Part shown: positions 1-64,000 of the stretch, one piece after another | How positions within the stretch are numbered: the stretch's first letter is position 1 | How the letters are laid out: the number at the start of each line of letters is the position of its first letter | Assembly (NCBI GenBank): GCA_051294905.1 | Contig: CM119386.1 | Location: 20,584,001 to 20,648,000 of the forward strand | Direction of reading: 5' to 3' | DNA length: 64,000 nt | DNA from: Botryllus schlosseri | Lineage: Eukaryota | Notes under the pieces: model-generated | Databases searched by the model: none | What the model was told of the DNA's origin: nothing | The model's input: only the letters and a program-made list of their open reading frames with translations | Made by a program: the position numbers and the translations under genes

Positions 1-1279
1 TTCCCGTTCGCCGATATGTCTTGGGCTGCCTCGGTCGACTTTTGGTGGCGAGAGAATTGTACTGACTTTTTTCGGGCGGGTTTCTTGTCTGCGAACATCC
101 CCTTGTCCGTGCGTGATCTACGCAATAAAGTACAGTACACTTGTAAGTAGTAGTTTTGAGACGCTTGGCGACACAGAACCGCAATATACAATCGAATATT
201 ATATTCATTTTTTACTAGTTGCTGACGATTACCACGGACGAGTGTCAGCCGAAAATAGCCAAGTTTGTTTTAATATTAATCTACTATTTAATTGTACAAG
301 TAACAGTAAATATTTAATTTTATTTGAATATTATATGAACATTCCAACTGAAGAACCTCTAGCTTTTTGATGCGAGAACCCGTGATCACATGCGTAAGTG
401 GGACCAAACATGGTCACTACAACAGTATATGCCCAATGCAAGGTGTGATACATCAGTGACGTGGGGCCAGGGGGTGAAATAGAACATTTTCCTCCCAAAA
501 TTAGCCGATTCGCATATTTAATATTCGGAAATGAAGCTCGAAGCGAAAGGTACGGCACATACGGGCCAAGCCTCACCATTGATACCGCAATTCATCGTAA
601 ATAGCATAGAATCGATAATAACTGATAATTATCGAATGTAACTGTCACACTGATACCAAAATCTAAATACTGACCGACTTCTCAATTTTTAAAGTGTTCG
701 GCGGAACATATAACGTTGCGCTACACACCTACATTTTATCGCCGGAACCAGAAAGGGACTTACAAATCAAGAACGTGGACAGCTATGGTGTAGTTTGTAA
801 TTCGAGTTTGTAATTATGGATTCCACTTCCACGGCTGTTTACTTCGCGACATAGATCAGGAAGACAATATGTATTTGATAACTGCATTGTCATCGCCACG
901 TCTGTTATTCTCTTTGATCAATCCACGTATAGTGCAATCCAAGGTTTCGAGTCGGATACATCGAATCCGCGAGTGATATTGGTCGCCGACGCGACAGTAA
1001 CTTGAATTCGGGGATTTTGAAAAGGAGGGTCCGAGCCGCTAAACATGACGACGGCATTATCTTTACCTCTCAACGACATGTTAACACGGTCATGCTTGAG
1101 ATGATTTCTCTGGTTGTGATGAAAATTTCCTAACAAATTGCTGCAATAATGATCAATTTAGTGCAAGAATAATTGTTTGGCAAAGAGTCATATTTTATAC
1201 GCAAAAGAGCCATATATGGCTCGCAAGCCATAGGTTCCCGACTGCTGCTTTATATTGACACCACGGAGTTAAGCTAGAG

Positions 1280-1964
1280 CAGTGGTTCCCAACCTTTTTG
1301 TTGTCAAGGACACCTTTAGATAATTTATTAATTCTGCGGATCGCTGCCTAGATTTCGCCTGAAATTGAATTAAAATATTATTGACCATTGGAATATTTAT
1401 TCTACTCAAGTACTGTGGGCTAGTGTGTCGAATTGTTGCCGCGGTTGCTGAAATAAGAAAGAACTAACAACAGAACGAACGATCGAACGAAAGAAAAAAA
1501 CTTAAACTAAATGCACCATTGGCACAAAATTAAAAAAATAATAATAATACTAAAATATAGAAACTAGAAGGGAGTTGGAAAATATATAAATAAAGGCAAG
1601 ATAGGCCATGCCGAAACTTTCGCAGCGTGAGCAAATTTGAATAGAAGGCTGTGGCCTGTTGCTGTCTTTCTTGAACTAAACCGCGTGCTTTCTATTTCGT
1701 TGTAGCCGAGCCAATCCTGATTTCATTTTAATTGGCATGGTGGATGCAGTATTGTAGCGTAAGGTCAATGTACGTACGCATCGTAGGTAACAGCATAGTT
1801 ATGCACACCGGTACAGGTAATTCTGGTATGCTTGAGCTTGACACATGTACATTTAAAGAGAGAAATTAAAGTAAAATGATCGCTTTTCGTTTTCTTTTTT
1901 CAAAATTCCGTAAGGTAATCACGGACCCACAAGGGGTAAGTGGACCCCATGTTGCAAACCACCG
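1280..1964. mobile_element. hAT (Charlie-like) non-autonomous MITE, 685 bp
   Basis: Imperfect TIRs CAGTGGTTCCCAAC (1280-1293) and GTTGCAAACCACCG (1951-1964); exact 8-bp TSD AGCTAGAG at 1272-1279 and 1965-1972; no ORF. Confidence 0.85.
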
Positions 1965-2198
1965 AGCTAGAGTGTAAAGTAACACTCGTTTAAATCTTTT
2001 ACCTGCAGTTGAATACTGTGGACTTCCGTTCAAGATGATTGCTACAATTTTTTATCCTTTTACCACATCATATTTACAGATCAGTACACCTTTCAATCGA
2101 AGGGTCGCATATTATATTGCTGTTTAACCGGTGCGCCAAAGCGTAAAGCTCAGCAGTCAGGACTGTGAATCATTTGCAGGATCAATTGGCTAATATAC

Positions 2199-2642
2199 TT
2201 ACGTTTTGGATTGAGACGTAATCTGTACGTTGTTGAAGCCAGGCCTCAACTGTGAATGGATGCTGAAACCCGTGACTGGAACAGTCAGAGTCTCTGGTTG
2301 TTTGGGACTATAAGCAGCTGCGTCATCAGATTTGGCGACTTGCTTAAAGCCAGCATGTTCGTCTAGGAAGGTGACTACTCCAGATGTCATGAGCATCGCA
2401 GCCTCTGATTCGTCACTGAGACGTCGCGTACGCTTTATTACGCTGGGTACGGGTTTGCGGAGGATTAAGTCAGGAACCGTCTGGGGTCGTATGGACGGAT
2501 TTTCAGTCACGGTCAATTCATAGGAGACGTCTTCTGGATTCGAATTGCCGTTTATGTCGCGAGAGTCTGATATGGTCGACCCGTCCTCTTCGCCCGACTT
2601 GAAATCCGGAAGAATCCGGCGTCTTTGCGACAGTCTGTTCAT
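2199..2642 (-). other. Possible host coding exon or decayed ORF (Ser-rich, low complexity)
   Basis: 147-aa ORF in a GC-richer island with a KRTRRLSDES motif; no recognisable domain. Confidence 0.2.
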
Positions 2643-4781
2643 CCGGGAATAAACTCCGCGGGGGCGTTGATGAGACCGTTGGCGAACAGTTCACCTTCGA
2701 TATCGTTGGCAAAGGTATTCTCTAGGTGTTGCGGCAGACCCTTCTTTGCTTTACCTGCAGAATTAGCATCATTAAGTAAGGATCAGTATGACAATACTGA
2801 GTGCGTGAGTGATCCGGTTATGAAGAGAGAATTAGGCTTCGAATCGAGTACTTAACTATCACATATGATGGCGTCGCCACAGTCCCAACGATGCAGAAAG
2901 CTCAAGTATGTACCTTTTATGCGACCTCAAAGAATACAATGGCAGTTCTACATCACATTAAAGATGATTTGGTAAATGACCAACGAATTTTGAAATCGGT
3001 GGATAAAATAATACGTCCAATATCTGCAAAGGTGACAAAAGTGGACAGGCGTCGTGCGTAATCTGAAGGTCGGAGATGTAGTTTGTATATCAAAAGAAAA
3101 TCGTATCCACGGAAACTTGGCGGAGTCGAATCCGTATAATCTCCAGAAAATGGGTTGGTCTGAAAAGCCAGGATACTCGAGGGATGAACAGACTCTATAA
3201 CTATCGGAAAGCCCACATGGAAAGGTCAATACACAAACTCATATCACTAGTTGCAGCAGACTCTCAGTCGGTTAAAACATAACGGTATAGTCGTTCTATT
3301 GAAACGTATTAAGTGTTGCGTTTACTTGGTATGGTGATAGTGGATGAATATTTTGTTAATTATGTATGCTTATCGTACGTATACGTGTCCATAGTAGTAG
3401 TTGGTGGTGTTGTTGTTGTCTGTGGATATGCATGGTGTTTGTCGACTACAATGGTCATTTACACCAGGCCAATATTAATCTTTTTTTTCGTAGCTGCCGA
3501 CTTGTAGCACGGCCCGCTTCTAAGCTTTAATAAGACGCTGCTTACACAGATGTCCATAGTTCCTAATATCCATGTATTTGTGGGTCGATCCCTGACACTG
3601 GGAGCCATTGTTATGTTCATTCGCTTACAAAACCACAATTATTTCGAATTGCATTTTCGTGGAAGCCATGTTATTGCAGGAATCTGCAGGAATATTTAAA
3701 TTTCAATTATAGGCGTCGCGGGATTCGTCTTTTATGTATGTCGATTGGACGTCCCACTTCAATGCAGTCTGGTTTGATGTTGGCGCGATGTTAGTTGCGA
3801 TGTGTCGACAGTCGGCAACAACGACCACGTTCGGGTCGCATGGGAGTAACAGCGACTAAAGTATGATTGCGACTGAAGTATGATTGCGAGAGAGATTTGT
3901 TTGTTTGATATTCATGGTCTGTCGACTACACTGTAAATCTAAAAGGTGGAAAAAATGGTAGGAAAATGGAGAAAGATACTTTCCCTCCATTTATCCACCG
4001 TATCTCCACCAGATATGGAGGAATTTAGAGGGTAGAAAGAGGGAGGAATCAATAGTCTACCATATTTGGTGGAAAACAATTATTGACATGGTGGAAATCA
4101 GAAATGACTGTTCGCAAACTGTCGTATTGCCCAATTAAAACATGACAGTCGATACTGGCTTATAGTTAATAACGTCATCAGACATGAATTTCGAGTCGAG
4201 TGTTGTTTTTTCACTCAATATAAAGTCATAGTCGCATACATTTTGGAATATTGGTAAAATAATTAATATTTCATTTACAAGTGGTTAAGTCAGTAGAGGG
4301 ATTAGTAAATTTGAAAATATCTGAATACTATTAATGGATTGTGATGATTATTTGGAGATCCTGCACGACCGTAGCATATCCAAAACCTTTAACGTATATT
4401 CTTATTGCCAATATCCTCACCAATGAACCGTGACCGGCGGTAATTCAGCATCCGGGACTCTGGCAATTTTGAATGCACGGGGAATCGGGGATATGCGCTC
4501 TCCGTCGTCAGTCAATCTGAGTTAGTCGGTCGACAGAGAAAGATATTTATATTCATTGATTGTGAGTTGATCACAATATGATTATTGTTGATTTTAGTTC
4601 ATAAGTAGCCTAATGTGATTTGCTTAATCGATTTCATATCAAGTACCGGTATCGCTTGTGACTAAAAATCCGGAACTAGTGCACTATACACCAACAATAC
4701 CCGTTCATGGTGATCACTTTATTGACTAAGTATTTTTACACGTCAACCTTTTTCTTTTATAATTCTCTCGAATTTCCATTT

Positions 4782-4980
4782 CATGACTCAGCAGATTTCC
4801 AGTTACGAGGTTTCATTTTTTTCCGTTTACGCCCATTACGTTAAATAATACAGTTAACACCTATTATAAACGATGCACTGCCTTTCATTTATGCTTCTTT
4901 ACATAACTAACTTACCATGACTTAGCATATTTCTAGTTACGAGGTTTCAGTTTTTTCCGTTTATGCCCATTACGTAAAAT
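4782..4980 (-). promoter_or_regulatory. Two ~134-bp-period direct repeats, enhancer-like, downstream of env2 of element A
   Basis: CATGACT(C/T)AGCA...AGTTACGAGGTTTCA...TTCCGTTTA(C/T)GCCCATTACG at ~4782 and ~4916; AP-1-like TGACTCA 4784-4790; minus-strand TATAAAA near 4755-4761 and AATAAA at 4718-4723. Confidence 0.5.
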
Positions 4981-5154
4981 ACTTCACTTGAAACCAATCA
5001 CAAACTATGCATCGCCGGGGTTATTTTTATATTCCCGATGCCTATCACAAGTTTACTTAAGAATTTCCCAAAGTTATAAAATTGCATCTCATACTCCCCT
5101 ATCCTAACTACATAACGAACTTACACCTAACTTCAAGAATCAATTCTCTTACCT

Positions 5155-8100
5155 TCAAATCTCGTTATCCTCTGCTGTGTTTCGTATTACCCTTATCGCC
5201 ATCCATTGACTTGTTCCGTTACGCCTCCTCGTGTTCCTCAGATGACTTAGGGTTCTACGCCGACGACATCTTATACAACCAACCCACAACACAATCACCA
5301 GAGCTATCAACCCTGTTACCACCAATATTACAACCACTGGTTCCATGATAGGTATCAGTTTCGCACCTTCCATAATAATCCTATCGATCAAGGATAATTC
5401 TCTTACCTTATATCCACCTTCCATCATCACCAGTTCGTGCAGCCATCGAGTATAGTTGTAGTCAACGAAATCTGTGGTTGTCTTCCCCGCGGTGGTTCTT
5501 GATATTCGGGAATACTCAGGAGCGGGTGTTCCCAAACTTTGGTTTTTCTGCCCAGGCGGTGGTGACGCGTCAGTCATCGTTGACTCCAAGGTAGTATTCA
5601 TCAGTTCGACACTCCTCGGGGACGAGTCGTCTTTGTCGTCTCCTGTTGAATACAAAGCAGTTGTTCCGGTACTTACCTTACGGTTGTGGTCCGGGCTTTG
5701 GTAGTCCGTTCCGATGTCGGTTCCGTCATCATCTCTGGAGTCCTGCAGCGCGTCTGCAGTGGTAATCGGATGCACTCGCGTTGTTGTGGACACCTCACCG
5801 CTGATTTTCGTCGTTCTTTCGGGTAGGTTACGTGGATTGGTTGGCAACTGTTGCTTCCAATGAGTCGAATAGGTTGGTTTGGCATTGTCATTTTCCCCCC
5901 TTTTTTTAGCCATCGATTGCGATCGCCAAGCTTGCACCAGCGTCGTTTTCATTCGCCATCCTAGAGTTAGAGATGGTAGGTGTCTCAGCGCTGTAGTCTT
6001 TGGTACTGTTGTTGTTAGCCGTTCAACGGTCACCAAATGTGCGACGTCGTCCTCCTGATCCCTTGGAATCTTGCTTGTTTCGGTATAGTTAGGTAGAGGG
6101 CTAGTCGGTATATAGGCAGTTCTATTCGCCTCAGGTGCAGTATTCCCGTCTACATCTCGATCGGAGGAAACCTGGTAGGGAACCGTAGTTCCTGCAAAAC
6201 CGGGCCAATCAGTCTCTTCTAACCTTTGGTCGGTTATTTTCGTTGGCGTGGTGGTCTCGTGAGTCATTTCTCTAGTTATTCTCGCCTCTACCGATTTCCT
6301 TTGTTTCGTCAGTTCTTTTCCCCGTTTCGTGATTACCTGGTGCGTGGGCGGGTACCTTGATAACGACATCTCTTCAGTGGCGGTCGTTACTCCTTCCCAA
6401 GTCAGATGCGGCGTCGGGAGACTGTTTGCTGGTTTCTCTTGCTCACTTGGTGTTACCCCATGTCCATTTTCCCAAGCTTCCATGGTCGTACTACCCACCA
6501 TCATCGAAGTAGTTTGCGGAACTTCGGTGGTCCATGTGGTCCTAACGCGATGGTTTCCACGGTCATCATTTGCGGTTAACATCACCGTTCGAGCGGTGTA
6601 TCTCTCCCCCGCATTATTTCTATGGGCATATGGCGTATAGACCAGGGCACCATCACAAAACGTCCCCCGATAGATCCATCGAGGCTGAAATAACTTTTCG
6701 CTCCCCACTTCTGCCTGAATCAGTTTTTGTGAGGCCATATACTTCAGAAGTATCGTATTCATTGATTTTGCTTGTTCTATTAATGTCGGTCGCAGAGTAA
6801 GGTTATACCTCATGGATAGCTCCTCAAGTTGTCCCCGTGAGACGGGTCTTTCTCGCCGCGTTTCTACGTCTTCTCTTATCCGGGCCTTTAGTTGCGACTG
6901 GCATTTATTTATTTCTTCCACGTAGTGTGCCCCAAGGCGGGATAGCCAGTTTCTAATGCCTCCTCGTCCATGTTCTTCGGGTGTCCCTCGAGACGGGGAT
7001 AGTATAAACGTTTCCCACCCTTTTGAAATCAAGCAGGAACTTTGGTTACCCATGGTTGGTAAAAGTATTTCCGTCCGCGTTCGGTTTTCAGGGGCAGCAA
7101 TTTGCATTGCACCTTGCCGAGGGTCCGCAAACACGGCCTGCCCCTCGAAAGGGTCGAATAATACTCTATTGAATAGTAAGGCTGTTTTGAGATCTCCAAC
7201 AGCCGTTGAACAAACTTGTCTATTTTCCTTTAGTCCGCACCGCGATCTATTATGCAAAAGAACTGGGTAAGAGTCATACATTGCCATGCCTGAAGGTTGG
7301 GGTCTTGCCATCGTGCGTAGGAATGCCGTATCGGTTTTTCGTCCGTCGAACATCACATGCCAATGTTCCGAATATGTCTCGTTCCTTGCTTGTAGCCATA
7401 CCAGATTCTCGCTTATCTTCGGCAGAGGAGCTCTGTCGGGCCATTGATTGCTAGAAAAGGTTCTCCGCTTATCCGGCGGGTTCCCAATAATACCGGGATC
7501 GACTTCCTGTATTACAAAATCTAGGGGCAAGAAATTCTCAACCGGTTGCTCCCCCATGAAGTAGCACTCTATACACATCACTCTACTTCGACGTTTTTTA
7601 TGAGCAACACAATGGCTGAATCTATTCTGTCCGATATCCCATCCTATATGACGCCCGAACTGATAGCGACAATTTGCTTCCACTGTTCCATATTGCTCCA
7701 ACAAGTTTATGATCATTGTCTTATATACGGTTAATCGTTGTAATGTCTCGAGGGGTAGAGAATGCAAGGCTCGGGTTTCTACGTACCTCCAGAGATGTAT
7801 CACTCCCAGTCTGCCGTTGCGTCGGTACTTTATTTTTTGAGTATAGTAGTCCGCAGGGTTCAGATCCGGTGATATCCACGACTCAGTCCTTCTGCACACA
7901 CACTCCCGTTCATACGCCCAGGTTTCGTTCCAATACCTGGCGTTTTGGGATCCTATGGATGATATGGGTGCCAGTAATTTGTATAAACTTTGCGGTGCGG
8001 CTTTCAACGGACCAAACGCCGAGTCGTCAACCTGTATCTGATAGTGACGTTGAATGTCCCTTCGAGGCCAGTCCCCTCCTAACATAAAAAGCCGTGACAA

Positions 8101-8298
8101 GGGAACTCTTTGCGGCTTTGGTGGGACGTCGAAAGGTATCCATCCCGTAAAATTAAAGTCGTCGACGGACCCCACGGTCATGGCAGATAAGGGTAGTAGG
8201 TTTTCGCCAGTTTGGGTTTTCACAAAACAAGCCCACAGGATTAACAGCAGCAATCTTTGTAGTCCTTTCCATTTGTACAGGTAGTTAATTATTGGCAT
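5155..8298 (-). CDS. Second envelope glycoprotein (type I membrane; Env-SU-like N-terminal domain, Thr/Ser-rich mucin-like stalk, C-terminal TM), 1047 aa
   Basis: Signal-like N-terminus (RLLLLILWACFV), Cys-containing ectodomain, Thr-rich region, TM VVVILVVTGLIALVIVLWVGCI, basic tail; homologue at 54969-59432. Confidence 0.85.
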   Translation of the reverse strand: MPIINYLYKWKGLQRLLLLILWACFVKTQTGENLLPLSAMTVGSVDDFNFTGWIPFDVPPKPQRVPLSRLFMLGGDWPRRDIQRHYQIQVDDSAFGPLKAAPQSLYKLLAPISSIGSQNARYWNETWAYERECVCRRTESWISPDLNPADYYTQKIKYRRNGRLGVIHLWRYVETRALHSLPLETLQRLTVYKTMIINLLEQYGTVEANCRYQFGRHIGWDIGQNRFSHCVAHKKRRSRVMCIECYFMGEQPVENFLPLDFVIQEVDPGIIGNPPDKRRTFSSNQWPDRAPLPKISENLVWLQARNETYSEHWHVMFDGRKTDTAFLRTMARPQPSGMAMYDSYPVLLHNRSRCGLKENRQVCSTAVGDLKTALLFNRVLFDPFEGQAVFADPRQGAMQIAAPENRTRTEILLPTMGNQSSCLISKGWETFILSPSRGTPEEHGRGGIRNWLSRLGAHYVEEINKCQSQLKARIREDVETRRERPVSRGQLEELSMRYNLTLRPTLIEQAKSMNTILLKYMASQKLIQAEVGSEKLFQPRWIYRGTFCDGALVYTPYAHRNNAGERYTARTVMLTANDDRGNHRVRTTWTTEVPQTTSMMVGSTTMEAWENGHGVTPSEQEKPANSLPTPHLTWEGVTTATEEMSLSRYPPTHQVITKRGKELTKQRKSVEARITREMTHETTTPTKITDQRLEETDWPGFAGTTVPYQVSSDRDVDGNTAPEANRTAYIPTSPLPNYTETSKIPRDQEDDVAHLVTVERLTTTVPKTTALRHLPSLTLGWRMKTTLVQAWRSQSMAKKRGENDNAKPTYSTHWKQQLPTNPRNLPERTTKISGEVSTTTRVHPITTADALQDSRDDDGTDIGTDYQSPDHNRKVSTGTTALYSTGDDKDDSSPRSVELMNTTLESTMTDASPPPGQKNQSLGTPAPEYSRISRTTAGKTTTDFVDYNYTRWLHELVMMEGGYKVRELSLIDRIIMEGAKLIPIMEPVVVILVVTGLIALVIVLWVGCIRCRRRRTLSHLRNTRRRNGTSQWMAIRVIRNTAEDNEI

Positions 8299-8380
8299 AT
8301 TAATTTAACGTGAAAATCTGTAATTCATATAGTTGTGTTTAGTTAAGCATGAGGGTTAAGAGAGCTTCGTCGGAGATTGG

Positions 8381-10966
8381 TTACCGTCGCACTATGGGCC
8401 TGGGCTTTACGGTGTAAGATGGTGTCGACGTTATATACATTGCAAGTTGGGCGTTAGTGTTCCGCCTTTGTACGCTAGATTTTAACTTGGGACAACATAG
8501 GCTGTGGTACCTGACACAACAGAATAAGATAATCACCGCACCCAGTACAAGTCCCAAGGGGAGGAGGATGGATCCGAGGCCCGAGAAAATGCCACTCAGC
8601 CCACTTCCAAATAGACCTCCAATTGCCCCGAGTCCCTTTTGTAGGAGGTTACCGGCACCGTTTCCGACCGATTCTATCAGACTTCCGGCACCGTTCGCCA
8701 TCTCTTCTATCGTTTTGCCAAAGTTCTTCATAAATTCTTCCCCCCCCCCAGCAAACTCGAAGGGGGCTACTGACACATTCTCGTAGCGCCAATCGGAGAT
8801 ATTTACGAACACACTTCGGTTCAGGTCTTCCTTCCATACCTGTATACTGAGATCCACTTCTTCTTGAGCCTGGTTCAGACGAAGCCTGTTGGCTCGGAGT
8901 TTACCACTGATGTCGTTTGTCTCATTCACATACGTATCTTTATAGGCAGATAACTGCTGAGCATGCTCCTGCACCCGCAATGTCCCTTTCCGAATCTGTG
9001 TAAGATAGACCTTACTCGAATCGAATATGGACTTTCCAGTCAAATTAGCCAATTCTTTCATGACCAAGCGGTCGACGGCAAGTTCAGCGTCGCTCACCTC
9101 TGTGAAACTTTGAAACTGAGCGAGGGTGATGGTAGCCTGCCGCAATATCATTTGTCGGTTTTTCTCCATCATCTTTTGCATCCACACCAGTCGTCTGTCC
9201 GTCAGTGATGCCCTCACCTCCATGTCTTCAACCAATCGGTCCAGCTTTTGTTGCTGCGCCGTTTGAATTCGAGAGAGTTCGTTTATCTTTCTTCCCAGCT
9301 CGACTGATCTTTCCGTAGCCTGGATCATTCTATCGTTGATTTGATTACTCAGGTTCTCTGTTTCTTTATGCAGTTGGGAGGATACAGTTGCGACAACAGC
9401 GACGACTGACACAACGGCAAAGATTAGTGCCAGTAGGCCGAAGAGGAATCGTTTACGTCTACGTTTCCTCCCAATCCTCCTATTATTGCGCGCGATATCT
9501 CCTTTTATTTCTATAGGACCTCCCGGAAAACGGGGTCGGTTATGCTCAGGGTCGAAGTGTACCTGATCCCAAAAGGCCGCCTTCAACTGAGGCCCCCCGA
9601 CCGGATCCTGACAGTCGCTACCACTTACCCGTTTCTGACACCTAGGATCATCTGCAACCAAAGAGGGGTGCTTTCGCCAAACAGGCAGTATGTCGTAGGG
9701 TGCGACTGGTCTTTCGGCAGGTCCGTCGAACAAATTATCCCAACCAAGCCCTTGGTCATCTTGACCCTTCCAGTTCGGTAAGGACGCCTGTATCCATCTA
9801 ATCCTTCGAGGAAAATTCGTGGTGGGCAAGTCCCCCCACTTACTCTTGTTCTGAGTCGGCCAAAGATTACACGATGGAGGATGCGCGATGTTGCGTAGGC
9901 CCTTACCGGATAAGGTTGGTGAGTGATGGACGACCTGCCAACGGTGTTCATAGTTTTCCTGGGTGATCAGTCCTGACGTAGCTCGGCAGTTCTGCATAGG
10001 ATGCCACTTACGTTCCCATGCGGATTCCGCACGAATGGTATCTATTTCTTGTATTATTATGTCTGCTTGGCTCGGTTCTAAAGCAGAAATTATCCCTGTG
10101 ATATCACAAAAAACACAGGTGCCGCGTGAACCTGGCCTTGACGACACCAGGCGTTTGTCTGACGTGCGAGTCTTCCAGTCGTAGGTTATTGAATATGTTC
10201 CGGCCCAAAGCACGTTACTCGGCCAACAATGCGCAATGCTCGAGCTACTGGCGTTATATTTATTCCATCGATCAACCCGAGTCCAGTTCCAGGTATCTTT
10301 TGTCATGCGCTCTGTCCTGCAAGTCGATCTCACCGCTGAGAACCCCGCGAATGCTCGTAACATGATCAACTTGAATTTGGTCATTGCCATTAAGGTATCG
10401 TTCACATGAGACCACTCGTCCACTTCAGCCCCAGCCTTCCATTTCTGCCTAGACGTTTCCCAGGTCTCGTCCCAAAACCACCGTATCCTGACCCCATGCC
10501 CTATTGGGCGTACGAACACAGTTTCTTGGTCAAGAACGGCAAAGGTTAGGTTCGGCGAAATTTCGCTTAGTTTTCGTTGGCATAGGCAGGTTCGTTCAAA
10601 ATCCCGTACATTCGACCAATATCGCCCTCGCGGGAACGCCATTTGCTGCAATGACACCCGTTCGGCCACCACGTAACCGAAAGATTCACTATGAAAGAGT
10701 GTTGGTCGCCTGTACACGTGACGATTCCCTGTCTTATTGAAAGCGCTCATTAGGTCGTAGGTTTCCCATTGCGTATCATTCAGCCGAACCCAGTCGTCAG
10801 GTAGTGAGCCGTTGAATTCACCCAGGGTACCCTGAGTAAAGGTTCGGGCCCTGTTTGCTACAGTATCTCCGGATCTTGGCACGAAGTCCGCCGCCTCAGA
10901 CAACAAGCAATCAGATGTGCAACTGAAACCAATAATGACAGGCAGAATATAAATAGCGTAGTCCAT
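8381..10966 (-). CDS. env: Envelope fusion glycoprotein, class I-like (SU / furin site / fusion peptide / heptad repeats / TM), ~861 aa
   Basis: True ATG at 10966 (MDYAIYIL aligns with MDHAAYIL of element C; the track start at 10993 is TTG). Signal peptide, N-glycan sequons, RKRRRKR|FLFGLLALIFAVV, long heptad region, Gly-rich membrane-proximal segment, TM, Cys-rich tail. Confidence 0.9.
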   Translation of the reverse strand: MDYAIYILPVIIGFSCTSDCLLSEAADFVPRSGDTVANRARTFTQGTLGEFNGSLPDDWVRLNDTQWETYDLMSAFNKTGNRHVYRRPTLFHSESFGYVVAERVSLQQMAFPRGRYWSNVRDFERTCLCQRKLSEISPNLTFAVLDQETVFVRPIGHGVRIRWFWDETWETSRQKWKAGAEVDEWSHVNDTLMAMTKFKLIMLRAFAGFSAVRSTCRTERMTKDTWNWTRVDRWNKYNASSSSIAHCWPSNVLWAGTYSITYDWKTRTSDKRLVSSRPGSRGTCVFCDITGIISALEPSQADIIIQEIDTIRAESAWERKWHPMQNCRATSGLITQENYEHRWQVVHHSPTLSGKGLRNIAHPPSCNLWPTQNKSKWGDLPTTNFPRRIRWIQASLPNWKGQDDQGLGWDNLFDGPAERPVAPYDILPVWRKHPSLVADDPRCQKRVSGSDCQDPVGGPQLKAAFWDQVHFDPEHNRPRFPGGPIEIKGDIARNNRRIGRKRRRKRFLFGLLALIFAVVSVVAVVATVSSQLHKETENLSNQINDRMIQATERSVELGRKINELSRIQTAQQQKLDRLVEDMEVRASLTDRRLVWMQKMMEKNRQMILRQATITLAQFQSFTEVSDAELAVDRLVMKELANLTGKSIFDSSKVYLTQIRKGTLRVQEHAQQLSAYKDTYVNETNDISGKLRANRLRLNQAQEEVDLSIQVWKEDLNRSVFVNISDWRYENVSVAPFEFAGGGEEFMKNFGKTIEEMANGAGSLIESVGNGAGNLLQKGLGAIGGLFGSGLSGIFSGLGSILLPLGLVLGAVIILFCCVRYHSLCCPKLKSSVQRRNTNAQLAMYITSTPSYTVKPRPIVRR

Positions 10967-11112
10967 TGAGGTGGTATAGGCGTCGGTCCCCAATGCATAG
11001 GCTTACTATTTTATATTGAATATGATTTAATTATTGTCTGCAAAAATAGAAACATACATTGTCCGGTTTGTGGCTAACTTCCTTTCTTTATTGCGAAAGG
11101 CTTCACTGGGCT

Positions 11113-12074
11113 TTACTGAGGATTACCTTGTGTGTCAGGAATCTGATCACTAGGGTCGTCATTATTATACCGCGGGTCCAGAGATATCGTTTTCAACAGA
11201 GCCCCAAACCTTTTTTTACGGGGGTATCTTCTCTTCCAAAGCCACTCCCCCACATAATCGGCTAGTAAATGACGTGCTAGACCCCTCGATCTGTGTAAAT
11301 GATATTTCAGCGAGCTCCAGCAAGCCTCTAAATCATTGGTATGAACGCCCTGGGCAGATTTAAACGTGGTGGCGTGGTCAACTGATCCATGTTTATAGCC
11401 CTGCCCCCAACTTTCAATGCCCTTATACGATGGATAGCCATCTGTCAGAATGGTTGAACCTCTGGCTACATTCTTAATTATAAGTCTTTTCAGAACGTCC
11501 GCTGTTCGGTCAGATGTGATCTCCACAAACATGTCACCGGTACCTCGGTCCAGGCCACCGAAAGCCCAGACAGCCTTCACTGCTTGTTGACCGCTACCAG
11601 CTGCCCGTTTCCGCTTGGCCAAGTGGGTTTCGTCCAGGATTACAGTTCGGCCAACCCCGCCTAATTTCCGTTTACGTCTTTGTATGTAAGCAGAGCACAT
11701 CTTGCGCAGTTGTCCAGACCATTCTACCGTCGTACGTGCGCTGATCTCGGCCTCATGGGCCATTTGAATTTGTAGAGAGTCTTGGGCCCAAAAATAACTT
11801 AATACTAGCAGCTGGGGCAATCCAAGTTTGCTCTTTGAAAAAAATGAGTACTTGCGGATAGTAGCAGTGGTCCTACAAGATGAGCACCTCCATCTCCATC
11901 CGTCCGAAATTCTCTCGGTAGTCCGTTCTTCCTTCATCCATCTTGAGCATTCTCTGCAAATCATTTGTTTTCTCAGTAGACCCCGGCTTCTTAAAAAAGG
12001 GATGCAATCGCGTGTATGGGGTAAGGCTCCCATTTCCACCAATCGCAGCACATTGTAATCCTCGACGAAGGAGT
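11113..12074 (-). CDS. Merlin/IS1595 (ISXO2-like) DDE transposase, probably expressed from a spliced mRNA
   Basis: Zinc ribbon CREC...WRWRCSSC; catalytic motifs VILDETH, ILTDGYPSY, VDH, HTNDLEACWSSLK. ORF-track start 12099 is TTG inside a polypyrimidine tract ending CAG at 12077-12075. Confidence 0.9.
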
Positions 12075-12161
12075 CTGAAAAGTAAATAAAAAAGTACAAG
12101 TTCCTTTAACGATCGATCACTCCCCAGCAGTTAAATCTCGACGGCAGCGTCACCCTGCATC

Positions 12162-15100
12162 CTAGGCCAGGTTCTCCATCAGTATATACCCTGACGGTAT
12201 TGGCCCTTCGCACAGTATTACCTCGTGATTATGCGACTGTAAGAGTCGTAGACCTATCCTTCTGAGGTCGTTCGCCCTCATTCTCAGAACCGTTCTACGC
12301 CCACGTGCCTTTGTTGTGTTAATCTTACTCAAATGGATGAACCGTCGGTTCATTCTGTGTAGTTGGGTATCAATGATTTGACGGGCACCTTCGTCCGTCG
12401 TTGTGTGATACAGCATGTCATCGCCTAGGTACTCTTCGTATGGGGGTGGCATCCCTTTGGTGTGCCCGTGCGCTGCAGCCAGGCCTTCACCGGACATCAC
12501 TGCCCTGTCGCAATTGGCCATGATATCCTCAATTTCAGTTATCCCGAGGTCTTGTCGCAACTTGTCTTTGATTATTCCGCGAACTTCTTCCCAGGGGTGG
12601 TATCCATCGACAGAGTTTGCGCAATACTCGTGCCGACAGTGGAACATCAGGGTTCGCTGTATTTTCTCTTGTTGAAATTCTTTGTGTCCCGGGAGGGTGG
12701 CCCAGACATGAGGGTCATCATCTCTAGCAGCCATTTCCATCCAATAGGATCGGGACAATCCATCTGAAGTAAACACTTGGAACGTGCTCAAATGGATTAC
12801 CTCTTTTATCTGGAATCCGGAGAGATGATTTAGCCACCTTTGAATCAATGGCTTTGGGCTCGGGTTTTTTGCCTCATCTGTCATTCTTTTCAGGAGTCCA
12901 AAAACTCCCATGTTGTCAGTAATTATAGTGAAGGGTAAGGCGCGCAGCATCGACTGCCATTTCTCCACTGAATCCTTCAGGGCTTTAAGCTCTTTGGTGC
13001 ATGGGTCATAGGCTTTCGCCGTCGGAGTTACCCACTTTTGACTGTAGTAAGCGATCGGATACACCTCTTTGAAAGGGGGTTTTTCCCCCACATCCGTTTG
13101 AAAAATTACGGAGCCAAACCCTACATCTGATGCGTCAGTTTCCACAAAAATGGGAAGTCCTGGATCCAGATGATACAGTACCTTGGCACTGTCGAGTGCA
13201 GCTTGAGCTGTTTTGTAGTCCTGCAATAATTCTTCGGTCCAAAGCACCGGTGTCATTTTACCTCGAGTCGCTGGGACTTTTCCCGTTAGCGCATCAAATT
13301 TTGCCAACTTCAAGCTTAACTCTGGGATGTGCTCCGAGATGTAGCGCAGAGCGCCAATCCATCCTCGTAATTCGTATATATTTCGGGGTGGCGAAAGCTC
13401 CCGCAGAGCCCTTATTCTCTCAGGCTGGACCTCGATTTCTTTTCCCGTCAAGGTCGCTCCTAGGAGATTTGCCCTCCGTTTTCCAATAAAGCATTTATTG
13501 ATGCTGAGCGTCAATTTCATTTTAGCAAGCTGTTCAAATACCAACCGTAGGAGAAGCAAATGGTCGTCTACCGTTTTTGTGCTAAGGAAAATGTCGTCTA
13601 TGTAGGCCTCCATAGGCGTCGCATTCTCCTCATCCGATCGGCCATTTTGCTTCATGCGTTGGCGATACTTTTCCGTGATGGGTTTCACCGCGCATTCTTG
13701 CATGTTAGCGCTCCAAAGGGCAACTGCGGTCTTCAATCCCATCACAATCTTGCGCCATCTTACGTGCATTCCTTTGATGGCTATTCCCACATATTGCTTG
13801 GATCTTTCCGTGATATCCATGTGGAAATAGGCTTTCTTCAAATCCAGCAGGGAGAGCACTTCTCTTCCCTGGGCGAGTTGTTTTACATCTGGTACTAAGG
13901 GTGGAGGGACTTCGATTGACTTTATAGCAGCGTTCAGGGGCTGGAGATTCTGTACGACTCTCCATGATTGCTTCCACCCGTCCTCCTGCTTCTGTCTTTC
14001 ATTCATTTTTTGTGGGACGACAAAGATGGCCAGTTTCCATTCGGCAAATCCTTGCTCAATTATTCCCAGGTCCAAGAAGTTGTCCACTGCTTCTTTTAAC
14101 GCCTTCGCCTGGCCCTCCCCTTTCAGATTATAAGGTCCAGAAACAAAAGGCTTAGTCGAGGGATCCCTGAGTTCTATGTCACACTTATACTTCATGGCTT
14201 GAGGGGCTCGTAAGTGGCCACGCAGGTCCTCTAGTTCAGCTGCGAAAGGCTCATAGACGGCTTTCCAAACTTCGTCGGCAATGATGGTATTTTCCGGGGT
14301 CGTTAGATCAGGAGGTTTGTATGGAAGTTTCGCTAGTGCTACCGATTGTGCACAGAGACTTTCGAGATCCGTCTTAACGCTAAGACTGGTACCTTGTTGT
14401 AAGGTGTACGTGGTAACAGGGCCAATTATCGGCCGATGCGAATCACGTGAAAAACGGGGTTTTGGTGTTGGTGGAGAGGGGGCGAGGTTCTTCGTTGTCA
14501 GCGGGGATTCCCTACCTATCCAATCTGACCTCTGAACTCGGTGCGTGCCCACACCTACCGTCACGCCGACGGACTCAATCTCCGCCGGGGGCCCTGTTTC
14601 TGGGGAGACGTGCATCTTAAAATCCCCAGACTCCTTGTCGGACGCGCCTGGACCTACGTCCGGTTGACCGACAATAGCTGCTTCGTTTGAACCTTTTGGG
14701 AAGTTACTCATAACTGTGGCTGTCGTCCTGCATCTTTGGGCCGAATTATTACAGTTATTCGGGCAAGTGCATCCACGAGAGCTTTCAGGACCAGTTTTCT
14801 CGTGCAGGTCCTTATTTACGTCAGCCGGGATTCCGCGCTCGACGTCTTCATTAATAGTGCCAGCAGGGATTCCTGTCTCGACACTAGGGGTTTCCCGTAG
14901 GTTTCTCTCGACGTTAGTGGTATTTACCAACCCGTCGTCCGCGCCAGTGGCGATTGCCATCTCGACACTTGCGTCAGCGGCGACGGCCGGCAATAATGAC
15001 CGGCGCGCCGACTCGACGCTTATCTGATTTGCAGCTTCCATCAACCCATCGTCGGTAGCAGCGTTGCAAGGACTGTTTCCGACTCTGGTTCCATCCCGTC

Positions 15101-15632
15101 GATCGCACGAGATCTCGTCATGTAGTGTTACTAAAGACAACTCTTCGTTTGCATTAGACGGAGTTTTGAATTCAGTCGTTATGTTCGGTAATTGTTGTAC
15201 CTGATCAATCCATTTTAACCCAATAATATTGAGAGGGACTCCTTTCCCGGTTGCAAATGGAACCGGTAGTCCATCGAAATCAATTATTACCAAGGAGTCA
15301 ACGTGGGAAGAGCCCCCTATGCCGCGTAATTTCATGTCTAGGGGTTGTCGCTCCTCCCAGCTTCGTGGGTATTTGGTCTTAACAACACTTTTCATTATTA
15401 AATTGGGGATGCTTCCCGTGTCGGCCAAGAATTTAGTTTCCGTTGTGGTGTCAACCAAATACAAGAGCCGACCGCCGAATAATTCCGTAAAGTCTGGCTG
15501 TAGTGGGTTATCCGGTGTATCAAGAAATGTAAATAGGGGTAGAGAAGCATTATGTACAGTTTTTGCGTGTTGGGGTAATAAGTTATCTGGGAGCTGATTT
15601 ACCGGATCAATCAGCACCCCCAGTCGTTTTTT
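12162..15632 (-). CDS. pol: Pol: aspartic protease, spacer, reverse transcriptase, RNase H, C-terminal Tpt1/KptA-like domain; no integrase
   Basis: FLADTGS protease motif; RT WRVVQNLQPLN, LLDLKKAYF, YIDD; Ty3/gypsy-type RNase H VETDASDVG...KELKAL...TDN...DGLSR; final ~167 aa match Tpt1 motifs; no HHCC or DD35E integrase. Entered by -1 frameshift from gag. Confidence 0.93.
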   Translation of the reverse strand, partial: KKRLGVLIDPVNQLPDNLLPQHAKTVHNASLPLFTFLDTPDNPLQPDFTELFGGRLLYLVDTTTETKFLADTGSIPNLIMKSVVKTKYPRSWEERQPLDMKLRGIGGSSHVDSLVIIDFDGLPVPFATGKGVPLNIIGLKWIDQVQQLPNITTEFKTPSNANEELSLVTLHDEISCDRRDGTRVGNSPCNAATDDGLMEAANQISVESARRSLLPAVAADASVEMAIATGADDGLVNTTNVERNLRETPSVETGIPAGTINEDVERGIPADVNKDLHEKTGPESSRGCTCPNNCNNSAQRCRTTATVMSNFPKGSNEAAIVGQPDVGPGASDKESGDFKMHVSPETGPPAEIESVGVTVGVGTHRVQRSDWIGRESPLTTKNLAPSPPTPKPRFSRDSHRPIIGPVTTYTLQQGTSLSVKTDLESLCAQSVALAKLPYKPPDLTTPENTIIADEVWKAVYEPFAAELEDLRGHLRAPQAMKYKCDIELRDPSTKPFVSGPYNLKGEGQAKALKEAVDNFLDLGIIEQGFAEWKLAIFVVPQKMNERQKQEDGWKQSWRVVQNLQPLNAAIKSIEVPPPLVPDVKQLAQGREVLSLLDLKKAYFHMDITERSKQYVGIAIKGMHVRWRKIVMGLKTAVALWSANMQECAVKPITEKYRQRMKQNGRSDEENATPMEAYIDDIFLSTKTVDDHLLLLRLVFEQLAKMKLTLSINKCFIGKRRANLLGATLTGKEIEVQPERIRALRELSPPRNIYELRGWIGALRYISEHIPELSLKLAKFDALTGKVPATRGKMTPVLWTEELLQDYKTAQAALDSAKVLYHLDPGLPIFVETDASDVGFGSVIFQTDVGEKPPFKEVYPIAYYSQKWVTPTAKAYDPCTKELKALKDSVEKWQSMLRALPFTIITDNMGVFGLLKRMTDEAKNPSPKPLIQRWLNHLSGFQIKEVIHLSTFQVFTSDGLSRSYWMEMAARDDDPHVWATLPGHKEFQQEKIQRTLMFHCRHEYCANSVDGYHPWEEVRGIIKDKLRQDLGITEIEDIMANCDRAVMSGEGLAAAHGHTKGMPPPYEEYLGDDMLYHTTTDEGARQIIDTQLHRMNRRFIHLSKINTTKARGRRTVLRMRANDLRRIGLRLLQSHNHEVILCEGPIPSGYILMENLA

Positions 15633-18484
15633 GAGAGTCTCAAGCCTTGTTCTAGTTCCTCATCCGTCCAATGCGAGGCGTCATAGCGACGTGGAGGACG
15701 GCGATATAGCGGTTCCGTCCAGGCCACTTGGCTATTGCCCTGGTTCGGTTGTTCAGGTGGGCCCTGAGGACCCCACTGATCCCTATCATGCCAGTGGGTT
15801 CTATCTCTATTTTTTGGCCTAGAGTCATAATAGGCCTCGCACAAGGCAGTTCTCTGTGTCAGAGAGGGAGAACCTTGGGTGGCAAGGTATCGGTCGAGGT
15901 CCGGGACCGTCAATATGTTATTCCTTGCAAGGAAAGGCTCCCAGTTGCGTTTTGTGGACTCCTTAACGCGTGGGGGTACCGGTCGTATTCGTTTGCGAAC
16001 TACCCAACCTAAGGTATCATCCTTGGCAATCACCTCCTCATTTAGCCAAAGCACGAATTTTGCCACGCAATTACGGGATTGGTGTCCCGGGGCCTTACAA
16101 TAATAACATACGGATAAGGACTGCCCCTGAGGGGGGTTCAGATACAAGCCTAGAGGGGCGAAAATGTTGGGGTTCCCAAGAAAATTATACCTCTCACCTT
16201 GGCTCTCCGCGATGCGGAGGGCTTCCTGACTGCTAGACGGCGTGATTTCCTGGCTGTCCCCGCCGATTCCAGAGTCCTGCGTATTCATCACCCGAGGTCT
16301 CCGGTTCGAAGTACTTGGCCCCTGACTTGTTTGAGGAGATCTGGAGTTCCGTGCTGGTGGAACGCTCGGTCCATTCGATGCGTTGCGCCCATTTTGTGTT
16401 CGGGAAGGTTTGGCCCTGGTAGCCGGGCCCTGTCTGCCAAATCCATTTCCACTCATTACATTGGTAGGAAAACGGTTGGTCTTTGCGCCGCGAGGAGGGC
16501 CACGTCGTGGCTGCGAAGCTTGCCCGACGCCGACGGGCTGCCGTGGCGACATATTCCCCGTCGGTCTGGGTGGTGTCCCCCCGATCATGTGCAGAGGTTG
16601 TTGGGGTGAGGGTGGTTGCACCATCGGAAGTGGTGGTGTAGTCGGTGGAGGAGGGGTGTTTATTCGTTCATCTCCACCCCCGTGAGTAGGGTAACTGTGC
16701 ATCATGGGTCCTGCAGGCTGAACATTATATATGTGTACAGGCGGTAGGGGCGACATTGCTTCACGCGTCTTTCTGGCCTCCCGAGTGGTGGGTCGTACCT
16801 CTTGTTCATCCAAGAACTCAGAATTCCAGTACAGCTGCAAATCCTCTGCCACCTCTTGCCAGGACCTGCTATCCCATCCCCGCATCAGCAGTCTAAGTGC
16901 TTCTGGTAATCGTTGTCTTAGGTTGCGGAAAAGTCGCAGCCCATCCGGATTCTCGTTGATTTCCGCCTCCATATCTATCTCTAGTTGCTTTAGGGCGCTA
17001 TTCAACAGCGGAAGAGGTTCGTCTTCCCACTGATAATTCCTCCGGAAGTCGTTGATGACTTTTTCATTGTTAACCAAGCCTTGCGGGTTGGATAGCGACA
17101 ATGATTTCATGACCGAAACCCATTTTGCATTTCCCGAGTTGGTGTTGAAGAAATTCCCTAGCTGATTAGCTTGTTTGAGGCGACCCGCACTTCTCAACTT
17201 CTTCTGCATGGCATTAGCCAGGATGATATCAGTATCAGTGCCGCCCTCACCGTGTCGTATACGCCTCATCGTATTAGCCATCCACTTTAGAAGTGGCATG
17301 TCCCCAGGGTCCATCATTAGCTGTAGCATCTCCTTTTCGGACTGGAACCTTTCGGGCGTAGTCAACACCGGGTTTACGGCATCATTCCGTGGTTGTTCTC
17401 GCGGAAGTCTCGATCTACCTTCGCTTTCTCTTGGGGTAGATGTGTATCGAGGTAATCTGAGGTATTCAGCGATGTCCGAAATATCCTCTGCGGGTTCGCT
17501 TGGGTTGGGCCGACCAGAGTCCCGTTGAAGCGTCCGCGTGGTTTCCCGAATGGCCTCCCGTGCCTCCGCTATTTGTCTACCCAATCTGTCCAATTGGGCG
17601 TCAGTATCTTCCCCCGAGTCTTCAGGCTCTTCGCTTTCGCCTTGTCGGTAGTTCGTTCTCCCTTCCTGAAAGGTAACGCGCCTTGTTGGAGTGCTGGCCG
17701 CACCTTGTGTCCTGGTCCGGGTTCCTTCGGCTGCTCGTTGATCGTCGAGCCATGCGCCGAGCCGTTCTCGAGCGTGTGCATAGTCCTCGTCTGAATCTGG
17801 TCCAGTGTCTGTTCCGGTTCCACTCAGCTGAAATAGACTGGGTGTATCGACTAGGCTCCCCCTTCGTCTTTCGGGGCGTGTCCCATTCCAAACTGGAAAG
17901 CATGGAGTCGTTTTTGGATGAGAATCTGATGGCGACTTCGGCTTGGAACCTGGCAACGTAGGGTAGACTGTCGTTACGGTATGGCAATCCAGGCCCTTTT
18001 GGACTGTAAACGTGGGCAGTGGCGCTGTTGCCCTGGACGATTTCCCAACGGGCGGATCATACGCCGGGGGAGGTGCTGTAGCCATTACGGACAGGGGAGA
18101 AGGTGGTGGTGGTTTACTTTCAACCACTTGGGCATGGGCTTTGCCCAGTTCAAATTCCGATTTCAGAATCTCACTGAGGACTTCAGTGGAGACTTTCCCG
18201 CTAACCTTCGAAGTTGCATCGCATACTGCTTTGAGGTCGGCTTGAGCTCGCCTGACTTCTTTCTTGGCTTTTTCCAGCCCCTTCATTGTCTCGGGCAGAG
18301 TTGATTTGACTTCTTTTAGTACCTTCGTTTGATCAGCCACGTCTTTTGCCAACTGTCTTTCTTGTTGTCTGACGCCTTCGTGGCGTTTTTGCGTGGCTTT
18401 CAGTAGCTTGATGCCCTGCTCGAGCTCGCCTGCCGCCTTTGACGACTTATTCTTCTTTTTAAATAATTTTAGCATTTTTCGCAT
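15611..18484 (-). CDS. gag: Gag polyprotein, 957 aa
   Basis: Upstream of and overlapping pol; basic N-terminus, coiled coil, PPAY and YPTL late-domain-like motifs, single CCHC knuckle CYYCKAPGHQSRNC. Confidence 0.9.
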   Translation of the reverse strand: MRKMLKLFKKKNKSSKAAGELEQGIKLLKATQKRHEGVRQQERQLAKDVADQTKVLKEVKSTLPETMKGLEKAKKEVRRAQADLKAVCDATSKVSGKVSTEVLSEILKSEFELGKAHAQVVESKPPPPSPLSVMATAPPPAYDPPVGKSSRATAPLPTFTVQKGLDCHTVTTVYPTLPGSKPKSPSDSHPKTTPCFPVWNGTRPERRRGSLVDTPSLFQLSGTGTDTGPDSDEDYAHARERLGAWLDDQRAAEGTRTRTQGAASTPTRRVTFQEGRTNYRQGESEEPEDSGEDTDAQLDRLGRQIAEAREAIRETTRTLQRDSGRPNPSEPAEDISDIAEYLRLPRYTSTPRESEGRSRLPREQPRNDAVNPVLTTPERFQSEKEMLQLMMDPGDMPLLKWMANTMRRIRHGEGGTDTDIILANAMQKKLRSAGRLKQANQLGNFFNTNSGNAKWVSVMKSLSLSNPQGLVNNEKVINDFRRNYQWEDEPLPLLNSALKQLEIDMEAEINENPDGLRLFRNLRQRLPEALRLLMRGWDSRSWQEVAEDLQLYWNSEFLDEQEVRPTTREARKTREAMSPLPPVHIYNVQPAGPMMHSYPTHGGGDERINTPPPPTTPPLPMVQPPSPQQPLHMIGGTPPRPTGNMSPRQPVGVGQASQPRRGPPRGAKTNRFPTNVMSGNGFGRQGPATRAKPSRTQNGRNASNGPSVPPARNSRSPQTSQGPSTSNRRPRVMNTQDSGIGGDSQEITPSSSQEALRIAESQGERYNFLGNPNIFAPLGLYLNPPQGQSLSVCYYCKAPGHQSRNCVAKFVLWLNEEVIAKDDTLGWVVRKRIRPVPPRVKESTKRNWEPFLARNNILTVPDLDRYLATQGSPSLTQRTALCEAYYDSRPKNRDRTHWHDRDQWGPQGPPEQPNQGNSQVAWTEPLYRRPPRRYDASHWTDEELEQGLRLSKNDWGC
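15626..15632 (-). promoter_or_regulatory. -1 ribosomal frameshift heptamer A AAA AAC
   Basis: X XXY YYZ heptamer in the gag frame five codons before the gag stop; pol is in the -1 frame; identical heptamer at 50408-50414 in element B. Confidence 0.85.
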
Positions 18485-18528
18485 AGTTTATGTAACTTTT
18501 GTTTGTCTGTATTTTGGTCCCGTACCTT

Positions 18529-18864
18529 TTATTGGCTAGGGGAAGTACCGTTACGAAGTAGATTACCCACGGTCGCGGTTTTGTTGTTTTCGATCACTCG
18601 CCCTTGCGTTGTAGGTGCGGAATACCTTCCGAAGATAACTGGGTCGGTCTCGTTGGCGATTGCCACAGCAAATCCGTTACGTGGGACAGTAAGTGCTTCG
18701 GCCGTTGTAGTGACGTCGTTAGAGAGACCTTCAGGGTTTGTAGTAGGAAAGAATACCGGCACGAGGTGTACGTAGACCGACGCCAACGTTATTAGCAGAG
18801 ATATAGCAGAAGTGATTACTGTCACTCCGAGCACGATTCTCACGAGGGTCGTCTTCGCGCACAT
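18529..18864 (-). CDS. Small leader ORF, putative type II membrane glycoprotein, 111 aa
   Basis: ATG start just downstream of the PBS; hydrophobic anchor at aa ~7-39; sequons NET, NKT, NGT; stops 45 nt before the gag ATG. Confidence 0.6.
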   Translation of the reverse strand: MCAKTTLVRIVLGVTVITSAISLLITLASVYVHLVPVFFPTTNPEGLSNDVTTTAEALTVPRNGFAVAIANETDPVIFGRYSAPTTQGRVIENNKTATVGNLLRNGTSPSQ

Positions 18865-18893
18865 TAATAGGTCACTGTTTTTTCACCGGAAAA

Positions 18894-18911
18894 ATCTCGC
18901 CGATGGCTCCA
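18894..18911 (-). promoter_or_regulatory. Putative tRNA primer-binding site (tRNA-Thr-like)
   Basis: Minus-strand TGG-A-GCCATCG-GCGAG-AT(T): geometry of CCA, U73 discriminator, 7-nt acceptor strand, 5-nt T-stem and T-loop start; lies between TATA region and first ORF. Confidence 0.65.
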
Positions 18912-19120
18912 GTAATGTCTTTATAGTGCAGCTCCGATAACGATTGTTATGCGAGTCGTCTACACTTGGTTCGGATTATTTCGCGGTGAGGAGTTGACCT
19001 TCTATTGCGCTGTATTGTCCAGACGACGTCCGTGGATGTTGATTGAAGCAGCAGTAGTTGCAGTAGTGGTACCTTTCAGTATCAGACAATGACCCTTAGG
19101 TCCAGAGTTCTAAACTAGTC

Positions 19121-19128
19121 TTATATAA
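19121..19128 (-). promoter_or_regulatory. TATA box candidate for the element A genomic RNA
   Basis: TTATATAA about 180 nt downstream (minus sense) of the enhancer-like array and about 210 nt upstream of the PBS. Confidence 0.5.
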
Positions 19129-19305
19129 CGTGTAATTAAGCCTTAATACAACCAAATACTCCAATAAATATCATGCAGACAGAATGAGGTATCTAAGCAA
19201 AACTCGGTTAAATTGGCACATAGAATATCCATCAATTATAACACAAGATAAAGCTTAAACCTATTCATATTCATGCACGATTAAATGTATTTTAAATACT
19301 CCAAG

Positions 19306-19521
19306 GTTTGTTTTCGCATACAAACTATGCGACGGCCTTTCCTGCCGAAGTGGTATCTTTCAGGGTTTGTTAACACATAATTAATGTGACGGCCTTTCCT
19401 GCCGTAAAATCTCATAGGTTTGTTTACACATATAATGCATGTGACGGCCTGTCCTGCCGTAAAGCAGCTCCGAGGTTAGTTTACACATCTAATGAATGTG
19501 ACGGCCTTTCCTGCCGTAAAG
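19306..19521. repeat. Four ~56-bp tandem repeats, enhancer-like
   Basis: Unit GGTTTGTTTACACAT...ATGTGACGGCCTTTCCTGCCGTAAA; cores at ~19330, 19387, 19441, 19498; contains forkhead-like TGTTTAC and ETS-like TTCCTG. Confidence 0.85.
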
Positions 19522-20396
19522 TTCATTCATGACATATCGCTACATGATACACCATTCAATTCACAATAGTCATGCACGATCCAATGTTTTAATCACTATC
19601 TGTTATATCTCTGCGTTCCTTTGTATCGGTATGTATAAGCTTTTTATTCATTCGTATGTACCGTGTCTCACAGACAATCGATCTGATTTACCACGAATCT
19701 TTAACTCTACACATGCTCCAATAAGGTAGAGGTTCCTAGCTTAGTCTAAGGGTGCGTAGCTAGTTATAACGCATAACTCCGGGAGGTTCCAACATTAAGG
19801 ACTTTGTATCGTTGACCCGATTAACATGGCCATATGCCAATTAAAGTGCACTTGATGATACTACCCTTAACAAGGTGTTGCTTATTCGAACACTGTTAGA
19901 TACCCAGGGTCCCTTTTACGGGTTTTCTGAAGAAATCCCTAACCATTTCTAATCCTAAGCTTCTATCCCGTTAGGGTGAAGGGTCCCGACACTAATATAG
20001 GGCGTGGTCGGTGTATAACGCCTAATTAAAGCCTACAGGCAGAGTACTCGCTACCATATTGCTGTAGTAACAACCAGTTATTCACATACTAAATCTTCAC
20101 TAACCCATACACATATCTACGACATAAAATGTTAGCGCCATTTTAAAGCAACCTGATGTTATTGATCAAAGATACAGTAAAGGCAGCGCTTGAACAAAAT
20201 GGCGTCACCATACAATAATACATCAAAGTAACCCTCACATGAAAATATCAATGTCCTGTTATGACTCACGCGTCTCGTCATCATGCCGCAGATTGATTCG
20301 TGTCGTTGTTCGTCAAACGCATCCTCTTCAACCTCCATCATCGTATGTTCAGGACATATTTGGCAACCGTACGCTTGGGTACTCTGTCTTGTGCAT

Positions 20397-20618
20397 CTAT
20401 TTCGAACCCGATTTCTTCAACCCCCTTGCTGATGAAACGATTCTTCTGCGTATCTCTTCTTGATTTTGCAGCCGTCTTGATCGCCTCTTTTCTCCGCTGT
20501 CTTCAACGCGACTTCTTGCGGGCAGTGTTTGGCACGTTCCAACCTTTGGTTCACTGGTCCTTGCTGAGCAGTGATTGACAGTGCCGGATTTCTTCTCATC
20601 TCGTTCATTTGACTTCAT
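20397..20618 (-). CDS. Possible small basic accessory protein, 73 aa
   Basis: ATG start, same strand as element A, Lys/Arg-rich (EKRRSRRLQNQEEIRRR); short enough to be chance. Confidence 0.3.
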   Translation of the reverse strand: MKSNERDEKKSGTVNHCSARTSEPKVGTCQTLPARSRVEDSGEKRRSRRLQNQEEIRRRIVSSARGLKKSGSK

Positions 20619-21239
20619 TAAGCCCTAGATTCTATCGAGGGGAGCAGTTTTTCGGGACTGTCGAATAGTAATTTTAGAGTTGGTACCGCCAAGCCGTTCA
20701 TTAATGCCAACAGAATGTCCAGTTCATATCGATACTCTCATGCCCTCTCACCACTTCAGTCAGTCTTATTATGGCCTCCTTGTGAGCAGGGCAACGAATC
20801 TTGGGCACGTTTTCGAGACGCTCTTCTTGTCATACTAGTCGTAGATACATTCGATGCGCACAGGGAGGACATTAAATACACACATGTCGGAATATTGCGT
20901 CATTTGCTATCGTAACGTTGCCAAAATACAATAATTTGCATGCACGTACTGATCATGGTGCCATAAGTGCACTTGTCAGACACATCCATTTCGAGAAACG
21001 AATGTGCCAACAAGGCGGGTCTTATTCTAATGTCATACTCAATCATCGACACATCAGTTTCGAAAAACGAATGTGTGGACAAGTTCAACCATGGGTTACT
21101 TTTCTAAGGTCTTTATATTAGCAGTACTGGCCTGAGGTATTTCTAATGTTATAGGCCTATTATTTCTGGTTATAATATTCATTTTTATTCATCCTATGTA
21201 GTGCCATAGCAATTTACAACGTAGCTACGTTGTAAATCG

Positions 21240-21615
21240 CTATGGTAGCACCTTAAACGTTTTAGAATATCTGTCGGTCTTCACCAGGGTCTTCCACCGA
21301 GGTACCGACCTATGGTACAATAGTAGCCCTAAACTTTTGGAATCTATGTCGGCCTCCTCCAAGGTCTACCACCGAGGTACCGATCTATTTTATTTAGTAT
21401 AGTCCTAATCGTTTTGGAAATTGTGTAGGTCTTCTCCAGGGTCTACCACCGAGGTACCTATCTATTTTATTTAGTATAGTCCTAATCGTTTTGGAAATTG
21501 TGTAGGTCTTCTCCAGGGTCTACCACCGAGGTACCTATCTCTATTGCACGTAGCCCTAATCGTTTTGGAAAGTTAGTCGGTCTTCTCCAGGGTCTACCAC
21601 CGAGGTACCGATCTT
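21240..21615. repeat. Five ~74-77-bp tandem repeats
   Basis: CCACCGAGGTACC at ~21295, 21369, 21446, 21523, 21597, each preceded by CCTAA...TTTTGGAA...GGTCTTCTCCAGGGTCT-like sequence. Confidence 0.9.
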
Positions 21616-21757
21616 ATCCAGCCTTTTAAATCTATTTTCATATTTTAAAATTCGCAATTCTTATGAATTCAAACAATCTCCGTTATCATGATAAATACTG
21701 GGGTCTGTTAACTATCGTAATTCTTGCACTTGATAAATTTTTACGAATCGAAAAGCT

Positions 21758-22264
21758 TTATTCCGATACTTTCAGTGCCATATAGTGACAATCAGCTTCC
21801 TCTAGCGACAGTGAACGCGTTTCCGCGTACGCGTAAATCTGGACTTCGGGGAAGATCACCCATTTTACGAGATTACGTTCAGTCTTTTCATCACTTAGTA
21901 TCTCTACCCACTCGGGGTTCGCCATTTTCATGGCTTTTACCCAGTTTACACAGATATCTGCGAACGCCATTTGAAGAGGTCCTTCAGGATGAAGGCTCCC
22001 TGCGTAAGTACCTTCCCACTCGTTTTCATCGAGCTGTTTACCAGTCCAATCACTGTCGCACGTTTGGAAGCCGCTCTTTCTTTCCCAGTAGCGAAATCGT
22101 AGACTGGAATCATTAACAAATATATCGTAAAGATGATCTGTTAACGAGTGTGTTGTCATAAGAAATTTCAACGACTTTAGTCTGTGATCGATAAAGTCCT
22201 CTTTTTGTGGTTTCGATATTAGGTGCTCCGTCTCGGGTTCTTTGCAACGCAAGCCCAGGCACAT
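21758..22264 (-). CDS. Accessory ORF of unknown function, 168 aa; homologue of 63136-63555
   Basis: ATG start, AATAAA just after the stop; MCLGLRCKEPETEH...HL...RFRYW aligns with MCYGLGCNPGTDH...HL...RVRYW. Confidence 0.65.
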   Translation of the reverse strand: MCLGLRCKEPETEHLISKPQKEDFIDHRLKSLKFLMTTHSLTDHLYDIFVNDSSLRFRYWERKSGFQTCDSDWTGKQLDENEWEGTYAGSLHPEGPLQMAFADICVNWVKAMKMANPEWVEILSDEKTERNLVKWVIFPEVQIYAYAETRSLSLEEADCHYMALKVSE

Positions 22265-22281
22265 ACTAATATTTTAGCGTT

Positions 22282-22572
22282 TCATATTGATGCAATAAAC
22301 CTTAAATATGCGCATATAGAAATGTTTAAATCGACCACTATCGCTTCATTGGACATTTTTCCGAGTCTTCGAAGCCTAGGACCAGTCCAACTACTATGAT
22401 ATTTTTCACGTACTGCAAGTTGGGTTCTCGCATTATAGAACTCATATAGCAGCGCTGTTGCGGTCGACCGGCTGCATGTATCACGCGCGGTGACAGTTTC
22501 CGGCAGCTTACAGTTGAGCGCAACACTGACTGAATAAATAAACAGCCACTGATAGCGTTCAAAATGAAGCAA
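22282..22572 (-). CDS. Possible accessory ORF, 96 aa
   Basis: Lies immediately upstream of and co-oriented with 21758-22264; no recognisable motif. Confidence 0.25.
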   Translation of the reverse strand: MLHFERYQWLFIYSVSVALNCKLPETVTARDTCSRSTATALLYEFYNARTQLAVREKYHSSWTGPRLRRLGKMSNEAIVVDLNISICAYLRFIASI

Positions 22573-24535
22573 CCCAGTGAAAGCACCGGAGATCTATTGC
22601 CCCCCACCAAGGCTTTTTTTATTGTTTTATAAATTTTTTTTTAAATGATTTTGTACTCCGTATAACTTTTATCTTTGGTTTTCGCTTTCGTAATTTTTTA
22701 TATTATCTTTACATCATTCAGAATTTATTCATTTTTGTAATTTTTTTCACAATAGGTTTCTATTTTTAGGATTTTTTTCGTAGTGGGTATTATACTATAC
22801 AACACGCGTATATACACAATTTAATATATCTCTCCACCCCAGCCTTCCCCCCTTTCTTTTACAGGAATTGTCAGCGGTCACATTCCTTCCATCATACTAA
22901 CAACGTGTCGAATGGGAGGCGAGGTTTTCCCATAGTTAACCAAAGTGTCATACTGGATAGGAAGTGCCGAGAGTCGTGCTCATTATTTATCTACCTAGCT
23001 CCATCACGTGAGCACCTGATAGGCTGAATTTTTCCCCATTAATATTAACCATCAGACACTCAAAAGAAGACACCTCCTACCATTCGGTAAGTGCCAAGCG
23101 GTGTCATTTATATCCATAGAGTGAGGGGGGTGCCGAGAGACAGGGATGGGAGTATGCCTTCCACATAAATATACATTACTATTTACAGATCAATTTGCGG
23201 TTTAGATATAATCAATAATAATAAATTTCATATCCATCTGAGATTCTCAAGGTGTCCTGTGTTCGTCACGATCGAAATTTCACAAAAAATAATAATATAT
23301 ATACATGTAATATATAAGCAGCAATTTAAAATACTTTAAAGAGTCTCGTAGTTATATCTCCAAACTCGCGGAGCCGACTGTAGCGAGGACCAAATAAAAA
23401 GGGAAGAAATGTAAGTAAATTTAAAACTCAAATATAATTAATAGATTAGCAAAAACATTTCATAATGAAAATAGGGTGATTTTTCACGGGGCAGGGGGTC
23501 TGGGAACGTTACCCGCCTTTTGATACTATCTTCTCCTTCTTGTGACGACTTTTCGGGTGTAAGGGCTATTGCAATTGGACCACATTACCCTCATAAATGA
23601 TTGTGGCGTTAAAACAAATCATTCACTACAGCGTGCGTCCTCAATTGCATTTATACCCTGTGATTTAATATAAACTCAACACAACAGACAACAGACGTAG
23701 ACAATACAGTTTCTATGCTTATTCGAAAAATCATTTTTGTATATAAGGTGGGAATTGCGCAGCCTTGTATTCGAGTAAATGAACTATCCGTAGTCCCCGA
23801 GATGTTTTTTCAGGGGCACACTTAGCGATTCAATCACAATACAATGTCTTTTACTTTCTGGAACTTAACATAAATTTTGTGTATCGGTATAATAAATCCG
23901 TGTATATAATAAATGAAATACAAGAATACAGCTTCTACTTTAGAGCTATTCTCCAGTTACACTGTATTCTGACTCAAATTCTTCCGTTAAGTTGAGCTAG
24001 ACAGGGATGCCGAATTATTACGCTTGTCCTAATTCCCTATCAGCTATAGCCTTATTAATTTAGTTGTCTCGGCTTGTCTGGTAGTCTAATCACCACCAGT
24101 CCGTTTGCCCTATTCAGCAGCTTTCGAGGCGTGATCGCACGTTTCCTTAGGCAGAGATTGCGGCATTTAGAACGTCATGGAATGATGATATCTATACGTG
24201 GGCTTATGATACGATAGGCTGTTTTTCAACAAAGCTATGGTCAGCGATGATTCCACACAAAGGTTCGCAGCACATACCGTTCAATACAGACCTAGCCGCC
24301 CCTATCTCTGAAGTAAGTAACAAATAGTGAATGCATTATGACCCCAACCCGCCATCACTAAGGTTGGATCAAAATTGATCCCAGGCGAACAAATATGCGA
24401 TCCATATTTTTATGTGCGGTCGGATTGTTCTTGCCATCCATGTAATCCTAAATGGTGCTATACACTATCAATCAGAATAATACCTTTGCTGATTATCGCT
24501 AATACCTCGCCGCTATGAGCTATTGATTGAGCATG

Positions 24536-24798
24536 CAGAGGTGGTCACCAACGGAGTACTTCTACCTTTTGAATTACTCGAAGTAGATTTTCCCGACTCA
24601 CGCTACCTTTTAGGTAGTTATGCTTTTGGACTAATTCTACTTCTACTTGACCGTTTTCTGTTTTGTAGGCAAAAATATGCGTAGAATACCTACTTACTTA
24701 CTTGTGAACTATAAACTCCTACTTCTACTTGAGTAGAAATTCCGGCGTCACTTCTACTTCTACTTGAGCAGAGACGGCGACTACTTTGACCACCTCTG
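24536..24798. mobile_element. hAT-like MITE, 263 bp
   Basis: Perfect 12-bp TIR CAGAGGTGGTCA / TGACCACCTCTG; internal TACTTCTACTTGA repeats; flanks share AGCAT but the 8-bp TSD is imperfect. Confidence 0.65.
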
Positions 24799-26178
24799 AG
24801 CATATGTCAGACTATTCTTCGAAAGTATAGCGGGCAGACTGAGTACTTTTCTCCTCATTGTAATCGGAACGATTACGACTGCTCATGGCTCTTTCGCATT
24901 GTTTATGTCACATGGAGTCAATGAGGCATGACCACAAGCCTTCAGATCTGATGGGGTCAGTCTGACCCCAGCTCGCCATTTGTGTTATGGTGCCATGCCT
25001 TGAGGAGGAATCTTTGAAATAGGCAGACAGTTGGGTTCAAAAGAAGAAGATTCCTCATTATAACGTCTTGTAGGAGGTTATTATACAGCGGGTCAGCGAA
25101 GTTGGTAACACAAGAAGCATATAAACTGATGGGGTCATTTTGACCCCACCTGAGCAATCACGTAATAGTAAACCCTTAGTCGTTTAGGGTTAAGTGAGAA
25201 TTGCGTGGTTCCCCATATACTTAGGGCGGATAAATTCAAGTAATACGTCGGCCAGGCGATAGAGAGAAATGAACTCAATCTATTCAATGAAATACACAAT
25301 TAACCAACCTTTTAATCGAATCAATGCAAGTCCTCATCAATTATGCTTTGCAAAACAAGCACTTATTATATCAATCAACTATATTCTGCAAAACGAGGAC
25401 TCGCCATCACAACTAACTCTAAACCGCACGTGAAGTTCACTGGATCGGTAACATCAGCATGGGTACCACTTATCTTAGTGTGTACAGCACATACGACCGC
25501 AGATAGAGCGACTTGACCGACCCTGGACGCTGGATGATTTTCGAAATTGACCCACCAATTATATTTTGCGTCACGTGATAGTTAATTTATGTCTCCGCCT
25601 GGCCAATAGAACCAGTTCAACTCATTCTTTTGCGAATTAGCCGAGCCAAGCCAAAATATACGACGAACACGCGCCCTTTTCCAAGATGTCACAACTCAAG
25701 GTTTAGTAGGCCGGCTACCACCACTTTGCTTCCTTTTACCCATGAAGGGAGCTATCTAAGCAGTCTAGCATTTAATATTAGCTGGCGCCATTTTGGTTCA
25801 CTAGTGATATCTTCGTACCGAGGCCAATCGATAATTGTTACAATAACGGCATATCGCCATATTTAAAATAACGCGCATCTTTTTTCCGCATAGGAAATTC
25901 GGCCGATGGCCAGCGGTTGACGGCGAACTCGGTTAACGGCGAACTTGGGATTCAAACTCTGGTTATTCGGTCGTATATCGGTGTCATCCCTGTCTGAAAT
26001 TGGGCCACAGACTCAGAATGTAGCCGCGCAGGACCCATTTCAAACAATGAACCGAGATTTCATAGGGTTTTAGCCAGTTCGTAGTGCAACTTATCGCATC
26101 GCATGGAGTATTTGGTTGTATTAAGATTTAAAGTAATCTAGGCTATAATCTAGGCTATATACCCATCCAAGAAACAAA

Positions 26179-27009
26179 ATGACAAAGCCCGGAACAAACG
26201 AAGATGACATCTTGCTGAGACTGAAAAAGATGGAGAGTAAACTGGATAATACGCTCGCTGAAGTCAAAGTGTTGAAGGAAGAAAACAAGGAACTGCGCAA
26301 CATCATCTCAGAACTGCAGACTACAGCTGAAGATATCAAAAAATCTGGTTCTGCCGTAGAAGAACTGCGAGAAGAGATAGAATCTTGCAAGACTGGTATG
26401 GAATTCATGAATGCAGAATTTGAGGACACCAAAAAAAATCTAGAACGCGCCTCACAAGAATCCATGGTCAACGAGCACGACAAATTTGAGTCAACTATGA
26501 GATTCCTGAACAAAAAAATATCTGACCTAGAACGCACCAACGACAACCTGGAGCAGCAATCTCGAAACAACAACCTGGAATTTCATGGTGTTCCCCACTC
26601 CGAAAAAGAGAATCTGCCTGAAACTATCATGAAAATAGCTAACGCCTTGAAAGCTGAGATTACTGCGCCACAGATTGTGCAGTGTTATAGAGTGCGCTTC
26701 AGAAATAAGGACAAAACAGGACCCGTTATAGCCAAATTCTCTTCTGAGCAACCAAAAAAAGAATTCCTCAAAGTGAAAAAGGCCAAAAGGGATATCAAGG
26801 ACTTTGGTGTAGAAGGAATGAAACAACTCTTCCTAAACGAAAATTTAACAAATTACAGAAGTGATGTTTTCTTTGAAGCGCGAGCTGCGAAACAAAAAAA
26901 AAGCTTCAAATACCTCTGGACTGCAAATGGAAATATCTATATGAAAAAGAATGATGGTGCACCCAGAATCCACATTGAGTCAAAGGATGACCTCGATAAA
27001 CTCAAATAG
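26179..27009 (+). CDS. LINE ORF1 (coiled coil, RRM-like and C-terminal domain), 276 aa
   Basis: Long N-terminal heptads, then SRNNNLEFHGVP, GPVIAKF, LFLNENLT, YLWTANGNIYMKK typical of CR1/L2-group ORF1. Confidence 0.85.
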   Translation: MTKPGTNEDDILLRLKKMESKLDNTLAEVKVLKEENKELRNIISELQTTAEDIKKSGSAVEELREEIESCKTGMEFMNAEFEDTKKNLERASQESMVNEHDKFESTMRFLNKKISDLERTNDNLEQQSRNNNLEFHGVPHSEKENLPETIMKIANALKAEITAPQIVQCYRVRFRNKDKTGPVIAKFSSEQPKKEFLKVKKAKRDIKDFGVEGMKQLFLNENLTNYRSDVFFEARAAKQKKSFKYLWTANGNIYMKKNDGAPRIHIESKDDLDKLK

Positions 27010-27054
27010 AAACTGCTATACTGCTCTCACTGCAAACGCAACCCACACTAAAAA

Positions 27055-29967
27055 ATGGCTCAAAACTTTTTCAACGGGAGCAACTGCAGATCTATCAATT
27101 CAACGAATAGTAGTGATATCCCATCATCCCCAGGAATTTTACTTGCACACTTAAACACAAGATCCCTCCAAGCTCATCTAGATGAAATTCCCCCCCTGTT
27201 TGAAATGTTCAATTGCTCACCAACCATCATCGGAATCTCTGAGACCAAGTTGAAAGAACATCCAACGACTAATGTTAACCTGACAGGTTTCAACTTTTTG
27301 CACTCGCCATCCAAAACGAACGCTGGAGGTGTTGGACTATACATCAACGAAGGTCTGAGATATGACATGATGCCCGACGTAAAATTTGAAACCGAAGGCG
27401 TAGAATATATATTTGTCAGAGTACATGTACAAAAAGCTCTCACAGTGGCAGTCATCTACAAACACCCAGGAACAAAGCAAGAGACTTTTCTTGACGAATT
27501 CTCAAATATTCTGGAAACGCTAACGGCAGCTAACGAACAAATATTTATTATGGGAGACATAAATATTGATTTGCTGAAGACCACCAACTTTAACACAAGG
27601 TACCGTGAAATGCTTGATTCTTATGGAATAGCTCAGATAATTACTGAACCCACAAGAATAACTGATCAATCCAAAACTCTACTAGATCACTTCTACTGCA
27701 ACACTCATCAATATCACCTGTCCCCTTTTGTGCTCCAACACAGTATGACTGATCACTATCCCATCATCTGCCACATGAAATTGGCCCTGCCACATTGTGC
27801 TAAAGAATTCGAATCTCGAACGCCCTTAAACCCACGCGGTATAGAAGAGTATATTGAAATTGTCAGCAATACCTTCAACAACTACAAAATTCCTCCACTC
27901 ACAACTGACAACTACAACTGCCATTTTGAAAAATTTATTGAGGAACTGCGGGCAGCCCTCGACACATCTTTCCCAATTAGGAAAGTCAACCGCAATGCAA
28001 GGCGCTTGAAATCGAAACCCTGGATTGGTCATGACATACTAGTTGCAATCAAAACAAGGGATTGGATGCATAAGCACTACTATCTGCAAGGCACCATCGA
28101 AGGCAAAAAAGTGTACAAAAAATATGCAAACCAAGTGACGCATATGAAAGGAAATGCCAAAAAAGCATACTTCCAAAAAAGATTCGAAGAGTGCTCCAAA
28201 GATCCCAAGAACACATGGAAAACCATTGGAGAAATTATCAACCTAACTAAAGGTAATGCTCCCAAGAGTACTGATGACATCGAGCTACTCGAGAATGGCA
28301 GCATCATCAAAGACCAGCTTGCAGTAGCAGAAAAGTTCAATCAGTATTTTTGCAACATTGGTCCGGATCTTGCAGCTTCAATACCAGACTCCTCCGATGA
28401 CTTTCTCTCGTACTTGAGTCCTGGCCCTCAGAAATCCATTTTTCTTGAGCCGACAAGTGAAGGAGAAGTTGCGATCGTATTATCTGAAATGAAAAGTAAC
28501 AAAGCAGTAGGACCCGATCTCATCCCAACTCACTTTCTGAAGCTAGTATTTAATATTATTGGTGATGTTATATGCATTTTCTTTAATGAGTCGATACGTC
28601 TAGGCATTTTCCCAGATGCACTGAAAACTGCCAGAGTAATGCCAGTGTTTAAGAAAGGCTGTAAAAAGCTAATTTCTAACTACCGACCAATATCTGTTTT
28701 GCCAAATCTTGCCACGGTTTTTGAGAAACTGATTGACTGCCGACTTAAGAACTTTTTTGAATTGAATGCAGTACTGTCTCCGACCCAGCATGGATTCAGA
28801 TCCAACCACAACACCAACCATGCAATACTATCAATTGTAACGGACTATTACAAAACCATCAAGCAAAAATAAAGTGGCTGCAGCATTTTTATCGATCTCC
28901 GCAAAGCTTTCGACACAGTTAACCACAGAATCTTAAGATACAAGCTAAAACACTATGGAATCAGGGGTATTGCAGCAACTCTACTTGAAAGCTACCTGGC
29001 AAACCGCAAGCAATTTGTTAAACTTGGGACATTAAGAACGACTACCAGAGATATAACTTGTGGAGTGCCACAAGGCTCAGTCCTTGGACCGACTTTTTTC
29101 CTCATTTATATTAACGACATTGTTAATGCATCTTTATTCCGCACAACGCTATTTGCTGATGATACTCACCTCTTCATAACCTCCAACACTGTCGATGATT
29201 TGCATGCATCTGTGAATAGGGAACTCCCAAAAGTGTCGAGATGGCTGCAAGCAAACAAACTAAGTTTGAATGCAGATAAAACCGAGATGCTCGTTTTAAA
29301 TGCCAGTCATAATTTCACTGTGAACATCAATCATAAACAAATCTCAATATGTGACTCAGCAAAATATCTCGGCGTCACCATTGATTCCAAATTGTCTTGG
29401 AAGCAGCATATTGAATGCACAATATCAAAACTAGCTCGGTGTGTGGGAATAATGACCCGTCTCCAATCTTTGGTTTCCAGATCAGTACTACGAACCATCT
29501 ACTTCTCTCTTTTCCACTCGCATCTGCAATATGGAATCGTAGTATGGGGAAATGCCTGTACAACATTTTTGTGCAGAATTCGAACCCTGCAAAACCGTGC
29601 GATACGGCTGATCTCATCTGTACCTTTACGTACCAATTTATCGCCTTACTACCGTAAGCATCGAATTTTGCGAGTTGATGAACTGTATCGCTTCGAAGTA
29701 TCAAAAGTTGTTCACAAATATTTTTCCAATAGTCTCCCTCCTGTGTTTGATGACTTTTTCATACCTGCTAAAGATGTCCATTCCCATTACACGAGATCTT
29801 CGTCTAAAGGAAACGTCTACTTACCCCAACCCAATAGCAACCTAACTAAGAGATCTATCGACTACTCGGGACCTATCATCTGGAATGCATTACCATCACA
29901 TATCCGTGAATTGCCTTATAATAGATTCAAAAAAGCCCTACTTGATCGCCTCTTGTCGTTACACTAA
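27055..29967 (+). pseudogene. LINE ORF2 (apurinic endonuclease + RT) broken by one in-frame TAA at 28870-28872
   Basis: APE motifs HLNTRSL, ISETKL, GDINIDL, TDHYPI; RT reads KQK*SGCSIFIDLRKAFDTV in frame, then VPQGSVLGP and FADDT. Confidence 0.9.
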
Positions 29968-32900
29968 CACTGTTGCCCTACCTCGCCCAGACATTGCTTC
30001 ATTGATCATTTGCTACCATTGTTTAATTTTTTATTATATTTTCCTTTCCTAACTAAACATTTTTTCACAGCCAGACTGTTCTGAGTCAAGTGTACCTGTT
30101 TGATGCTGGTGTGATCAGACTAGATGACCTTCACAGTCTTATCGATCATTCCTATCTAATACCGAATACTGTGCACGCATATTTTCTGTACCACCATCAC
30201 TGCCGTTTGTTATGTATTTTGGTTCGATGAAAATAAAGACTCTCTCTCTCGCATCACGAGCCAGCCATAGTAAAAATAGAATTTTGATTTAATTCTTCCT
30301 ACGGTAAACAATCTCAACACAATGGCACAGCCTGAATCTATGATACTAGACGCGCATTACCTTCCCTGGCAAGCTGCGATTTATCAGGTCAGTCGATCAA
30401 TACTGCCCTGCTAAAACTCTACTGCTATATCACATATTGTTTCATACAGAAGACCAAGGACGCTTCAGCACCTTTCCTTAGTCGATTAGGTCACCAAGAT
30501 CCATTCAATATCAGTGAAATTACAACAAAGGCACTACCCCGGATTATTCCTGATAATATAAATTTATCTTATTTTTCCATAACCTTTATAGTTCAGGATT
30601 TCAGATCATCATCATAACTAAGTGGTTCCATAATGTTAGTTAGTCACTTCTCTTGGATACCCAACAGCCTATATTCACTATGTTGGGATCTAATCTGAAA
30701 TTCAAGGGTCTTCCTGGTAAGTACTCCTTTTACCTAATTGAATTCCTGATTGGAATTGCCTGATATATCAGGTGAGCAGTGATGATTTTCCTAAAAAATA
30801 GAATATAGTGTGAGCACAGCACACCGATTCCATACAGGATTGAATTCAGATTCGGCAGGCTTCTTAACAGTCATGGCAATAGGTCACCCGACATATAAAA
30901 CAGAATCATTTTAGAACTGGACAATTAAGCATGTGCATGACCAGACCTCTCTCCTCTATAACACAGAAAATGTAGGGAACATCAGACAATTTTAACCTCG
31001 ATTTCATTTGGACATAACTTTAATGATTTAACCTCTCTTTATTCAATATCAATATAAATTGTCATAATAGAATGGGCTCAAAAACTGATCCAGTGCTAAG
31101 TTGTCAAGAATTTCAGCCTGTGTTCCTAATGGTAGGTCCACCTGGAGTGCAATTCTTTAACTCATTCTTAACTTTTACAAATATGTTAATCTCACCAAGT
31201 CAATTCGCATGGTTCATAGTAGGTGTCCACAACTCGACAATACATTACAAAGAAATTTAGACAAATTTGGTCTCTAATTCAAGAAATGAGGATGATTTTG
31301 TCTCATTTTCAGTAATTTTGATCTCTCTGATGAATTGAGGTCCTGAAATTGAGACCGATTCAGTATCTTAAGACCAAAATTGATTGTCTCACTTACTTGG
31401 TCCCAGAAACTAGACCAACAAAACGCATCTTATAAGGCGTATTGTTTTTATTGTGACAGTTTTTGCTGTGTCAGTATCCTTGGTCTTATTTTGCAGGCAA
31501 CGTTGCCAACCAAAGAAACGACATAGTTGGTGGTCTTGAAAAATGATTTTGGAAAATTTATATGAGCTATAGGTCAAGAGCACATGACCTATACCCAGCT
31601 TGTTGAGACAAGTTTTAATGTATCGGTTATTCAATCCTATTTCCGCAAGAAAGTTTGCCAATCTATGCACATCATGGTCCCTAGACTGGAAACCTGCCCA
31701 ACATAAGCACCAACAAATGATATATTATACCCAAGGATTTGACTTCTAAGTGGTGAGATGGGCAGGGCGAGACAGCTTTTAGCTATGGCCCTACTGACCT
31801 TTTACACTTTATGCACTAGCCAGCTTCCATTGAACTTTTCATTGAAAAACAAAACGCCTCACAACTGCTGAAACCTCTCGATTCATATCATCATAATAAT
31901 CGTCTGACATGAACTATCGTAGTGTGGAAATTCATTTTCATTGCCAATTTTCCACTAACCTGATTATACAAACATATTTTGCTGTTTAGAGACGTTTTGT
32001 TGATGTTTTGTGGAAAAAATATGGAGATATAGTAACGTCAATCAGGGTGACTTCATAACGTCTGCAAAATATTCTCGATTTGAAGTTGTCAGTCTCGTCA
32101 AATTAGAGAACAGTCGTTTGAAACAAAAATTTCCGAATTATTTCCCGAATTTGTCCCAATGCCGGGATTGAAACCTCGCCACGAAACCCATTCTATCCTA
32201 TGATATAGGTAACCACGATTTGAGCAGCTTATTGGAGGTACAGAACTCCAATATACAATTGAATAGTATATTGATAGTGAAATGAACCCAAATACGTTTG
32301 GCTGACACTCGTCATAAGTCAGACAATGATATTTCTGCTCTTAAAACTCGGCTATCAGGTTTGACGCATTCTTATTGCGGATGCCACATTGATAAGGCTG
32401 GTTTGTCGATGAACAAGGAGTGTTTCGTTGCTATCAAAGCATTACGCTCCAACCCTGAAATTCATACCACCAGTTATATCGGTATGCAGCCTTGTCTTGT
32501 TAACGTTGAATTGTTCATGGTCGAAAATGTTTGCTCGTAAATATATATATCTATATGTAAACCCGAACAGAACAAGTCGTTTCTCGGGTTGGAAAACTTG
32601 GATCCATTATTTGGCGCATAAAACTTGTCTATACCTTTTGATTAGGATCTCACTTTGACGGTAGAAACTCTCTGCGGGCCGATCAAAATGCCGTCGTGGG
32701 CGGAATCCGAACCGCGGTCCGTATGTTGCCCGTCCCTGCGCTAGATGCTGGACATAAAATATTTATTTCTTCATTTTGGTGCCATAAATGTTTGCGATCA
32801 CGCCAAAAGTATCGTCGGAAGCGTTGCGCGTTAATTTTGCATTAGTCTACATCTATCTTTGCGGGAATGGTTTTCGGCACTTGTTCATATCAAAACGAAG

Positions 32901-35900
32901 ACGCGGATCTTCAAGACACAACCACGTGCAGGGCTATGTTACATTTCAGCTAGGGTTAGTGTTATCTATGACACAATGGTTTGTGAGCAAGAAGCTCAGC
33001 TAGCCCCGCCGAGCAAAACCCGAGCGCTATTTTCTAAATGGCCCGTTTTAATAATTCGCCAATAATTACTCACACAATCTTCTTGAATTTCAGAGCAACA
33101 ACCTTAACCCACACCGCGCGCAGATTTATTCACTACTCCGAGTCATGGGACATTCTGACCGTGCCAGGCCAAGCCAAACGGATTCAAACCACCAGTGAGT
33201 CGAGTTAAACTATCAAGGTAGGGACATGACTTTGAGTTGTGGCATTATCCAGCTTTCAGCTACAAATGAAGCTTCCATCTATCCGAATTGAATAATTATT
33301 AAGAGTGGAAGAGTTAATTATGCCGAAAACCTGCTGATATCGATCGTGCACGCACAGCATTCAGTGCTGGTATACAAGTCAAATCCTGAGTCACGAATAA
33401 TTTCGAGTCATTGTTGGTTTTGACTGAGTTCAATCAAGCCAATTGGTTCCCGAAGGTGACCCAGCCAAGCCAAGTTGCTTGATCCTTTTGGAGGCGACTG
33501 AGTTAAGTGAGTTAAGTCAAGTCACGAGCCGAGTCACAATTCAAGTTAAATTGAATTTTCGAAGTACGAGAGAGATTCAACCTTCAAGGTCATACCATTT
33601 TTGTCAGCTGTGTGACAGGCAGGTCAATCAACCATTCATCTTGAATAGAATTTACCTCCAATTTATTTAAATGTACTCATGCGCTGCTGTTCGTATTATG
33701 AGCCAAGTCAGACGATTGAATATGAAGCTAAATTCATATAATACAGTGCATCCCCCCTTCACATGTGGGAAAATATAACCGCATGAACATATTCATGACT
33801 CAATCATGACCCAAAGTGGAACACTACCCCATATAAGCAAGCACCTCTACTTGTTGATGACTGAATTTACCCTATTAATCTTGCTCGAATCACCCCAGCA
33901 GAGTCAGCGGGGCCTCGCATAATCCTAGAGGCTGGCCAAGCCACAAATCGGCAGTCACGGAGAATAAGAAGAACATCGGCCTGGAGTCAATGAGTGCAGT
34001 GGCCGACAAAACACCCTGAGTATCCCAAGATAATCAAGCAAGTTACTGAGTAAGTCAACCCACACAGCAAGGTTAATTATAGTTATCTTAGGCGATACTG
34101 TTCGCCTAGATCACACTAGGGGGCCAGTCAAAGTGGCACTGAAAGCCAGGTACATTGCAAGCGGGCTATATCTCTTACTACTAATTTAACATCATGCAAG
34201 CCGCACATTTACTGAATAATGGATTAATCTCGACAGGTCACATCGGCGCATCGTCAAGAATTCGGAGCCTACCAGGTTCAAAGCACGAGATTCCGGATGG
34301 GTTAATTTGATCGTCGACCCCATTACGTCGCCAAGTCAAATCTGGCCACATGGAAAAGGGACAATAGTATTAATTTCTGCGACTCGCAAGTCTAGTAACC
34401 TACTCCTACATGACATACAACTTGATCAGGCAGTGAGTGGACCGGAGGGGGGAGACCGGATCTCCCCACCAGCAATTATAGTCTTATTAATGAAGTGATG
34501 CCTCACAATTGGGACCAATTTAATCCCTCAAGTTCACACCGATTGTCAATCTTATTTGGTTTCAAAATTGGGACCCAAAAACATTCGCCGAAAAGACACA
34601 TTGCCCTTGGTACCACGTTTTAGTGCCCCCATTTCTCAGGCCTGTTTCTCCAGGAGGATTTGGCCAATTACACACATCATAGGCGGCGACCTATAACCAG
34701 GTGCGTTGAACAGTTGTTATTAAAAGGTGGTGGACTGTTCTTCTTTGTACAGACTTGGATTCCGCGACATAGTCCAACCTATAAGTACTATTTCCGAAAA
34801 AACGATAACCTCTGGCACACACATATCAAAGGTGCGCAATGAGCACTGTTAGTTTCTTATAGAATCAAGGTACCCTACTAGCAGACTATGCCACTTTATC
34901 ACTTGTCTAGTCAAGGTTTCTCAACTCATTCGTGATACAATAAACGCACATCATTCAATTCTTACAGGTTACACAATTCAGGAAGTATACAAGATGCCGT
35001 GATCCAGCCAATCATCGACCCACATCCTAGAAATCAAGTCAAGACACGCTAAACCACCAGAAAAAAAGAAAGAAAAAAAAGGTGACCTAAATCCACATTA
35101 TCTGGCTATTCCCCGCACAGTACTCAATCCGTACATAATGTTAACCCATTCAGGACATTATCGTGGCCTAGTGAAACCAACCTGTAACAACACTGATCAT
35201 TTTATGATTTCAAGACCCAGAAATGGCCCGCGTTATTTTAACTTTCAAATTCAAAACCCCAGGGAGTCCTGGTCTCAATTTCCAAACATCAAGCATTCCC
35301 TTTTCAAGCGAGCCAAACTTTGACACCAATTGCAGGCATCATCTTGATTCATACGGCGTTCCTATTTTCGCCGCAATCACCATTACCTATACAATTGTGT
35401 GGGTATTAATCCACCATTCCAAATTCCCTTAATTTAGCACCACAATTATTCAATTTTAAATCTATACAGGGACTCTAGCCAGTTTATATAGAGTTCCACT
35501 ACTATACAGGTAAAAATTACCCTCTCCAATCACGCAATGTCTCTTTTTCCACACCCAATATCGGCATGAATTCCAGTCAATTGTATTTTAATTTCACAGA
35601 TCAAATCATAGCAAAAGAGTCCTATCGGCACTTCCAGCTACTCAGCAGCCAACACAAATCTACCCCCTGCTACGATGCACCGGCTGACACAAGAAAGAAT
35701 TCAGAAACCGCGCGAATTTGAATTCGGTCAAAGATTACGGTATAAGCATGGTTCGTCGTAAAGTTCTCCGCAACTAATGTTATATCCAAACGGTCAATGT
35801 TGAGCGCAGAATGGCGAACAAACGACCGATGTTAGGTGAGTGAGTTTGCTGTCAACATTCACGCTGGAGACCGTGGTAATAGGTACTTCCACTAGTTCGG

Positions 35901-36029
35901 AGTACTCAAGTCAGTCCCATCTACTTCTACTGCCTGATCAAACAGGCGAGTATTCGAACTACTTTTTAACTATCAACATGCCCGGGTAGAATTTTGTGAT
36001 GTCCAGGACCACTGTGGTTACCCACACCG

Positions 36030-36145
36030 GGTCAACTTCTGTTTCGCAACCGCCGACCGGTAGCCTGAAGACCACCCCTTCTGTAGTTACTCTGGTATGA
36101 CTCGAACTCGCAACACATTGGTGATGCAGTTCCGAGGTAATCCTA
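36030..36145 (-). other. Possible host exon resembling a ZP-domain N-terminal segment
   Basis: HQCVASSSHTRVTTEGVVFRLPVGGCETEVDP resembles the ZP-N pattern C...xPxxGCxT; flanked by a plausible TAG acceptor and GT donor. Single short exon. Confidence 0.25.
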
Positions 36146-39100
36146 CCCACAATCAAGCAGAAATTCGCAGGTAGTACTTCAACAGCTCTCAGCCTATCCA
36201 AGTAACAATGCTGCCATTATGACCACCTTTGGACTGTAGAGATCGTTGGGCAATAATCAGTCTTCCTTTTACAGAAACCGCACTGAACATCATAGCATTC
36301 CCACAAGGACCAGCTATCACTCAGGCCGAGCGGCAGGAATACCGCTCATTCGGCAAGGTAAACTCATATCCGTAACCCGTTATGTAACAATTATTCAAAA
36401 ATTATTTATTATGACCATGGCGCTGCGATTTCGCGGCGAACTCGACATCCATCATAGATCAAGGCGCATGTCTCAAATTTCAGACAATCAAGATCAACAT
36501 TTCATTGTAATTTTGAATAACAGCAAAGTTATCAAACTACTAGGATTCAATTTACGCGGCTATAAACTGCCAAGAGTAAATTAAATTATTATTAGCAAGA
36601 CTTCAATAGGGAACTGAGCAGTCGAATCCGAACTTGATTGCTGACTTGACCCGGTCACAACCCCGAATGATGAGTGCTCATTCTTGCAAAAGTGGAAACG
36701 CCAAATTGAAGCTATCCTGTGTAGTTTACAAGGATTTGACCCAACTTATTATCAATTGAGTATCCTGTGCCCCTCACAACACATGTGCTGGACTAGCGAG
36801 TAGAATATGTCAACCTATATCGTAGCAATTTGCCAATTCCATTGTACGTGAACACATGCTGTTACTTGCTATTTTATCAGCTGACCAGCCCGCGAGCGAT
36901 TGGAAAGCCTGAATCCGGCCCGGGACGCAATTTGAGTCCGACACCACTGCCTCAAACCTCCAACTCATGGTATGTATTGTTTTGACCGTATCATTGTGTA
37001 CCCAGATCTCGCGAAACCCCCATCAGTGCGCGTCACGTCGCGTGCTCTCCTATCTACAGATTCAACTCGAATGTACGTACCCACTTGGAAAGTATATTAG
37101 CCATAACATGAAGTGATTTGGATAGTGTTTAATGTCCTTGAGTACACTAATTTAATAAGTCCTCACAAAAACAAAGTTCAGTCCCTACGTTTCAAAAAAA
37201 CATTTTTCTCATTTAAAGCAATAGCCATAAGTCACCTTGGCAGGTTCATTCAGTCTAATAATTAACAAGAAGTGGTGAAGCCATGTATTAGGTCTTAGTT
37301 GGCCGTTGCTGTTCTGGGGTTGCACAAAGTTGTTCTGGGGTCCCATAACAATCAATCCGAGCAAGCAAATACCACATCCATGACGCAGAAATGGCGGGGA
37401 AAGATATTCAAGTATTCGCGGCTTCAATTATTAGTCACTTGTGAAATTATTTTCACTTGGAAAATAACAGTACTATTTATTCAGCCAACTGCCATAGGTA
37501 ATATATCGTTAATCCATTTTCTAATCGCTCTATCGCTCAGTTTTAACTGAACGCCAAGGACCATAATACAGGGTCGCATAGATTCCAGGATCCACTCCCT
37601 ATACCTTGCTAGTCTAGTTCCGAAACCTGTTGTCATTCCATACCAAACTAGTTCTTACAGATACTAATTTAAAAGTAATCTTTAATTGCCAGTTCTTAAA
37701 GCAAATTTTCTCTCAATTTTTGCAGGAACAATACCATAGTACAGATTCCCAGCCACCCCTCCGGTGTTTCAACGAGGCATTCAAGACTGGGGCAAGGCCT
37801 TTTCAAGTACCAAGGAGCAATTTTAAAGCGTTCAACGTCATAACCGCACATGATATGTTAATACCGCTCAGATGTAAAGATGTACCGCTCGCCAACAATG
37901 TTTGTAAGAAAGATGTTGTTCGTGGTTGTTTTGATACCAACAGATTAGGGACCCCTACATTTGAGTATTACTTGTCTGGCTGTGCTCCCATTCAGGTAGA
38001 TGTGAGACTGGGTGGACCTACTTTAGTGACAACAGTTTGGAATAATCACGATCCCAACCTTCTATCGCTAAGATTTGCACAATTCAGTGACTTCGAGCAC
38101 CCGGAAAATTACTGCACAATCATCGGTTCAAATGGTAAAAGACAATCCATTTTATCTGCCAGCGCTGGGGTCAAAATCTATGAGTCACTATACATCTTAA
38201 CTGAGGTCTGGTTTACTATTCTAGTTTATTTGGCTATACCATTGAAAAGTAGTACTTGAAAAGTAGGTTTTAGGCACTAGATATAGGTTTTTCAGACCTG
38301 TAGTAGACCTTTTGAAATCAAGACTAAGCAATTGGCGCGGGCTGCTGTTGCATAGTTTTTGAAAAGTAGTTTTCAGACTACTTCAACCCGCATATCTCAT
38401 ACAAAACATTCCAAATTTCAACCAGGAACCTGCTCGGTTCCCCCTTTTGTCGAATTTCGCACTATGACATGAGGTCACTACATTCTCCCACTAGATAAAG
38501 GGTCAACTGATCACATACCATATTTATCTATCAATGCAGAGGATAGCAACTAATTGACGGGGTACCACACATTACCCAGTTAGGCATCAGCCCGAATTTA
38601 AATAAACTGTATTTGTTCCATGTAGGCCACACAAGCGTTTGGCACCGACGACCTCCACGCCGCTCAGAAAACAACGCGGCCGTAGTCATTACTGGACCAA
38701 CTTTAACAATTATGACAGTCTGCAAACAACCCGCACACACATAAGGTAGGTTGATCTAACCGACGTACTAACTCAATCGCTTACTAAACGGTCCCACATT
38801 GACCCTGTGAATTTAGTCCTAAGGTACATTCCGTTCTACAGCTTTAGGCCATATCCAGCCACACCATTCCAGTAACTTTACTCTAATTTTGACAGGCGTG
38901 CTACCACTTTGACCGGAAGAAGAGAAATCACAAGGAGGCTGGACAAAGTCATAACTCGAATAATTCCAGATTCTTTCCGAAGTTTCGTTCCGGAATTCAT
39001 ATGTGAATCTGTTGTCGCATACCGCCGCGCTCGGCTTACAAGGATTGGTCTATTCGGCGTCTAAACCCTTTGATATCGAAAGCTTTAGTTGACATGGTCC

Positions 39101-42100
39101 AAACTGATATTTTAGCCATCACGATTTATGCGCTGCGATTTGACCAATTCAATCATTCGCCTAGCTTAGCAAGTTCACATCCCGCGGGATCCATTTTTGA
39201 CAACAATACTTAATTCTAGGAGTTACGTTGCGAGATAACACTAGGCCCAAATTGCAAGTCGTACTATATTTTACGCTCACTTCAGTACGTCATCCTATAT
39301 TGTCGCAATCTCAATAATACCACTCGGAAAACTCTCGTATTCACCTTTTCACAACACAGAATTATTGTGACAGTTGATGCAGTTCGCTCTGAGAATGGAT
39401 TTCAACCTCCGGTAAGAAGGTCCGATGAAACTATAATCAGACCCTATTCAAAATGGACGTCAGCAATACGTTTTTTTGGCTTGCCCCTCGTGGGTTTCAT
39501 TGTTCAACTGCATTACATCTCAGGAAGACCTATTCGAAATTTTCAGTCAATGGTATTGGCGCCTGTGTTAAACCGAGCACTGAGCAGTCCCAATTCCCAG
39601 GAAAGCAAGATGAGACACTCATTCCCAATTACAAGATTATGCGTCGGCGATATTTGTGGTTCCGAGGAAAGTTGTTATTTCATAACTCAGTTCATACACT
39701 CACATAAGTAGTTATTATGATCGGAGGATATAGGTTATCATTATACCGCAGCAAGGCCGCATTTTTGCGACAACTATTTATTTTGTCGCGGGCCGGTTTG
39801 AAAGGGACGAACTATTCGGCGCCTGGGCACCTTTCTCATCGAAAGCTTTGACCAGGCCTAGGTTTCACAGCGGACGGTCTTTCTGGGAGCGCCAACGGTG
39901 CGGGACATTCCATCTCGTAATGGCAAATGCAGTTCGGCTCAATGTGATTCCTTCCTTTGGTGCTCTTCTATTTTCACGAAGAGGTAACCTTATTAATAGT
40001 AAGCAATCGAGCGGCATGTTGCGCAAAGCGTGTAGAAAATTTTTACTTTTGGTAATTTCGTCGCAAATCATTTCGCTTTTTAGCATTGTACAAAGATCTA
40101 CCAAAATGTGATCGGCTATTGGATCCAGTATACTACGTCGGGATTGATTTCTTAGTTACCACATCTCAACGGAGGCGGCCAGACTAGTCCATTTCTGGCC
40201 GGTCTTGTAACCTCGCAATCTGTGCAACTATTACTAACCTTACAAACTACCTCACCGTCAGTCATAACCTCCATACTAGCCACGAATTGGCCGGTCTTAT
40301 GCCTATACACCCTCGTGGGTTTTGGGTTCCTTTTGAACCAAGGACGTTACGAACCTAGTTTTCGCCCTACCTTATTCTAACTCCGTTCCTATAAAAAAAA
40401 TTTCATGCCTTAGCTTAGACCCGGACCGATGTGTGCCATGACTCGTGCAATGGGCCATGCAATGCCTCGGAGAGATCTACGGCACATGAAGCAACTCTAC
40501 ATAAGGTTTAGTTGCCATCGGTACGAGTGCTGGATCTTGGGCCCAAGATTACTAAAGAGTAATCATCTAAAAATGGACCTATCCCACCCTAACTACAATC
40601 TATCTAATCACTACCGAAACAGAGGCCATCTTGGACTCATGGACGGCAATAAAGACACCGTCCTCCGCGCCGTCCATAAGTCCGCGACGGATGCTCTGAT
40701 TTAGGGACTAAATCCCAGCTGGAGGGATGCCAGCCTAGACAAAAGTGTGACAAAAATATTTTATTCAACCTTCGCTTATTTTCCGATTTGAAGCTGTACG
40801 ATCTGTCATCGTAATTATCACGTAGTGTGATTTTTTCTTCACCGGCGGCGTTCCTGTGTGTCGGATTTATCGCAACAATTCTAGGCCCGATTTCGCCTCT
40901 CCTCATACCTAATACGTCTCTAAAATAGGTAATAATATTCGACGGTAGACGACCCTCGTTTCAGGGTACCTGTCAGAGGTAAATATTTGAAAGAGCCATT
41001 GAAAATTTACAACTAGCATGCACCTAAATCAAACACCTCCCTACACTTACGGCAGCCGTCAAGGCTCCAAGGCCTATTTTACCAAGTCAATTATTTTATA
41101 TTTTCACGCCTCCCTATTCTATCCAGAGACACGCTCGCGGGCCCCTTTCCCAAGCCTTGGGGTTGCCGCGGGCCGCGGCATTAATAATAGGGATATTTAA
41201 TATAGTAATTCCAAGTGGCCCCTTCGACGGGTTTTCATAAACGAGGACCCCACAACCGCCAAAAAATCCAAATTACTTATGATAGTATTTTACGTTGGAC
41301 ATGAAAAAAATAGACATTCCATGAGGATCGCCTTATGCCAACCGTAATTTGTAATATTGAGAGTTATATTATGGCGAAATTCGCCAGGATTTCCACAGCA
41401 ACTTTCAGAGCGAACTTCAACCCTTTTTATTTGAAAGGTACGTGGCCTTTAAATATTTTGTTCAACACTTGAAACGTCCAAATTTCGCCGCGGCCTGTCC
41501 GAAGCATAGGCATTGGTGCAAGCGGCCCGCGGGCTGTCCCCGAACTTTTACCATAAGCCGCTCACATCTGTGAGCACAGGGGCTCAGATTCACATTGAAA
41601 GGACCAACACGATTTAGGGCAATCGACATGGTAACCAAAGAAGGTACATGCCGAGATTTTACAATCGGGAGCATATTTGGCGTGGTGCACTGACAAGACG
41701 ATTTAATGCGCACTACTTCAAGCGCGTACACAGCCGATCAAGGCTCCACCTTTCTATGACCGCAATTGCGTTAGCACGACCACATTCGACATGAAATATT
41801 TCTAGAGTACTCAACCCAATCGTCTGATCTTTTAACATAACCCCGGTGCAAGGATGCCGGCCCCGTGCGCGAGTAACAGTCGTCTCTTCCTAATCTTCAT
41901 TCCTTCTGCTTCTGTTCGAGTCCAGGGTTGGACTGAATTAGGCTGTGTTGTGCGGCCGATTATATGGGTTTCTGATTCAAAAGATAAACTAAAGCTTCCT
42001 CTCCCTAATAGCTGGAAACTAATTTCGGCCCCAACTCGTGGCGAGTCATTTCTTTTTTATTCTTTTTATGAGTAATTATTCGTGTTCCAGTTGGCGGCGA

Positions 42101-44592
42101 TTGGCCAATTGTTCTCTGGCCACAAAGCTTTTTAACATCCTGTCGGCGTGCCCATTTTCGTCCGCCTTCGGCTTTTTCAATGACCACGAGCCATGACTCG
42201 CGCGCAACTCGAGGTCCGCAGCTTCGGTCCTAGCAGCGCCATTTTGAATGAAAATTTCAGGCGCCATTTTGATCCGGCAACAATCGCGTTGTAGTTCAAC
42301 ATTACAGTATCCCGCATGCGGCAATTCACGTTAGTATTTCATACCTTGTACGACTTACGCCTCGCTGGCCCATTTTTGGCCGAATCGCCAACTTAGAAGG
42401 TCACATATAGCCTCTCTTTTTATCAAAAGGGCCCCTACCGCTTACCTATCCCGCTAGGCCGCAGGCGGGCGCTGTTGTTTCATTTTGCACACACACAATT
42501 CAACCGAGCTATTCGCAACCTGGGTTGCAGCATATAAATTGATAACCCATGTCTTAATAATTGCTCTTTTTATGTTATATTGAGGCATAGCTAGTTCATC
42601 GATCTTTTATCCACGACTGGTTCCTTCCTCACGCTATTCTCAGGGTATAACTAAACCGAGCGCTTATTCGTAAATCATGTCATTTGGGATTATTCGCACT
42701 CTCCACTAACGGCGCACAAGGTTCACGTTAGAGATAATGTTGCAATGCTAAGATCAGACCACTTGCATATGGCCAAGATCTACGAAGCACCCCAGCATTC
42801 ATGACGAAGAATATCGCCTTACAGTTGATATTTCCGGTCACTGGAGCGAGGGGTACATTCCTTTTGATTCGCCTCGAGAGAATAAATAACTGCAAAATAA
42901 TTCCCTATAAAATTAGGCTGGATGCATGAGTTGAGTGTGCGTTTATTTTATCTCAGCTCCCTCAGATCGATAGGACTCTAGTTCTCTGGTCAGGAAGTAG
43001 TCGTTTCGCGCGAGTTTCGTTATGTAGCAACCATATGGCAGGCAACATCGTTATCTCATGTTCCGTCCCCTACCAGCTAAACTGCCGCATATCCGATCTC
43101 AAAGCCCACCTCGCACGCAAATAATTCTTGATAAATTCTCAGTATGCGGCTTTGATCATACTAGTTTGTACGTCAGCACTTCTGAAGATCAGCTGATATT
43201 TAGGCAATGGAACCCATCTCCAATACAACAGAGAATTCGAAGATCGCGCACCCAATCTAAGCGTGATAATTAAACCCCGACTCGCACTTTATTGATACTG
43301 ACGCCCATTTTTTTGTGTACAACGCAAGCTTCATAACATTTAATCCACAAATACGATACTGTCTAACATCATATCAATAGCGCAATCCTTAGTGGGAATA
43401 GCGAAATAACATGGCTTATCAAAGTTATAAATAACCACGGGCTAGCTCGAAATTAACTGCGGGAAACTAATGAATAATATCCTTCGCGTAGCATGAATAT
43501 ATTGTAAGATTTACTGTACAATTACATGCCGCGAATTTTCGAAGTCATCACCTCCCTCGGGTGAATCTGACCACGTATGGTGATATCGGACAATATGCCG
43601 AACATGCCAGTACAAGCACCAATATTGTTGAAGATGTCCATTCCTTTACCAACGTTGATCAAAAAACGCAGCACTGTACAGCGTTGCATTGGATTAGCTT
43701 TTAAGCAGCACAAATTTGTGACTTTATTCGATTCGTTTGAACGGGTATCTTCTGTCGATAAGGTCGTACACTGATCTTATTCTTGCTTCAATCAGACTTG
43801 AATATTCGTATCATTATATCTGACTGTATTTTTTGATAGTGATGAGTGCATTGTCGGTATTATGACGTCACCTCAGTTTTTTACCGCGATAGGCCTATAT
43901 GGATCGCATGTTCCGGTTCCCAGTGCGCTCTCGTGCATGTATGTCTGTCTTGTATAGTAACCCACAATATGTCACCATATCGTTGCAGCGGAATCAAAGT
44001 TACTTGTGTCCATATTTCAATATCTTTTGGCATATCAGATAGGAGGTCACGAAATAGCATAATATAAGTAAGTCATTATACCTATAAATGTGATTACGTG
44101 AGTATAGTCAGGATCAATTAAACAGTGTATTCACATTGAAATGAGCCCGAATATTCTCGGCTGACACTCGTCAGGGGCAATCGTCAGCAACCAGCAGAGA
44201 ATTGGAAAGAACATTGCACACCAACAACCGCATCACAAAACATGACGTCACCAGCGTGAAATTCCGAATGAGAGCGAGACAGAACTAAAATTAATAGCAA
44301 TATACGCAATTCCTGATGATATCGGCCGATTTGATCAGGAATTATAACAAATTTTAGGCGCTTCGCGCCTTTTTTTAGTCGGAACGCCCGCTAAACGAAG
44401 ACCAGACACAGATGATTAGTAGTGGTGAAAAGCATATAGCCTGAGGGGAGTCTGGCGGGCGAAGGCCCCCAAAAGTTCGGTTTATTACCCTATGGGAAAC
44501 CGGTTGCGCGGTGCTGTCCTAGGGTCTGCGCAGTAAATTGGCGTATTCGCGCAGATTCGTGAAAAGTTTGAGGTGACATTAGTGACGGGCCA

Positions 44593-45848
44593 ACCCTACT
44601 TATTCGGTGTTGCAAGAGTCGTGGGAGGATATGTATGCTCTTATTAATGAGCGATTCTCAACTTTTCGTACCTTTACTCATGTCAACGCCTTGTCTTGTG
44701 AGAATATTGCAGGAAACGTGATACTATCGACACCACCATGGGCAACGTCACTTCCCAATGTAGATTCCTCACTATCACTCTCAATTAGTAAAGAAACATC
44801 TCCAAAAACTGTCATAGTACTCTTCAAGGATCACATATCTGCGAACTATGAAGAACGCACTGAGATCTATACAGACGGGTCTAAAACAGAAACGGGATGC
44901 GGATATTCGGTTTACGTTCCTGCACAAAATATAAGTATTGCGTGCCCGCTTCCAAGAATTCTTTCGATCTTTTCAGTGGAACTCATTGCGATCAAACATG
45001 CCCTACTATGGGTACGGCAAAGTCAAGTTACTACGAAAGTTGCAATATTCAGCGATTCCTTGAGTGCATTGGACGCGATCAAACATTCGGGACTATATCA
45101 CACGGCACTGGTGAATGAAATTATTGAGCTGAACCATCAGTTGCGAACAGCAGAAATCACCATATCGTTTGTATGGGTGCCTGGACACTCCGGAATACGC
45201 GGTAATGAATCTGCAGATCAATTAGCTAGGGCGGGAGCTGCTAATACACACATACGTCGGAATCATGCTATCCCACTCGCCGACGTACGGTCGTACTTGC
45301 TAAAGAGCTGCAAAGATGAGTGGGACCGCATTTATCAATCCACAGATACTGGGAGAGCGTACAAAGATCTGCGACCCTCGGTACATGACAGACTATCGGA
45401 AGTGGATACAAGGTTGGGAAATTCGATTTTGCTGCGGTTAAGAACGACGCATTGCAGACTAAACCACCATCTCAACAAGATTGGATGCATCGACTCGCAA
45501 CTGTGCGAAGCATGTGGTATTGAGGAAACCGTAGAGCATTATCTCATGAATTGTAGAAAATACCGCTATCAAAGAGAACGCTTACGACGTCATGCAGAGT
45601 CGAAGAATGTAAATTTCGACATGCGAACCCTACTGACTGATCCACAAGTACTGCGATATGTTGTTGAATATGTTAGATCGACTCGAGGAATATTGTAAAA
45701 CCTTTTTATGTGCATATGTGTAGGCCTAACTATCTCAGTTATATATTATGAACTTTCTGTTTAACTTGTTTCTGTCCGTGGCGCAAAAAGCCTTCAGTTG
45801 TGATAAGCGCCACTCATGCCAATGTTTTTACCTATAATAATAATAATA
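44593..45848 (+). mobile_element. 5'-truncated I-group (RNase H-bearing) non-LTR retrotransposon
   Basis: RNase H IYTDGSK...ELIAI...SDSLSAL...WVPGHSGIRGNESAD; C-terminal CEACGIEETVEHYLMNC; (TAA)n tail; exact 12-bp TSD AGTGACGGGCCA at 44581-44592 and 45849-45860. Confidence 0.92.
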
Positions 45849-47190
45849 AGTGACGGGCCAGATTACTTTGGTACGTTCTAAACTCGGCTGTAAGTCGTTA
45901 GGTTAACTTTACTGCATCTCTTTGTTGCCGTATGGCCACGATTATGAAATTTGACTCTTTGTAACTTCCTGAAATCGCATCGCGCATCAAGCTTCGAATA
46001 TTCACTCTATCGGGCCATATTTAAAATGTTGCCGCAGTTCGCTGAATATAGCCGCGGCGTCGAATTCATATTTCGATTCAATCAAAATGGCCGACGAATT
46101 ATTCTTCTGTCAATTTATGGTTGTTTCTAGCAATTATCCTTGTTACACGTACACCACATTAATACCCTCAAGTTCAGATTACTCTACACTACAATTCTAC
46201 CTTTTTCTTTACTCTTACACGTCAAATTTTGGTGGTATTAAGTTCATTTGTTCCGTATAAGTTCAAATAAACTTCAATAAAATATATGCCTCGTCATAAC
46301 ACACTTCTTTTACAACCATTCTCTCGAATTTCATACAGTGTTCACCGTGTAACAGAGGGTATTAAATGCACTTGTACCAAAAATACAATGAACTTGTCAT
46401 AAGCAGTTACCAGTAACCTACCTATGAGAGATGAGAATGATGCATCTGATGACCCGATATTGTTTTTCTGCTGATATCTTGCTTGGTGGGAAGGTAATTC
46501 AAGTAAGCCAACTGGTGATTATAATGAAAGGAATTAGGTGGAAAGAGTACATTTTCATATTCATGCATGACATAGATAGAGCTATTGTTGGGTACCGGTA
46601 TTCAAACTGGTTCTGTATTTAGTTTTACCATTATGCAGTAGCTGCATATTTATAATTTGGATTTTCATTGTTTGAATGAAAGGAACTCTTCTGATATCTT
46701 TCCGGCGTCACATTTTTTGTAAATGTGAGAATTGACTATGAATATATTCGGGACTAATGCACGATGCAACGTAACTCGTAGAAATGTAAGGCCAAGGACA
46801 TAGGAGTATGTGCATTTTCCGCCCGCATATCTGTTGTCATGGTGCACACTATAGCCTATGACGACAGTGTCATACAAATGATCGCATGATCGAAGCACCA
46901 CATGATTCATATTTCCGATTGTTAATTACAGGCCTTATGGGTATTCTTTCCGGTGATCTTCCCGCTAGTTTAGAGAAACGATCCACCGAATATTAGCCTT
47001 TTGGGATTACGTCAATTTTCATTCTTCAAATCTGAAATATGTTGCTAACAGATAACTATATTATTACACCCGCCTTTAAACCAATTAAACTGTAGCCTGG
47101 TCTATAATGACAAAAACCCACGGCTTTGTCTAGCGATTATTCACTTTATTAATTCTCAGACCGTTTTATACTATGTAATGTCACCTTATT

Positions 47191-50100
47191 TTATTCCTCT
47201 AATCTCAATAATACCCCAGGGATCGATTCTTTACACAAAATAACTTCTGGATTCGGTGATTGCCAAAAGTGATATCCCAATCGTCGCAATACTTGAGGTT
47301 GTGCGCTCACCACCTTCTGTCGATGCCTATCTTTAATCTCAGCACGACTATTTGTGAAATGTATATAGCGGCGATTCATCGATTTTAATTCACCCTGTAT
47401 TATGGACTTAACATTTTCTTGTTTAGTTATGTGGAATAAAGTCTCGTTGCCTTTATATTCATCATATTTAGGCGTCTGTCCAAGAGTTTGCCCATGTGCC
47501 GCTGCCACCCCCGTCTCGTTTAAAATTGCACGTCTGCAATTTAATAACACATTTTTGAATTCGTCAATCGGGAAATTGATGTCGAAACTTTCAAGCAATA
47601 TTAGCTGAACTTGTTTCCATGGATGGTAGCCATTTTGCACATGTTTACAAGACTCATGCCTACAATGTTGTAGTAACCGTCGACATATTTGTTCTGCAAT
47701 TTTGTTTGAACTCACTTCACCCCCAGTTGTATCGCCCCCTTGATTATCAGCGACCACCGTCCACACGCCTGGGTCTTGGTCATCCGCCGCGAACTGCATC
47801 CAATAAGATCGAGACAGACCATCCGATGTGAACACTTCATCTGTTTTCAAATTAATAACTCGTTTTATCTGAAAACCGGACAAATAACTCAACCATCGTT
47901 GTAATAACAGGTCGGGGCTAGGATGCTTTGCCCGGCTGCTCATCCTCTGAAGTAGTCCATATACTCCAGCGTTATCTGTGATTATTGTAAAAGGAGTACA
48001 TCGTAAAGTAGTTTGCCATTTTTCAACCGAATCACGAAGTGCCTTCAACTCTTTAGTACAAGCATTATACGCTCGCGCGGTAGAAGTGACCCACTTATGG
48101 CTATAATATGCAAGAGGATACACCGCGTCGAAAGGGTGTGTGGCTCCCAGTTCTGTTTGGAACATTACTGCCCCAAACCCAACGTCTGAGGCATCAGTCT
48201 CCACAAACAATGGCAATTTGGGATCAAAATGAAACAGAATCTGAGGATCATCAAGACTATGCTGAATTATTTTAAAATCTTCTAAAAGTTGCCTTGTCCA
48301 AAATACGGGCGTTAATTTTGCCCTCGTTGCAGGCACATTTCCCGTGAGCGAATCAAAGTTCGCTAGTTTTACGCTTAGTTTTGGTACATGATCAGAAATA
48401 TACCGTATAGATCCTATCCACCCACGCAATTCGTAAATATTTCTTGAGGGCGCCATAGTTTTCAGCGCAAACAAGCGTTGAGGTTGGACTTCAATAGTGC
48501 AGCCGGTTATTGTAGAACCCAGCAGTTCGATTTTTCGTTTACCAAAATAACACTTATGTATACTAACCGTCAATTTCATTAGTGCAAGTTGCTCGAATAC
48601 AATTTTAAGAAGGATTAAATGATCATTCACATTTTTTGTACATAAAAAGATATCGTCAATATAAGCCTCAATTGGGTTTGAAAGTAATTCGTCCTTTCTA
48701 CCTTGGGACTTCATATAAGCCCTATATTTCTTAATAACTGGTTGTATAACCCCCTTTAAGACGTTGATAGTAAATAAGGCCCCACTAAAGAATAGCCCCA
48801 TGGGTAATTTCCGATATCTTATATAACGCCCTTTTACCGCAATTCCCAGGAAATGTCTTGATTCTTCGGCCTCGTCAATATGGAAATAAGCCTTTTGTAA
48901 ATCGATCAATGACAGGACTTCGCAACCTTGAGCCAATTGCTTCATATCTCTTACTAGCGGTATGGTCATTTCCATTATTCGGATTTTTGCATTTAATGGC
49001 TGCAAATTCTGTACTACACGCCATTTTGGGTCCACCCCTCAGATTTCATTTGGGCGCGGTTCACCTTTTGCGGAACCACAAATATAGGCAACATCCAATC
49101 CGCAAACCCAACTTCTGCAATACCAAGATGCAAAAATTTTTCAATTGCTTCTTCCAAAGCAGTTGATTGTTCTTTACCCCTTAAATTATAAGGCGAAGAC
49201 ACAAAGGGAGGAGTCGACTCATCTTTTAATTCTATTTTACATGGATACCTCATGGCTTGTTTTCCCTGCAAATGCCCAACAAGGTCTTCCAATTCTGTGG
49301 CAAACGGCTCATACACCGCTCTCCATGTTTTTTCGTCTAGATTAGTATTGGCGTCGTCATTAAGATCGGGTTGTTGGAATGGCGCTTTTGACAGCATTAC
49401 GGATTGCTTACGAAGTTCTTCCAACTCCAATCTAACCTCTATATCCGATTCATTTTGCAACACATATTCCGTTATTGGACCACAAAATACCTTTCGCGGG
49501 AAATATTTTGGCCTTTTATTTGTCGTTAAAAACGAGGCAAATAAATCTCCACTATGAGATTTTTGATGTTTCGGTACGCCTACGTCAACATCCACTTCGG
49601 GGCCTATTAGATCGAAAAGATCTTGCGTCCTAAAACTTTTCGACCCGTCGCACTCACATTTTACACCCAATGTGACCAAATTCCGTGCCTGCACTTCACC
49701 ACTATTTTCAGCGCAAACCCTAAAGGCGCTGTCGATATTATATTGGCACGGGTGCGACTTTCCAATTTCTAACGACCTAACATTCGAAACAGCTTCGCGA
49801 TTGCTGTTTTTCACGTTATTTCCTTGTTTGGCCAAGTTTTTTATTCCCCGCACTTCACCATCATATTCTATTACGGCATGTGTCGACAATGAACACGGAA
49901 CACCTATTTCGGACTGAGCCAGCTCGTGACTTGCAATTGACGGGCTCTTTAACACCGTATCAATTGAAGGCAGCGGTATAACCTTGTCTATCCAATGATA
50001 TCCAATAATATTTAACGGGACATTACCACACGCAAAAGGAATTGAAACCCCATCAATTTCTATATATATCAATGACTCGACCTGTGACGACCCACCTATA

Positions 50101-50414
50101 CCTTGTAAATTCATACGCAACGAACACCGCCTTCGCCAACTATTGGGATAAGCTAATCTCGCCATTGACGACATCATCAAATTTGGCACGCTTCCTGTAT
50201 CTGCTAAAAAATTTACATTAGTATTTATATCGACTAGGTACATCAATTCACCCCCAAAAAGCTTTGCGAAATTACATTCATCAGAATCTTTAATTTCCCC
50301 AAACATACTAAATAACGGTAATGACAAATTATTTATTATTCTCATAGTTCTATGTGGTAATAGTTCGTCTGCACACTGGTTCAAAAAATGACCCAGTGTA
50401 GCTAACCGTTTTTT
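47191..50414 (-). pseudogene. pol: Element B pol (PR-RT-RH-Tpt1-like) with a 1-nt frameshift near 49022-49030
   Basis: Collinear with element A Pol: FLADTGS, WRVVQNLQPLN, YIDD, VETDASDVG, HCRH...LFHIT...MNRRYIHF; WTQ(aa)WRVV lacks one base relative to WKQSWRVV. Confidence 0.9.
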
Positions 50415-50960
50415 GACAAATTCACCCCAGTTTTCAATTCAGAAGCCTACCAATGAGGAAAGGGCCGTTGCTGATCATTTGGAGGATAAACCACAGGATT
50501 AGCACTAGCCATTGGCGCCTCAATATTTGGCGGTTCAAAAATTGGTCTATTTCGCCAATTTAATGGATCACGGCGTTTGGGGCGCTTGTCAAAATATAAT
50601 TCGCATAACCGCGCTCTCTCTTGCAAACTGGGGGACCCTTGATCGGCGAAATATTGGTTTAAATCTTGGATTGTCATTAGCTTTCTGCGCTCCGGGTTTT
50701 CACCTCGGAGGAAAGATTCCCACTTAGATTTTACTTCTTCAAACAATGGACTTGGAAGTGGTTTCAAACGAGGGCGGACAATCCATTCACCCTCCTCATC
50801 TTTAGTAAGTACCAGTTGGTTAATCCAGAGAATTACTCGACATAAGCACTGTCTAACAGAATGGCCGACGCTTTTACATAAGTAGCACACCATTAACTTC
50901 AGGCCATTAGAAGGATGCGTATACAATCCAAGCTTTTCAAAGATGTTTGGGTACAAGTGA
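50400..50960 (-). pseudogene. gag: Element B gag 3' fragment, 5'-truncated, with premature TAG at 50447-50449
   Basis: PNIFEKLGLY...CYLCKSVGHSVRQC...QGSPSLQERARLCELYFD aligns with element A Gag C-terminus; HW*ASELKTGVNLSKNG aligns with HWTDEELEQGLRLSKND. Confidence 0.85.
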
Positions 50961-51235
50961 AGTAAACGCCGTAGACTTACACGGCACCTGTGTGAAACAT
51001 GAAAACATCGGCGTGTGCAGTGTTTTACCAGTAAATGAACAATGCTGTACTTGAACATCGAAAATATGGGCATTAGATTCACTAGGTCTCATATGGAACA
51101 AGTGAATTAAACACCCTGACCTACCTATAGCACGGGGACAAATAAGAGAGAATTGATTAGTGAAGCGCGGCCGAGAAAAAGGCGGTTCCTCGCAAACCTA
51201 CGACCCACGAACACCGTATCATTCCACTTCTGCAG

Positions 51236-52176
51236 GTCGGCGAAGCAGGACATACAACGTACTACGCCTGGTCGAGTCGGGAGCACTACGCGACGTGCGC
51301 GACTGCATACTATTTATGAGAGATCATGGGCTGTTGGTGCGAAAGATGAAGTGCCGTAAATGTGAGCGAGTAATGAAGGAGGAAACGACTACAACGATGG
51401 ACGACGGCTGGAGATGGAGGTGTAATCCTTGCAATACCACGGCGACCATACGCAAACATTCACTGTTCGCGGGAAGCAAGGTAGAACTCCCGAAATTACT
51501 GATATTGTGCTACTTTTGGGCCCACGACGCCCTACAGACTCAGATAGGCCACGAAGCCGAAATCAGCAAACGTTCGGTGGTTATATGGTGTGGCCGACTG
51601 CGGAAGATCTGCGCGTCTGAATTCCAGCGAAATAAAAGCCCCTTGGGAGGCGTTGGAGGTTGCGTTATCCTGGACGAGACTCACTTGGCAAAACGAAGGG
51701 CTGCTGCATCCGGCAAGCCGGCGATTAAAGCCATATGGGCTTTCGGAGGAGTGGACAAGGCGACGGGGAAGATGTTTGTGGAAATAACCGCTGACCGAAC
51801 GGCGGCGGTGTTTCGGCAACTCATTGTAGGCAACGTTGCCAGTGGATCTACGATTTTGACCGATGCCTACCCCTCTTATAAAGGAATAGAGAGCTGGGGA
51901 CGAGACTACAAGCATGGCGTCGTGGATCATAGCTCGACCTTCAAAAGCCCCGAGGGTGTCTGTACTAACGACGTGGAAGCATGTTGGAGCTCGCTGAAGT
52001 ACCACCTACATCGGTCCCGAGGTTTAGCACGCCACCTGTTGGCGGATTACGTAGGGGAATGGCTCTGGAAAAGACAACACCAGAAAAGTGACAGATTTCT
52101 TGAACTACTACGAACCATAAACAGAGACCCTCGGTACAGTTTTGACAAATACGACGCGAGCCCCGTGAAACTTTAG
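51236..52176 (+). CDS. Merlin/IS1595 (ISXO2-like) DDE transposase
   Basis: CRKC...WRWRCNPC; VILDETH, ILTDAYPSY, VDH, TNDVEACWSSLK; roughly two-thirds identical to 11113-12074 by eye; homology starts at the acceptor CAG 51233-51235. Confidence 0.9.
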
Positions 52177-52295
52177 TCGCGACCCATGACCTATCATAAA
52201 GAGACGTTTTGTTTGTGTTTTTCAGACAATAAACCGAACACTTTCGTAAATAATACCTAGCTTATGCAGTGGGCTGAGCCTCCTATTCCGCCCCA

Positions 52296-54884
52296 ATGGA
52301 CCACGCTGCTTATATTCTTCTTATCGCTCTTGGTGTCATTTGCCCACCTAATCGCCTGCTGCCTGCGGCGGCGGTCGGCGTGCGGGGATCCACAACTGCC
52401 ATAACGAACAGAGGACGGACCTTTACCCAGGGTAAACTAGGCGAACTGAATGGTTCTTTGCCCGAAGATTGGGTTGAGCTCAATGCTACACATTGGGAAA
52501 ACTACGATCTTATGACCATGTTCAATGGAACAAAGGAGCGACACGTGTACAGACGACCGGAATTATTCCATAGTCAATCTTTTGGCTACGTGGTGGCTGA
52601 GCGGATTTCGTTGCAACAAATGGCTTTCCCGCGGGGCCGCTATTGGACTAGCGTGCGAGATTTTGAGCGGAGGTGCTTATGCCAACGGGGACTAGGACAA
52701 ATTTCACCAAACCTTTCCTTCGCCATCCTGAATCAAGAAACACTATTCGTACGCCCAATTGGACATAACATCAGAATTCAGTGGTTTTGGGACGAAACCT
52801 GGGAAACCACTAGCGAACGATGGGAACCCAGACCGTCTTTTGACGAGTGGACCCACCTAAACGATACCTTGATGGCGATGACAAAATTCAAACTGGTCAT
52901 GTTGCGAACGTTTGCAGGCTTCTCGGCAGTAAGGGCGACTTGCCGAACGGAACGAATGACAGAAGAGACCTGGAACTGGACTAGGGTAAACCGATTGAAT
53001 AGGTATAACGCAAGCAGCTCCAGCGTCGCACATTGCTGGCGGGGCCGTATCGTCCAGAGTGAGGGGATATGGGAGACCTATTACGACCAGGAGACTGGTA
53101 GAAAGGTCTATCATCTTGTGGGGCCGCCCACAACTTCCGGTTCCCCCGGAACATGCGTTTTTTGCAACATTTGGGGGGAGGTCTCTGCTTTGGAGCCGAG
53201 TCAGGCGGACATAATAATACAAGAGGTGGATACCATCCGTGCGGATTCCCTGTGGGAACGACAATGGCGGCCCATGCAGAACTGTAGAGCTACGGCAGGC
53301 CTGATTTCCCAGGAGCACTATGACTATGTCTGGCGGGTCTTCCGATCCTCACCCGTGCCACCAAGGACGGGAATGCAAAAAATTGCACACCCCCCTTCCT
53401 GCAACCTATGGCCGGTCGTGAACCTCAGTAGATGGGGGGATTTACCAACCACGAAATTTCCTCGGAGGGTACGGTGGATACAAACATCGTTTCCAAATTG
53501 GAAAGGCCGAGATGAACAAGGTCTCAATTGGGATAGTTTTTTCGACGATTTTACTACACGGCCCCCGGCACCTTACAACGTTTTGCCAATTTGGCGGACG
53601 CATCCTTCTCTAGTCCGCGGTGATCCCGCGTGCGTAGAAAGGGTAAGATACAACCACTGCCAAGATCCGGTCGGGGGTCCAGAATTAAAATCTGCCTTTT
53701 GGAACCAAGTGCACTTCGATCCGGAGCGTAACCGACCACGCTTCCCAGGGGGACCGATCGAAATAAAAGGCGACATAATGGGGCGTGGACAACGGTTGCC
53801 CAAAAAGAAAAGGCACAGGAGGTTCTTCGGATTGCTCTTTCTACTGTTTGCCACCATTGCCACCATTGCTGTGGTGGCCACTGTTGCTGATAAACTACAC
53901 AAGGAGACTGAAGATCTAAGTAACCAAATCAATGACAGGATGATTCAGGCTACGGAGAGATCGACCGAACTAGGCATGAAAATAAATGAACTATCCCGGC
54001 TTCAGTCGGCACAGCAAACCAAATTGGATCGGTTGATCGCGAACATGGAGACCAGGGCCTCACTGACTGATAAACGACTGGTGTGGATGCAACGGATGAT
54101 GGAAAGAAATCGACAAATGATACTGCGACAGGCCACCGCGACCCTCTCACAGTTTCAAAATTTTAAAGAGAAAAGTGAAGCCGAACTCGCCATCGATCGA
54201 TTGGTCATGAGTGAATTGACCAACCTGACTGGCAGATCAATTTTTGATGCGAGCAAAATTTACCGGACACAAATTCAACATGGGACGTTGCGCGTACAGG
54301 AATACGCTCAGCAGCTCGCTGCCTATAGAGATGCTTATGTAAATGAGTCGGATGACATCGGCTACCAACTTCGAGCGAATCGGCTCCGTCTGGACCAGGC
54401 TCAGCAGGAGGTAGATCTTGGCATACAAGTATGGAGGGAAGACCTCAATAAGAGTGTGTACATGAATATCTCAGACTGGCGCTATGAAAACGTATCAGTG
54501 AAACCCTTCGAGTTTGCTGGGGGGGAGGAGTTCATGAAGAACTTCGGAAAAACTATAGAAGAAATGGCAAACGGGGCCGGAGGTGTGATAGAATCTGTCG
54601 GAAAGGGCGCGGGAACCTTGTTACAAAAGGGACTCGGGGCAGTCGGTGACATACTTGGAAAAGGATTGGGCGGTCTGTTCTCTGGTTTGGGTTCCATTCT
54701 ACTTCCCGTGGCCCTCATTCTGGGGGCAGGAATCATTCTGTTCTGCTGCATTAGGTATCACAGCGTATGCTGCCCTAAGCTAAAATCGAAGGTGCAGAGG
54801 AGGAACACTGGCACCCAGTTAACAATGTTCATCACGTCAGCACCCGCTTACACCAAGCCGCGCAGATTCATGATCCGACGGTGA
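52296..54884 (+). CDS. env: Envelope fusion glycoprotein, class I-like, 862 aa
   Basis: Signal peptide, KKKRHRR|FFGLLFLLFA, heptads, TM; closely collinear with 8381-10966. Confidence 0.9.
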   Translation: MDHAAYILLIALGVICPPNRLLPAAAVGVRGSTTAITNRGRTFTQGKLGELNGSLPEDWVELNATHWENYDLMTMFNGTKERHVYRRPELFHSQSFGYVVAERISLQQMAFPRGRYWTSVRDFERRCLCQRGLGQISPNLSFAILNQETLFVRPIGHNIRIQWFWDETWETTSERWEPRPSFDEWTHLNDTLMAMTKFKLVMLRTFAGFSAVRATCRTERMTEETWNWTRVNRLNRYNASSSSVAHCWRGRIVQSEGIWETYYDQETGRKVYHLVGPPTTSGSPGTCVFCNIWGEVSALEPSQADIIIQEVDTIRADSLWERQWRPMQNCRATAGLISQEHYDYVWRVFRSSPVPPRTGMQKIAHPPSCNLWPVVNLSRWGDLPTTKFPRRVRWIQTSFPNWKGRDEQGLNWDSFFDDFTTRPPAPYNVLPIWRTHPSLVRGDPACVERVRYNHCQDPVGGPELKSAFWNQVHFDPERNRPRFPGGPIEIKGDIMGRGQRLPKKKRHRRFFGLLFLLFATIATIAVVATVADKLHKETEDLSNQINDRMIQATERSTELGMKINELSRLQSAQQTKLDRLIANMETRASLTDKRLVWMQRMMERNRQMILRQATATLSQFQNFKEKSEAELAIDRLVMSELTNLTGRSIFDASKIYRTQIQHGTLRVQEYAQQLAAYRDAYVNESDDIGYQLRANRLRLDQAQQEVDLGIQVWREDLNKSVYMNISDWRYENVSVKPFEFAGGEEFMKNFGKTIEEMANGAGGVIESVGKGAGTLLQKGLGAVGDILGKGLGGLFSGLGSILLPVALILGAGIILFCCIRYHSVCCPKLKSKVQRRNTGTQLTMFITSAPAYTKPRRFMIRR

Positions 54885-54968
54885 TCAACTGCCTCCCAGG
54901 ACACCAGACTTCGACTCGGACTGACATTTGAACTTTTATGTACGACAGATTACTAGCTTAGACTAAAA

Positions 54969-57900
54969 ATGCGGATAACTACCTACCCAAACGGATGCGG
55001 GCCCGGACAGACCCTGTTGATGGTCGTATGGATAAGCTTCGTAAAACCCCAGACCAACGAAGCCCTACTCCCCTTATCTGTCATGCACGCGGAAAACATG
55101 GAAAATTTTAACCTTACGGGATGGACACTCCTGGGTGACCAGGTTCAAAGGACAGTAAGCCTGAATCAACTGTTTCGACTATCTGGAAAATGGCCGGAAG
55201 GTTTGGCGGAACGGAGATTCCCAATACTCGTCGAATCGCCCACCTTTGGACAGATGCGAGCAGGCCGTGGCCGACTGTACAAATTACTGGCAGATTTGAA
55301 TCACGGAGCTCGGTATTGGGACTCAGCGCGTGGATACGAACGAGCATGTAGGTGTGATCGACGGACGTCCGGAATATTACCGAACCTCTCCCTGCGGGCA
55401 TTGTTCGGGAATACCACGTACCATCGCAATAAAAGCTTCGGATTAATACACACCTGGGAGCATGAAAAAACCCCGGGTCAACCCTTCCCACTCGACCCTG
55501 GAATTCGACAAGTACTAACGGTATTGAAAATACTAGTTATGAATATGTTGGCACGATACGCAACGGTGAGATTGACGTGTGAGTTTCACTCGAACGGGGT
55601 TGAGGGATGGATAGTTAAAACGCACCGGTTTCAGACCTGTGCGAACTCCGAATCTCGCGGAATGAGTTGTGTGGGATGTGCGATTGCTGGACGCCGTCTC
55701 ATCGCCAATGCTCTGGGACGGGATATCGTGATTCTTGAAATCGACGACAGTATTAGGGGAACTGATGCAGATATACAGCTGACCGACTCGTACAACCAAT
55801 GGCCGGGCGGTGTCCCAGTACCTCTATTAGAAAGTGACCTAGTTTGGCTACGAGCTCGAAACAAGACGGGCCCTAGAGATAGGCCCGTGAATTTCGATGG
55901 CCATGGCCGGTACAGACGGAAGATTCACGCACTCATCAGGTTCCTGAATAGGGACGCCCAAACACTGAACAATGACAAAAACTTTCCCACCCTCCTGCAA
56001 GGGAGCTTACGATGCGAACGGAAAAAGAACAAACGGAAGTGCCGAAACGCCGTAGGAGGCCTAAAAGTGGCACTGGCATATGGGGAGGTGACATATGACC
56101 CCTACGAAAACCAGCCTGTGTTTGCAGACCACCGGTACGGCCGGATGTATATAACGTCGCTGGGAATTGACGATCAGGGAACGACGTCTCGCAACTCGTC
56201 CATGGGTCGACTACCCTGCGACCGGGCCGAGGGACTGAGACCCCTCATGGTGTCAGCAACCGCTGAAAATTCAGGACGAGAGAATAAAAACATAAAGGAT
56301 TGGCTGACTCGCCTGGGAGCGTTTTACGTAACAAGGGTGAGGAGGATCTTGGGCGAGGCAGCCGCTCCGATGACGAAGATGCGGGAAAACCACGCGGGTT
56401 GGAATCAGTCGTTGACACCGTTGGAAGTTTTGCCTTTCCAATGGGCCCTGAGGGTAAACCAGACTCGTGAGAAACAGCGCGATAAGGTGAATATGGCTTT
56501 ACTAAATTATATGGCCACACAAAAGTTGCGGGAAGCACGCCAATTCGAGCTGAAACTATTCAAACCCAGGACGGCTTATAAGGCCCTGCTGTGCGAAGGA
56601 AAAATGATCTACATTCCTCACGCCACATATCCAGCAACGACTACAGAACCGCTGCCACCACCGCTCACGCCCCGTGCTCGAACCAAAACGGCCAGTGCAA
56701 CTCCTACCACCCCACACGAGACCGATCGGGAAGAAGATTCCGATTTTGCCTACGATGAAGATTACTACGAGTACGCTTACGACTACAACAACAGTTGGTA
56801 CGAGCCCGAGTATAACGAAAGTGGTTACGGGGACTATTATAGTGACGAGTACTCTGCAGTGGCCGAAGAAGAAACATCTGATAGGCTGCTCGTTCACAGG
56901 TCCACGATTGCGACCACAAGGGGTACGCAACCCACGTCTCTATCATCGAGTGAGGTCTCAGCGATTGCGCAGGAAACTAGCGTCAGAATAACAACACCAG
57001 TAAGAGTTCCCGTAAGCTCAACGACGGGATTCGAATCAACGAATCACCGACTGGCAACCCGCAGCGTTGCTTGGCCAACTCATGTTAGTACATCTGAGAT
57101 ACTCATGACGACGCAATCCCAAACCCCGGCAGCACCCGGACCGTTCACGACGCAACAAACAAACCCGGTAACAACCTCCCGTAGCGGGACTGGCGATACC
57201 TTGCAAACGGACTCCCGACCTACGTCCGGTTCTACTACAACGAGCCCTCCCACAGTAGATAATCAAACTTCGGCCGAGTTTTTTACGGGCACCTCTGGTG
57301 TGTCCACTGTACCAAAAATGAGCGCGACACTCACGAAGATGACTACTTGGGAAACAACGAAGGTCACACTTCTGCAAGAGACTACTCATCAGACCCGCGT
57401 ACCTGTGGCTTCAGAACTGTCAGCGGTAGAAACGACTGTATTTGAACCTGCAACTATTACAGACGCCACAGCGCCGCGGACAACTGAAGGCACGTACTGG
57501 CTCCCTACTACAACCGTCACCACAGAAAACACCGTCTTTCCTGACACTACAACGCATCTCGCAACTACCCGCCTTAGATATTCGGAAAAACCCAGTAAAC
57601 AAACTCGAAGAACGCCGTTGCTCGGTCAAGAGACCGCGTTTGCGGCGGTGGAAGCGTCTCCTGAGGGACCCACTACGTTCGTTCCGTCAATGTCCACAAC
57701 CGAAGCCTTGATTGCGACGACGCCTACAGCCATTATCAGTGTGGCCAGTTTGAAATTGGCACAGGGGGATTCGACGGTGAACACCAAAGGGTCCCAAATC
57801 ACATCGACCCCCCGCGATACTACTACAGATTTAGTAAGGTATACGAAACGGGTCGAGACGACCGCAGCGGCCATGGCAACAACCGGGAGTACCGCTGCAG

Positions 57901-59432
57901 CGGGCGCTCCTGTGACATCTGGTCAAGCCTCAACAGGGCATTCCCCTGGCGCCGTGGATGCGCCTGCTGTATCAGAAATGAGCACAAATCCTGCAAAGAC
58001 GACTACTCAGGCAACGACGAAGGTTACTACTCCTCAGGACACTACTCCACAGACGAACATACCAGTGTCTACGGAACAATCAACAATAGTGACGACTTTA
58101 GCCGAATACACCACTTCAACCACTGCCGCACCTTCGACGGCCGCCACAACCGCAACTCCATCACCCCGGGACCCCGAGTCCGGCAGGGGAGAAACGACCG
58201 TAACCTTATCTGTGACTACGCCTGTCGGACCGACTAGTGCTCGAACGATGGAGCCTACCAGAATTGCGGGTGCTGCAGAGGATACTGAACAAGGGATGAC
58301 GGACAATGTCCCCTTCTTGTCCACTCGGACAAGAACGCCCGCCACTCAGGACCGAGCGAAGGCGACCACGGCAGAAACCGTATCGCCGAATTTGTACCTG
58401 ACCTTGGAACGCACCGACACTATACGGTCAACGAAGGGGTTTTCTGGAACGCTGTTGAATTTGCAGGGTGGGACCGGTGCGTGGGTACTTAGAGGGGTTT
58501 CTCAAACGGAACCTACACGTCCGGATATTACTACCCACCTCCATTGGGACCTCTCGGCGACCGGACCAAAGCAGCCAACAAAGGCCACCATACCCGAGTC
58601 GCCTACGACCATAACAATAAGCAGGGCTGTAACGGATGAAGCAAGGAGTTCAGATAACCTTACGACAGGACCTAGCATAACAACACGTCTACTAACCACC
58701 GGACGTGTTACCTCGCGATCTGCACATGACCTTGTTACGATGATTACGTCCACGACATCGACAGCGACTACGATGACCGATCCCGTCTTCGCGTCAATGG
58801 AGCCAACAGGTGGCGGAACTATGAGTAAAACTACACCAGGCGATACGGTCCTCGTGACCGCCGGAGAACAGCTTTTATCTACGAAACAGCTGGTGGGGAC
58901 ATTGGAGGCTTTCGTCACCGACGGGGTAACGACGCAGGCCCAAGCCTCGGGACGACGAGTGCGACCGACCCGTCCTTCTCGAACGCCGTGGGTCGCCGGG
59001 CCGACAAACGCCGACACCGTCTCGAGGTCTGGGCAAGCGACGCGGAGGACAGCAGGGTCCTTTTCGGATCTCACCTGGACACCGCGTGTCCAGGCTTCTG
59101 GGAAACCATCCCAGGATGGTTTCGGCTACCGCGACAGACTGAGGGAGCTGCTACAGATGGAGGAACAGTATTCGGTAAGACATATCTTTTCCCCTACACT
59201 AGATAACGGGGGAGGGGTTGTTAAACAAGGCCCGAAAACACAACATTCAATCGTTGTGGCAATGGGGCTGGTGGCAGTAATAGTGTTTTTGTGGATTGCG
59301 GGTATGAAATACGGAAAATATAGGTCCATGGGTCAGGTAAAAAAGGTGCAAAAGAGGAACAATGAACAAATATGGACAGCGATGACGACGCTGCCTGAAG
59401 GGCCGGATTTGAAACCGAAAAAACAAGCATGA
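54969..59432 (+). CDS. Second envelope glycoprotein with very long mucin-like stalk, 1487 aa
   Basis: N-terminal part aligns with 5155-8298; Tyr/acidic patch; long Thr-rich region; TM IVVAMGLVAVIVFLWIAGM. Confidence 0.85.
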   Translation: MRITTYPNGCGPGQTLLMVVWISFVKPQTNEALLPLSVMHAENMENFNLTGWTLLGDQVQRTVSLNQLFRLSGKWPEGLAERRFPILVESPTFGQMRAGRGRLYKLLADLNHGARYWDSARGYERACRCDRRTSGILPNLSLRALFGNTTYHRNKSFGLIHTWEHEKTPGQPFPLDPGIRQVLTVLKILVMNMLARYATVRLTCEFHSNGVEGWIVKTHRFQTCANSESRGMSCVGCAIAGRRLIANALGRDIVILEIDDSIRGTDADIQLTDSYNQWPGGVPVPLLESDLVWLRARNKTGPRDRPVNFDGHGRYRRKIHALIRFLNRDAQTLNNDKNFPTLLQGSLRCERKKNKRKCRNAVGGLKVALAYGEVTYDPYENQPVFADHRYGRMYITSLGIDDQGTTSRNSSMGRLPCDRAEGLRPLMVSATAENSGRENKNIKDWLTRLGAFYVTRVRRILGEAAAPMTKMRENHAGWNQSLTPLEVLPFQWALRVNQTREKQRDKVNMALLNYMATQKLREARQFELKLFKPRTAYKALLCEGKMIYIPHATYPATTTEPLPPPLTPRARTKTASATPTTPHETDREEDSDFAYDEDYYEYAYDYNNSWYEPEYNESGYGDYYSDEYSAVAEEETSDRLLVHRSTIATTRGTQPTSLSSSEVSAIAQETSVRITTPVRVPVSSTTGFESTNHRLATRSVAWPTHVSTSEILMTTQSQTPAAPGPFTTQQTNPVTTSRSGTGDTLQTDSRPTSGSTTTSPPTVDNQTSAEFFTGTSGVSTVPKMSATLTKMTTWETTKVTLLQETTHQTRVPVASELSAVETTVFEPATITDATAPRTTEGTYWLPTTTVTTENTVFPDTTTHLATTRLRYSEKPSKQTRRTPLLGQETAFAAVEASPEGPTTFVPSMSTTEALIATTPTAIISVASLKLAQGDSTVNTKGSQITSTPRDTTTDLVRYTKRVETTAAAMATTGSTAAAGAPVTSGQASTGHSPGAVDAPAVSEMSTNPAKTTTQATTKVTTPQDTTPQTNIPVSTEQSTIVTTLAEYTTSTTAAPSTAATTATPSPRDPESGRGETTVTLSVTTPVGPTSARTMEPTRIAGAAEDTEQGMTDNVPFLSTRTRTPATQDRAKATTAETVSPNLYLTLERTDTIRSTKGFSGTLLNLQGGTGAWVLRGVSQTEPTRPDITTHLHWDLSATGPKQPTKATIPESPTTITISRAVTDEARSSDNLTTGPSITTRLLTTGRVTSRSAHDLVTMITSTTSTATTMTDPVFASMEPTGGGTMSKTTPGDTVLVTAGEQLLSTKQLVGTLEAFVTDGVTTQAQASGRRVRPTRPSRTPWVAGPTNADTVSRSGQATRRTAGSFSDLTWTPRVQASGKPSQDGFGYRDRLRELLQMEEQYSVRHIFSPTLDNGGGVVKQGPKTQHSIVVAMGLVAVIVFLWIAGMKYGKYRSMGQVKKVQKRNNEQIWTAMTTLPEGPDLKPKKQA

Positions 59433-59732
59433 CGGTAAGGGAATTTGTTTTCTGTAAAGATGAATGACTGTGTTGAACAATTATTAACAATAATTACCAA
59501 GAGTTAACAATAATTGATGATAATTAACGAAAATTGACGATAATTAACAGAGTGAACCAACGGCAGCCCAGTTTAACCGAAGGTGAACTGGTCTGACCGA
59601 GAATAACCTACTTTGAACTAGGGAAACCTACTGCAAAAGGTAATAGCGTAATCACATACTTGCAAGCATTACATCAACGCGGACTGACGCACAGTGACGC
59701 ACAATGACGCGTTACCACTTCCGCCCGAAAGC

Positions 59733-59740
59733 TATATAAA
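59733..59740 (+). promoter_or_regulatory. TATA box candidate
   Basis: TATATAAA preceded by three TGACGC and CACTTCCG motifs (59685-59725). Confidence 0.5.
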
Positions 59741-59764
59741 CGGCTACAGAAAAGACATAGAGTC

Positions 59765-60060
59765 ACTTAGATCTAGGGATAGCTAGGGGTAGGTCGTCTA
59801 GAATAGATAGCTTAGGCTATAGGGCCGGTTGGCCATAGGCTAATGCATAGGCCGTAGACTTAGACTTAGATCTAGGGATAGCTAGGGGTAGGTCGTCTAG
59901 TATAGATAGCTTAGGCTATAGGGCCGATTGGCCATAGGCTAATGTATAGGACGTAGACTTAGAGTTAACGCTAGGCATAGCTAGGGGTAGGACGTGTAGG
60001 CCTAAGCTTAGACATAAGCATAGGGGTAGACTTAGGAATAGTCGCAGTTATAGGCATAGG
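59765..60060. repeat. ~101-bp direct repeat, two near-identical copies plus a degenerate third
   Basis: CTTAGATCTAGGGATAGCTAGGGGTAGGTCGTCTAG...GGCCATAGGCTAATG at ~59766 and ~59867. Confidence 0.85.
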
Positions 60061-60439
60061 GGCCGGCATGCTGACGGGTCCCGTTAGCATGCCGGGTTAG
60101 TTAACCATACACATAGGCAATAGGGTTAGGGATAGGTATACACTTAGGTATAGGAATAAAGATAAGGATAAACACAAACATGGGGAATGTCAGTTAGCGA
60201 TTGGACGCCGTCGAGATCAGAGGTCATGGACAAGGACAGAAGACGAAGACGAAGACATAGGATGGACGCAGGCATACTAACGGAGGAATCTGTGAGTACA
60301 TTAACACATTGTTATATCCTGATAACTTGTAGCGAGCACGTTAGGAATCTTGTTGTGTCAATCGGCAGTTGACCTATTCGAGTTGTGCGTTTGCTAAATC
60401 AATAAAATCAACCAACGAAACAACGCGCGCGTATCAAGT

Positions 60440-61030
60440 CAGGAAACATCATTTCCTGTTGTTCACATATTATGAAACTGTGACGCACGGCTTCGCTTCA
60501 AGCCGAAGTAAACATTTCCTGTTTTTCGCATTTCATGAAGATGTGACGCACGACTCCGCGTTGAGTCGAGGAAAACATTTCCTGTTATTCGCGTTCAATG
60601 AGGTTGTGACGCGCGACTTAGTATCAAATCGAGGACAGCATTTCCTGTTATTCGCGTTCAATGAGGTTGTGACGCGCGACTTAGTATCAAATCGAGGACA
60701 GCATTTCCTGTTGTTCGCGTTTCGCGAGGCTGTGACGCACGGCTGCGCTTCAAGTCGGAGGAAAACATTTCCTGTTGTTCACAAATCATGAAACCATGAC
60801 GCACGACTTCATGCCAATCCGGGGTAAACATTTCCTGTTGATGGCATATCATAGCAACTATGACGTGCGACCATGGGTTGAGTCGAGAAAAACATTTCCT
60901 GTTGTTCGCATTTCATGAAGCTGTGACCCACGACTCCTCGTTAAATCGAAGTAAATATTTCCTGTTGTTGGAACATCATAATGCTGTGACGCACGGCTTC
61001 ACGTCAAACCGAGGCAATCATTTCCTGTCA
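60440..61030. repeat. About ten ~63-bp tandem repeats, enhancer-like
   Basis: Recurring CATTTCCTGTT and GTGACGC every ~63 bp, ending ~40 nt before TATATA at 61070-61075. Confidence 0.9.
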
Positions 61031-61285
61031 TTGGTAACCCACATCCTCACTTCACTTCCTGAGTTTGGGTATATAGGTAGGGCAGAATAGCAACTAATGT
61101 TCACTCTGGTATAGCTATACCTGTTGGAAGGTTAGGCTAGAGGCTGCTCATGCCTGTTGCTGTAACATAGGAATAAGGATTGGGAACTGTTATAATAAGA
61201 TCAAGTGAACCTTTGTAAATTAAATAACTTCAATTTGATATTCTATTAAGATCGATTGCTAAACTACTGACTAGTCACCAAGATA

Positions 61286-61654
61286 ATGGCTGTGTGCTCC
61301 GCTATGGAAACATATACAATCGAGGGTGATGAAAAGCTGTTACCCGGTAGATGTGTTGTAGTATTGGAAAGAATCGATGAAAAACCAGTCATGGGGGGTC
61401 TCTCGATTACCAGTCAAAGTTTACCAAGACCATCACCTCAGATGGTAATGGTGAAAGTGGAAAGGGAAGAAGTCGAAAAGGCATGGATAGAATCCCTGAA
61501 TTCCCCAATGGCCATAGATTGGAGGCCACAAACTGAAGTTAGAATCTGGCGTCCCTGGGAGACATGTACAACCACTACCACGACTGTAACTACCATAGCT
61601 GAATTATCGGTGACTGGCGTATGGGAAATGTTGGATGAAAATATGGAATTGTAA
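61286..61654 (+). CDS. Accessory ORF 1, 122 aa
   Basis: ataATGGCT start; TYTIEGDEKLLPGRCVVVLER motif shared with downstream ORFs. Confidence 0.6.
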   Translation: MAVCSAMETYTIEGDEKLLPGRCVVVLERIDEKPVMGGLSITSQSLPRPSPQMVMVKVEREEVEKAWIESLNSPMAIDWRPQTEVRIWRPWETCTTTTTTVTTIAELSVTGVWEMLDENMEL

Positions 61655-61727
61655 TTGTAAAACGTTCATGTCTGTGCTGTAAAAAACTATATTCATTTTA
61701 AAGAACTATTGTATAATAACTTTGATA

Positions 61728-62276
61728 ATGGCTGAATCCACAGAAGTGAACGAATTCCCGACTATGCCCATTTTGGAGAATGAACAACTAATGACGGGCA
61801 AATGGTCAATAGGAATAAGGCTTGCGGATTCTCAAATCGCCGAGGTTGCCAGAATGTCGGAAATAAGGAACCTTGAGACCCCGGACGATACAGAAAGACT
61901 TATGAAAAAAATCGAAATGTGCGAAGCCATGGCCGCGCTCGTAGATGATAGAAATGTCCTTCCGGGAGAATGGGGGGATTGGGTTGAAATAATCCAGGGA
62001 GCACAGGCAGAATTCTCTAAAAATTATAAGAGATTTTCTGATGCCCTGGAGGAACTAAAGTTTTGGTCCATCGACAGAACAGAGATGAATGAATTTCTAA
62101 AAACCCATTGGCCACCCCTTAATCCCTCCCTGGGTATCACACCTTCCACCCCTGCACCAAAAGACGGACCGAAAATCAAGCACAAAGCGCCGCGTAAGCA
62201 AGACAACTCGGACAGACGAATGACCCGACAAACGACTAAGAAACTTTCACGCGTAATACGGCGGTTGGAGTTTTGA
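61728..62276 (+). CDS. Accessory ORF 2, ~182 aa
   Basis: ataATGGCT start; EQLMTGKWSIGI and EMNEFLKTHWPP motifs shared with ORF 3; basic tail; AATAAA near 62312. Confidence 0.7.
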   Translation: MAESTEVNEFPTMPILENEQLMTGKWSIGIRLADSQIAEVARMSEIRNLETPDDTERLMKKIEMCEAMAALVDDRNVLPGEWGDWVEIIQGAQAEFSKNYKRFSDALEELKFWSIDRTEMNEFLKTHWPPLNPSLGITPSTPAPKDGPKIKHKAPRKQDNSDRRMTRQTTKKLSRVIRRLEF

Positions 62277-62424
62277 CTCCTCGAACGATAGGCTAAATCT
62301 GTTTTAAACTGAATAAAAACTGTTTTCGAAACTTTGTTTTGAGTTTTATTTTGGTGTCATGACGTATTGTATCTGTTTTTAAGGGAAAAATTAAATTAAG
62401 AGAATTACTAGACGTCCGTCACGT

Positions 62425-62991
62425 ATGGCTAGATTCGGATTACCAACTGTTGAGAAGGTATATACGATTGACACTGAATGGACTAATGAAAAATTGAGAA
62501 ATGGAAAACTTGGTGTGAAAATAAAACGAAGAGATGTTAAAAATATTGATGAAGATGAGAAATTGAAAAAAGGAAAATGGACTGTAGAAATAACTCGGGA
62601 AGACGTTCGGGCGGCCATGGCAAAACTCCCTAGAAACCCCAGATCGGATCGAATGAAAAGAACAAGAGAAATTATAAATAACAAAAAACGTGCAAAACTT
62701 GCGCGAATGGCACACGCAAATGCCGTACTCACAATGACTCGCTATAAGACGAACAAAGAATCTTGGCGGGCGTATAATAACTTGAGTGCATCTATGAAGG
62801 GTTTGAGTTTGCTATGCGCAAACGAGATGGAAGTGGATGAGTTCCTGGAGAACAATTGGTCTCCAGATGCCCCAACAATACAGACCCTAGAAGAAAACTT
62901 CGACGTCGGCCTATTCTTGGAAATAGACGGTCGAGACGAGTTGCCCGGTCTGGATTCCCTAGGAGATGAATATATGGAAATGTGCCACTAG
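62425..62991 (+). CDS. Accessory ORF 3, 188 aa
   Basis: cgtATGGCT start; EKLRNGKLGVKI, EKLKKGKWTVEI and EVDEFLENNWSP motifs. Confidence 0.7.
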   Translation: MARFGLPTVEKVYTIDTEWTNEKLRNGKLGVKIKRRDVKNIDEDEKLKKGKWTVEITREDVRAAMAKLPRNPRSDRMKRTREIINNKKRAKLARMAHANAVLTMTRYKTNKESWRAYNNLSASMKGLSLLCANEMEVDEFLENNWSPDAPTIQTLEENFDVGLFLEIDGRDELPGLDSLGDEYMEMCH

Positions 62992-63135
62992 AACTTAATT
63001 GTGTGTCGTTGCTTCTGTGTATCATTGTTTCGTGGTCACATTTTCGTGAACTGTACTGATTTGTATTTAAGGAAATTTAAGGTTATAAGGAAATATAAGG
63101 AAAATAATATTAAACGGAATCTTGACCTAGTTACA

Positions 63136-63555
63136 ATGTGTTATGGCCTTGGTTGCAACCCTGGGACAGATCACAGCGCAGGTCAAGAATGGGCAAAGAA
63201 GTGGCCACTTGAGGCCAGACAGCGATTGGTAATGGGAGCGATCGACACATCGACTGTTAGAAAACATCTGATGGGTTTGTTATTGGGTATACGGACTAGG
63301 AATAATCCTAGGGTACGCTATTGGCGACAACGCACATTATCAAAGGGGAACCAGCGCGAATGGGTGGAGACGTTATCACCCTCGTATAGACAACAACTGA
63401 AGGTGGAAATAGAGAAGCTCATCGATCCGGCAATAAATCAGGAAGACCAACAGTCGCAACTGCAGGAAGGCGCCACTCTGACGACGCCACCGCAACGTCC
63501 GCCTACACGTCAAACGCTGGAACCGGTAGGAAACGCTGAAAGCAGCGTCGGGTAG
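63136..63555 (+). CDS. Accessory ORF 4, ~139 aa; homologue of 21758-22264
   Basis: First ATG in frame at 63136 (MCYGLGCNPGTDH); shared motifs with the element A ORF. Confidence 0.65.
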   Translation: MCYGLGCNPGTDHSAGQEWAKKWPLEARQRLVMGAIDTSTVRKHLMGLLLGIRTRNNPRVRYWRQRTLSKGNQREWVETLSPSYRQQLKVEIEKLIDPAINQEDQQSQLQEGATLTTPPQRPPTRQTLEPVGNAESSVG

Positions 63556-64000
63556 GAATTTTGTTTTTTATTAGGACGATATACCTGGCTGACTGGGACT
63601 TAGGACAATTTTATCAATTCGGCATCCCTGTCAAGCCAAACTAAACGGAAGTGTCAGAGCCAGAATACGGTGGAACTTGGGAATAGCCCAAAAGTAGAAG
63701 CCGTATTCTTGTATTTTATATTATTATGTATACGGAATTAATATATAGTTACATAAACAACCATGTGAAGATACTGAACAGCAAAAGGCAACCGCCTAAT
63801 AAACCTAGAATATGTCTACGTTTCAATGTTGGTATTGTTTACCGTCGGTCGTTGTGTCCGGTTTTAACGAATGGTAGTAGTTGATTAACTTCGTGCAATA
63901 ACCCTGACAGCCACCCGTCCCGTGAAGAATCACCTTATAAACAATATGAAATATTTTCGCTTATCTTTTTATTTTATTTGAATTTTCTTGTTACTTATTT

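Follow-up and report, generated by a model that had tools for sequence, protein, structure and literature searches.

On the minus strand of the window, by which we mean the whole 64,000-nt stretch of Botryllus schlosseri DNA analysed here, lies a retrovirus-like element of approximately 14 kb (element A, 4.7-19.1 kb), which is probably an intact member of a distinct and apparently undescribed retrovirus-like clade having neither integrase nor LTRs. The core conserved throughout this clade is gag, a pol gene in the -1 frame (PR, RT, RNase H and a Tpt1-like domain), and a furin-type, class-I-like env. The sub-lineage found in the window adds an IS1595/Merlin-type transposase gene (tnp) between pol and env, and a mucin-like env paralogue. 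Coordinates below are on the minus strand unless stated otherwise.

Layout, limits and Gag of element A

Five ORFs, gag, pol, tnp, env1 and env2, run through element A without interruption (5/5 intact), and the gene order that a preliminary description had assigned to this place (gag, -1 pol, tnp, a fusion Env and a mucin-like Env) is present there, with all the named parts where they had been located. The extent it proposed, 4700-22600, fits at one end. At the 3′ side, an AATAAA polyadenylation-type signal (4723-4718) stands approximately 435 nt past the env2 stop and, judging by its position, likely marks the limit of the transcription unit. Nothing backs a 5′ limit at 22600; TATA-like boxes occur at 19127-19120 and 18925-18919, within a putative leader or promoter-like region (18919-19127) that also holds the previously named candidate PBS. 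Just 5′ of the TATA-like box are four enhancer-like tandem repeats of 54-57 nt (19299-19521), possibly part of A, and a 3′ untranslated repeat of approximately 100 nt is present in two copies at 4782-5016. The membrane uORF described earlier was also recovered, encoding 111 aa (18529-18864) with a hydrophobic N-terminal segment at aa 5-41. Repeat scans of A detected no LTR, TIR or TSD, nor any repeat common to the 5′ and 3′ flanks; a combined TIR and TSD scan of the A flanks and of a related module elsewhere in the window (copy B) returned matches at chance level alone, and no inverted repeats were detected in the sequence of A or B. No ends were found for A itself, so it can be called complete as a mobile unit only tentatively.

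The gag gene (15611-18484, 957 aa) encodes, besides a helical core, a zinc knuckle of nucleocapsid type, CX2CX4HX4C (aa 793-806, nt 16108-16067), of which C793, C796, H801 and C806 are invariant. The top-ranked PDB matches are retroviral nucleocapsids (E=0.003-0.05), and the Pfam zf-CCHC match is marginal. The helical core, a putative capsid (CA/Arc-like) fold, was modelled with pLDDT 74-92; Foldseek returned no PDB match at E<1. Gag and pol overlap by 49 nt (15611-15659), within which lies the slippery heptamer A_AAA_AAC (15632-15626), in agreement with the -1 frameshift previously proposed. A predicted 13-bp hairpin begins 2 nt 3′ of the heptamer, although it is no better than those of shuffled sequences (z = -1.0). 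In A and four relatives pol lies in the -1 frame, and conservation of this frame begins at the gag stop; canonical slippery heptamers are present in A and L002, and GGAAAAC recurs shortly before the gag stop in three other relatives. Expression would begin with a single genome-length RNA, running from a promoter near 19.1 kb to the AATAAA at 4.72 kb, on which -1 ribosomal frameshifting would yield Gag and Gag-Pol, while spliced subgenomic RNAs would supply Tnp, Env1 and Env2.

An integrase-less Pol and the wider family

The pol gene (12162-15617, 1151 aa) encodes, in order, a protease (DTGS at aa 66, GIGG at aa 99), a non-conserved linker (aa ~170-430), an RT with YIDD at aa 672 (Pfam RVT_1, E=4e-15), an RNase H at aa ~793-956 (RT_RNaseH_2, E=3e-19) and a Tpt1/KptA-like domain with the RNA 2′-phosphotransferase fold at aa ~975-1146 (12180-12695; PTS_2-RNA/Tpt1, E=4e-5). 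This last domain forms the Pol C-terminus, the place of integrase in retroviruses. It is matched by Pfam in copy B also (E=1e-6), and in P0096 and P0101; when a family profile of the C-terminal domain was compared with PDB, 12 of 12 matches were RNA 2′-phosphotransferases, the best at E=7e-17. Neither A, B nor any other member of the family gave an rve or Integrase_H2C2 match, domains that ordinary Gypsy matches do carry, and the family Pol alignment contains no further conserved block where an integrase could hide. Tpt1 in place of integrase is maintained across at least eight diverged lineages, and the integrase-less Pol with a Tpt1-like domain first described from this locus is a conserved trait of the family.

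Four residues, Arg-His-Arg-Arg, are essential in Tpt1/KptA (PMC6097658). Of these, the family retains an Arg-His pair and the last Arg; at the position of the middle Arg, each of the seven aligned members has another residue (A, G, S, M or N). As the residue missing family-wide is essential in the yeast, E. coli and Runella enzymes, classical Tpt1 activity cannot be presumed. The domain might act on a phosphate of viral RNA, primer or cDNA end, through either 2′-phosphate removal or 5′-phosphate ADP-ribosylation, and so serve RNA repair or the protection of ends against host nucleases.

Against solved structures, the RT-RNase H region scores highest with cauliflower mosaic virus (CaMV) RT (8R0S, 66-70 bits), by a small margin over foamy virus (49-59 bits) and Ty3 (47-58 bits). 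An ordinary Gypsy Pol used as a control scored 207/160 bits against Ty3, 3-4x the family's RT scores. The family RT thus appears roughly equidistant from those of Ty3, foamy virus and CaMV, and the nearest database matches outside the family are Gypsy polymerases.

The family comprises approximately 30 clusters at 50% identity, drawn from marine metagenomes and large eukaryote-like contigs, and is clearly apart from ordinary Gypsy polymerases. Its source contigs are eukaryote-like, with many animal-type transposons, and no member was found among IMG/VR viral contigs. Only gag-pol(Tpt1)-env is shared family-wide: L001, L002, L008 and L030-33 have the order gag-pol(Tpt1)-CUB-Env and no transposase. 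Hence, of the traits that the preliminary description took to define a lineage, the integrase-less Tpt1 Pol extends across the family, and the transposase and second env do not. The transposase-less relatives occur in dozens of copies (the gag cluster has 86 members and the Pol cluster 215), and their intact copies are numerous and dispersed, on contigs of up to 4 Mb. Four independent insertions of one such relative are without LTRs or target duplications. They have an 8-nt terminal repeat, ragged 5′ ends and 3′ ends that are exact in three of three cases, and their ends cluster at one site rather than being randomly permuted. A PBS-like sequence of tRNA type is found 24 nt in from the 5′ end, and the junctions of head-to-tail tandems contain either one common repeat or 18 nt of filler.

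Transposase and envelope genes

The tnp gene (11113-12105) lies 57 nt past the pol stop and encodes a DDE transposase of bacterial, IS1595/Merlin type, as had been claimed (Pfam DDE_Tnp_IS1595, E=3e-13 in A, with a second match at 5e-10). The DDE triad (D156, D220, E258) and the paired CxxC motifs of the zinc ribbon are intact in A, and all are invariant. There is no AUG 5′ of the conserved region; a polypyrimidine tract followed by CAG, resembling a 3′ splice site, lies 17 nt 5′ of the first conserved codon (12075-12100), at an identical offset in four of four copies (A, B, L009 and L010). The closest homologues outside these elements are proteins approximately 30% identical on eukaryote-like contigs.

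Downstream, env1 (8381-10966) encodes a class-I-like fusion glycoprotein with homologues in L001, L002, L008, L009 and L010. A signal peptide is followed by a Cys-rich surface subunit, a polybasic site (aa 509-518) with a hydrophobic segment directly after it, long predicted helices and a TM segment (aa 798-835). These class I hallmarks (signal peptide, cleavage site and fusion peptide, helices, TM) are conserved in seven homologues. The AF2 model is unusable (pLDDT 36), and matches of an Env1 profile to PDB are sub-threshold (E=0.08-0.9), being mostly to influenza HA2 with one coronavirus spike helix. A second polypyrimidine tract and CAG, also splice-acceptor-like, lies 71 nt 5′ of the env1 ATG (11038-11060), in the same place in all four of A, B, L009 and L010. 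The env2 gene (5155-8298, 1047 aa) encodes a mucin-like type I membrane glycoprotein, the N-terminal half of which is a paralogue of the Env1 surface subunit; an S/T/P-rich stalk (31-33%) spans aa 600-950, a TM segment aa 974-1012, and there are 13 N-glycosylation sequons. Neither Env1 nor Env2 matched any family in a Pfam search. Two envelope genes are present as first reported, and A is a putative enveloped virus, in which Env1 would mediate membrane fusion and Env2 attachment.

Related copies place these genes in context. On L009, an independent and deeply diverged contig, pol-tnp-env1-env2 are co-linear in the same order and strand as in A, with amino acid identities of 72/58/32/25% respectively. 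An intact module of tnp (338 aa), env1 (862 aa) and env2 (1487 aa), with 3/3 ORFs intact, lies in the window itself on the plus strand (51160-59432). Head-to-head with it, on the opposite strand, are a pol remnant with RT, RNase H and Tpt1-like domains (47191-50384; one frame break, 56% amino acid identity to A over RT-RH-Tpt1) and a 5′-truncated gag remnant matching A gag aa 772-953 (50408-50950). Both the Pol piece and the module had been reported previously, as repeats of the A layout; they exist, but because they lie on opposite strands, with pol frame-broken and gag truncated, B is a rearranged copy and not a second co-linear one. L010 carries tnp-env1, and has approximately 210 nt of upstream sequence in common with B, ending exactly at the start of the B gag remnant. 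Pol and env identities are incongruent among copies, which indicates that modules recombine.

Across the element's genes pS is saturated and pN is 0.17-0.29, with dN/dS of 0.08-0.16 where measurable. For tnp, pN is 0.24 and pS 0.89 between A and B, and dN/dS is 0.08 between B and L010; for env1, dN/dS is approximately 0.10 (A vs B). These estimates place the element's genes under purifying selection, which is strong for tnp and env1. Despite saturating divergence, tnp keeps one position in A, L009, B and L010 alike. The architecture had been called stable; in support, its pol-tnp-env1-env2 order recurs on L009, where synonymous sites are saturated and pN is low.

Alternative explanations and comparison with known systems

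Could A be an ordinary, decayed Ty3/Gypsy (errantivirus-like) LTR retrotransposon that lost its integrase and LTRs and in which a Merlin element was inserted or misassembled? Several features do recall Metaviridae, namely the PR-RT-RH order, an RNase H that matches Gypsy-type Pfam families, the zinc knuckle and an env gene after pol, and the nearest matches beyond the family are Gypsy polymerases. This explanation is largely refuted by the five intact ORFs of A, by the Tpt1-for-integrase layout of at least eight diverged lineages and by the full-length insertions of relatives, which have intact genes and no LTRs; furthermore, RT scores to Ty3 fall 3-4x below those of an ordinary Gypsy element, and tnp has no TIRs or AUG of its own, a fixed place in four copies and a history of purifying selection. 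We give it hardly any credence. It is very unlikely, too, that tnp-env1-env2 is a separate mobile unit or domesticated host gene cluster adjoining gag-pol, making A a juxtaposition of two entities. The intact B module beside a broken gag-pol on the other strand, the upstream sequence shared by L010 and B up to the gag remnant, and the incongruent pol and env identities would all suit such a unit. Yet Env1 homologues sit after pol in transposase-less relatives, and so env belongs to the retroelement; order and strand are identical in A and L009, tnp requires an upstream exon for want of an AUG, no TIR or TSD surrounds the B module, and the copies diverge as a multi-copy element does, unlike a single host locus.

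An endogenous copy of an episomal pararetrovirus-like virus, comparable to caulimoviruses or hepadnaviruses yet enveloped and living in animals, is a further candidate, in which integration is dispensable, chromosomal copies are accidents of DNA repair, and the transposase is a passenger or has some other role, such as genome processing or regulation. The whole family lacks integrase, its top solved-structure RT match is that of CaMV, and the insertions of relatives look as circular or concatemeric DNA would leave them: no LTRs or TSDs, a brief redundancy at the termini, 5′ ends that are ragged, filler DNA, and head-to-tail tandems with one repeat in common. We consider it unlikely all the same, given that Gag-Pol is made by -1 frameshifting as in retroviruses and Metaviridae with no separate Pol, that within one assembly the intact copies of a relative are dispersed and number in the dozens, which is closer to the behaviour of a transposing element, that the ends of four insertions cluster at one site, that viral-contig collections are without any member, and that the transposase shows strong purifying selection and a conserved splice acceptor. 

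On the reading that we favour, a retrovirus-like clade without integrase or LTRs, reverse transcription would be primed by a tRNA on an RNA with a very short terminal repeat only (8 nt in one relative). The transposase-less relatives may enter chromosomes without target duplication, for example by host end-joining or by recombination at the terminal repeat, which would produce head-to-tail tandems too. For the sub-lineage in the window we purely infer that integration was probably taken over, or is assisted, by the captured transposase; against this, relatives lacking it reach dozens of copies.

Among known systems, Metaviridae, and especially their errantivirus-like, env-bearing elements, have in common with the family the CX2CX4HX4C Gag knuckle, -1 Gag-Pol, PR-RT-RH order, a Gypsy-type RNase H with no tether, env 3′ of pol and, in a relative, a primer site of tRNA type. 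The family differs in being without integrase and LTRs and in its Tpt1-like Pol C-terminus, and A also in its DDE transposase and second env. The recognised integrase-less groups are Caulimoviridae, Hepadnaviridae, nackednaviruses and DIRS only (PMC12440569). With Caulimoviridae the family shares a PR-RT-RH Pol without integrase, the top-scoring solved RT, the absence of LTRs and, in a relative, tandem chromosomal copies; Caulimoviridae are plant viruses with separately translated ORFs, whereas the family comes from animal and marine sources, has a Gag-Pol frameshift fusion, env genes and a Tpt1-like domain, and gave no match to movement-protein families. Hepadnaviral linear DNA is of unit length, is redundant at its termini by a few nucleotides and integrates without duplicating its target, features that have a parallel here. 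Hepadnaviruses and nackednaviruses likewise have no integrase, and the former are enveloped, but the family has no terminal-protein domain, possesses a protease, Gypsy-like RT-RH and a tRNA-type primer site, and has a genome four times larger. DIRS, Ngaro and VIPER elements similarly replaced integrase by another integration route and lack classical LTRs; the family differs in having protease, env and Tpt1-like domain, and no tyrosine recombinase, inverted or split direct repeats were found in it.

Troyka/Kuafuorterviruses, lokiretroviruses and Odin are, like this family, deep and recently recognised virus-like retroelement lineages of animals, but all have integrase and LTRs (PMC12440569, PMC11673190), and Troyka has a CX2CX8-10HX4C knuckle and no env (PMC12440569, PMC11673190). 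The family differs from them, and the literature searchable here yielded no paper describing it, consistent with the initial impression of an unrecognised architecture. The N-terminal zinc ribbon and DDE triad of tnp are those of Merlin/IS1595 transposons, although it lies between pol and env behind a splice-acceptor-like motif, without its own AUG, TIRs or an 8-9-bp TSD. [quoted passage not shown] Element A resembles these KptA-bearing viruses of marine invertebrates in carrying a Tpt1/KptA-fold domain within a viral replicase polyprotein; they are positive-strand RNA viruses, whereas the domain in A, with one essential Arg missing, is joined to RT and RNase H.

Gene content of element A

Element A occupies approximately 4.7–19.1 kb of the window on the minus strand, where five consecutive long ORFs run without interruption and the G+C content of the coding block is 48–54%, compared to 38–44% in its flanks. 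In Pfam searches the first ORF (gag, 957 aa) gave a marginal zinc-knuckle match, its CX2CX4HX4C motif being invariant among relatives; the second (pol, 1151 aa) matched RVT_1, RT_RNaseH/RT_RNaseH_2 and PTS_2-RNA (Tpt1/KptA), the third (tnp, 328 aa) matched DDE_Tnp_IS1595, and the fourth and fifth (env1 and env2, 870 and 1047 aa) were without any match. Examined by eye and with simple profiles, Env1 possesses on its N-terminal side a signal peptide and a Cys-rich ectodomain bearing 14 N-glycosylation sequons, and then a polybasic site (aa 509–518), a hydrophobic segment directly after it, long helices, a transmembrane segment and a short tail, an order of parts that, as predicted from the sequence, corresponds to a class I fusion protein. 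The N-terminal half of Env2 is paralogous to the surface part of Env1, and the protein has a stalk of 31–33% Ser/Thr/Pro and a C-terminal transmembrane segment. Upstream of gag is an ORF of 111 aa, hydrophobic at its N-terminus. The ORF survey, Pfam and profiles therefore bear out the parts list of the preliminary description, which had read element A as a membrane uORF, gag, a frameshifted Pol with a Tpt1-like domain, a Merlin-type transposase, a fusion Env and a mucin-like glycoprotein. The predicted model of Env1 was too poor for a structure search, that of Gag had no significant fold match, and comparison of Env and Gag profiles with the PDB recovered nothing beyond coiled-coil and zinc-knuckle matches.

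The pol frame of A is −1 relative to gag, with an overlap of 49 nt that contains the slippery heptamer A_AAA_AAC (15632–15626); a predicted 13-bp hairpin begins 2 nt past the heptamer and is no better than those of shuffled sequence. The same −1 relation is found on four contigs with relatives (L001, L002, L003 and L008), the heptamer being T_TTA_AAC in L002, while GGAAAAC close ahead of the gag stop is common to the other three. Among relatives, the Pol-frame peptide is conserved from the gag stop onward. Given the heptamers, the shared frame relation and the point at which Pol-frame conservation starts, programmed −1 frameshifting is the best reading. Alignment of Pol resolves a protease (DTGS, GIGG), a non-conserved linker, a reverse transcriptase (RT; YIDD), a Gypsy-type RNase H and a C-terminal domain, with no additional conserved block able to hide an integrase.

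The C-terminal domain of Pol matches PTS_2-RNA in single sequences from A (E=4e-5), from element B, the second copy in the window (1e-6), and from the database relatives P0096 (5e-7) and P0101 (4e-6). Against solved RNA 2'-phosphotransferases, A alone gives E=1e-4 and a ten-member family profile E=7e-17, and all 12 matches to that profile are Tpt1/KptA/TRPT1 proteins. From these comparisons of sequence, the Tpt1 fold is genuine. The enzymes of yeast, E. coli and Runella all require four residues, Arg, His, Arg and Arg (PMC6097658); the family keeps an Arg-His pair together with the final Arg, and the middle Arg is substituted in 7/7 aligned members, hence classical Tpt1 activity is not to be assumed. 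An idea connecting the domain with circular RNA was rejected when a fitting ribozyme or other RNA family was sought in Rfam and no match was returned with the gathering threshold or with a limit of E<=1. P0096 (967 aa) is a family Pol (RT-RH-Tpt1) with a C-terminus that runs on into an Exo_endo_phos fragment, and is probably a gene model extending into a neighbouring LINE.

The transposase gene and its recurrence at other loci

The DDE triad of the transposase in A (D156, D220 and E258) and two CxxC pairs are invariant in A, B, four distant homologues and five relatives from Logan assemblies, which align to A at 59–65% identity. Such a gene might be a DNA transposon nested within a retroelement. 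However, tnp holds the same position in four copies (A, B and the contigs L009 and L010), beginning 57 nt past the pol stop in A, and no TIRs were found around it. Synonymous divergence between copies is saturated (pS 0.82–0.89) against pN of 0.23–0.28, with dN/dS of 0.08 between B and L010. In all four copies there is no AUG ahead of the conserved zinc-ribbon region, and a polypyrimidine tract with CAG precedes the first conserved codon by exactly 17 nt. Position, absence of TIRs, selection, the missing AUG and the conserved motif together argue that tnp is an integral gene and not a nested transposon. A second polypyrimidine/CAG motif is present approximately 71 nt ahead of the env1 ATG, again in 4/4 copies, and a weaker one of the same type approximately 20 nt ahead of env2. 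We infer from their sequence that the three motifs, at 12075, 11038 and approximately 8318 in A, are shared 3' splice sites; tnp, env1 and env2 would then be expressed from spliced subgenomic RNAs of a single transcription unit, with the tnp start codon supplied by an upstream exon. Fusion of the transposase to Pol by frameshifting is excluded by the 57-nt gap, which contains stops, and by frames that are not conserved in L009.

The preliminary description had made its case depend on the combination recurring at another locus, and it does so on L009, a 7-kb Logan contig from run SRR25569784 that carries, in order and on one strand, a pol truncated at the contig edge, tnp, env1 and env2, at 72, 58, 32 and 25% identity to A respectively. 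Element B consists of two pieces arranged head-to-head: on the minus strand (47191–50950) a 5'-truncated gag remnant with a pol containing one frame break, and on the plus strand (51160–59432) an intact tnp-env1-env2 module. These opposite orientations rule out B as a co-linear second copy of A, and inversion of the gag-pol piece in place would bring back the order of A. L010 and B have in common approximately 210 nt of sequence preceding tnp, and L010 ends where the gag remnant of B starts. The Pol of A is 72% identical to that of L009 and 56% to that of B, whereas its env1 is 70% identical to that of B and 32% to that of L009; this incongruence implies that the modules recombine.

The remainder of the window contains several further features. 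In a non-LTR retrotransposon (26179–29967, plus strand), ORF1 combines a coiled coil with a domain of the Baculo_FP_2nd type; downstream lie an endonuclease (Exo_endo_phos) and an RT that is divided between two ORFs. An ORF of 363 aa encoding a type-1 RNase H domain (44607–45698, plus strand; PF00075, E=6e-16), to the left of the B pol remnant, is probably a piece of another retroelement. Two dispersed repeat pairs, both inverted, lie outside A and close to B: 207–294 with 44115–44202 (76% identity) and 23845–24044 with 63588–63790 (78% identity). The latter, upstream of A gag and downstream of B env2 in element orientation, is most likely an unrelated SINE/MITE-like sequence, and may otherwise be a shared non-coding part of A and B. 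Tandem arrays downstream of B env2 (99 nt x2, 59765–59962; 63 nt x~10, 60413–61042) and approximately 3 kb upstream of A gag (77 nt x5, 21260–21639) have no similarity to one another. Also downstream of B env2, on the same strand, are three ORFs of 184–188 aa (61722–63555), two of which are weak paralogues (E=7e-5); these small ORFs have neither similarity nor homology to the accessory ORFs of relatives.

The wider family and its element ends

Word-indexed and exhaustive HMMER searches define a family of Pol relatives without integrase, comprising approximately 30 clusters (at 50% identity), each at least 36% identical to A Pol; the next matches below are ordinary Gypsy polymerases with integrase. 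Proteins of 2000–3500 aa ranked just below the family were considered as a sister lineage and rejected by inference from shorter ones, since the two multi-stretch matches scanned, of 1219 and 1568 aa, each turned out to be a gene model spanning several ordinary Gypsy copies with summing scores. Family members derive from metagenome assemblies at ENA and JGI; two contigs (L011 and L012) are labelled marine, and other members lie on contigs of up to 4 Mb alongside hAT, piggyBac and LINE genes. None was found among IMG/VR viral contigs.

The gene order in relatives is gag - pol(PR-RT-RH-Tpt1) - env without a transposase, intact Env proteins being 1301–1333 aa with CUB domains at the start, and in a further branch (P0005) the Tpt1 domain is missing. 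The conserved core is therefore gag-pol-env without integrase, and the sub-lineage in this window gained the transposase and second env as innovations. The preliminary proposal of a stable architecture outside any described family thus stands for an integrase-less, env-bearing, virus-like element that no described family matches, and reaches too far in making the transposase and paired envelopes lineage-wide characters. In P0062 and P0079, the N-terminal third of Env has two CUB domains and several hydrophobic segments, followed by an Env1-like part; these proteins may be glycoprotein precursors cut into attachment and fusion proteins, functionally parallel to Env2 and Env1. An antisense ORF of 566 aa follows env in L008 (11798–13498, minus strand), and its counterpart in L002 (4191–6059, minus strand; 35% identical, with a MADF DNA-binding domain) precedes gag, positions that would coincide in a circular or tandem unit; neither the L001 type nor the window contains this ORF.

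Element ends were defined for the transposase-less L001 type, using four independent, fully intact insertions (L030–L033) and a tandem array (L001) from a single assembly. The 5' end lies 148 nt ahead of the gag ATG and comprises an 8-nt motif, 24 nt and a sequence starting TGG, which we take to be the complement of an apparent tRNA 3' end. The 3' end, identical in 3/3, is terminated by the same 8-nt motif approximately 29 nt past AGTAAA. The 5' ends are ragged, beginning 8, 6 or 4 nt ahead of the 24-nt stretch, an alternative 5' end carries 40 extra nt from the element's own 3' end, and tandem junctions have one 8-mer in common or 18 nt of filler. No LTRs were found at the insertions, and no target duplications at those in L032 and L033. 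The short repeat at both ends indicates that the chromosomal copy is the genomic-RNA form and not a retroviral provirus. Such ends fit host end-joining or recombination at the terminal repeat, as well as circular or concatemeric intermediates, but not a DDE enzyme; they are consistent with the absent integrase. Beyond env, L001 (18062–20625) and L030–L033 contain two to three paralogous small ORFs of approximately 130–150 aa, which together with other small ORFs occupy the 2.5–4 kb to the 3' end, and their varying copy number accounts for element lengths of 12.1–13.8 kb. The non-conserved pol linker of this type contains a 167-nt tandem duplication.

No ends of this kind were found in A. Three search methods detected no LTR, a scan for TIRs with target site duplications around A and the B module returned matches at chance level only, and repeats common to the 5' leader and 3' end of A (one 11-mer, several 8-mers) were not above chance. 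The PBS-like sequence of the L001 type is absent from A, and tRNA genes against which a primer-binding site could be matched were detected neither in the window nor at 18 loci. The landmarks of A are limited to two TATA-like boxes with tandem 55-nt repeats upstream of both, and AATAAA 435 nt beyond env2. The box nearest the A leader (18919–18925) and the AGTAAA motif of the L001 type have a TAAAGAC core in common, and the latter motif might double as poly(A) signal and, where copies are in tandem, promoter box.

Relationship to known reverse-transcribing elements

Against solved structures, the RT-RH of A scores 66 bits with cauliflower mosaic virus RT (8R0S, an identity confirmed in PMC11363490), 49 with foamy-virus PR-RT and 47 with Ty3, and the family member P0003 scores 70, 59 and 58; the corresponding values for an ordinary Gypsy Pol (P0162) are 119, 84 and 207/160. 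The scores of A and P0003 place the family deep and about equidistant from the three RT groups, leaning, as far as sequence comparison suggests, slightly towards the integrase-less caulimoviruses. Our tentative interpretation, held with somewhat less than even confidence, is of a previously unrecognised family-level lineage of enveloped reverse-transcribing viruses in marine invertebrates, without integrase or LTRs and with a Pol ending in a Tpt1-derived enzyme that acts on nucleic-acid ends, one branch of which integrates by a recruited IS1595/Merlin DDE transposase expressed from spliced RNA.

Classification of reverse-transcribing viruses and retrotransposons rests largely on the mode of integration, through integrase, tyrosine recombinase, endonuclease or none. 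This lineage unites a Gypsy-like Gag-Pol with neither integrase nor LTRs, and one branch bears a captured DNA-transposon transposase; recruitment of the latter, if true, would mean that the retroviral integrase was independently replaced by a non-homologous enzyme. If confirmed, the lineage would represent a new architecture among Ortervirales-like elements, a natural case for how a retroelement dispenses with or replaces its integrase, and a new family of class-I-like envelopes. Such elements, at 12–14 kb, will be overlooked during annotation by finders that rely on LTRs. An analysis spanning 21,191 viral proteomes found that eukaryotic viruses rarely have KptA, named two polyproteins of marine-invertebrate RNA viruses that contain the domain and left retroelements unmentioned (PMC9503650); confirmation would link the KptA/Tpt1 of these RNA viruses to retroelements and suggest that viral RNA ends face a common pressure from the host.

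The Tpt1-like domain is unreported in any retroelement, and in open-access literature we found no description of one that carries either a Tpt1 domain or a transposase of the IS1595 type, which is absence of evidence only; nor did that literature on integrase-less animal retroelements and other '-orterviruses' contain a matching description. Integrase-less groups recognised as of 2025 are Caulimoviridae, Hepadnaviridae, nackednaviruses and DIRS (PMC12440569). Unlike the present family, Troyka/Kuafuorterviruses and Loki/Odin have both integrase and LTRs.

What the first reader, a model, noticed from the sequence alone, without database searches (positions are those of the whole stretch)
5155..10966. 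The two envelope genes are tandem paralogues that appear to have split into fusion and attachment roles
Seen: Env1 RGRYWSNVRDFERTCLCQRKLSEISPNL aligns with Env2 NARYWNETWAYERECVCRRTESWISPDL. Also TKFKLIMLRAFAGFSAVRSTCR with TVYKTMIINLLEQYGTVEANCR; TCVFC...DIIIQEID with MCIEC...DFVIQEVD; and CQDPVGG..LKAAFWDQVHFDP with CSTAVGDLKTALLFNRVLFDP. Env2 lacks the furin site, fusion peptide and heptad module and has a mucin stalk plus TM instead. Inference: an SU-domain duplication produced a dedicated attachment, decoy or shielding protein. Paramyxoviruses also split these roles, but there the two proteins are unrelated.
Basis: partly seen in the sequence, partly recalled or inferred. Interest (0 to 1): 0.8.

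Follow-up and report, generated by a model that had tools for sequence, protein, structure and literature searches.

The report
Duplicated envelope genes in a retroelement
An unusual retrovirus-like element carries two neighbouring surface-protein genes that are ancient copies of one gene: one keeps the membrane-fusion machinery, while the other has lost it and carries its head on a long sugar-rich stalk, a division of labour not found described for retroelements in the searches made.

Summary
Env1 (8381-10966, minus) and Env2 (5155-8298, minus) are homologous. BLASTP gives E 4e-7 in this copy and 2e-11 in a second, diverged copy in the window (52296-59432, plus). Profile-profile comparison of the two families gives E 1.9e-37 over 286 columns, with all 8 head cysteines of Env2 matching cysteines in Env1.

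The pol-DDE-Env1-Env2 order, or the part each contig covers, recurs on three further public contigs. More distant relatives have a single env.

Env1 has the anatomy of a cleaved class-I-type fusogen: a polybasic site followed directly by a hydrophobic peptide, a predicted 100-residue helix, and a membrane anchor. Env2 lacks the cleavage site and fusion peptide. It has a cysteine-free Ser/Thr-rich stalk of 105 to 825 residues, its own anchor, and diverges about twice as fast as Env1.

The whole env gene was therefore duplicated, not only the SU domain.

The functional split into fusion versus attachment, shielding or interference is inferred, not shown. Neither protein matches any known glycoprotein family by sequence or by predicted fold. 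The host element is itself odd: no retroviral integrase, no LTRs found, an IS1595-type transposase ORF and a Tpt1-like domain.

The parts
8381..10966 (-). Env1 of element A: 861-aa type-I glycoprotein precursor and putative cleaved fusogen.
   Evidence: Intact ORF. 70% identical to Env1 of element B. 48 family members in 1.84 billion representative proteins. AF2 model pLDDT 66.6, with the head at about 90.
9518..10708 (-). Env1 head (SU-like domain, aa 87-483), the region homologous to Env2.
   Evidence: hhalign E 1.9e-37. Ten cysteines, eight shared with Env2.
9377..9469 (-). Env1 polybasic cleavage motif (aa 500-506) and the adjoining hydrophobic fusion-peptide-like segment.
   Evidence: R-x-K/R-R followed directly by a hydrophobic stretch. 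The same arrangement occurs in 13 family members.
8381..9448 (-). Env1 fusion (TM) subunit, aa 507-861: predicted helix 542-643, beta-hairpin 652-671, helix 672-715, glycine-rich segment, membrane anchor about 789-826, and a Cys-rich tail.
   Evidence: AF2 secondary structure. Hydropathy. No cysteine in the ectodomain part.
8299..8380 (-). 82-nt spacer between Env1 and Env2.
   Evidence: The spacers are 84 nt in element B and 83-97 nt on the Logan contigs.
5155..8298 (-). Env2 of element A: 1047-aa type-I membrane glycoprotein, paralogue of Env1.
   Evidence: Intact ORF. Homology shown.
7120..8043 (-). Env2 head (aa 86-393), homologous to the Env1 head.
   Evidence: hhalign. Eight invariant cysteines. 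The AF2 core has pLDDT 75-95 and the same order of secondary-structure elements as Env1.
6604..7119 (-). Env2 post-head region (aa 394-565): relic of the fusion subunit, with two helices and a beta-hairpin but no cleavage site and no fusion peptide.
5479..6603 (-). Env2 mucin-like stalk (aa 566-940).
   Evidence: 26% Ser+Thr, 34% Ser+Thr+Pro, no cysteine. No DNA tandem repeats. Length is 105, 375 and 825 aa in three lineages.
5155..5379 (-). Env2 membrane anchor (aa about 974-1011) and basic cytoplasmic tail.
   Evidence: Hydropathy. Weakly similar to the element B counterpart.
11113..12099 (-). Element A: ORF with an IS1595/ISXO2-type DDE transposase domain, between pol and Env1.
   Evidence: Pfam PF12762, E 3.3e-13. 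68% identical to the copy in element B. Homologues.
12162..15617 (-). Element A pol: Ty3-type RT and RNase H with a C-terminal Tpt1/KptA-like domain. No rve integrase.
15611..18484 (-). Element A gag-like ORF with a CCHC zinc knuckle.
52296..54884 (+). Env1 of element B (862 aa).
54969..59432 (+). Env2 of element B (1487 aa, with an 825-aa stalk).
51160..52176 (+). Element B DDE transposase-like ORF.
47191..50384 (-). Element B pol, on the strand opposite to its DDE-Env1-Env2 block. Broken by one frame break.
50408..51082 (-). Element B gag remnant: only about the last fifth of gag is present.

Best explanation
Env1 and Env2 descend from one ancestral env gene that was duplicated as a whole, in tandem, in an ancestor of this sub-lineage of an integrase-less, Ty3-related retroelement.

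Env1 kept the full class-I-type fusion apparatus. It has a signal peptide and a cysteine-rich head. A polybasic cleavage site is followed directly by a hydrophobic fusion peptide. A long helix, a beta-hairpin and a second helix come next, then the membrane anchor. It is most likely the fusogen.

Env2 kept the head fold, with all eight of its head cysteines (presumably four disulfides) shared with Env1. It also kept a shortened, uncleaved stump of the fusion subunit. It lost the cleavage site and fusion peptide, and the distal half of the fusion subunit was replaced. In its place are a cysteine-free Ser/Thr-rich (mucin-like) stalk of very variable length and Env2's own anchor. Env2 therefore cannot act as a class-I fusogen.

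Most likely Env2 displays its fast-evolving head far above the membrane as a dedicated attachment or first-contact protein, while Env1 performs fusion.

Shown: the homology, the tandem order, its conservation across lineages, the domain anatomy, and the difference in rate. Inferred: proteolytic cleavage, O-glycosylation, incorporation into particles, and the roles of the two proteins.
For: Homology: BLASTP E 4e-7 and 2e-11 and hhalign E 1.9e-37. Eight shared cysteines.

Relic of the fusion subunit in Env2: a local profile hit scores 28.1 against a maximum of 18.7 in 200 column shuffles. BLASTP segments of Env2 run into fusion-subunit sequence of P0035, P0046 and P0044. A colinear profile alignment runs from Env1 32-677 to Env2 26-566 (its head part is inflated because that profile contained the Env2 heads). 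AF2 predicts helices followed by a beta-hairpin at matching places in both proteins.

Anatomy: the cleavage motif plus hydrophobic peptide occurs in Env1 and 12 further family members and is absent from the Env2 ectodomain.

Selection: Env2 is an intact ORF of 1047, 1487 and 722 codons in three lineages that share only 25-39% identity.

Rate: between elements A and B the Env1 head is 68% identical and its fusion subunit 76%. The Env2 head is 39% identical and its post-head region 30%.

Conservation of the pair: elements A and B, the P0001 contig, the P0033/P0041 contig, and the P0032 contig with pol-DDE-Env1-next ORF. Env2 heads form one clade with 98% bootstrap support in an NJ tree. More distant relatives carry a single env.
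Against: No functional data of any kind exist. Expression is unknown; whether the Logan contigs come from RNA or DNA could not be determined.

The similarity of the Env2 post-head region to the fusion subunit is weak. hhalign gives it 8% probability on its own, and posterior confidence is low across most of that stretch.

The faster divergence of Env2 fits relaxed constraint as well as a receptor or immune arms race.

The Env2 head is not clearly closest to the Env1 of its own element, and the deeper nodes of the tree are unresolved. In-situ duplication is therefore not proven against acquisition from a related element.

The AF2 models are monomers of moderate confidence (pLDDT 66.6 and 59.6). 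Their coordinates could not be superposed with the tools at hand.
Confidence: 0.6

Rival explanations
1. Env2 is not an attachment protein. It is a fusion-dead env copy that works on the producing cell or against the host. It could block or down-regulate the receptor (superinfection interference), act as a decoy, or form a glycan shield that hides Env1 and cell-surface molecules.
For: The anatomy is the same as for the main explanation: a head homologous to the Env1 head, no fusion peptide, a long mucin-like stalk and its own anchor. From established knowledge, fusion-defective Env proteins that block receptors are known as host-domesticated genes (Fv4, Refrex-1, suppressyn), and mucin-like domains of filovirus GP shield surface proteins sterically.
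Against: The two heads share only about 23-27% identity, so use of the same receptor is not implied. A pure shield would not need the conserved, disulfide-bonded head that is kept in all three Env2 lineages. Nothing here separates this reading from attachment.
Confidence: 0.2
2. Env2 is a regulatory partner of Env1. Through the retained helical stump of the fusion subunit it joins or docks onto Env1 oligomers and controls when fusion is triggered, by analogy with attachment proteins that trigger separate fusion proteins.
For: Env2 keeps about 80 residues of predicted helix plus the beta-hairpin, which correspond to the core of the Env1 fusion subunit. These are the parts that usually mediate oligomerisation in class-I proteins (established knowledge).
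Against: The retained region is the fastest-diverging structured part of Env2, at 30% identity between elements A and B. A partner interface with the slowly evolving Env1 (76%) would be expected to be better conserved. No complex prediction could be run.
Confidence: 0.1
3. The second gene did not arise by duplication in place. It was captured by recombination from the env of a related element, so the two genes are homologues of different origin (xenologues) that ended up side by side.
For: Env2 heads score as high or higher against Env1-type proteins of other lineages (P0037, P0032, P0035) than against the Env1 of their own element. Deep nodes of the NJ tree are weakly supported, at 19-49%. 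Element B shows that this family does rearrange.
Against: Env2 proteins are monophyletic (98% bootstrap) and always sit directly after Env1 in the same orientation, with 82-97-nt spacers. The low scores against Env1 of elements A and B are explained by Env1-specific insertions.
Confidence: 0.15
4. Env2 is a decaying, functionless duplicate.
For: It has lost the fusion machinery and diverges about twice as fast as Env1.
Against: ORFs of 722 to 1487 codons are open in three lineages at 25-39% identity. The signal peptide, eight cysteines, stalk, anchor and basic tail are all kept.
Confidence: 0.03

Closest known systems
Class-I viral fusion glycoproteins (retroviral Env SU/TM, influenza HA, paramyxovirus F, coronavirus S)
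   Same: Env1 is a type-I precursor. It has a polybasic site immediately upstream of a hydrophobic peptide, long predicted helices and a C-terminal anchor.
   Different: No sequence or fold match was found. PDB sequence searches gave E >= 0.057. Pfam gave nothing. Foldseek best hits were E 0.03-0.04 with TM-scores of at most 0.2. The fusion-subunit ectodomain has no cysteine, and a beta-hairpin separates the two helices.
Env-carrying Ty3/gypsy elements (errantiviruses) with F-type or herpesvirus gB-type env (Chary and Hayashi, eLife 2026, PMC13524379)
   Same: Both are invertebrate-type retroelements with a Ty3-related RT/RNase H and an env gene after pol.
   Different: Those elements were selected for a full-length integrase, and their LTRs were identified. 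Their envs are of two kinds, F-type or gB-type. A search of the paper's text for 'two env', 'second env' and 'tandem' found nothing. The element here has two paralogous envs of an unmatched family, no rve integrase, and no LTRs found.
Pneumovirus or paramyxovirus two-protein entry (F plus G, H or HN) and the mucin-like domain of filovirus GP
   Same: Proposed working principle: one protein fuses, and another, heavily glycosylated protein attaches or shields. This rests on established knowledge.
   Different: In those viruses the attachment protein is unrelated to F and is a type-II protein. Here the second protein is a type-I paralogue of the fusogen. No homology to any of them was found.
Paralogous glycoprotein gene clusters of large DNA viruses (for example the alphaherpesvirus US-region glycoproteins gD, gG, gI and gE)
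   Same: Tandem duplication of a surface glycoprotein gene, followed by divergence of roles. This is recalled from the literature and was not tested here.
   Different: Those are DNA viruses with unrelated folds. The duplication there did not start from the fusion protein.
Host-domesticated fusion-defective Env genes that cause receptor interference (Fv4, Refrex-1, suppressyn)
   Same: A retroelement Env that keeps a receptor-binding-type head but cannot fuse (recalled from the literature).
   Different: Those are single host loci. Here the fusion-dead copy is part of the element itself and is conserved next to the fusogen in several lineages.

Membership tests
Class-I viral fusion protein (Env1) | Type-I precursor with an N-terminal signal peptide and a C-terminal membrane anchor. 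| tested here: met
   Hydrophobic N-terminus and an anchor at about 789-826.
Class-I viral fusion protein (Env1) | Proteolytic priming site directly upstream of a hydrophobic fusion peptide. | tested here: met
   R-x-K/R-R at 500-506 followed by a hydrophobic 19-mer, also seen in 12 other family members. The motif alone was tested; cleavage itself was not.
Class-I viral fusion protein (Env1) | Heptad-repeat helices that form a trimeric hairpin (six-helix bundle). | tested here: inconclusive
   AF2 monomer helices at 542-643 and 672-715, with pLDDT 55-80. The crude a/d hydrophobic count is only moderate. The trimer and post-fusion form could not be modelled.
Class-I viral fusion protein (Env1) | Detectable homology to a characterised member. 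| tested here: not met
Class-I viral fusion protein (Env2) | Priming site plus fusion peptide. | tested here: not met
   There is no R-x-K/R-R followed by a hydrophobic stretch in any Env2 ectodomain. The only hydrophobic segment is the C-terminal anchor.
Gamma-type retroviral Env | CXXC in SU paired with CX6CC and an immunosuppressive-domain motif in the TM ectodomain. | tested here: not met
   A C-x-x-C is present in both heads (Env1 C284/C287, Env2 C242/C245). The Env1 fusion-subunit ectodomain has no cysteine at all.
Errantivirus F-type or gB-type Env | Fold of paramyxovirus F or herpesvirus gB. | tested here: not met
   Neither F nor gB appears among the Foldseek matches listed for either library (the best 50 of each search).
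Nidovirus or influenza C hemagglutinin-esterase | SGNH esterase plus lectin fold. | tested here: not met
   HE is at or near the top (rank 1 or 2) of all three Foldseek searches, but at E 0.03-0.2, probability at most 0.28 and TM-score at most 0.2. This is a weak lead only.
Mucin-like domain (Env2 stalk) | Long Ser/Thr/Pro-rich, cysteine-free, length-variable segment. | tested here: met
   26-33% Ser+Thr, 29-41% Ser+Thr+Pro, no cysteine, 105 to 825 residues.
Mucin-like domain (Env2 stalk) | Dense O-glycosylation. | not testable with these tools
   Needs glycoproteomics.
LTR retrotransposon or retrovirus (Ortervirales, Metaviridae-like) | Gag with a zinc knuckle, and a Ty3-type RT with RNase H. 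| tested here: met
LTR retrotransposon or retrovirus (Ortervirales, Metaviridae-like) | Retroviral-type (rve) integrase. | tested here: not met
   No PF00665 in any ORF of element A or B, or in the close pol relatives. An IS1595-type DDE ORF is present instead.
LTR retrotransposon or retrovirus (Ortervirales, Metaviridae-like) | Long terminal direct repeats. | tested here: not met
   None were found around element A or in L001-L003. The 3' flank of element A is limited to 5.1 kb by the window edge, so a distant repeat cannot be excluded.

The most novel reading that the evidence does not exclude
These elements represent an undescribed lineage of enveloped reverse-transcribing elements. They lack a retroviral integrase and, as far as could be seen, LTRs. 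They carry an IS1595-type DDE transposase and a Tpt1-like RNA 2'-phosphotransferase domain. They built a two-glycoprotein entry system by duplicating their own fusogen. The result is a fusion protein plus a paralogous, mucin-stalked attachment protein, convergent with the F plus G/HN arrangement of paramyxo- and pneumoviruses. The glycoprotein fold has no known relative.
Probability: 0.3. Interest if true: 0.85.

Novelty: new variant of a known kind. Interest (0 to 1): 0.68.

Why it matters
The origin of the separate attachment and fusion proteins of enveloped viruses is usually obscure, because the two proteins are unrelated. Here the second surface protein can be traced to a duplicate of the fusogen itself, and the intermediate features are still readable. 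The head is retained, a stump of the fusion subunit is retained, and the cleavage site and fusion peptide are lost. That makes the origin of a two-protein entry system open to comparative study. In my limited literature searches I found no report of tandem env paralogues within one retroelement. The glycoprotein family is also new to the structure and family databases searched. The carrier element departs from the retroviral plan, which bears on how reverse-transcribing elements acquire and exchange integration and entry modules.

Tried and rejected
- **Known glycoprotein families.** Pfam found nothing. PDB sequence searches with single proteins and with a profile had best E-values of 0.057 (HA2, the profile search), 0.066 and 0.37 (single proteins), all meaningless. 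Foldseek of the Env1 model against PDB and BFVD, and of the Env2 model against PDB, gave nothing at E <= 0.001. The recurring top or near-top hit, hemagglutinin-esterase, was rejected as insignificant.
- **LTRs or terminal repeats for element A.** None were found with the repeat finder or with blastn at word sizes 11 and 7. None were found in L001-L003.
- **N-terminal extension of the single env in relative L001.** I tested whether it is a hidden second head. It is not. In L003 the N-terminal part of env carries a CUB domain.
- **Wider distribution.** Scans of IMG/VR and the JGI metagenomes found no relatives.
- **Host identity.** There are no Rfam hits in the window. No source gave a name for any relative. 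The run, analysis and sample accessions do not occur in the paper library. The host remains unknown.
- **Literature.** Searches for an RT + IS1595 DDE + Tpt1 retroelement, and for tandem env duplication, found nothing relevant.
- **Tandem DNA repeats as the source of the stalk.** None lie inside the coding region.
- **dN/dS between elements A and B.** Not attempted. At 35-70% protein identity, synonymous sites are saturated.
- **Superposing the two AF2 models.** Not possible, because model coordinates are not exposed to scripts.
Full report
**What is at the locus**

The stretch 5155-18484 carries five closely packed minus-strand ORFs.
- A gag-like protein with a CCHC knuckle (15611-18484).
- A pol with Ty3-type RT and RNase H and a C-terminal Tpt1/KptA-like domain (12162-15617).
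- An ORF with an IS1595/ISXO2-type DDE transposase domain (11113-12099).
- Env1 (8381-10966 from its first ATG).
- Env2 (5155-8298).

I call this element A. A second, diverged copy, element B, lies at 47191-59432. Its DDE, Env1 (52296-54884) and Env2 (54969-59432) are on the plus strand. Its pol and a remnant of gag are on the minus strand.

**Checking the observation**

- BLASTP of Env1 against Env2 in element A gives E 4e-7, plus a colinear second segment at E 0.01.
- In element B the same comparison gives E 2e-11 over about 400 columns.
- I collected relatives with a profile search of 1.84 billion representative proteins. It returned 48 hits.
- I then aligned nine Env1-type proteins (A3) and three Env2-type proteins (A4). 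These were the Env2 of elements A and B, and P0041.
- hhalign of A3 against A4 gives probability 99.95% and E 1.9e-37 over 286 columns, pairing Env1 87-483 with Env2 86-393.
- The eight cysteines of the Env2 head are invariant among the Env2 proteins, and each pairs with an Env1 cysteine. Env1 has one extra pair, in or next to its own insertions.

The homology is far beyond chance.

**The pair is conserved**

- The Env1 of elements A and B are 70% identical. Their Env2 are 35% identical over the first 556 residues.
- On a Logan contig from SRR25569776, an Env1 fragment (P0001) is followed 83 nt later by another long ORF.
- On a contig from SRR25569784, the Env1-type P0033 is followed 98 nt later by P0041. 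P0041 has the Env2 layout: head, no cleavage site, a short Ser/Thr-rich stalk and an anchor.
- Another contig reads pol, DDE, Env1-type P0032, then a further ORF cut by the contig end.
- P0065 is a further Env2 fragment.
- In a neighbour-joining tree of the heads, the Env2 proteins form one clade (98% bootstrap). The Env1 proteins of the DDE-bearing elements form another (76%). Deeper nodes are unresolved.
- More distant pol relatives (37-41% identity; loci L001-L004) have no integrase and a single env of the Env1 type. L001-L003 also carry a CUB-domain ORF where the DDE ORF sits here.

**Anatomy of Env1**

The N-terminus is hydrophobic. The head has ten cysteines and eight N-glycosylation sequons. 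R-x-K/R-R at residues 500-506 is followed at once by a hydrophobic stretch. Twelve other family members show the same arrangement.

The AF2 model was built on a 46-sequence alignment. Mean pLDDT is 66.6, with the head mostly near 90. After the hydrophobic peptide it predicts a helix of about 100 residues (542-643), a beta-hairpin (652-671) and a second helix (672-715). A glycine-rich segment and a membrane anchor follow. The ectodomain of this subunit has no cysteine.

This is the layout of a cleaved class-I fusion protein. The cleavage and the fusion activity are inferred.

**Anatomy of Env2**

The head gives the same order of predicted secondary-structure elements as the Env1 head. Env2 has no polybasic site followed by a hydrophobic peptide, and its only hydrophobic segment is the C-terminal anchor.

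After the head come about 170 residues predicted as two helices (448-482 and 490-528) and a beta-hairpin (541-560). A cysteine-free stalk follows, with 26-33% Ser+Thr. It measures 105, 375 and 825 residues in the three lineages and is not built from DNA tandem repeats. A short conserved membrane-proximal piece, the anchor and a basic tail complete the protein.

The post-head region of Env2 is not new sequence.
- A local profile comparison of Env1-type fusion subunits with this region pairs the segment around the Env1 beta-hairpin with the segment around the Env2 beta-hairpin. The score is 28.1.
- None of 200 column-shuffled controls exceeded 18.7 (mean 11.5, s.d. 1.8).
- BLASTP extends Env2 94-559 along P0035 145-694, which is past that protein's cleavage site. 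It also matches Env2 376-559 and 341-560 to P0046 and P0044, which are mostly fusion subunit, at E 2e-4 and 5e-4.
- With a deeper Env1-type profile, hhalign returns one colinear alignment from Env1 32-677 to Env2 26-566.

Two caveats apply. That profile contained the first 400 residues of the two Env2 proteins, so only the part beyond residue 400 is independent. Posterior confidence there is also low.

I rate the relic as moderately well supported. It means that the whole env gene was copied, and that Env2 later lost the cleavage site, the fusion peptide and the distal half of the fusion subunit.

**Rates**

| Region | Identity between elements A and B |
|---|---|
| Env1 head | 68% |
| Env1 fusion subunit | 76% |
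| Env2 head | 39% |
| Env2 post-head region | 30% |

For comparison, pol is about 55% identical and the DDE ORF 68%. Env2 is thus the fastest-changing protein of the element, yet it stays an open frame of 722-1487 codons in three lineages. That rules out simple decay. It fits a host-facing role, though relaxed constraint would also raise the rate.

**Most likely mechanism**

Env1 is the fusogen. Env2 cannot fuse membranes in the class-I manner. It presents a paralogous head at the end of a long stalk that is presumably O-glycosylated. Extended mucin domains span roughly 0.2-0.25 nm per residue (established knowledge). The head would then stand tens of nanometres or more above the membrane, beyond any Env1 spike.

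I think a first-contact or attachment role is the most likely. Receptor interference, decoy or glycan shielding comes next, and a docking partner that regulates Env1 after that. None of these can be tested here.

**Comparison with what is known**

Neither protein matches any Pfam family, any PDB sequence, or any PDB or BFVD fold at a meaningful level. Nidovirus hemagglutinin-esterase recurs at or near the top of all three fold searches, but at E 0.03-0.2 and TM-scores of at most 0.2. I treat it as a weak lead only.

The env-carrying Ty3/gypsy elements surveyed by Chary and Hayashi (PMC13524379) were selected for a full-length integrase, their LTRs were identified, and their envs are F-type or gB-type. 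A search of that paper's text for 'two env', 'second env' and 'tandem' found nothing. None of this fits the element here. Literature searches for two env genes in one element found nothing relevant.

The principle, duplication of a viral surface-protein gene followed by divergence of roles, is known from large DNA viruses (from memory). I therefore rate the finding as a new variant of a known kind, sitting in an element that may itself be new.

**The carrier element**

- No rve integrase is present in elements A or B, or in the close pol relatives.
- No LTRs were found around element A or in L001-L003.
- The best solved-structure match of pol is a caulimovirus-type 'Enzymatic polyprotein', followed by foamy-virus and Ty3 RT.
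- The Tpt1-like domain passes Pfam's threshold when scanned alone and matches solved RNA 2'-phosphotransferases at E 1.4e-4.
- Element B is rearranged. About the first four fifths of gag are missing, pol has one frame break, and the gag-pol piece lies head-to-head with the DDE-Env1-Env2 block.
- The ends of the element, and therefore its mode of integration, remain open.
- The host organism could not be identified.

1. My first notebook entry copied the bounds of the ORF pieces of element B's pol. The scripts printed per-segment match bounds for broken genes (pol of element B, and env in L001-L003). The approximate places of the breaks could be read from these.
2. For the tree I dropped gap-rich alignment columns inside the script, which joins non-adjacent stretches of each protein for a distance statistic. 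Nothing of this was printed or saved. The tree is only supporting evidence.
3. Consensus lines printed by the alignment tools were not used.

Noticed in passing
window 11113-12099 (-) and 51160-52176 (+): An ORF with an IS1595/ISXO2-type DDE transposase domain sits between pol and Env1 in both elements. The two copies are 68% identical. It also occurs on a Logan contig between pol and an Env1-type gene. The element has no retroviral integrase, so this may be a replacement integration enzyme. More distant relatives carry a CUB-domain ORF at this position instead.
   Followed up: partly
window 12162-12800 (-), C-terminus of pol; also in the pol of element B (47191-50384, -): A Tpt1/KptA-like RNA 2'-phosphotransferase domain is fused to RT-RNase H. 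It scores 29 bits against a Pfam cut-off of 26 and matches solved Tpt1 structures at E 1.4e-4. I know of no retroelement with this domain. It might point to an RNA ligation or circularisation step.
   Followed up: partly
window 47191-59432: Element B is rearranged. Only about the last fifth of gag plus pol (one frame break) lie on the minus strand. They sit head-to-head, within about 80 nt, with an intact DDE-Env1-Env2 block on the plus strand. This could be an inversion, or two truncated copies joined together.
   Followed up: partly
window 1-5155 and 18485-24500; L001-L003: No long terminal direct repeats were found around element A or around three related loci. The ends of the element are undefined, and the window edge limits the 3' flank of element A to 5.1 kb.
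   Followed up: partly
L004:1-3963 and L004:17910-21868: A related element (gag, pol with protease/RT/RNase H, a 200-aa ORF, a 1110-aa env, a 236-aa ORF) lies between inverted repeats of about 4 kb that are 99% identical. This could be a terminal structure, an insertion into a palindromic element, or an assembly artefact.
   Followed up: no
window 23412-24044 versus 63588-63997: A 0.4-0.6 kb segment about 5 kb upstream of gag in element A is 75-78% identical to a segment about 4.2 kb downstream of Env2 in element B. The two have the same orientation relative to the elements. It could be a shared cis element or simply an unrelated host repeat. A second short match links 207-294 with 44115-44202.
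   Followed up: no
window 4782-5016, 19293-19520, 21251-21640, 59765-59999, 60434-61028: Tandem repeat arrays with units of 63-134 nt lie in the non-coding flanks of both elements, just downstream of each Env2 and upstream of gag in element A.
   Followed up: no
L001:6015-6491, L002:13037-14311, L003:13127-14153 and the N-terminal part of the L003 env: In the single-env relatives, a CUB-domain ORF follows pol, and in one case a CUB domain lies in the N-terminal part of env. A host-type adhesion domain may fill, in that lineage, the accessory surface role that Env2 has here.
   Followed up: partly
window 26179-29967 (+) and 44607-45698 (+): These are other mobile elements. One is a LINE-like unit: its ORF1 has a coiled coil and a baculovirus FP domain 2, and its endonuclease/RT is spread over more than one ORF. 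The other is a separate 363-aa ORF with an RNase H domain.
   Followed up: no
window 18529-18864 (-): A 111-aa ORF with a hydrophobic segment lies directly upstream of the gag start in element A. It has no family match, and no counterpart was seen in element B.
   Followed up: no
window 8299-8380 (-) versus 54885-54968 (+): The Env1-Env2 spacers of the two elements share a short conserved block ending in ...ACAG, about 25 nt before the Env2 ATG. It could be a splice acceptor or another expression signal.
   Followed up: no
cluster of P0002 (relatives of pol): The pol of the CUB-bearing relative has 31 members at 90% identity or more, spread over many contigs of up to megabase size. This indicates recent amplification in that unnamed host.
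   Followed up: no

Follow-up and report, generated by a model that had tools for sequence, protein, structure and literature searches.

Reverse transcription without a retroviral integrase, an RNA permuted relative to the DNA, or a virus with a captured DNA transposase are, by description, represented by DIRS elements, caulimoviruses and Teratorn. DIRS elements use a tyrosine recombinase, caulimoviruses are not known to integrate actively, and the herpesvirus Teratorn carries piggyBac.

Retroviruses and env-carrying Ty3/gypsy elements, including the Oikopleura Tor elements, have the order gag-pol-env with a splice acceptor ahead of env (PMC4402516, PMC13524379, both in part), as does the locus described here, and in Tor3a the donor lies near the start of gag (PMC4402516, in part). 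In the RNA of Cer1 from C. elegans, a cis-spliced product shares the Gag N-terminus and RNA is also trans-spliced to the host leader; the splice sites are conserved between relatives, as in the present element (PMC3315495, in part). Merlin and IS1595 elements likewise carry a DDE_Tnp_IS1595 domain, GG-ended inverted repeats and an 8-base target duplication (PMC8101967, in part). In the copy-out/paste-in elements IS911 and IS256, the joining of ends in a circle turns on the transposase (PMC7780238, in part), which we use as an analogy with no homology claimed. Kuafuorterviruses are also a neglected animal reverse-transcribing lineage, and their complete copies have two LTRs (PMC11673190, in part).

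Here we describe a retrovirus-like element with a Merlin-type transposase. The model that we favor combines a cis-splice from gag to the transposase, a template with joined ends in some types, and trans-splicing of the host leader to the env mRNAs; we give it as a whole a probability of roughly 0.55.

Gene Organization of Elements A, B, and C

The window (the whole 64,000-nt stretch of DNA that was analysed) contains element A on the minus strand and element C on the plus strand. The features of A are, in gene order:

46355..46378, minus: 5′ terminal inverted repeat
19142..19165, minus: DNA copy identical to the 24-base host spliced leader, lying 658 bases upstream of the gag ATG
18529..18864, minus: hydrophobic ORF of 111 codons between the leader copy and gag
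15611..18484, minus: gag with zinc knuckle (PF00098, E 5e-4, just below the curated cut-off)
16192..16200, minus: predicted gag splice donor (exon ending at base 16198, in phase 1 following codon 762)
12162..15659, minus: pol with RT, RNase H and a C-terminal Tpt1/KptA-like stretch (profile search)
12075..12092, minus: transposase acceptor, a pyrimidine tract with CAG (phase 1, exon starting at 12074)
11113..12074, minus: IS1595/Merlin-type transposase exon, 319 codons (PF12762, E 3e-13)
11038..11053, minus: env1 acceptor (exon from 11037)
10858..10998, minus: 46-residue single-pass membrane ORF, with the first ATG after the env1 acceptor
8381..10966, minus: env1, fusion-protein-like glycoprotein (ORF)
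8318..8333, minus: env2 acceptor with weak pyrimidine tract (exon from 8317)
5155..8298, minus: env2, glycoprotein with Thr/Ser-rich stalk (ORF, ATG at 8298)
4672..4695, minus: 3′ terminal inverted repeat

Element A is 41.7 kb long, LINE insertions included. Its pol overlaps gag in a different frame, and env2 is distantly related to env1. The zinc knuckle (just under the cut-off), RT and RNase H are those of an LTR retrotransposon or endogenous retrovirus. Pol has no integrase match, no integrase family having been found in a profile search of 13 proteins, and long terminal direct repeats are lacking, with inverted ends in their place. The DDE_Tnp_IS1595 domain and the GG-ended inverted repeats with an 8–9 base target duplication (exact over 8 bases in 4/5 copies, and with flanks agreeing at 7/8 bases in A) are those of Merlin/IS1595, and the transposase is not the lone gene between the ends. 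A Pfam search gave no significant match for the 111-codon ORF. Searched with 106 query ORFs, the 22-kb stretch at the 5′ end of A gave no transposase or env remnants, and a metagenome scan showed no relative. In a search of largely open-access literature we found neither this element nor any Gag-transposase fusion made by splicing described.

Elements B and C comprise the following features:

47191..51088, minus: element B, an older relative with broken gag-pol
50950..51235, plus: C 5′ terminal segment of 286 bases with the inverted repeat, closing with the transposase acceptor
51236..52176, plus: C transposase exon
52210..52225, plus: C env1 acceptor (exon from 52226)
52264..52404, plus: C 46-residue membrane ORF (ORF)
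52296..54884, plus: C env1
54933..54948, plus: C env2 acceptor (exon from 54949)
54969..59432, plus: C env2 (ATG at 54969)

C sits within the gag of B and is flanked by an 8-base target duplication. Upstream of C there is no gag-pol of its own; the adjoining gag-pol belongs to B, a third element on the opposite strand and the insertion target of C. C is instead a circular permutation of A with its gag-pol at the far end. Its matching gag donor lies outside the window at G000:C16:20655131 (window-equivalent 71131), ∼20 kb downstream of its transposase acceptor, a point that the earlier reading missed, and its 3′ end is at C16:20659611. C and D types have the order end-transposase-env1-env2-accessory-gag-pol-end, and A and F types the order gag-pol-transposase-env1-env2; the cyclic order is the same. 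At least two lineages, A and F, have the A order; F is sister to a C-order group at 0.997 in a transposase tree built without the C15/B group.

A Phase-1 Acceptor Ahead of the Transposase

The six acceptors reported by the sequence-only reading ahead of the transposase, env1 and env2 of A and C were all found letter for letter in place. As it had noted, those at 12074 (A) and 51236 (C) are both phase 1 and lie an equal number of codons ahead of YNVLRLVE; there are five whole codons between. Of ten subfamilies, nine have the transposase CAG in phase 1; it stands 17 bases ahead of the Tyr codon in all 30 loci fetched, and the same CAG was present in each of the nine subfamily representatives parsed. 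Among the 15 exon bases that follow it, none is common to more than 6/9 representatives, and the residues spanning the acceptor vary (S/T/A). Two loci have the acceptor shifted by 3 bases with the phase retained. The tenth subfamily (C15/B type, 3 loci) has its own ATG instead of the acceptor, with a phase-0 AG ahead of it, and in the C8b group an ATG directly follows the acceptor. The sites have the YAG and pyrimidine tract of a spliceosomal 3′ splice site, conserved independently of the protein, with a weak tract at env2. Across 14.5 kb of A there are 18 YAGs with a comparable tract, and little can therefore be concluded from the motif by itself.

The claim that the transposases share no ATG held for the sequence before YNV, but an in-frame ATG is present 110 bases past the acceptor in 9/9 representatives. 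The 31 codons ahead of this shared Met have a pN/pS of 0.28, compared with 0.86 for the 20 codons upstream of the acceptor, and are by this measure under purifying selection. The corresponding segment is present in 56/57 free-standing transposase relatives, in which Met is the commonest residue at the shared column (11/57); the +110 Met may be structural. The transposase frame has no conserved start ahead of this N-terminal segment. The host leader contains no ATG and has a stop in the transposase frame, and thus cannot supply the start. An ATG with a phase-1 donor is not conserved in the 5′ terminal segments of 11 loci and is wholly absent from those of 3 C and C2 loci; a mini-exon in this segment was ruled out as the transposase start because it is not conserved.

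A Conserved Candidate Donor in gag and a Predicted Gag-Transposase Fusion

The sequence-only reading had pointed to gag, pol and the leader as possible sources of a phase-1 donor. We scanned all three (9.6 kb), and the top score, calculated with frequencies that are not those of a host splice model, fell on a phase-1 gag site that is identical in the A, C and D types; this candidate donor is well supported by comparison. The site lies 30 codons ahead of the zinc knuckle and is identical in 5/5 other copies. Together with the transposase acceptor it defines a predicted intron of 4123 bases in A (16197-12075), phase-matched and with the frame open across the joint.

The Gly codon at the donor is GGT, invariant at its silent position, in 10/10 subfamily representatives, while none of six other four-fold sites in invariant residues was invariant (0/6). 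GGT was found in 45/57 gag loci; the codon of the control Gly varied (21 GGA, 19 GGG, 3 GGC, 3 GGT). The 12 exceptions all represent a silent change within a deletion-derived group, and the 11 placed on a tree form a single clade. The three copies of this group that we mapped have no RT, transposase or env1. The donor is kept in 3/15 deletion-group copies, which argues that its loss was one event. Up to 11 C13-like copies retain the donor, with just 2 whole transposases found for that group, and GGT persists in the C15/B group, which has no phase-1 acceptor.

The product predicted from these sites is probably a Gag(1-762)-transposase fusion in which cis-splicing would drop the zinc knuckle and pol, and the transposase would be carried into particles on the capsid protein. 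A weak search found no fused Gag-transposase protein among 2197 longer candidates, and 2/2 Gag relatives are unfused.

Alternatively, the leader could be added at all three acceptors and the transposase could begin at the +110 ATG or a non-AUG codon, with neither fusion nor circle. Host trans-splicing is abundant, the +110 ATG is universal among the representatives, and the ATGs of the C8b and C15/B groups would fit. We regard this as improbable since it leaves unexplained the fixed phase of the transposase acceptor, the purifying selection across the 31 codons preceding this ATG, the retention of the same segment in nearly all free transposases, and the invariant gag donor. The possibly structural role of the Met also counts against it, as does a second transposase in some copies, which has its own ATG and no acceptor.

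Host Leader and Env Acceptors

The 24-base copy in A matches the "Chordata 1" leader, minus its first G (PMC3795323, Table 1). Reads starting at 19165 made up 1681/2245 (X13) and 4618/5339 (X17) of those aligned and departed from the element after ∼24–35 bases; many host mRNAs receive a common leader. Between close copies, the 6 bases ahead of the leader copy differ at 0.22–0.36 per site and bases 21–120 at 0.04–0.10 (4/4 groups), and high divergence just ahead of the leader copy is expected if reverse transcription jumps there. The leader region folded no better than shuffles (z 0.72), and Rfam gave no match on 3 leader loci.

At env1 the homologous CAG/A was the best-scoring site in 31/35 loci parsed (36 in total), and the CAG is invariant in non-coding spacers 43–216 bases past the transposase stop. 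At env2, a CAG/A lies 19–24 bases ahead of the ATG in 6/9 subfamily loci, and the other 3/9 have only a TAG 40–81 bases ahead; the 8317 acceptor of A (6/12 pyrimidines) fails the comparable-tract cut. Acceptor spacing changes base by base, at 36–40 bases for env1 and 19–24 bases for env2. A 267-base GT-AG skip within env2 (6540-6808) was seen in X1 and X2 contigs and in 0/5 other copies compared; as this could reflect either splicing or a copy outside the sample that carries a deletion, it is not counted as evidence.

Retrovirus-like cis-spliced env mRNAs, as proposed by the sequence-only reading, were not supported: no strong conserved leader donor was found (best 2.6 bits), neither env acceptor is matched by a cis donor, and the host trans-splices. 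A Gag-Env fusion from the gag donor was rejected because stops follow within 1–10 codons at both env acceptors. Since the host trans-splices and the element has a leader copy before gag, addition of the leader at env is likelier than cis-splicing, and we consider it fairly probable. The env1 and env2 mRNAs would then be cut from the long RNA in an operon-like manner. The cis-splicing scheme, with subgenomic mRNAs made from a 5′ exon of the element such as the leader copy, would give a 5′ end identical to that of the trans-spliced leader, and a GT follows the leader copy in 17/32 element-like rows (some rows being one copy twice). Spliced env RNA is also usual in retroviruses and in Oikopleura Tor3a (PMC4402516, in part). 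With no GT in the other 15/32 rows, including A (GC) and one D copy (CT), and no other strong conserved leader donor, this scheme appears doubtful.

The reading frame that comes first past the env1 acceptor is that of a small membrane protein and not Env, which the earlier reading had missed. This 46-residue ORF is conserved and overlaps the env1 start in another frame; it had no Pfam match and no Atlas match above 0.80. The Atlas look-alikes of env1 are viral class I fusogens (0.88–0.90, low recognition), a lead only. The small protein would be read first from the env1 mRNA, and Env by leaky scanning. The HIV-1 vpu/env bicistronic mRNA also has a small membrane protein first, overlapping the env start, a likeness of layout only.

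Proposed Joined Ends in C and D Types

The inverted-repeat ends of C fall within the predicted gag-transposase intron, so the splice in C would need joined ends (a circle). The C and D types would use a template with joined ends, that is, an excised or reverse-transcribed circle, with the junction inside a 4.7-kb intron, and the full fusion would be made from the circle only. We lean slightly toward such a template on the basis of this arrangement. An end-to-end junction was not seen; two X2 contigs run off the 3′ end into different sequence.

The fusion could also be real and C and D types do without a circle, whether by RNA-RNA splicing, from copies in tandem or nested, or with enzyme supplied by A-order copies, which in the A and F lineages are capable of the splice when integrated. 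We think this quite unlikely: the C and D transposase frames are open and under selection with both splice sites retained, and the required tandem copies were not seen among the mapped copies.

Read Evidence on Element A

Runs presumed to be RNA (X1, X2, X13 and X17) were aligned to A. The predicted joint 16198/12074 is absent among the 15 joints listed of 34, none of which lies at an acceptor, and no loose end falls at an acceptor among the 24 listed of 314. Raw-read depth was zero over 6401-11736 in X13 and X17, with no raw reads over env and little gene coverage elsewhere, and X1 and X2 contigs cross 11037 unspliced. As to retro-copied spliced forms, 0/33 env1 and 0/36 transposase matches to D-type acceptor stretches start at the acceptor. 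Against a long RNA, nine AATAAA occur from the leader copy to the 3′ end of A, one directly after the transposase, and an RNA genome of 25–40 kb is unusually long. That the sites are unused, transcripts are unspliced and conservation stems from protein coding or DNA binding would fit the contigs at 11037 and the joints listed, but is very improbable, as every model expects unspliced RNA or DNA and the CAG is invariant in spacers of very different length and at silent positions.

Discussion

In the favored model the three acceptors would be processing sites of a single long RNA of a retrovirus-like element, an RNA with its start at the leader copy that precedes gag, and the inverted-repeat ends and Merlin-type transposase would replace LTRs and integrase. 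More tentatively, the element could be an undescribed enveloped reverse-transcribing sea-squirt virus with a leader-headed RNA of 25–40 kb, in which the leader serves as the short repeat for the reverse transcription jump, the circle junction is intronic, a packaged Gag-fused Merlin transposase opens the circle at its junction and inserts it, and integration turns the enzyme off by parting donor and acceptor.

A reverse-transcribing element with a cut-and-paste transposase must bring the enzyme to new DNA and spare resident copies. If the model is true, the enzyme travels on Gag, and most copies can make it in full only with joined ends; a virus-like element would also run its genes as an operon via host leader trans-splicing. 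Acceptors ahead of env alone would be ordinary. The element with its proposed spliced-transposase route departs from LTR elements and from plain Merlin transposons alike in features that define them.

In contrast to retroviruses and Tor, the element has no LTRs, and neither an integrase match nor a leader donor was found; it carries two env genes, and its conserved candidate donor is placed far into gag and matches no frame but that of the transposase. Cer1 has LTRs, its Pol includes an integrase, and no trans-splicing takes place at the SL1 site of its 8-kb RNA (PMC3315495); in our element the spliced partner would be the transposase, and the DNA itself holds a fixed copy of the leader. Compared with Merlin, the element is 18–42 kb long with gag, pol and env, and the transposase start is lost in most groups. 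The junction of joined ends in IS911/IS256 forms a promoter (PMC7780238), whereas that of the element would put a donor ahead of an acceptor.

Predicted splice acceptors of the transposase and env genes

The six acceptors proposed in the sequence-only reading, three each in the retrovirus-like elements A (minus strand) and C (plus strand), were confirmed at their positions in both elements: exon starts 12074 (A) and 51236 (C) for the transposase, 11037 and 52226 for env1, and 8317 and 54949 for env2. The attached interpretation, in which every downstream gene has a spliced mRNA of its own and the transposase may take its N-terminus from a phase-1 donor exon, was partly supported; cis-splicing of env was not supported and leader addition is favoured. 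The most likely combination, with a probability of roughly 0.55 for all three parts together, is that the transposase mRNA would arise by cis-splicing from a gag donor, the env1 and env2 mRNAs by leader trans-splicing, and that the C and D types (D is a related copy elsewhere in the genome) would use a template with joined ends. The comparative evidence is strong and the prediction precise; the RNA joint is so far a predicted one.

A CAG lies 17 bases ahead of the Tyr codon of the transposase motif YNVLRLVE in all 30 fetched loci. Among nine subfamilies (one representative each), the three bases of this CAG are invariant and four positions of its tract are always pyrimidine, whereas none of the 15 bases that follow is common to more than six. 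Two loci show a 3-base shift that preserves the phase. A tenth subfamily, represented by 3 loci, lacks a phase-1 acceptor, and its transposase has its own ATG. The env1 acceptor was the top-scoring site in 31 of 35 parsed loci (in three the script picked another site and one is interrupted), at 43 to 216 bases from the transposase stop. For env2, CAG|A was found 19-24 bases ahead of the ATG in 6/9 loci. The motif is frequent by itself (18 in 14.5 kb), and conservation, not the motif alone, argues for these putative acceptors.

Gene order and ends of the elements

A lies on the minus strand, with env1 and env2 in line with gag, pol and the transposase exon.

Features of the elements in the window
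46378 to 4672, minus: full element A, order gag-pol-transposase-env1-env2 in a row
18484-15611, minus: A gag; Pfam zinc knuckle, just under cut-off
15659-12162, minus: A pol; Pfam RT, RNase H and Tpt1/KptA-like stretch
12074-11113, minus: A transposase exon; Pfam DDE_Tnp_IS1595
10858-10998, minus (A) and 52264-52404, plus (C): small membrane ORF, overlaps env1 start
19299-19521, 21254-21614, 59765-59999, 60434-61028: tandem arrays (57, 77, 99, 63 bases) in non-coding element parts

Integrase was absent from the Pfam matches of the A proteins. The Tpt1/KptA-like stretch (PF01885; E = 4e-5 in A, 1e-6 in element B) is the end of pol (12200-12660, minus), at the usual place of integrase. A genome search (495 Mb) gave 125 transposase matches among 198 candidates.

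Ends, target duplications and gene content of the family were checked directly in this analysis. C is flanked by an exact 8-base duplication and inserted in gag of the older relative B. C has no gag-pol of its own upstream of its acceptor, where C-type copies share 286 bases only, beginning with the inverted repeat; C extends past the window through accessory genes, gag and pol to an end at G000:C16:20659611. Most of the other mapped groups share the C order, as does D (C14, 40 kb). The A order is found again in a second lineage, F, which is sister to a C-order group (0.997). Comparison of the C/D and A/F orders shows that the cyclic gene order is constant and the position of the ends shifts.

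The terminal repeat occurs a second time further in, 124-145 bases from the 5' end (51095, plus; 46254, minus). In some copies (L055:5493-6443, L149, L035) gag is preceded by another Merlin transposase, more distantly related, which has its own ATG and lacks an acceptor; it is absent from A. Accessory ORFs occur between env2 and gag (L055-L056; window 61683-63555), some followed by AATAAA, and two of them resemble, by eye only, an apoptosis inhibitor and a ubiquitin-conjugating enzyme.

A putative gag donor for the transposase

A common ATG lies 110 bases past the transposase acceptor, two codons ahead of the zinc finger. For the 31 codons ahead of it, pN/pS across 8 subfamilies was 0.28, compared with 0.98 in the five linker codons and 0.86 in sequence upstream of the acceptor, and this 31-codon segment is covered in 56 of 57 free-standing transposase relatives. 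The acceptor phase is fixed, whereas env spacings vary by single bases. Sequence conservation thus indicates that the transposase requires a coding exon upstream. In the 5' terminal segment of 11 loci we found no conserved ATG with a phase-1 donor. The host leader lacks an ATG and contains a stop when read in the frame of the transposase, and therefore could not provide the missing start.

Phase-1 donors had been suggested in gag, pol or the leader. Our scan of these regions (9.6 kb, with general donor frequencies, not a host model) ranked first a phase-1 site in gag, after codon 762 (last exon base 16198), identical in two C, one D and two A copies; the prediction was fixed before reads were placed on A. 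All 10 representatives, down to 33-39% Gag identity, carry GGT as the Gly codon split by this donor, compared with 0/6 invariant among other four-fold sites in invariant Gag residues. Of 58 loci, 57 were parsed for this codon: 45 carry GGT and 12 GGG. Because these 12 belong to a deletion-derived group, and the 11 placed on the tree form one clade, donor loss there appears to be one event. The three copies of the group that were mapped lack RT, transposase and env1. The group (L132-L138, ~15 copies) retains its ends, with gag and a part of pol equivalent to its first 531 codons fused to the env2 tail. Against a tight donor-transposase link, the donor is kept in three copies of this group, in up to 11 C13-like copies that lack a whole transposase, and in the subfamily without the acceptor.

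The predicted product would comprise Gag 1-762 plus 319 codons, leaving out the zinc knuckle (at 793). The predicted intron of A is 4123 bases. In C the donor is 20 kb downstream of the acceptor (window-equivalent 71131); with joined ends the predicted introns are about 4.77 kb (C) and 4.69 kb (D).

RNA and protein checks

The predicted gag-transposase joint was absent among the 15 joints listed of 34, and raw read depth was zero across env and across the greater part of the transposase. The X1 and X2 contigs (from sequencing runs only guessed to be RNA) pass 11037 unspliced. Protein searches found no fused Gag-transposase protein, no joined element ends were seen, and the predicted A RNA contains nine AATAAA. 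An in-frame 267-base GT-AG skip in env2 (6540-6808) occurs in the X1 and X2 contigs.

The spliced leader and env

A carries an exact 24-base DNA copy of the host spliced leader (19142-19165, minus), 658 bases ahead of the gag ATG. Four runs were placed on 4400-24390 of the window and gave a single strong signal: 1681 reads in X13 and 4618 in X17 start at 19165, preceded by a constant tail (presumably a template-switch adapter), and match the element for about 24-35 bases before continuing into sequences that differ from read to read. They come from host mRNAs and do not prove that the element is expressed. The 24 bases correspond to the 'Chordata 1' leader minus its first G (PMC3795323, Table 1), and trans-splicing has been noted in a colonial ascidian (PMC3691228).

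The leader suits the env acceptors as predicted joining partner; for these acceptors the scan found no conserved leader donor, and joining them to the gag donor yields stops. The first ATG, 36-40 bases past the env1 acceptor, opens a hydrophobic ORF of 44-47 residues in all 10 subfamilies (shortened in 2 copies), and env1 starts, in another frame, 32 bases downstream of that ATG (59 in one group). This small ORF has a Pro-rich start, a hydrophobic stretch and a Cys and basic tail, with no Pfam match and no convincing Atlas match.

The genome holds 236 exact leader copies, many ahead of gag and one heading a LINE. The LINE inserted in A starts with a near-exact copy (26103-26125, plus); a relative, L126, has the exact one. 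Among 31 pairs of close copies, bases just ahead of the leader copy are 3-7x more variable than farther flanks, in 4/4 groups. This is consistent with the RNA starting there and with reverse transcriptase jumping at that point; as both would then sit midway along the integrated element, the RNA would be permuted. Leader-targeting retroelements are a possible other source of this variability.

Leader copies at 19142-19165 of the window and in L036, L049 and L149 have variable flanks, with the 3' half partly duplicated in some. Most element rows have, 30-58 bases past the leader copy, a 4-pair hairpin with a variable loop, perhaps a packaging or priming signal (window ~19085-19105, minus). L124 and L125 have a GTAAG donor after the leader copy and no Rfam match; they may be SINE heads or genes for the host's leader RNA.

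Comparison with known systems

A literature search of incomplete coverage gave no paper that describes this element or a Gag-transposase fusion made by splicing. Further systems for comparison are DIRS, caulimoviruses, Teratorn and vpu/env. A term search of PMC13524379 gave no mention of transposase or splicing. Spliced env RNA is known in retroviruses and Tor3a (PMC4402516), LTRs are present in Kuafuorterviruses (PMC11673190), and Merlin (PMC8101967) has the same kind of ends and target duplications as these elements. In bacterial copy-out elements the circle junction boosts transposase output (PMC7780238), and Cer1 makes a spliced Gag-related product together with leader addition (PMC3315495).

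Follow-up and report, generated by a model that had tools for sequence, protein, structure and literature searches.

Evidence that a Merlin-type DDE transposase is an old, integral gene of a retrovirus-like element without integrase

How does a retrovirus-like element that encodes no integrase enter a chromosome, and why does the gene of a DNA transposase stand between its pol and envelope genes? These questions are raised by a 64,000-nucleotide stretch of DNA from Botryllus schlosseri (the whole of which is called the window here), in which the minus strand of positions 5155–18864 carries a compact row of ORFs, every one of them intact. This row, copy A, consists of a small ORF, gag, pol, the transposase ORF, env1, and env2 (Table 1). 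Its gag has full-length homologues in P0160 (65% identity) and P0161 (50% identity), and a 100-aa ORF located ahead of gag in locus L010 is homologous to the small ORF. Env1 matched no known family, but it shares 70% identity with the env1 of a second set of genes in the window, copy C. The N-terminal domain of env2 is paralogous to the N-terminal domain of env1, and the C-terminus of env2 returned no matches when used as a query.

Table 1. Positions of the features of copies A, B, and C in the window
Feature	Description	Positions	Strand	Basis
Copy A, small ORF	111 aa, a membrane-spanning segment, upstream of gag	18529–18864	−	ORF reading
Copy A, gag-like ORF	957 aa, N-terminal coiled coil and CCHC zinc knuckle	15611–18484	−	
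Copy A, pol ORF	1151 aa; RT ~13449–13985, RNase H ~12813–13241, Tpt1/KptA-like ~12207–12665	12162–15617	−	
Copy A, transposase ORF	IS1595/ISXO2 (Merlin-type) DDE transposase, 328 codons	11113–12099	−	Pfam, NCBIfam, alignment
Copy A, splice-acceptor-like site	Pyrimidine tract and CAG	12075–12098	−	Read from sequence
Copy A, env1	870 aa; signal peptide, basic furin-like site then hydrophobic stretch, coiled coil, C-terminal membrane anchor	8381–10993	−	Translation
Copy A, env2	1047 aa; signal peptide, N-terminal domain, Ser/Thr-rich middle, membrane anchor	5155–8298	−	
Copy A, region X	Non-coding 3′ region, internal 134-nt duplication, AATAAA	4672–4996	−	
Copy B	5′-truncated gag-pol without transposase or env	46100–50950	−	
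Copy C, region X	~265 nt, non-coding, upstream of transposase	50950–51215	+	
Copy C, transposase ORF	338 codons, conserved from codon 32 on	51160–52176	+	
Copy C, env1 and env2	env1 52296–54884; env2 54969–59432 (1487 aa)	52296–59432	+	

The transposase ORF of copy A matches the Pfam family DDE_Tnp_IS1595 (PF12762; E = 3.3e−13, 50 bits with a cut-off of 27) and the NCBIfam model NF033547, “IS1595 family transposase” (E = 1.5e−20, profile positions 2–212 of 215), the score against the latter (74 bits) being 1 bit short of the curated threshold of 75 bits. The DDE domain corresponds to amino acids 159–289 (positions 11233–11625). Residues D156, D220, and E258 are invariant in the 11 aligned sequences, and the D-D-E triad is likewise invariant in seven close copies. 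The N-terminal part contains two Cys pairs (CxxC...CxxC, at approximately amino acids 48–75), both of which are present in every copy that covers this region (P0004 and P0005 are N-terminally truncated); zinc-finger matches to the region are weak, and the Pfam IS1595 zinc-ribbon family was unmatched. An AlphaFold model of the protein, built from the 11-sequence alignment, had a mean pLDDT of 80, and its best PDB matches were retroviral integrases and the Mos1 transposase; the predicted fold is an RNase-H-like DDE fold. By these family matches, the protein is a divergent member of the IS1595/Merlin family. The original prediction, made from the letters of the window, described an intact ISXO2-like transposase approximately 60 nt past the pol stop and approximately 120 nt from env1, with no flanking TIRs. 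All three points agree with our measurements: the 328 codons are open with D-D-E kept, the distances are 62 nt from the pol stop and 119 nt to the start of env1 (position 10993), and a search of positions 10800–12400 for inverted repeats gave only short ones at chance level.

Six copies of the transposase gene (copies A and C, and contigs L001, L002, L003, and L004) are free of stop codons over approximately 300 codons, and env1 follows the transposase in 6/6 of them; in L001, a contig of 7 kb, the entire order pol–transposase–env1–env2 is repeated. Pairs of transposases differed by dN values of 0.04–0.39, with dS saturated for most pairs, and the pairs with computable dS gave dN/dS ratios of 0.04–0.07, lower than those of env1 (0.10–0.13) and gag (0.11). 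A ratio of about 0.05 is far from the value of about 1 that had been named beforehand as speaking against the prediction. With six open copies, their motifs kept, this low ratio, and env1 always next in line, the claim that the transposase is not a recent passenger is borne out. The remaining form of the passenger explanation, that a Merlin transposon is nested within the retroelement or that the assembly is chimeric, draws on the family-level match, which is to ordinary IS1595/Merlin transposases. It is very improbable, however, considering that TIRs are lacking, that the neighboring genes are so close on both sides, and that the gene occupies the same position in six copies from four independent assemblies, with silent sites saturated. 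Taken together, the observations support the view that this retrovirus-like element without integrase has long owned the transposase as an integral gene, kept by selection. Its integrity, catalytic residues, modeled fold, purifying selection, and gene order, along with the lack of an integrase, are those of what is apparently a real, working gene.

The relatives of the transposase outside the element are far more distant. Among 5.8 billion proteins, we found five close relatives (60–68% identity), which come from two sequencing runs, and the identity falls to 31% for the next-best protein. The element-borne transposases are 55–92% identical to one another and at most 31% identical to anything else in this set of 5.8 billion. 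The nearest outside relative, P0006 (31% identity), lies in an ordinary 2-kb single-gene transposon bounded by inverted repeats of 99 nt. The transposase was not found in the metagenome and viral contig collections that were scanned; the close lineage is known from three sequencing runs and this window, with public contigs that are all ≤7 kb. Because the element-borne copies resemble one another so much more than they resemble other proteins, and because P0006 sits in an ordinary TIR-flanked transposon, the simplest reading suggested by these comparisons is that the element acquired the gene once, from a Merlin-type transposon, and that the two have co-evolved for a long time since. The captured gene would have lost its terminal repeats and would since have evolved inside the element in linkage with env. 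In its relatedness, the transposase follows the env module rather than pol, because copies A and C are similar to the same degree in the transposase (69% for the protein, 67% for the DNA) and in env1 (70%), whereas copy A and L001 share 72% identity in pol, 58% in the transposase, 32% in env1, and 25% in env2.

The transposase gene lacks a conserved start codon. Conservation of the protein sets in upstream of any ATG, and the lineages have no ATG position in common. In 6/6 copies, an invariant splice-acceptor-like pyrimidine tract with CAG is located exactly 17 nt ahead of the first conserved transposase codons and in the same phase; therefore, one nucleotide from an upstream exon would be needed to set the reading frame in every copy. 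A comparable acceptor-like site is present ahead of env1 in copies A and L001. Because the acceptor-like site is conserved and constant in phase but the start codon is not conserved, the transposase is most likely produced from a spliced subgenomic RNA, the upstream exon of which would provide the ATG. Fusion of pol and transposase by read-through or frameshift was considered and rejected, since the two genes are in different frames and are separated by stop codons.

The Pol protein of copy A contains RVT_1 and RT_RNaseH domains, and we detected in it no rve or other integrase domain and no recognizable protease. Gypsy-type integrase probes derived from P0021 had no match in the window or in the related loci that were retrieved, and no Pfam family of tyrosine recombinases was matched in any large ORF of the element. 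The prediction that Pol lacks an integrase is thus confirmed by both the domain search and the probes. The companion statement, that the transposase sits in the place of the missing integrase, needs correction: the integrase is indeed absent, but the place in Pol where it would sit (amino acids 985–1137, in the last ~170 residues) holds a Tpt1/KptA-like domain. PF01885 (Tpt1) scored 24–42 bits in A, B, P0010, P0011, and P0018, the match being weak in A and over the cut-off in B. A profile of the Pol C-terminus built from three copies matched solved RNA 2′-phosphotransferases in the PDB at E = 3e−8, with an alignment to solved Tpt1 that covers the C-terminal two thirds only. Why a reverse transcriptase polyprotein should carry a Tpt1-like domain is a puzzle separate from that of the transposase.

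Relatives of the element were collected by an exhaustive search with the Pol sequence, without a profile. Four proteins (P0010, P0011, P0012, and P0018) with 37–48% pol identity form a clade in which RT, RNase H, and the Tpt1-like domain are present and an integrase is not; the more distant Pol matches are ordinary gypsy-type polyproteins with integrase. Judged by domain content, the loss of the integrase is a property of the whole clade. Because the members of the clade without a transposase are also without an integrase, this loss preceded the capture of the transposase or was independent of it. Of the original claim that the integrase was replaced by a cut-and-paste transposase, the part that survives is the transposase gene owned by the element; a one-step exchange is contradicted by a clade that lacks integrase throughout. 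The transposase is absent from the long loci L005–L007 and is missing in the relatives B, L005, L007, L008, and L012, so not every member needs it in cis, an observation that counts against a role in insertion. Copies without the transposase had been named beforehand as a refuting outcome, and such copies exist.

The relatives without a transposase differ in what follows pol. In L006, the pol gene has a complete Exo_endo_phos (AP-endonuclease-like) domain after its Tpt1-like part (E = 1.9e−18, positions 1–225 of 225), and an envelope gene resembling alphavirus E1 follows; this locus contains two copies arranged head to tail with 99.9% identity, the first of which is 5′-truncated. In L007, an env1 homologue is present and no nuclease was recognizable. 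In L008 and copy B, there is no transposase or env, and pol is followed by a non-coding 3′ region. Such copies may be dependent derivatives, because they lack env as well as the transposase and because B is both truncated and broken. From these gene contents, the nuclease or recombinase module differs between lineages, with the transposase gained and lost together with env. In L006, the complete AP-endonuclease-like domain occupies the corresponding place in pol, and this comparison suggests that the clade uses the slot after the Tpt1-like domain for a DNA-cutting enzyme.

The other two copies in the window are less complete than copy A. According to the original prediction, the same transposase precedes env1 in an element C at roughly two-thirds identity with all catalytic motifs kept. 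This holds for the transposase and env1 themselves, but C is not a whole element, since it has no colinear pol; on its left, copy B lies head-to-head with it on the opposite strand. The first ~770 codons of the gag of copy B are missing, the gag homology ends at 50950, and the pol reading frame is broken once (frameshift type). After pol, B has an 816-nt spacer (46382–47197) and then region X (46100–46381). Two contigs that come from different runs, L002 and L003, start at the position matching 50950, and L004 continues through the equivalent of 50950 into unrelated sequence. We considered B as the pol partner of C, which is unlikely given that the pol of B is 56% identical to that of A and the transposase and env1 of C are 69–70% identical to those of A. 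An inversion was likewise rejected as the origin of the head-to-head layout, as region X is present on both sides.

Region X follows pol in L008 and, past the spacer, in B, and copy A has a diverged X after env2 (E = 6e−9 between the X of copy A and the region after pol in L008). It contains a repeated motif, GGWACWAGTGMA(N8)CC. In the X of B, there are two direct copies of this motif; in the X of C, there are two direct copies and, only 5 nt from the second of them, one inverted copy, a palindrome that is kept in L002–L004; and the X of A opens with one direct copy and closes with one inverted copy. The motif is the best candidate for a protein-binding sequence or for an end or junction sequence, and it could not be tied to any terminus or duplication. 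The X of copy A was also tried as an LTR and rejected, as nothing X-like occurs upstream of gag.

The ends of copy A were sought by repeat finding, self-BLAST with word sizes of 11, 9, and 7, an nhmmer profile of X, and motif scans. No direct or inverted repeat links the 7.5 kb upstream of gag to the 5 kb past env2, and no LTRs, TIRs, or TSDs of copy A were found within the window; a 3′ LTR may lie past the window edge. Candidate motif pairs had no matching TSD flanks. Two pairs of cross-matches (23845–24044/63588–63790 and 207–294/44115–44202) were rejected as ends because they are weak and look like unrelated interspersed repeats. In L007, there were also no long-range repeats and no LTRs. 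For the check proposed with the original prediction, a search for 8–9-bp TSDs and short TIRs at the ends of the element, no ends of copy A could be located.

A clue to the priming of reverse transcription comes from L011, whose gag is 50–61% identical to that of copy A and whose contig starts 2 nt before an 18-nt stretch (L011:3–20). One paper describes an 18-mer equal to this stretch as the complement of the tRNA-Pro 3′ end, and another describes it as the MLV PBS; the 18-mer is absent from the 64-kb window, and scans of the window and the loci with Rfam models and for tRNAs gave no matches. From this 18-mer, the element family seems to prime reverse transcription with a tRNA. Given such a tRNA-Pro primer-binding site, reverse transcription looks retrovirus-like despite the different integration enzyme, and the break of the contig at this point suggests a repeat boundary there. 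Upstream of the small ORF of copy A, a TATA-like box is located at ~19126 and 57-nt tandem repeats at 19293–19520; past env2 of copy C, three TGACGCA motifs in a run and a TATATAA box are located at ~59680–59740. Promoter-like sequence of this kind (TGACG repeats followed by a TATA box) is found upstream of the small ORF of A and directly past env2 of C and the env of L006, a placement compatible with a U3-like region and with a circular genome alike.

What, then, would the transposase do for the element? We consider the chances about even that it supplies chromosomal insertion for an element whose clade has lost its integrase. The enzyme would cleave and join DNA, inserting the reverse-transcribed DNA of the element into the chromosome, as integrase does in retroviruses. 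The missing LTRs, TIRs, and TSDs of copy A count against such a role. Moreover, because the transposase tracks env1, its function could serve an env-bearing lifestyle for reasons besides integration.

An alternative, which we regard as unlikely, is that the transposase only nicks the target, priming reverse transcription or DNA joining in the manner of a LINE, with no strand transfer of TIR-bounded DNA. The full Exo_endo_phos domain in the pol of L006, to which the transposase would be the functional equivalent, is consistent with nicking, as are the lack of LTRs in copy A and L007, the 5′-truncated copies (B and the first copy in L006), and the conserved region X past the last ORF in A, B, and L008. 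However, the putative 18-nt tRNA-Pro primer-binding site of L011 favors tRNA-primed over target-primed synthesis, no poly(A) or simple-repeat tail was found past X, and the three DDE residues that are required for strand transfer are all kept.

A second alternative, slightly less probable than nicking, is an episomal DNA genome copied via RNA, as in pararetroviruses, for which integration would be incidental or mediated by the host. The transposase would then be an accessory that serves occasional endogenization, the movement of integrated copies at the DNA level, or DNA binding or regulation tied to the env-bearing infectious form. The best solved-structure match of Pol is the “enzymatic polyprotein” chain 8r0s_A (E = 2.4e−16), which we take to be a caulimovirus RT, with foamy-virus Pol and Ty3 also matched. 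The lack of LTRs, the head-to-tail (L006) and head-to-head or rearranged (B/C) arrangement of integrated copies, the promoter-like TATA boxes directly past the last ORF in C and L006, and the gain and loss of the transposase along with env are also compatible with such a genome. In contrast, purifying selection on the catalytic residues that is stronger than that on gag or env argues against an accessory role, and the window contains no terminal redundancy, no copy of more than unit length, and no sign of an episome.

A role of the transposase in chromosomal insertion would have consequences beyond this locus, since the classes of retroelements rest largely on how they insert, whether by a DDE integrase, a tyrosine recombinase, or an AP, REL, or GIY-YIG endonuclease. 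If this role is real, a Merlin-type transposase would be a further solution for the insertion of gag-pol-env elements, and the case for a new solution is strengthened by the sister lineage with its AP endonuclease and shared Tpt1-like domain. The integration module of a virus-like retroelement would then be exchangeable across transposon classes, which would bear on the origin of retroviral integrases from DNA transposons and on how viruses become endogenous. For repeat annotation, programs that rely on LTRs and an integrase domain will overlook or fragment elements of this type. Literature searches turned up no published retroelement that carries an IS1595/Merlin transposase, and none whose pol includes a Tpt1-like domain. 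We tentatively propose, at somewhat less than even chances for the proposal as a whole, an undescribed class of envelope-bearing reverse-transcribing elements that have neither integrase nor LTRs, carry a Tpt1-like domain, and use an exchangeable nuclease or recombinase module for insertion, this module being an IS1595/Merlin DDE transposase here and an AP endonuclease in the sister lineage.

Compared with known systems, the transposase resembles those of Merlin/IS1595 elements (ISXO2, IS1016) in its PF12762/NF033547 catalytic domain, its N-terminal Cys pairs, and its D-D-E triad with an HTN..E motif, but it is embedded between pol and env with no TIRs or start codon of its own. Because the TIRs and TSDs that would be its own were not found, the mobile unit here is probably not a Merlin transposon. 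The element shares with env-bearing Ty3/gypsy elements (the errantiviruses of Metaviridae) and with Retroviridae the CCHC knuckle of gag, an RT–RNase H of the RT_RNaseH type, envelopes past pol, acceptor-like sites before the downstream genes, and, in the relative L011, a putative tRNA-Pro primer-binding site. Unlike them, it lacks an integrase and detectable LTRs, two features by which such elements are defined, as well as a recognizable protease, and it adds the Tpt1/KptA-like domain and a separate transposase. With LINEs, the family has in common the AP-endonuclease domain of the relative L006, 5′-truncated copies, and a conserved 3′ region; it differs in its RT, which is of the Ty3/gypsy, caulimovirus, or foamy-virus type, in its gag, env, and putative tRNA primer site, and in having no poly(A) tail. 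In concept, the nearest parallels are DIRS elements and Teratorn. DIRS-like elements have a tyrosine recombinase in place of the integrase and unusual terminal repeats. The principle is the same, namely, a gag-pol retroelement with non-LTR ends whose integrase is replaced by an unrelated recombinase, but the enzyme here is a DDE transposase, and no split direct or inverted terminal repeats were found. Teratorn, an element of medaka, unites a herpesvirus-like element and a piggyBac transposon. It is a DNA virus with piggyBac TIRs at its ends, whereas the element described here is reverse-transcribing, and TIRs were not found; the two are nevertheless alike in being virus-like elements with a cut-and-paste DDE transposase, which in the present element would probably likewise serve as the integration module.

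The whole clade of integrase-less RT-RNase H Pol proteins retains a C-terminal Tpt1/KptA-like domain, with a fold of the RNA 2'-phosphotransferase/nucleic-acid ADP-ribosyltransferase type. In addition to its two occurrences in the window, this domain was present in the public contigs L001, which carries the IS1595/Merlin-type transposase, and L005–L008 and L012, relatives without it. We found no report in the literature of a Tpt1/KptA-like domain within a retroelement. In L006, pol extends further to encode an entire AP-endonuclease-like domain (Exo_endo_phos), and the envelope gene that follows matched alphavirus E1 (PF01589, E = 5e−19). Two copies of the L006 element lie head to tail with 99.9% identity, the first of them missing approximately 1.26 kb of gag. 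The window itself also contains a LINE-like element with a baculovirus-FP-type domain at the end of its ORF1 and an ORF2 (AP endonuclease and RT) split across two ORFs; a separate ORF encodes a cellular-type RNase H domain (PF00075).

The N-terminal domains of env1 and env2 are paralogous, sharing about 22–27% identity. The features of Env1 comprise a basic site resembling a cleavage site, a run of hydrophobic residues, a coiled coil, and a membrane anchor; the middle part of Env2 is long and Ser/Thr-rich, being 440 residues longer in the plus-strand copy C. In sequence comparisons, neither protein matched a Pfam family or a solved structure. At the other end of the minus-strand copy A, the small membrane ORF is conserved in a gag-bearing relative (L010:15–317; 37% identity), in which an extra 110-codon ORF lies between the small ORF and gag. 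Promoter-like arrangements, consisting of tandem repeats with TGACG-type motifs followed by TATA boxes, were observed at three places in the window. The C-terminal parts of two adjacent ORFs (184 and 188 aa) look paralogous to each other, and these ORFs are unrelated to the genes of the element.

Features of the element, its relatives, and neighboring sequences (window positions unless a contig is named)
Feature	Position	Strand	Remark
env1 and env2, copy A	5155-10993	-
env1 and env2, copy C	52296-59432	+
Tpt1/KptA-like domain	12207-12665	-	C-terminal end of Pol
Tpt1/KptA-like domain	47194-47850	-	second occurrence
Small ORF	18529-18864	-	membrane-spanning segment; upstream of gag
Promoter-like	19126 and 19293-19520	-	5' of copy A small ORF
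Promoter-like	59680-59740	+	300 nt 3' of copy C env2
Promoter-like, second	60434-61070	+	1.3 kb beyond the preceding one
Region X	50950-51215	+	also in L002-L004, L008
Region X	46100-46381	-
Region X	4672-4996	-
LINE-like element	26179-29967	+
RNase H ORF	44607-45698	+
184-aa ORF	61722-62276	+
188-aa ORF	62425-62991	+
Element L006	L006:721-6727		ENA ERZ22157276, ctg12771l

The shared non-coding region X carries the repeated motif GGWACWAGTGMA(N8)CC, to which the C lineage adds a near-palindrome (51068–51116) that is conserved there. The start of X is the exact first position of two public contigs. Region X lies 3' of the last ORF in copies A and B and in L008, and 5' of the transposase in the C lineage. 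At 46100–51215, the truncated gag-pol copy B on the minus strand and the transposase-env unit C on the plus strand are arranged head to head, and copy B is bordered on both sides by inverted copies of X. Nested insertion and rearrangement are the two candidate origins of this layout.

The relative L011 (Logan SRR25569773) begins 2 nt upstream of an 18-nt stretch (L011:3–20) that perfectly matches a published oligonucleotide complementary to the 3' end of tRNA-Pro, with gag (50–61% identity to that of copy A) located approximately 180 nt downstream. The same 18 nt also match the published primer-binding site of MLV.

Follow-up and report, generated by a model that had tools for sequence, protein, structure and literature searches.

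A Tpt1/KptA-like domain at the end of Pol in a Merlin-bounded retroelement with env-like genes from Botryllus schlosseri

Introduction

Caulimoviridae prime reverse transcription with a tRNA from a single leader, and DIRS elements are tyrosine-recombinase retroelements in which the integration enzyme has been swapped. Teratorn, a fusion of piggyBac and a herpesvirus, is a DNA virus that integrates via a captured DNA transposase. The element described here has a DDE transposase instead of the recombinase of DIRS and, unlike Teratorn, is reverse-transcribing. We know of no Tpt1 in DIRS or Teratorn, and to our knowledge animals and many prokaryotes keep Tpt1/TRPT1 without a known need for its classic job in tRNA splicing.

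The element shares the gag-pol order, the CCHC knuckle and a primer-binding site before gag with Metaviridae (Ty3/Gypsy), Troyka, Odin and lokiretroviruses, but these have a Pol integrase, LTRs and 3–6-bp target duplications, whereas the element has neither integrase nor LTRs and is flanked by 8-bp duplications (PMC12440569). Its Pol has the protease-RT-RNase H arrangement without integrase that is seen in Caulimoviridae (PMC12440569), from which it differs in its animal host, env-like genes, Tpt1, transposase, inverted ends and size of 25–40 kb. Merlin transposons are defined by GG ends and 8–9-bp duplications, with imperfect inverted ends allowed, and the element has in common with Merlin/IS1595 a DDE_Tnp_IS1595 domain, GG ends and 8-bp duplications (PMC8101967). 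However, it adds a full gag-pol-env set and a tRNA primer site, and the term "reverse transcriptase" does not occur in PMC8101967.

KptA has been reported within polyproteins of a Beihai picorna-like virus and a Botrylloides leachii nidovirus, as well as in sawfly nucleopolyhedroviruses, Bodo saltans virus and phages, and across 21,191 viral proteomes surveyed it was absent or rare in eukaryotic viruses (PMC9503650). The domain described here likewise sits in an animal virus-like polyprotein, but the available portion of that report names no reverse-transcribing virus or retroelement (PMC9503650). In the literature outside subscription journals and Repbase, we found neither a Tpt1-bearing retroelement nor a gag-pol-env element bounded by Merlin ends.

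Results

We analysed a window of 64 kb from Botryllus schlosseri, to which all unprefixed coordinates refer. Element A spans 46378 to 4672 in the order leader, gag, pol-Tpt1, IS1595/Merlin transposase and two env-like genes, all on the minus strand. The gag frame (958 aa, 15611..18487), which has a CCHC zinc knuckle, overlaps a pol frame of 1165 aa (12162..15659) with protease (LADTGS), RT (YIDD; PF00078), RNase H (D-E-D-D motifs; PF17917/PF17919) and terminal Tpt1 (PF01885), and a candidate −1 slippery heptamer in the overlap (15626-15632) suggests a frameshift. Scans with Pfam detected no integrase in this Pol, in the other element frames or in outside Pols. Next comes a Merlin/IS1595-type DDE transposase with candidate D-D-E motifs (11113..12105; PF12762, E 3.4e-13), and DDE_Tnp_IS1595 was found in all four transposases scanned (E 3.4e-13 to 3e-17). 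As judged from sequence, env-like glycoprotein 1 (8381..11002) has a basic cleavage-like site, a hydrophobic segment and a C-terminal membrane anchor, with no significant Pfam match, and env-like glycoprotein 2 (5155..8304) has a paralogous ectodomain and a Thr-rich stalk. Gag and env profiles gave no significant match in the PDB, and no capsid fold was found. A pyrimidine tract and AG (12075-12164, minus strand) precede the transposase frame, and in four of six A-type copies this frame starts directly after the pol stop, in the same frame.

The right inverted end of element A (4672..4691, minus strand) is a sharp end common to all five copies compared, and a hexamer resembling a poly(A) signal lies about 45 nt inward of it. 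The left end (46235..46378, minus strand) has its outer end at 46378 and an inner repeat at 46254, and the 8-mers flanking the element match at seven of eight positions. Element A has been invaded by a LINE (26101..30248, plus strand) and by a second, RNase H-bearing LINE insert (~44593-45849). Element B (47191..50949, minus strand) consists of the 3′ part of gag and a pol that is broken by a shift of frame near 49014-49038. Inserted in the gag of element B is element C, which is 24.7 kb long, lies on the plus strand and extends beyond the window (50950 to 75611, of which 50950..64000 fall inside). Element C has a perfect 8-bp target duplication and the order transposase (51157-52176, plus strand), env, env, accessory frames, leader, gag, pol-Tpt1.

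The carrier measures 25–40 kb and has Merlin-type inverted ends and 8-bp target duplications. Among 13 end pairs, 10 show perfect 8-bp duplications (two of these have common flanks and may be one event), one matches at 7/8 (element A), one is mismatched and one is indeterminate; seven further copies with no located end stand outside this count. The inverted repeats are short and imperfect, and the ends start with GG. No LTR pair or terminal direct repeat occurs in the 64-kb window, and the carrier is not an LTR element. Troyka, with CG..CG LTR ends, a 3-bp duplication, an integrase and no env, was considered as an identity for the element and is ruled out by its ends and 8-bp duplications. Right ends are far commoner than full copies, and many end pairs only 3–33 kb apart represent internally deleted derivatives.

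That Pol ends in a Tpt1/KptA-like domain, and that element B has the same motifs, was the original prediction, and both points hold. The motifs on which it was based fall within the C-terminal ~168 aa of the pol frame, where the domain occupies 12165..12668 (minus strand). Against the Pfam profile PTS_2-RNA (PF01885), copy A scores slightly below the 26-bit cut-off (24.3 bits, E 3.7e-5) and copy B above it (29.1 bits, E 1.3e-6), the copy B domain lying at 47194-47712 (minus strand), inside the 47191-49038 part of the element, with its seven core residues kept. The cut-off is also passed by five of six outside element proteins (P0034, P0037, P0038, P0045 and P0048, with P0041 below) and by an outside Pol, P0019 (29.9 bits). 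In a phmmer search of the PDB, the best 10 of 15 matches are RNA 2′-phosphotransferases, and with a profile of 16 domain sequences all 12 matches are Tpt1/KptA chains (best E 6.4e-16).

The predicted structure agrees. An alignment-based AlphaFold model of the domain (pLDDT 87.6) overlays on Thermococcus kodakarensis KptA/Tpt1 structures with TM 0.82–0.83, and the match to KptA (Z 18.6, rmsd 2.0, 163 residues aligned; next families Z ≤8.2) covers both the RNA lobe and the NAD lobe in the model. The structures compared were T. kodakarensis KptA (9ld6/9ldc), Pyrococcus horikoshii 8tfi, 6e3a, human 7yw3 and yeast 7yw4, and the two-lobed fold common to these cellular enzymes is matched at Z 16–19; our literature search turned up no article describing those from T. 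kodakarensis. A single-sequence fold (pLDDT 53.7) matched nothing and was discarded as a poor model. With both profile and structural matches significant, a Tpt1/KptA domain is confirmed in the position of Pol where an integrase would be expected. It differs from cellular Tpt1/KptA/TRPT1 in its fusion to RT-RNase H, its ~21% identity and its placement in a clade of its own (SH-aLRT 100).

The Arg-His-Arg-Arg tetrad is needed by the yeast, E. coli and Runella enzymes (PMC6097658), and NAD+ is bound by the His-Thr of HGT together with a His-His-Val triad (PMC10415124). The tetrad, the His-x-Thr and residues of the His-His-Val triad are features that the element domain shares with its cellular counterparts. 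In element A Pol (minus strand), the relevant residues are Arg1009/His1010 (12630-12635), Arg1052 in CDR (12504-12506), His-x-Thr (12399-12407), Arg1105 (12345-12347) and His1109 (12333-12335). Of the RT-intact Pols, 18 of 18 have all seven core residues, the tetrad among them, and so do copy B and, of the proteins found in other assemblies, 11 of 12; this bears out the expected retention of the tetrad. The second Arg, earlier regarded as uncertain, is Arg1052; its counterpart in T. kodakarensis KptA is the Arg of KGR, and none of the 38 aligned rows departs from it. The correspondence of the tetrad is one of sequence alignment plus full-length fold match, not of side-chain positions. There are also departures from the cellular pattern. 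The Gly of HGT is replaced in all 38 rows, although its His and Thr are kept, as are the second His and the Val of the triad. Moving to KxR, 17 of 18 intact Pols lack the Lys but retain the Arg, and the SGxR loop is missing. Moreover, the domain has extra conserved His and Cys residues, with an invariant His-x-Arg-His-x-x-Cys...His cluster found only in the element clade.

This cluster and the loss of the HGT Gly would fit a non-catalytic nucleic-acid clamp, in which the winged-helix lobe helps RT to grip primer or template or aids strand transfer. Such a role is quite improbable, as lineages whose RTs are merely 40–46% identical have Arg1105 in common, along with the His-Thr and His-His-Val residues that bind NAD. 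From fold and residues, the domain may instead be predicted to be a catalytically competent Tpt1/KptA enzyme. Because the HGT Gly and the KxR Lys are replaced, its activity could differ from that of cellular enzymes. The same tetrad serves the removal of 2′-phosphates, and these residues therefore cannot decide between capping and removal.

The Tpt1 domain is under purifying selection in RT-intact copies. Of 19 pairs, which are not independent, 14 allowed dS to be computed, and in these the dN/dS of the domain is 0.11–0.36, compared with 0.02–0.09 for RT and 0.30–0.89 for the linker. Hence it is scarcely credible that the domain is a neutral passenger or a chance match; copy A taken alone does score below the curated Pfam cut-off, but this reading is refuted by the conservation pattern and dN/dS together with the profile and Z values above. 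Between the main subfamilies, however, the domain is only 53–60% identical, whereas RT/RNase H is 90–93% identical, and in some pairs its dS exceeds that of RT, consistent with exchange. Both observations would suit a conflict effector that ADP-ribosylates host RNAs or defense intermediates or consumes NAD+, and that resides in Pol solely for delivery. Adding to this, IAP and LRR genes occur in large copies, and mRNA with an ADPr cap is not translated (PMC9458441). One such copy, of 40 kb (L083: 4324-5373, 8338-9852, 6051-7001), encodes an LRR protein, a three-BIR RING (IAP-like) protein and a second transposase ~42% identical to the first. An effector is nevertheless improbable, since no RT-intact pair has a dN/dS near 1, and since it should have stayed useful in the RT-deleted copies described next, where it decays.

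In one subfamily, most of RT and RNase H has been deleted in frame, and Gag, protease and a Tpt1 remnant are kept. None of seven such copies retains all seven core residues, and the losses vary by copy. For protease, the Gag core and the RT stub, pooled dN/dS in these copies is 0.14, 0.10 and 0.75, respectively; for Tpt1 it is 0.47 pooled (median 0.83), versus 0.20–0.28 in three intact groups. As relatives of one another, the seven copies count as a single natural experiment. The joint decay of the domain and RT favors a function tied to reverse transcription, and the sequence pattern indicates that the domain probably serves the copying step.

The 495-Mb assembly yielded 140 domain matches among 146 candidates, which are not copy numbers, with about 50 in frames longer than 1000 aa. 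Searching outward with RT as the query recovered five outside proteins at 40–52% identity, the nearest Gypsy-type matches being at 25–27%; PF01885 is on record in four of the five, and the motifs are visible in the fifth. A word-indexed search with the Tpt1 region (0 of 437 candidates) was discarded as too insensitive because the RT query had found these relatives. In a profile search of 1.84 billion representatives, element-type domains rank first. One of these, annotated in the tunicate Styela clava as a stand-alone 2′-phosphotransferase, begins with the post-RNase H linker. P0019, a Pol belonging to the same clade, has protease, RT, RNase H, Tpt1 and ExoIII/APE (PF03372, E 1.9e-18) in one frame. 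Viral contigs gave 46 pattern matches, none of them confirmed, and metagenomes gave 3 of 146, of which two are real relatives whose contigs are too short for any neighbors to be visible. ESM Atlas matches all fall below 0.9 and serve as leads only, the first cluster being mollusc-rich. Searched against the PDB, the element Pol profile matches CaMV RT best (8r0s, 143.8 bits; Ty3, 120), an order of scores that does not stand for a phylogeny.

Element domains form one clade in both donor trees (SH 96 with 94 rows, SH-aLRT 100 with 33 rows), whose cellular rows were picked by the element's own profile. The phylogeny proposed for finding the donor thus succeeds in uniting the element domains but does not single out a donor lineage: a sister relation to the host's TRPT1-like genes is not rejected (AU test, p 0.257). 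Contig C3 of the host carries two such frames, both intronless, and C14 has an exon-like match. In the PDB ranking, archaeal and bacterial KptA stand above animal TRPT1 for the element profile.

A 24-nt copy of the chordate spliced leader lies at 19142..19165 (minus strand). This 24-mer is identical to the "Chordata 1" consensus for spliced leaders (PMC3795323, Table 1); the available portions of PMC3691228, PMC4006837 and PMC4893630 do not give the leader sequence. It is common to seven of eight element stretches, including the most divergent, at 400–680 nt before gag, with the eighth deleted there, and the genomic RNA probably begins with this 24-mer. Downstream of it, a primer-binding site (18894..18911, minus strand) is complementary at 18 of 18 positions to host tRNA-Thr(CGT) plus CCA, and in most copies the 18-mer sits 227–243 nt downstream of the spliced leader. 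Three other stretches have an 18-mer with 18/18 complementarity to tRNA-Thr(AGT). In this comparison, which covered tRNA-Thr 18-mers, five near-identical A-type copies have one site type and two the other, a mixture that recombination, or copying of the site anew from the primer, would produce.

Judging from these signals, the element has just one R-U5-primer-site leader, and this lies internally. RNA started at this leader would cover the upstream genes only on a circular or tandem template, and the single internal leader thus suggests a circular intermediate. An RNA step, which the cut-and-paste movement of Merlin lacks, is suggested by the conserved RT together with the primer site and the spliced leader. 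From spliced leader to primer site, the leader folds no better than shuffles (z 0.72), and no conserved polypurine tract was identified. Upstream of leaders are tandem repeats with units of 57 bp (two self-complementary stems; 19299-19521), 77 bp (21254-21614) and 63 bp (60434-61028); Rfam matched no family over the window, hence we make no ribozyme call for these repeats. A poly(A)-like hexamer lies 478–518 nt before the leader in five of six stretches listed. The plus-strand LINE inserted in element A begins with most of the same spliced leader, from 26104.

Two divergent, transposase-less copies are permuted (pol, env, leader region, gag) with differing break points. This arrangement fits circles, although one copy has perfect inverted duplications and is possibly an assembly artefact. 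A head-to-tail end junction has no match in the assembly. Of the RNA runs, X22 has no reads on the element, and X24, a single 3′-biased run read to 3%, gave 80 reads, none at 99% or above and most at 4500-5467. These reads come from sibling copies, are strand-biased and mostly cover the right end, with hardly any over pol (depth at most 0.37), and in this run pol-Tpt1 expression was not detected. The 80 reads include no splice or circle joint, nor a joint between pol and transposase, for whose expression splicing or readthrough could be the route.

Discussion

In the mechanism that we propose, Tpt1 would be the last module of a Gag-Pol made through the −1 frameshift at 15626-15632, and would be packaged as part of Gag-Pol with RT, the tRNA primer and the genomic RNA. 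Within the particle it would use NAD+ on phosphate ends produced by tRNA-primed reverse transcription, adding ADP-ribosyl caps to the 5′-monophosphate ends of RNase H products, primer remnants and nicked or gapped cDNA. Until the DNA arrives in the nucleus, such caps would protect the ends against 5′ exonucleases and against being ligated too early. The cDNA would most likely close into a circle, as in caulimoviruses, given the single internal leader and the lack of an LTR pair, and the Merlin-type transposase, whose footprint is evident, would act on the inverted ends to insert it.

We rank capping of phosphate ends during reverse transcription first among the possible functions, because RNase H and primer removal create 5′-phosphate ends of the kind that TRPT1s cap, although from sequence, model and analogy we would grant it a probability not quite reaching one half. 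TRPT1 caps 5′-phosphate ssDNA and ssRNA, capped RNA resists XRN1, and RNA ligated through the ADPr cap gives an APE1-cleavable site (PMC10415124, PMC9458441). The ExoIII/APE-family domain behind Tpt1 in P0019, another end-processing enzyme, is in keeping with this role. In mouse TRPT1, moreover, the KxR Lys is linked to ssRNA preference and the Arg to ssDNA (PMC10415124), and it is the ssRNA-linked Lys that is lost in 17 of 18 intact Pols and the ssDNA-linked Arg that is kept. Arguing against capping, the host already has TRPT1-like genes of its own, and no circle or end junction was found.

Alternatively, the domain might act as a canonical 2′-phosphotransferase that strips 2′-phosphates from the tRNA primer or from genomic RNA that host nucleases have cleaved and that has been repaired, letting RT prime or read through. 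Ligation by RTCB is not known to leave a 2′-phosphate. RTCB is the ligase for animal tRNAs (PMC9458441), the host has TRPT1-like genes, and no 2H phosphoesterase or RNA ligase was found among the element frames scanned, most accessory frames matching no family; all this makes healing of RNA the less favored, rather unlikely reading. It draws support from the invariance of the full tetrad, including the step-2 Arg (Arg64 in Runella, PMC6097658), and from Iyer et al., who propose this function for KptA in the picorna-like virus and ascidian nidovirus polyproteins (PMC9503650), and decay upon RT loss fits it equally.

Taken together with end capping or healing by a Pol-borne Tpt1 in the particle, the element could stand for a group of enveloped viruses, reverse-transcribing, undescribed and of family rank, that infect tunicates and perhaps further marine animals. 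Members would use the host spliced leader as a terminal repeat re-copied each cycle, prime from a tRNA, form a cDNA circle and insert it with a captured Merlin transposase instead of an integrase. We put this composite forward with more doubt than conviction. A retroelement lineage in which integrase and LTRs have been exchanged for a DNA transposase is absent from the classifications summarised in the available portion of PMC12440569, and with the domain, the toolkit of reverse transcription would gain a step that depends on NAD. An enzyme kept only alongside RT also offers defined substrates, namely the primer, RNase H products and cDNA ends, with which a role in 5′-end ADP-ribosylation can be probed.

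Two further KptA-like sequences deserve mention. One is P0050, a protein of 503 aa that ends in a KptA falling outside the element clade and that may come from an RNA-virus polyprotein. The other is a 235-aa frame after pol in the transposase-less lineage (L057:250-954, minus strand), which has a weak match to the NAD lobe of Tpt1 in a single-sequence search (E 0.0014) and is possibly a degenerate second copy of the domain.
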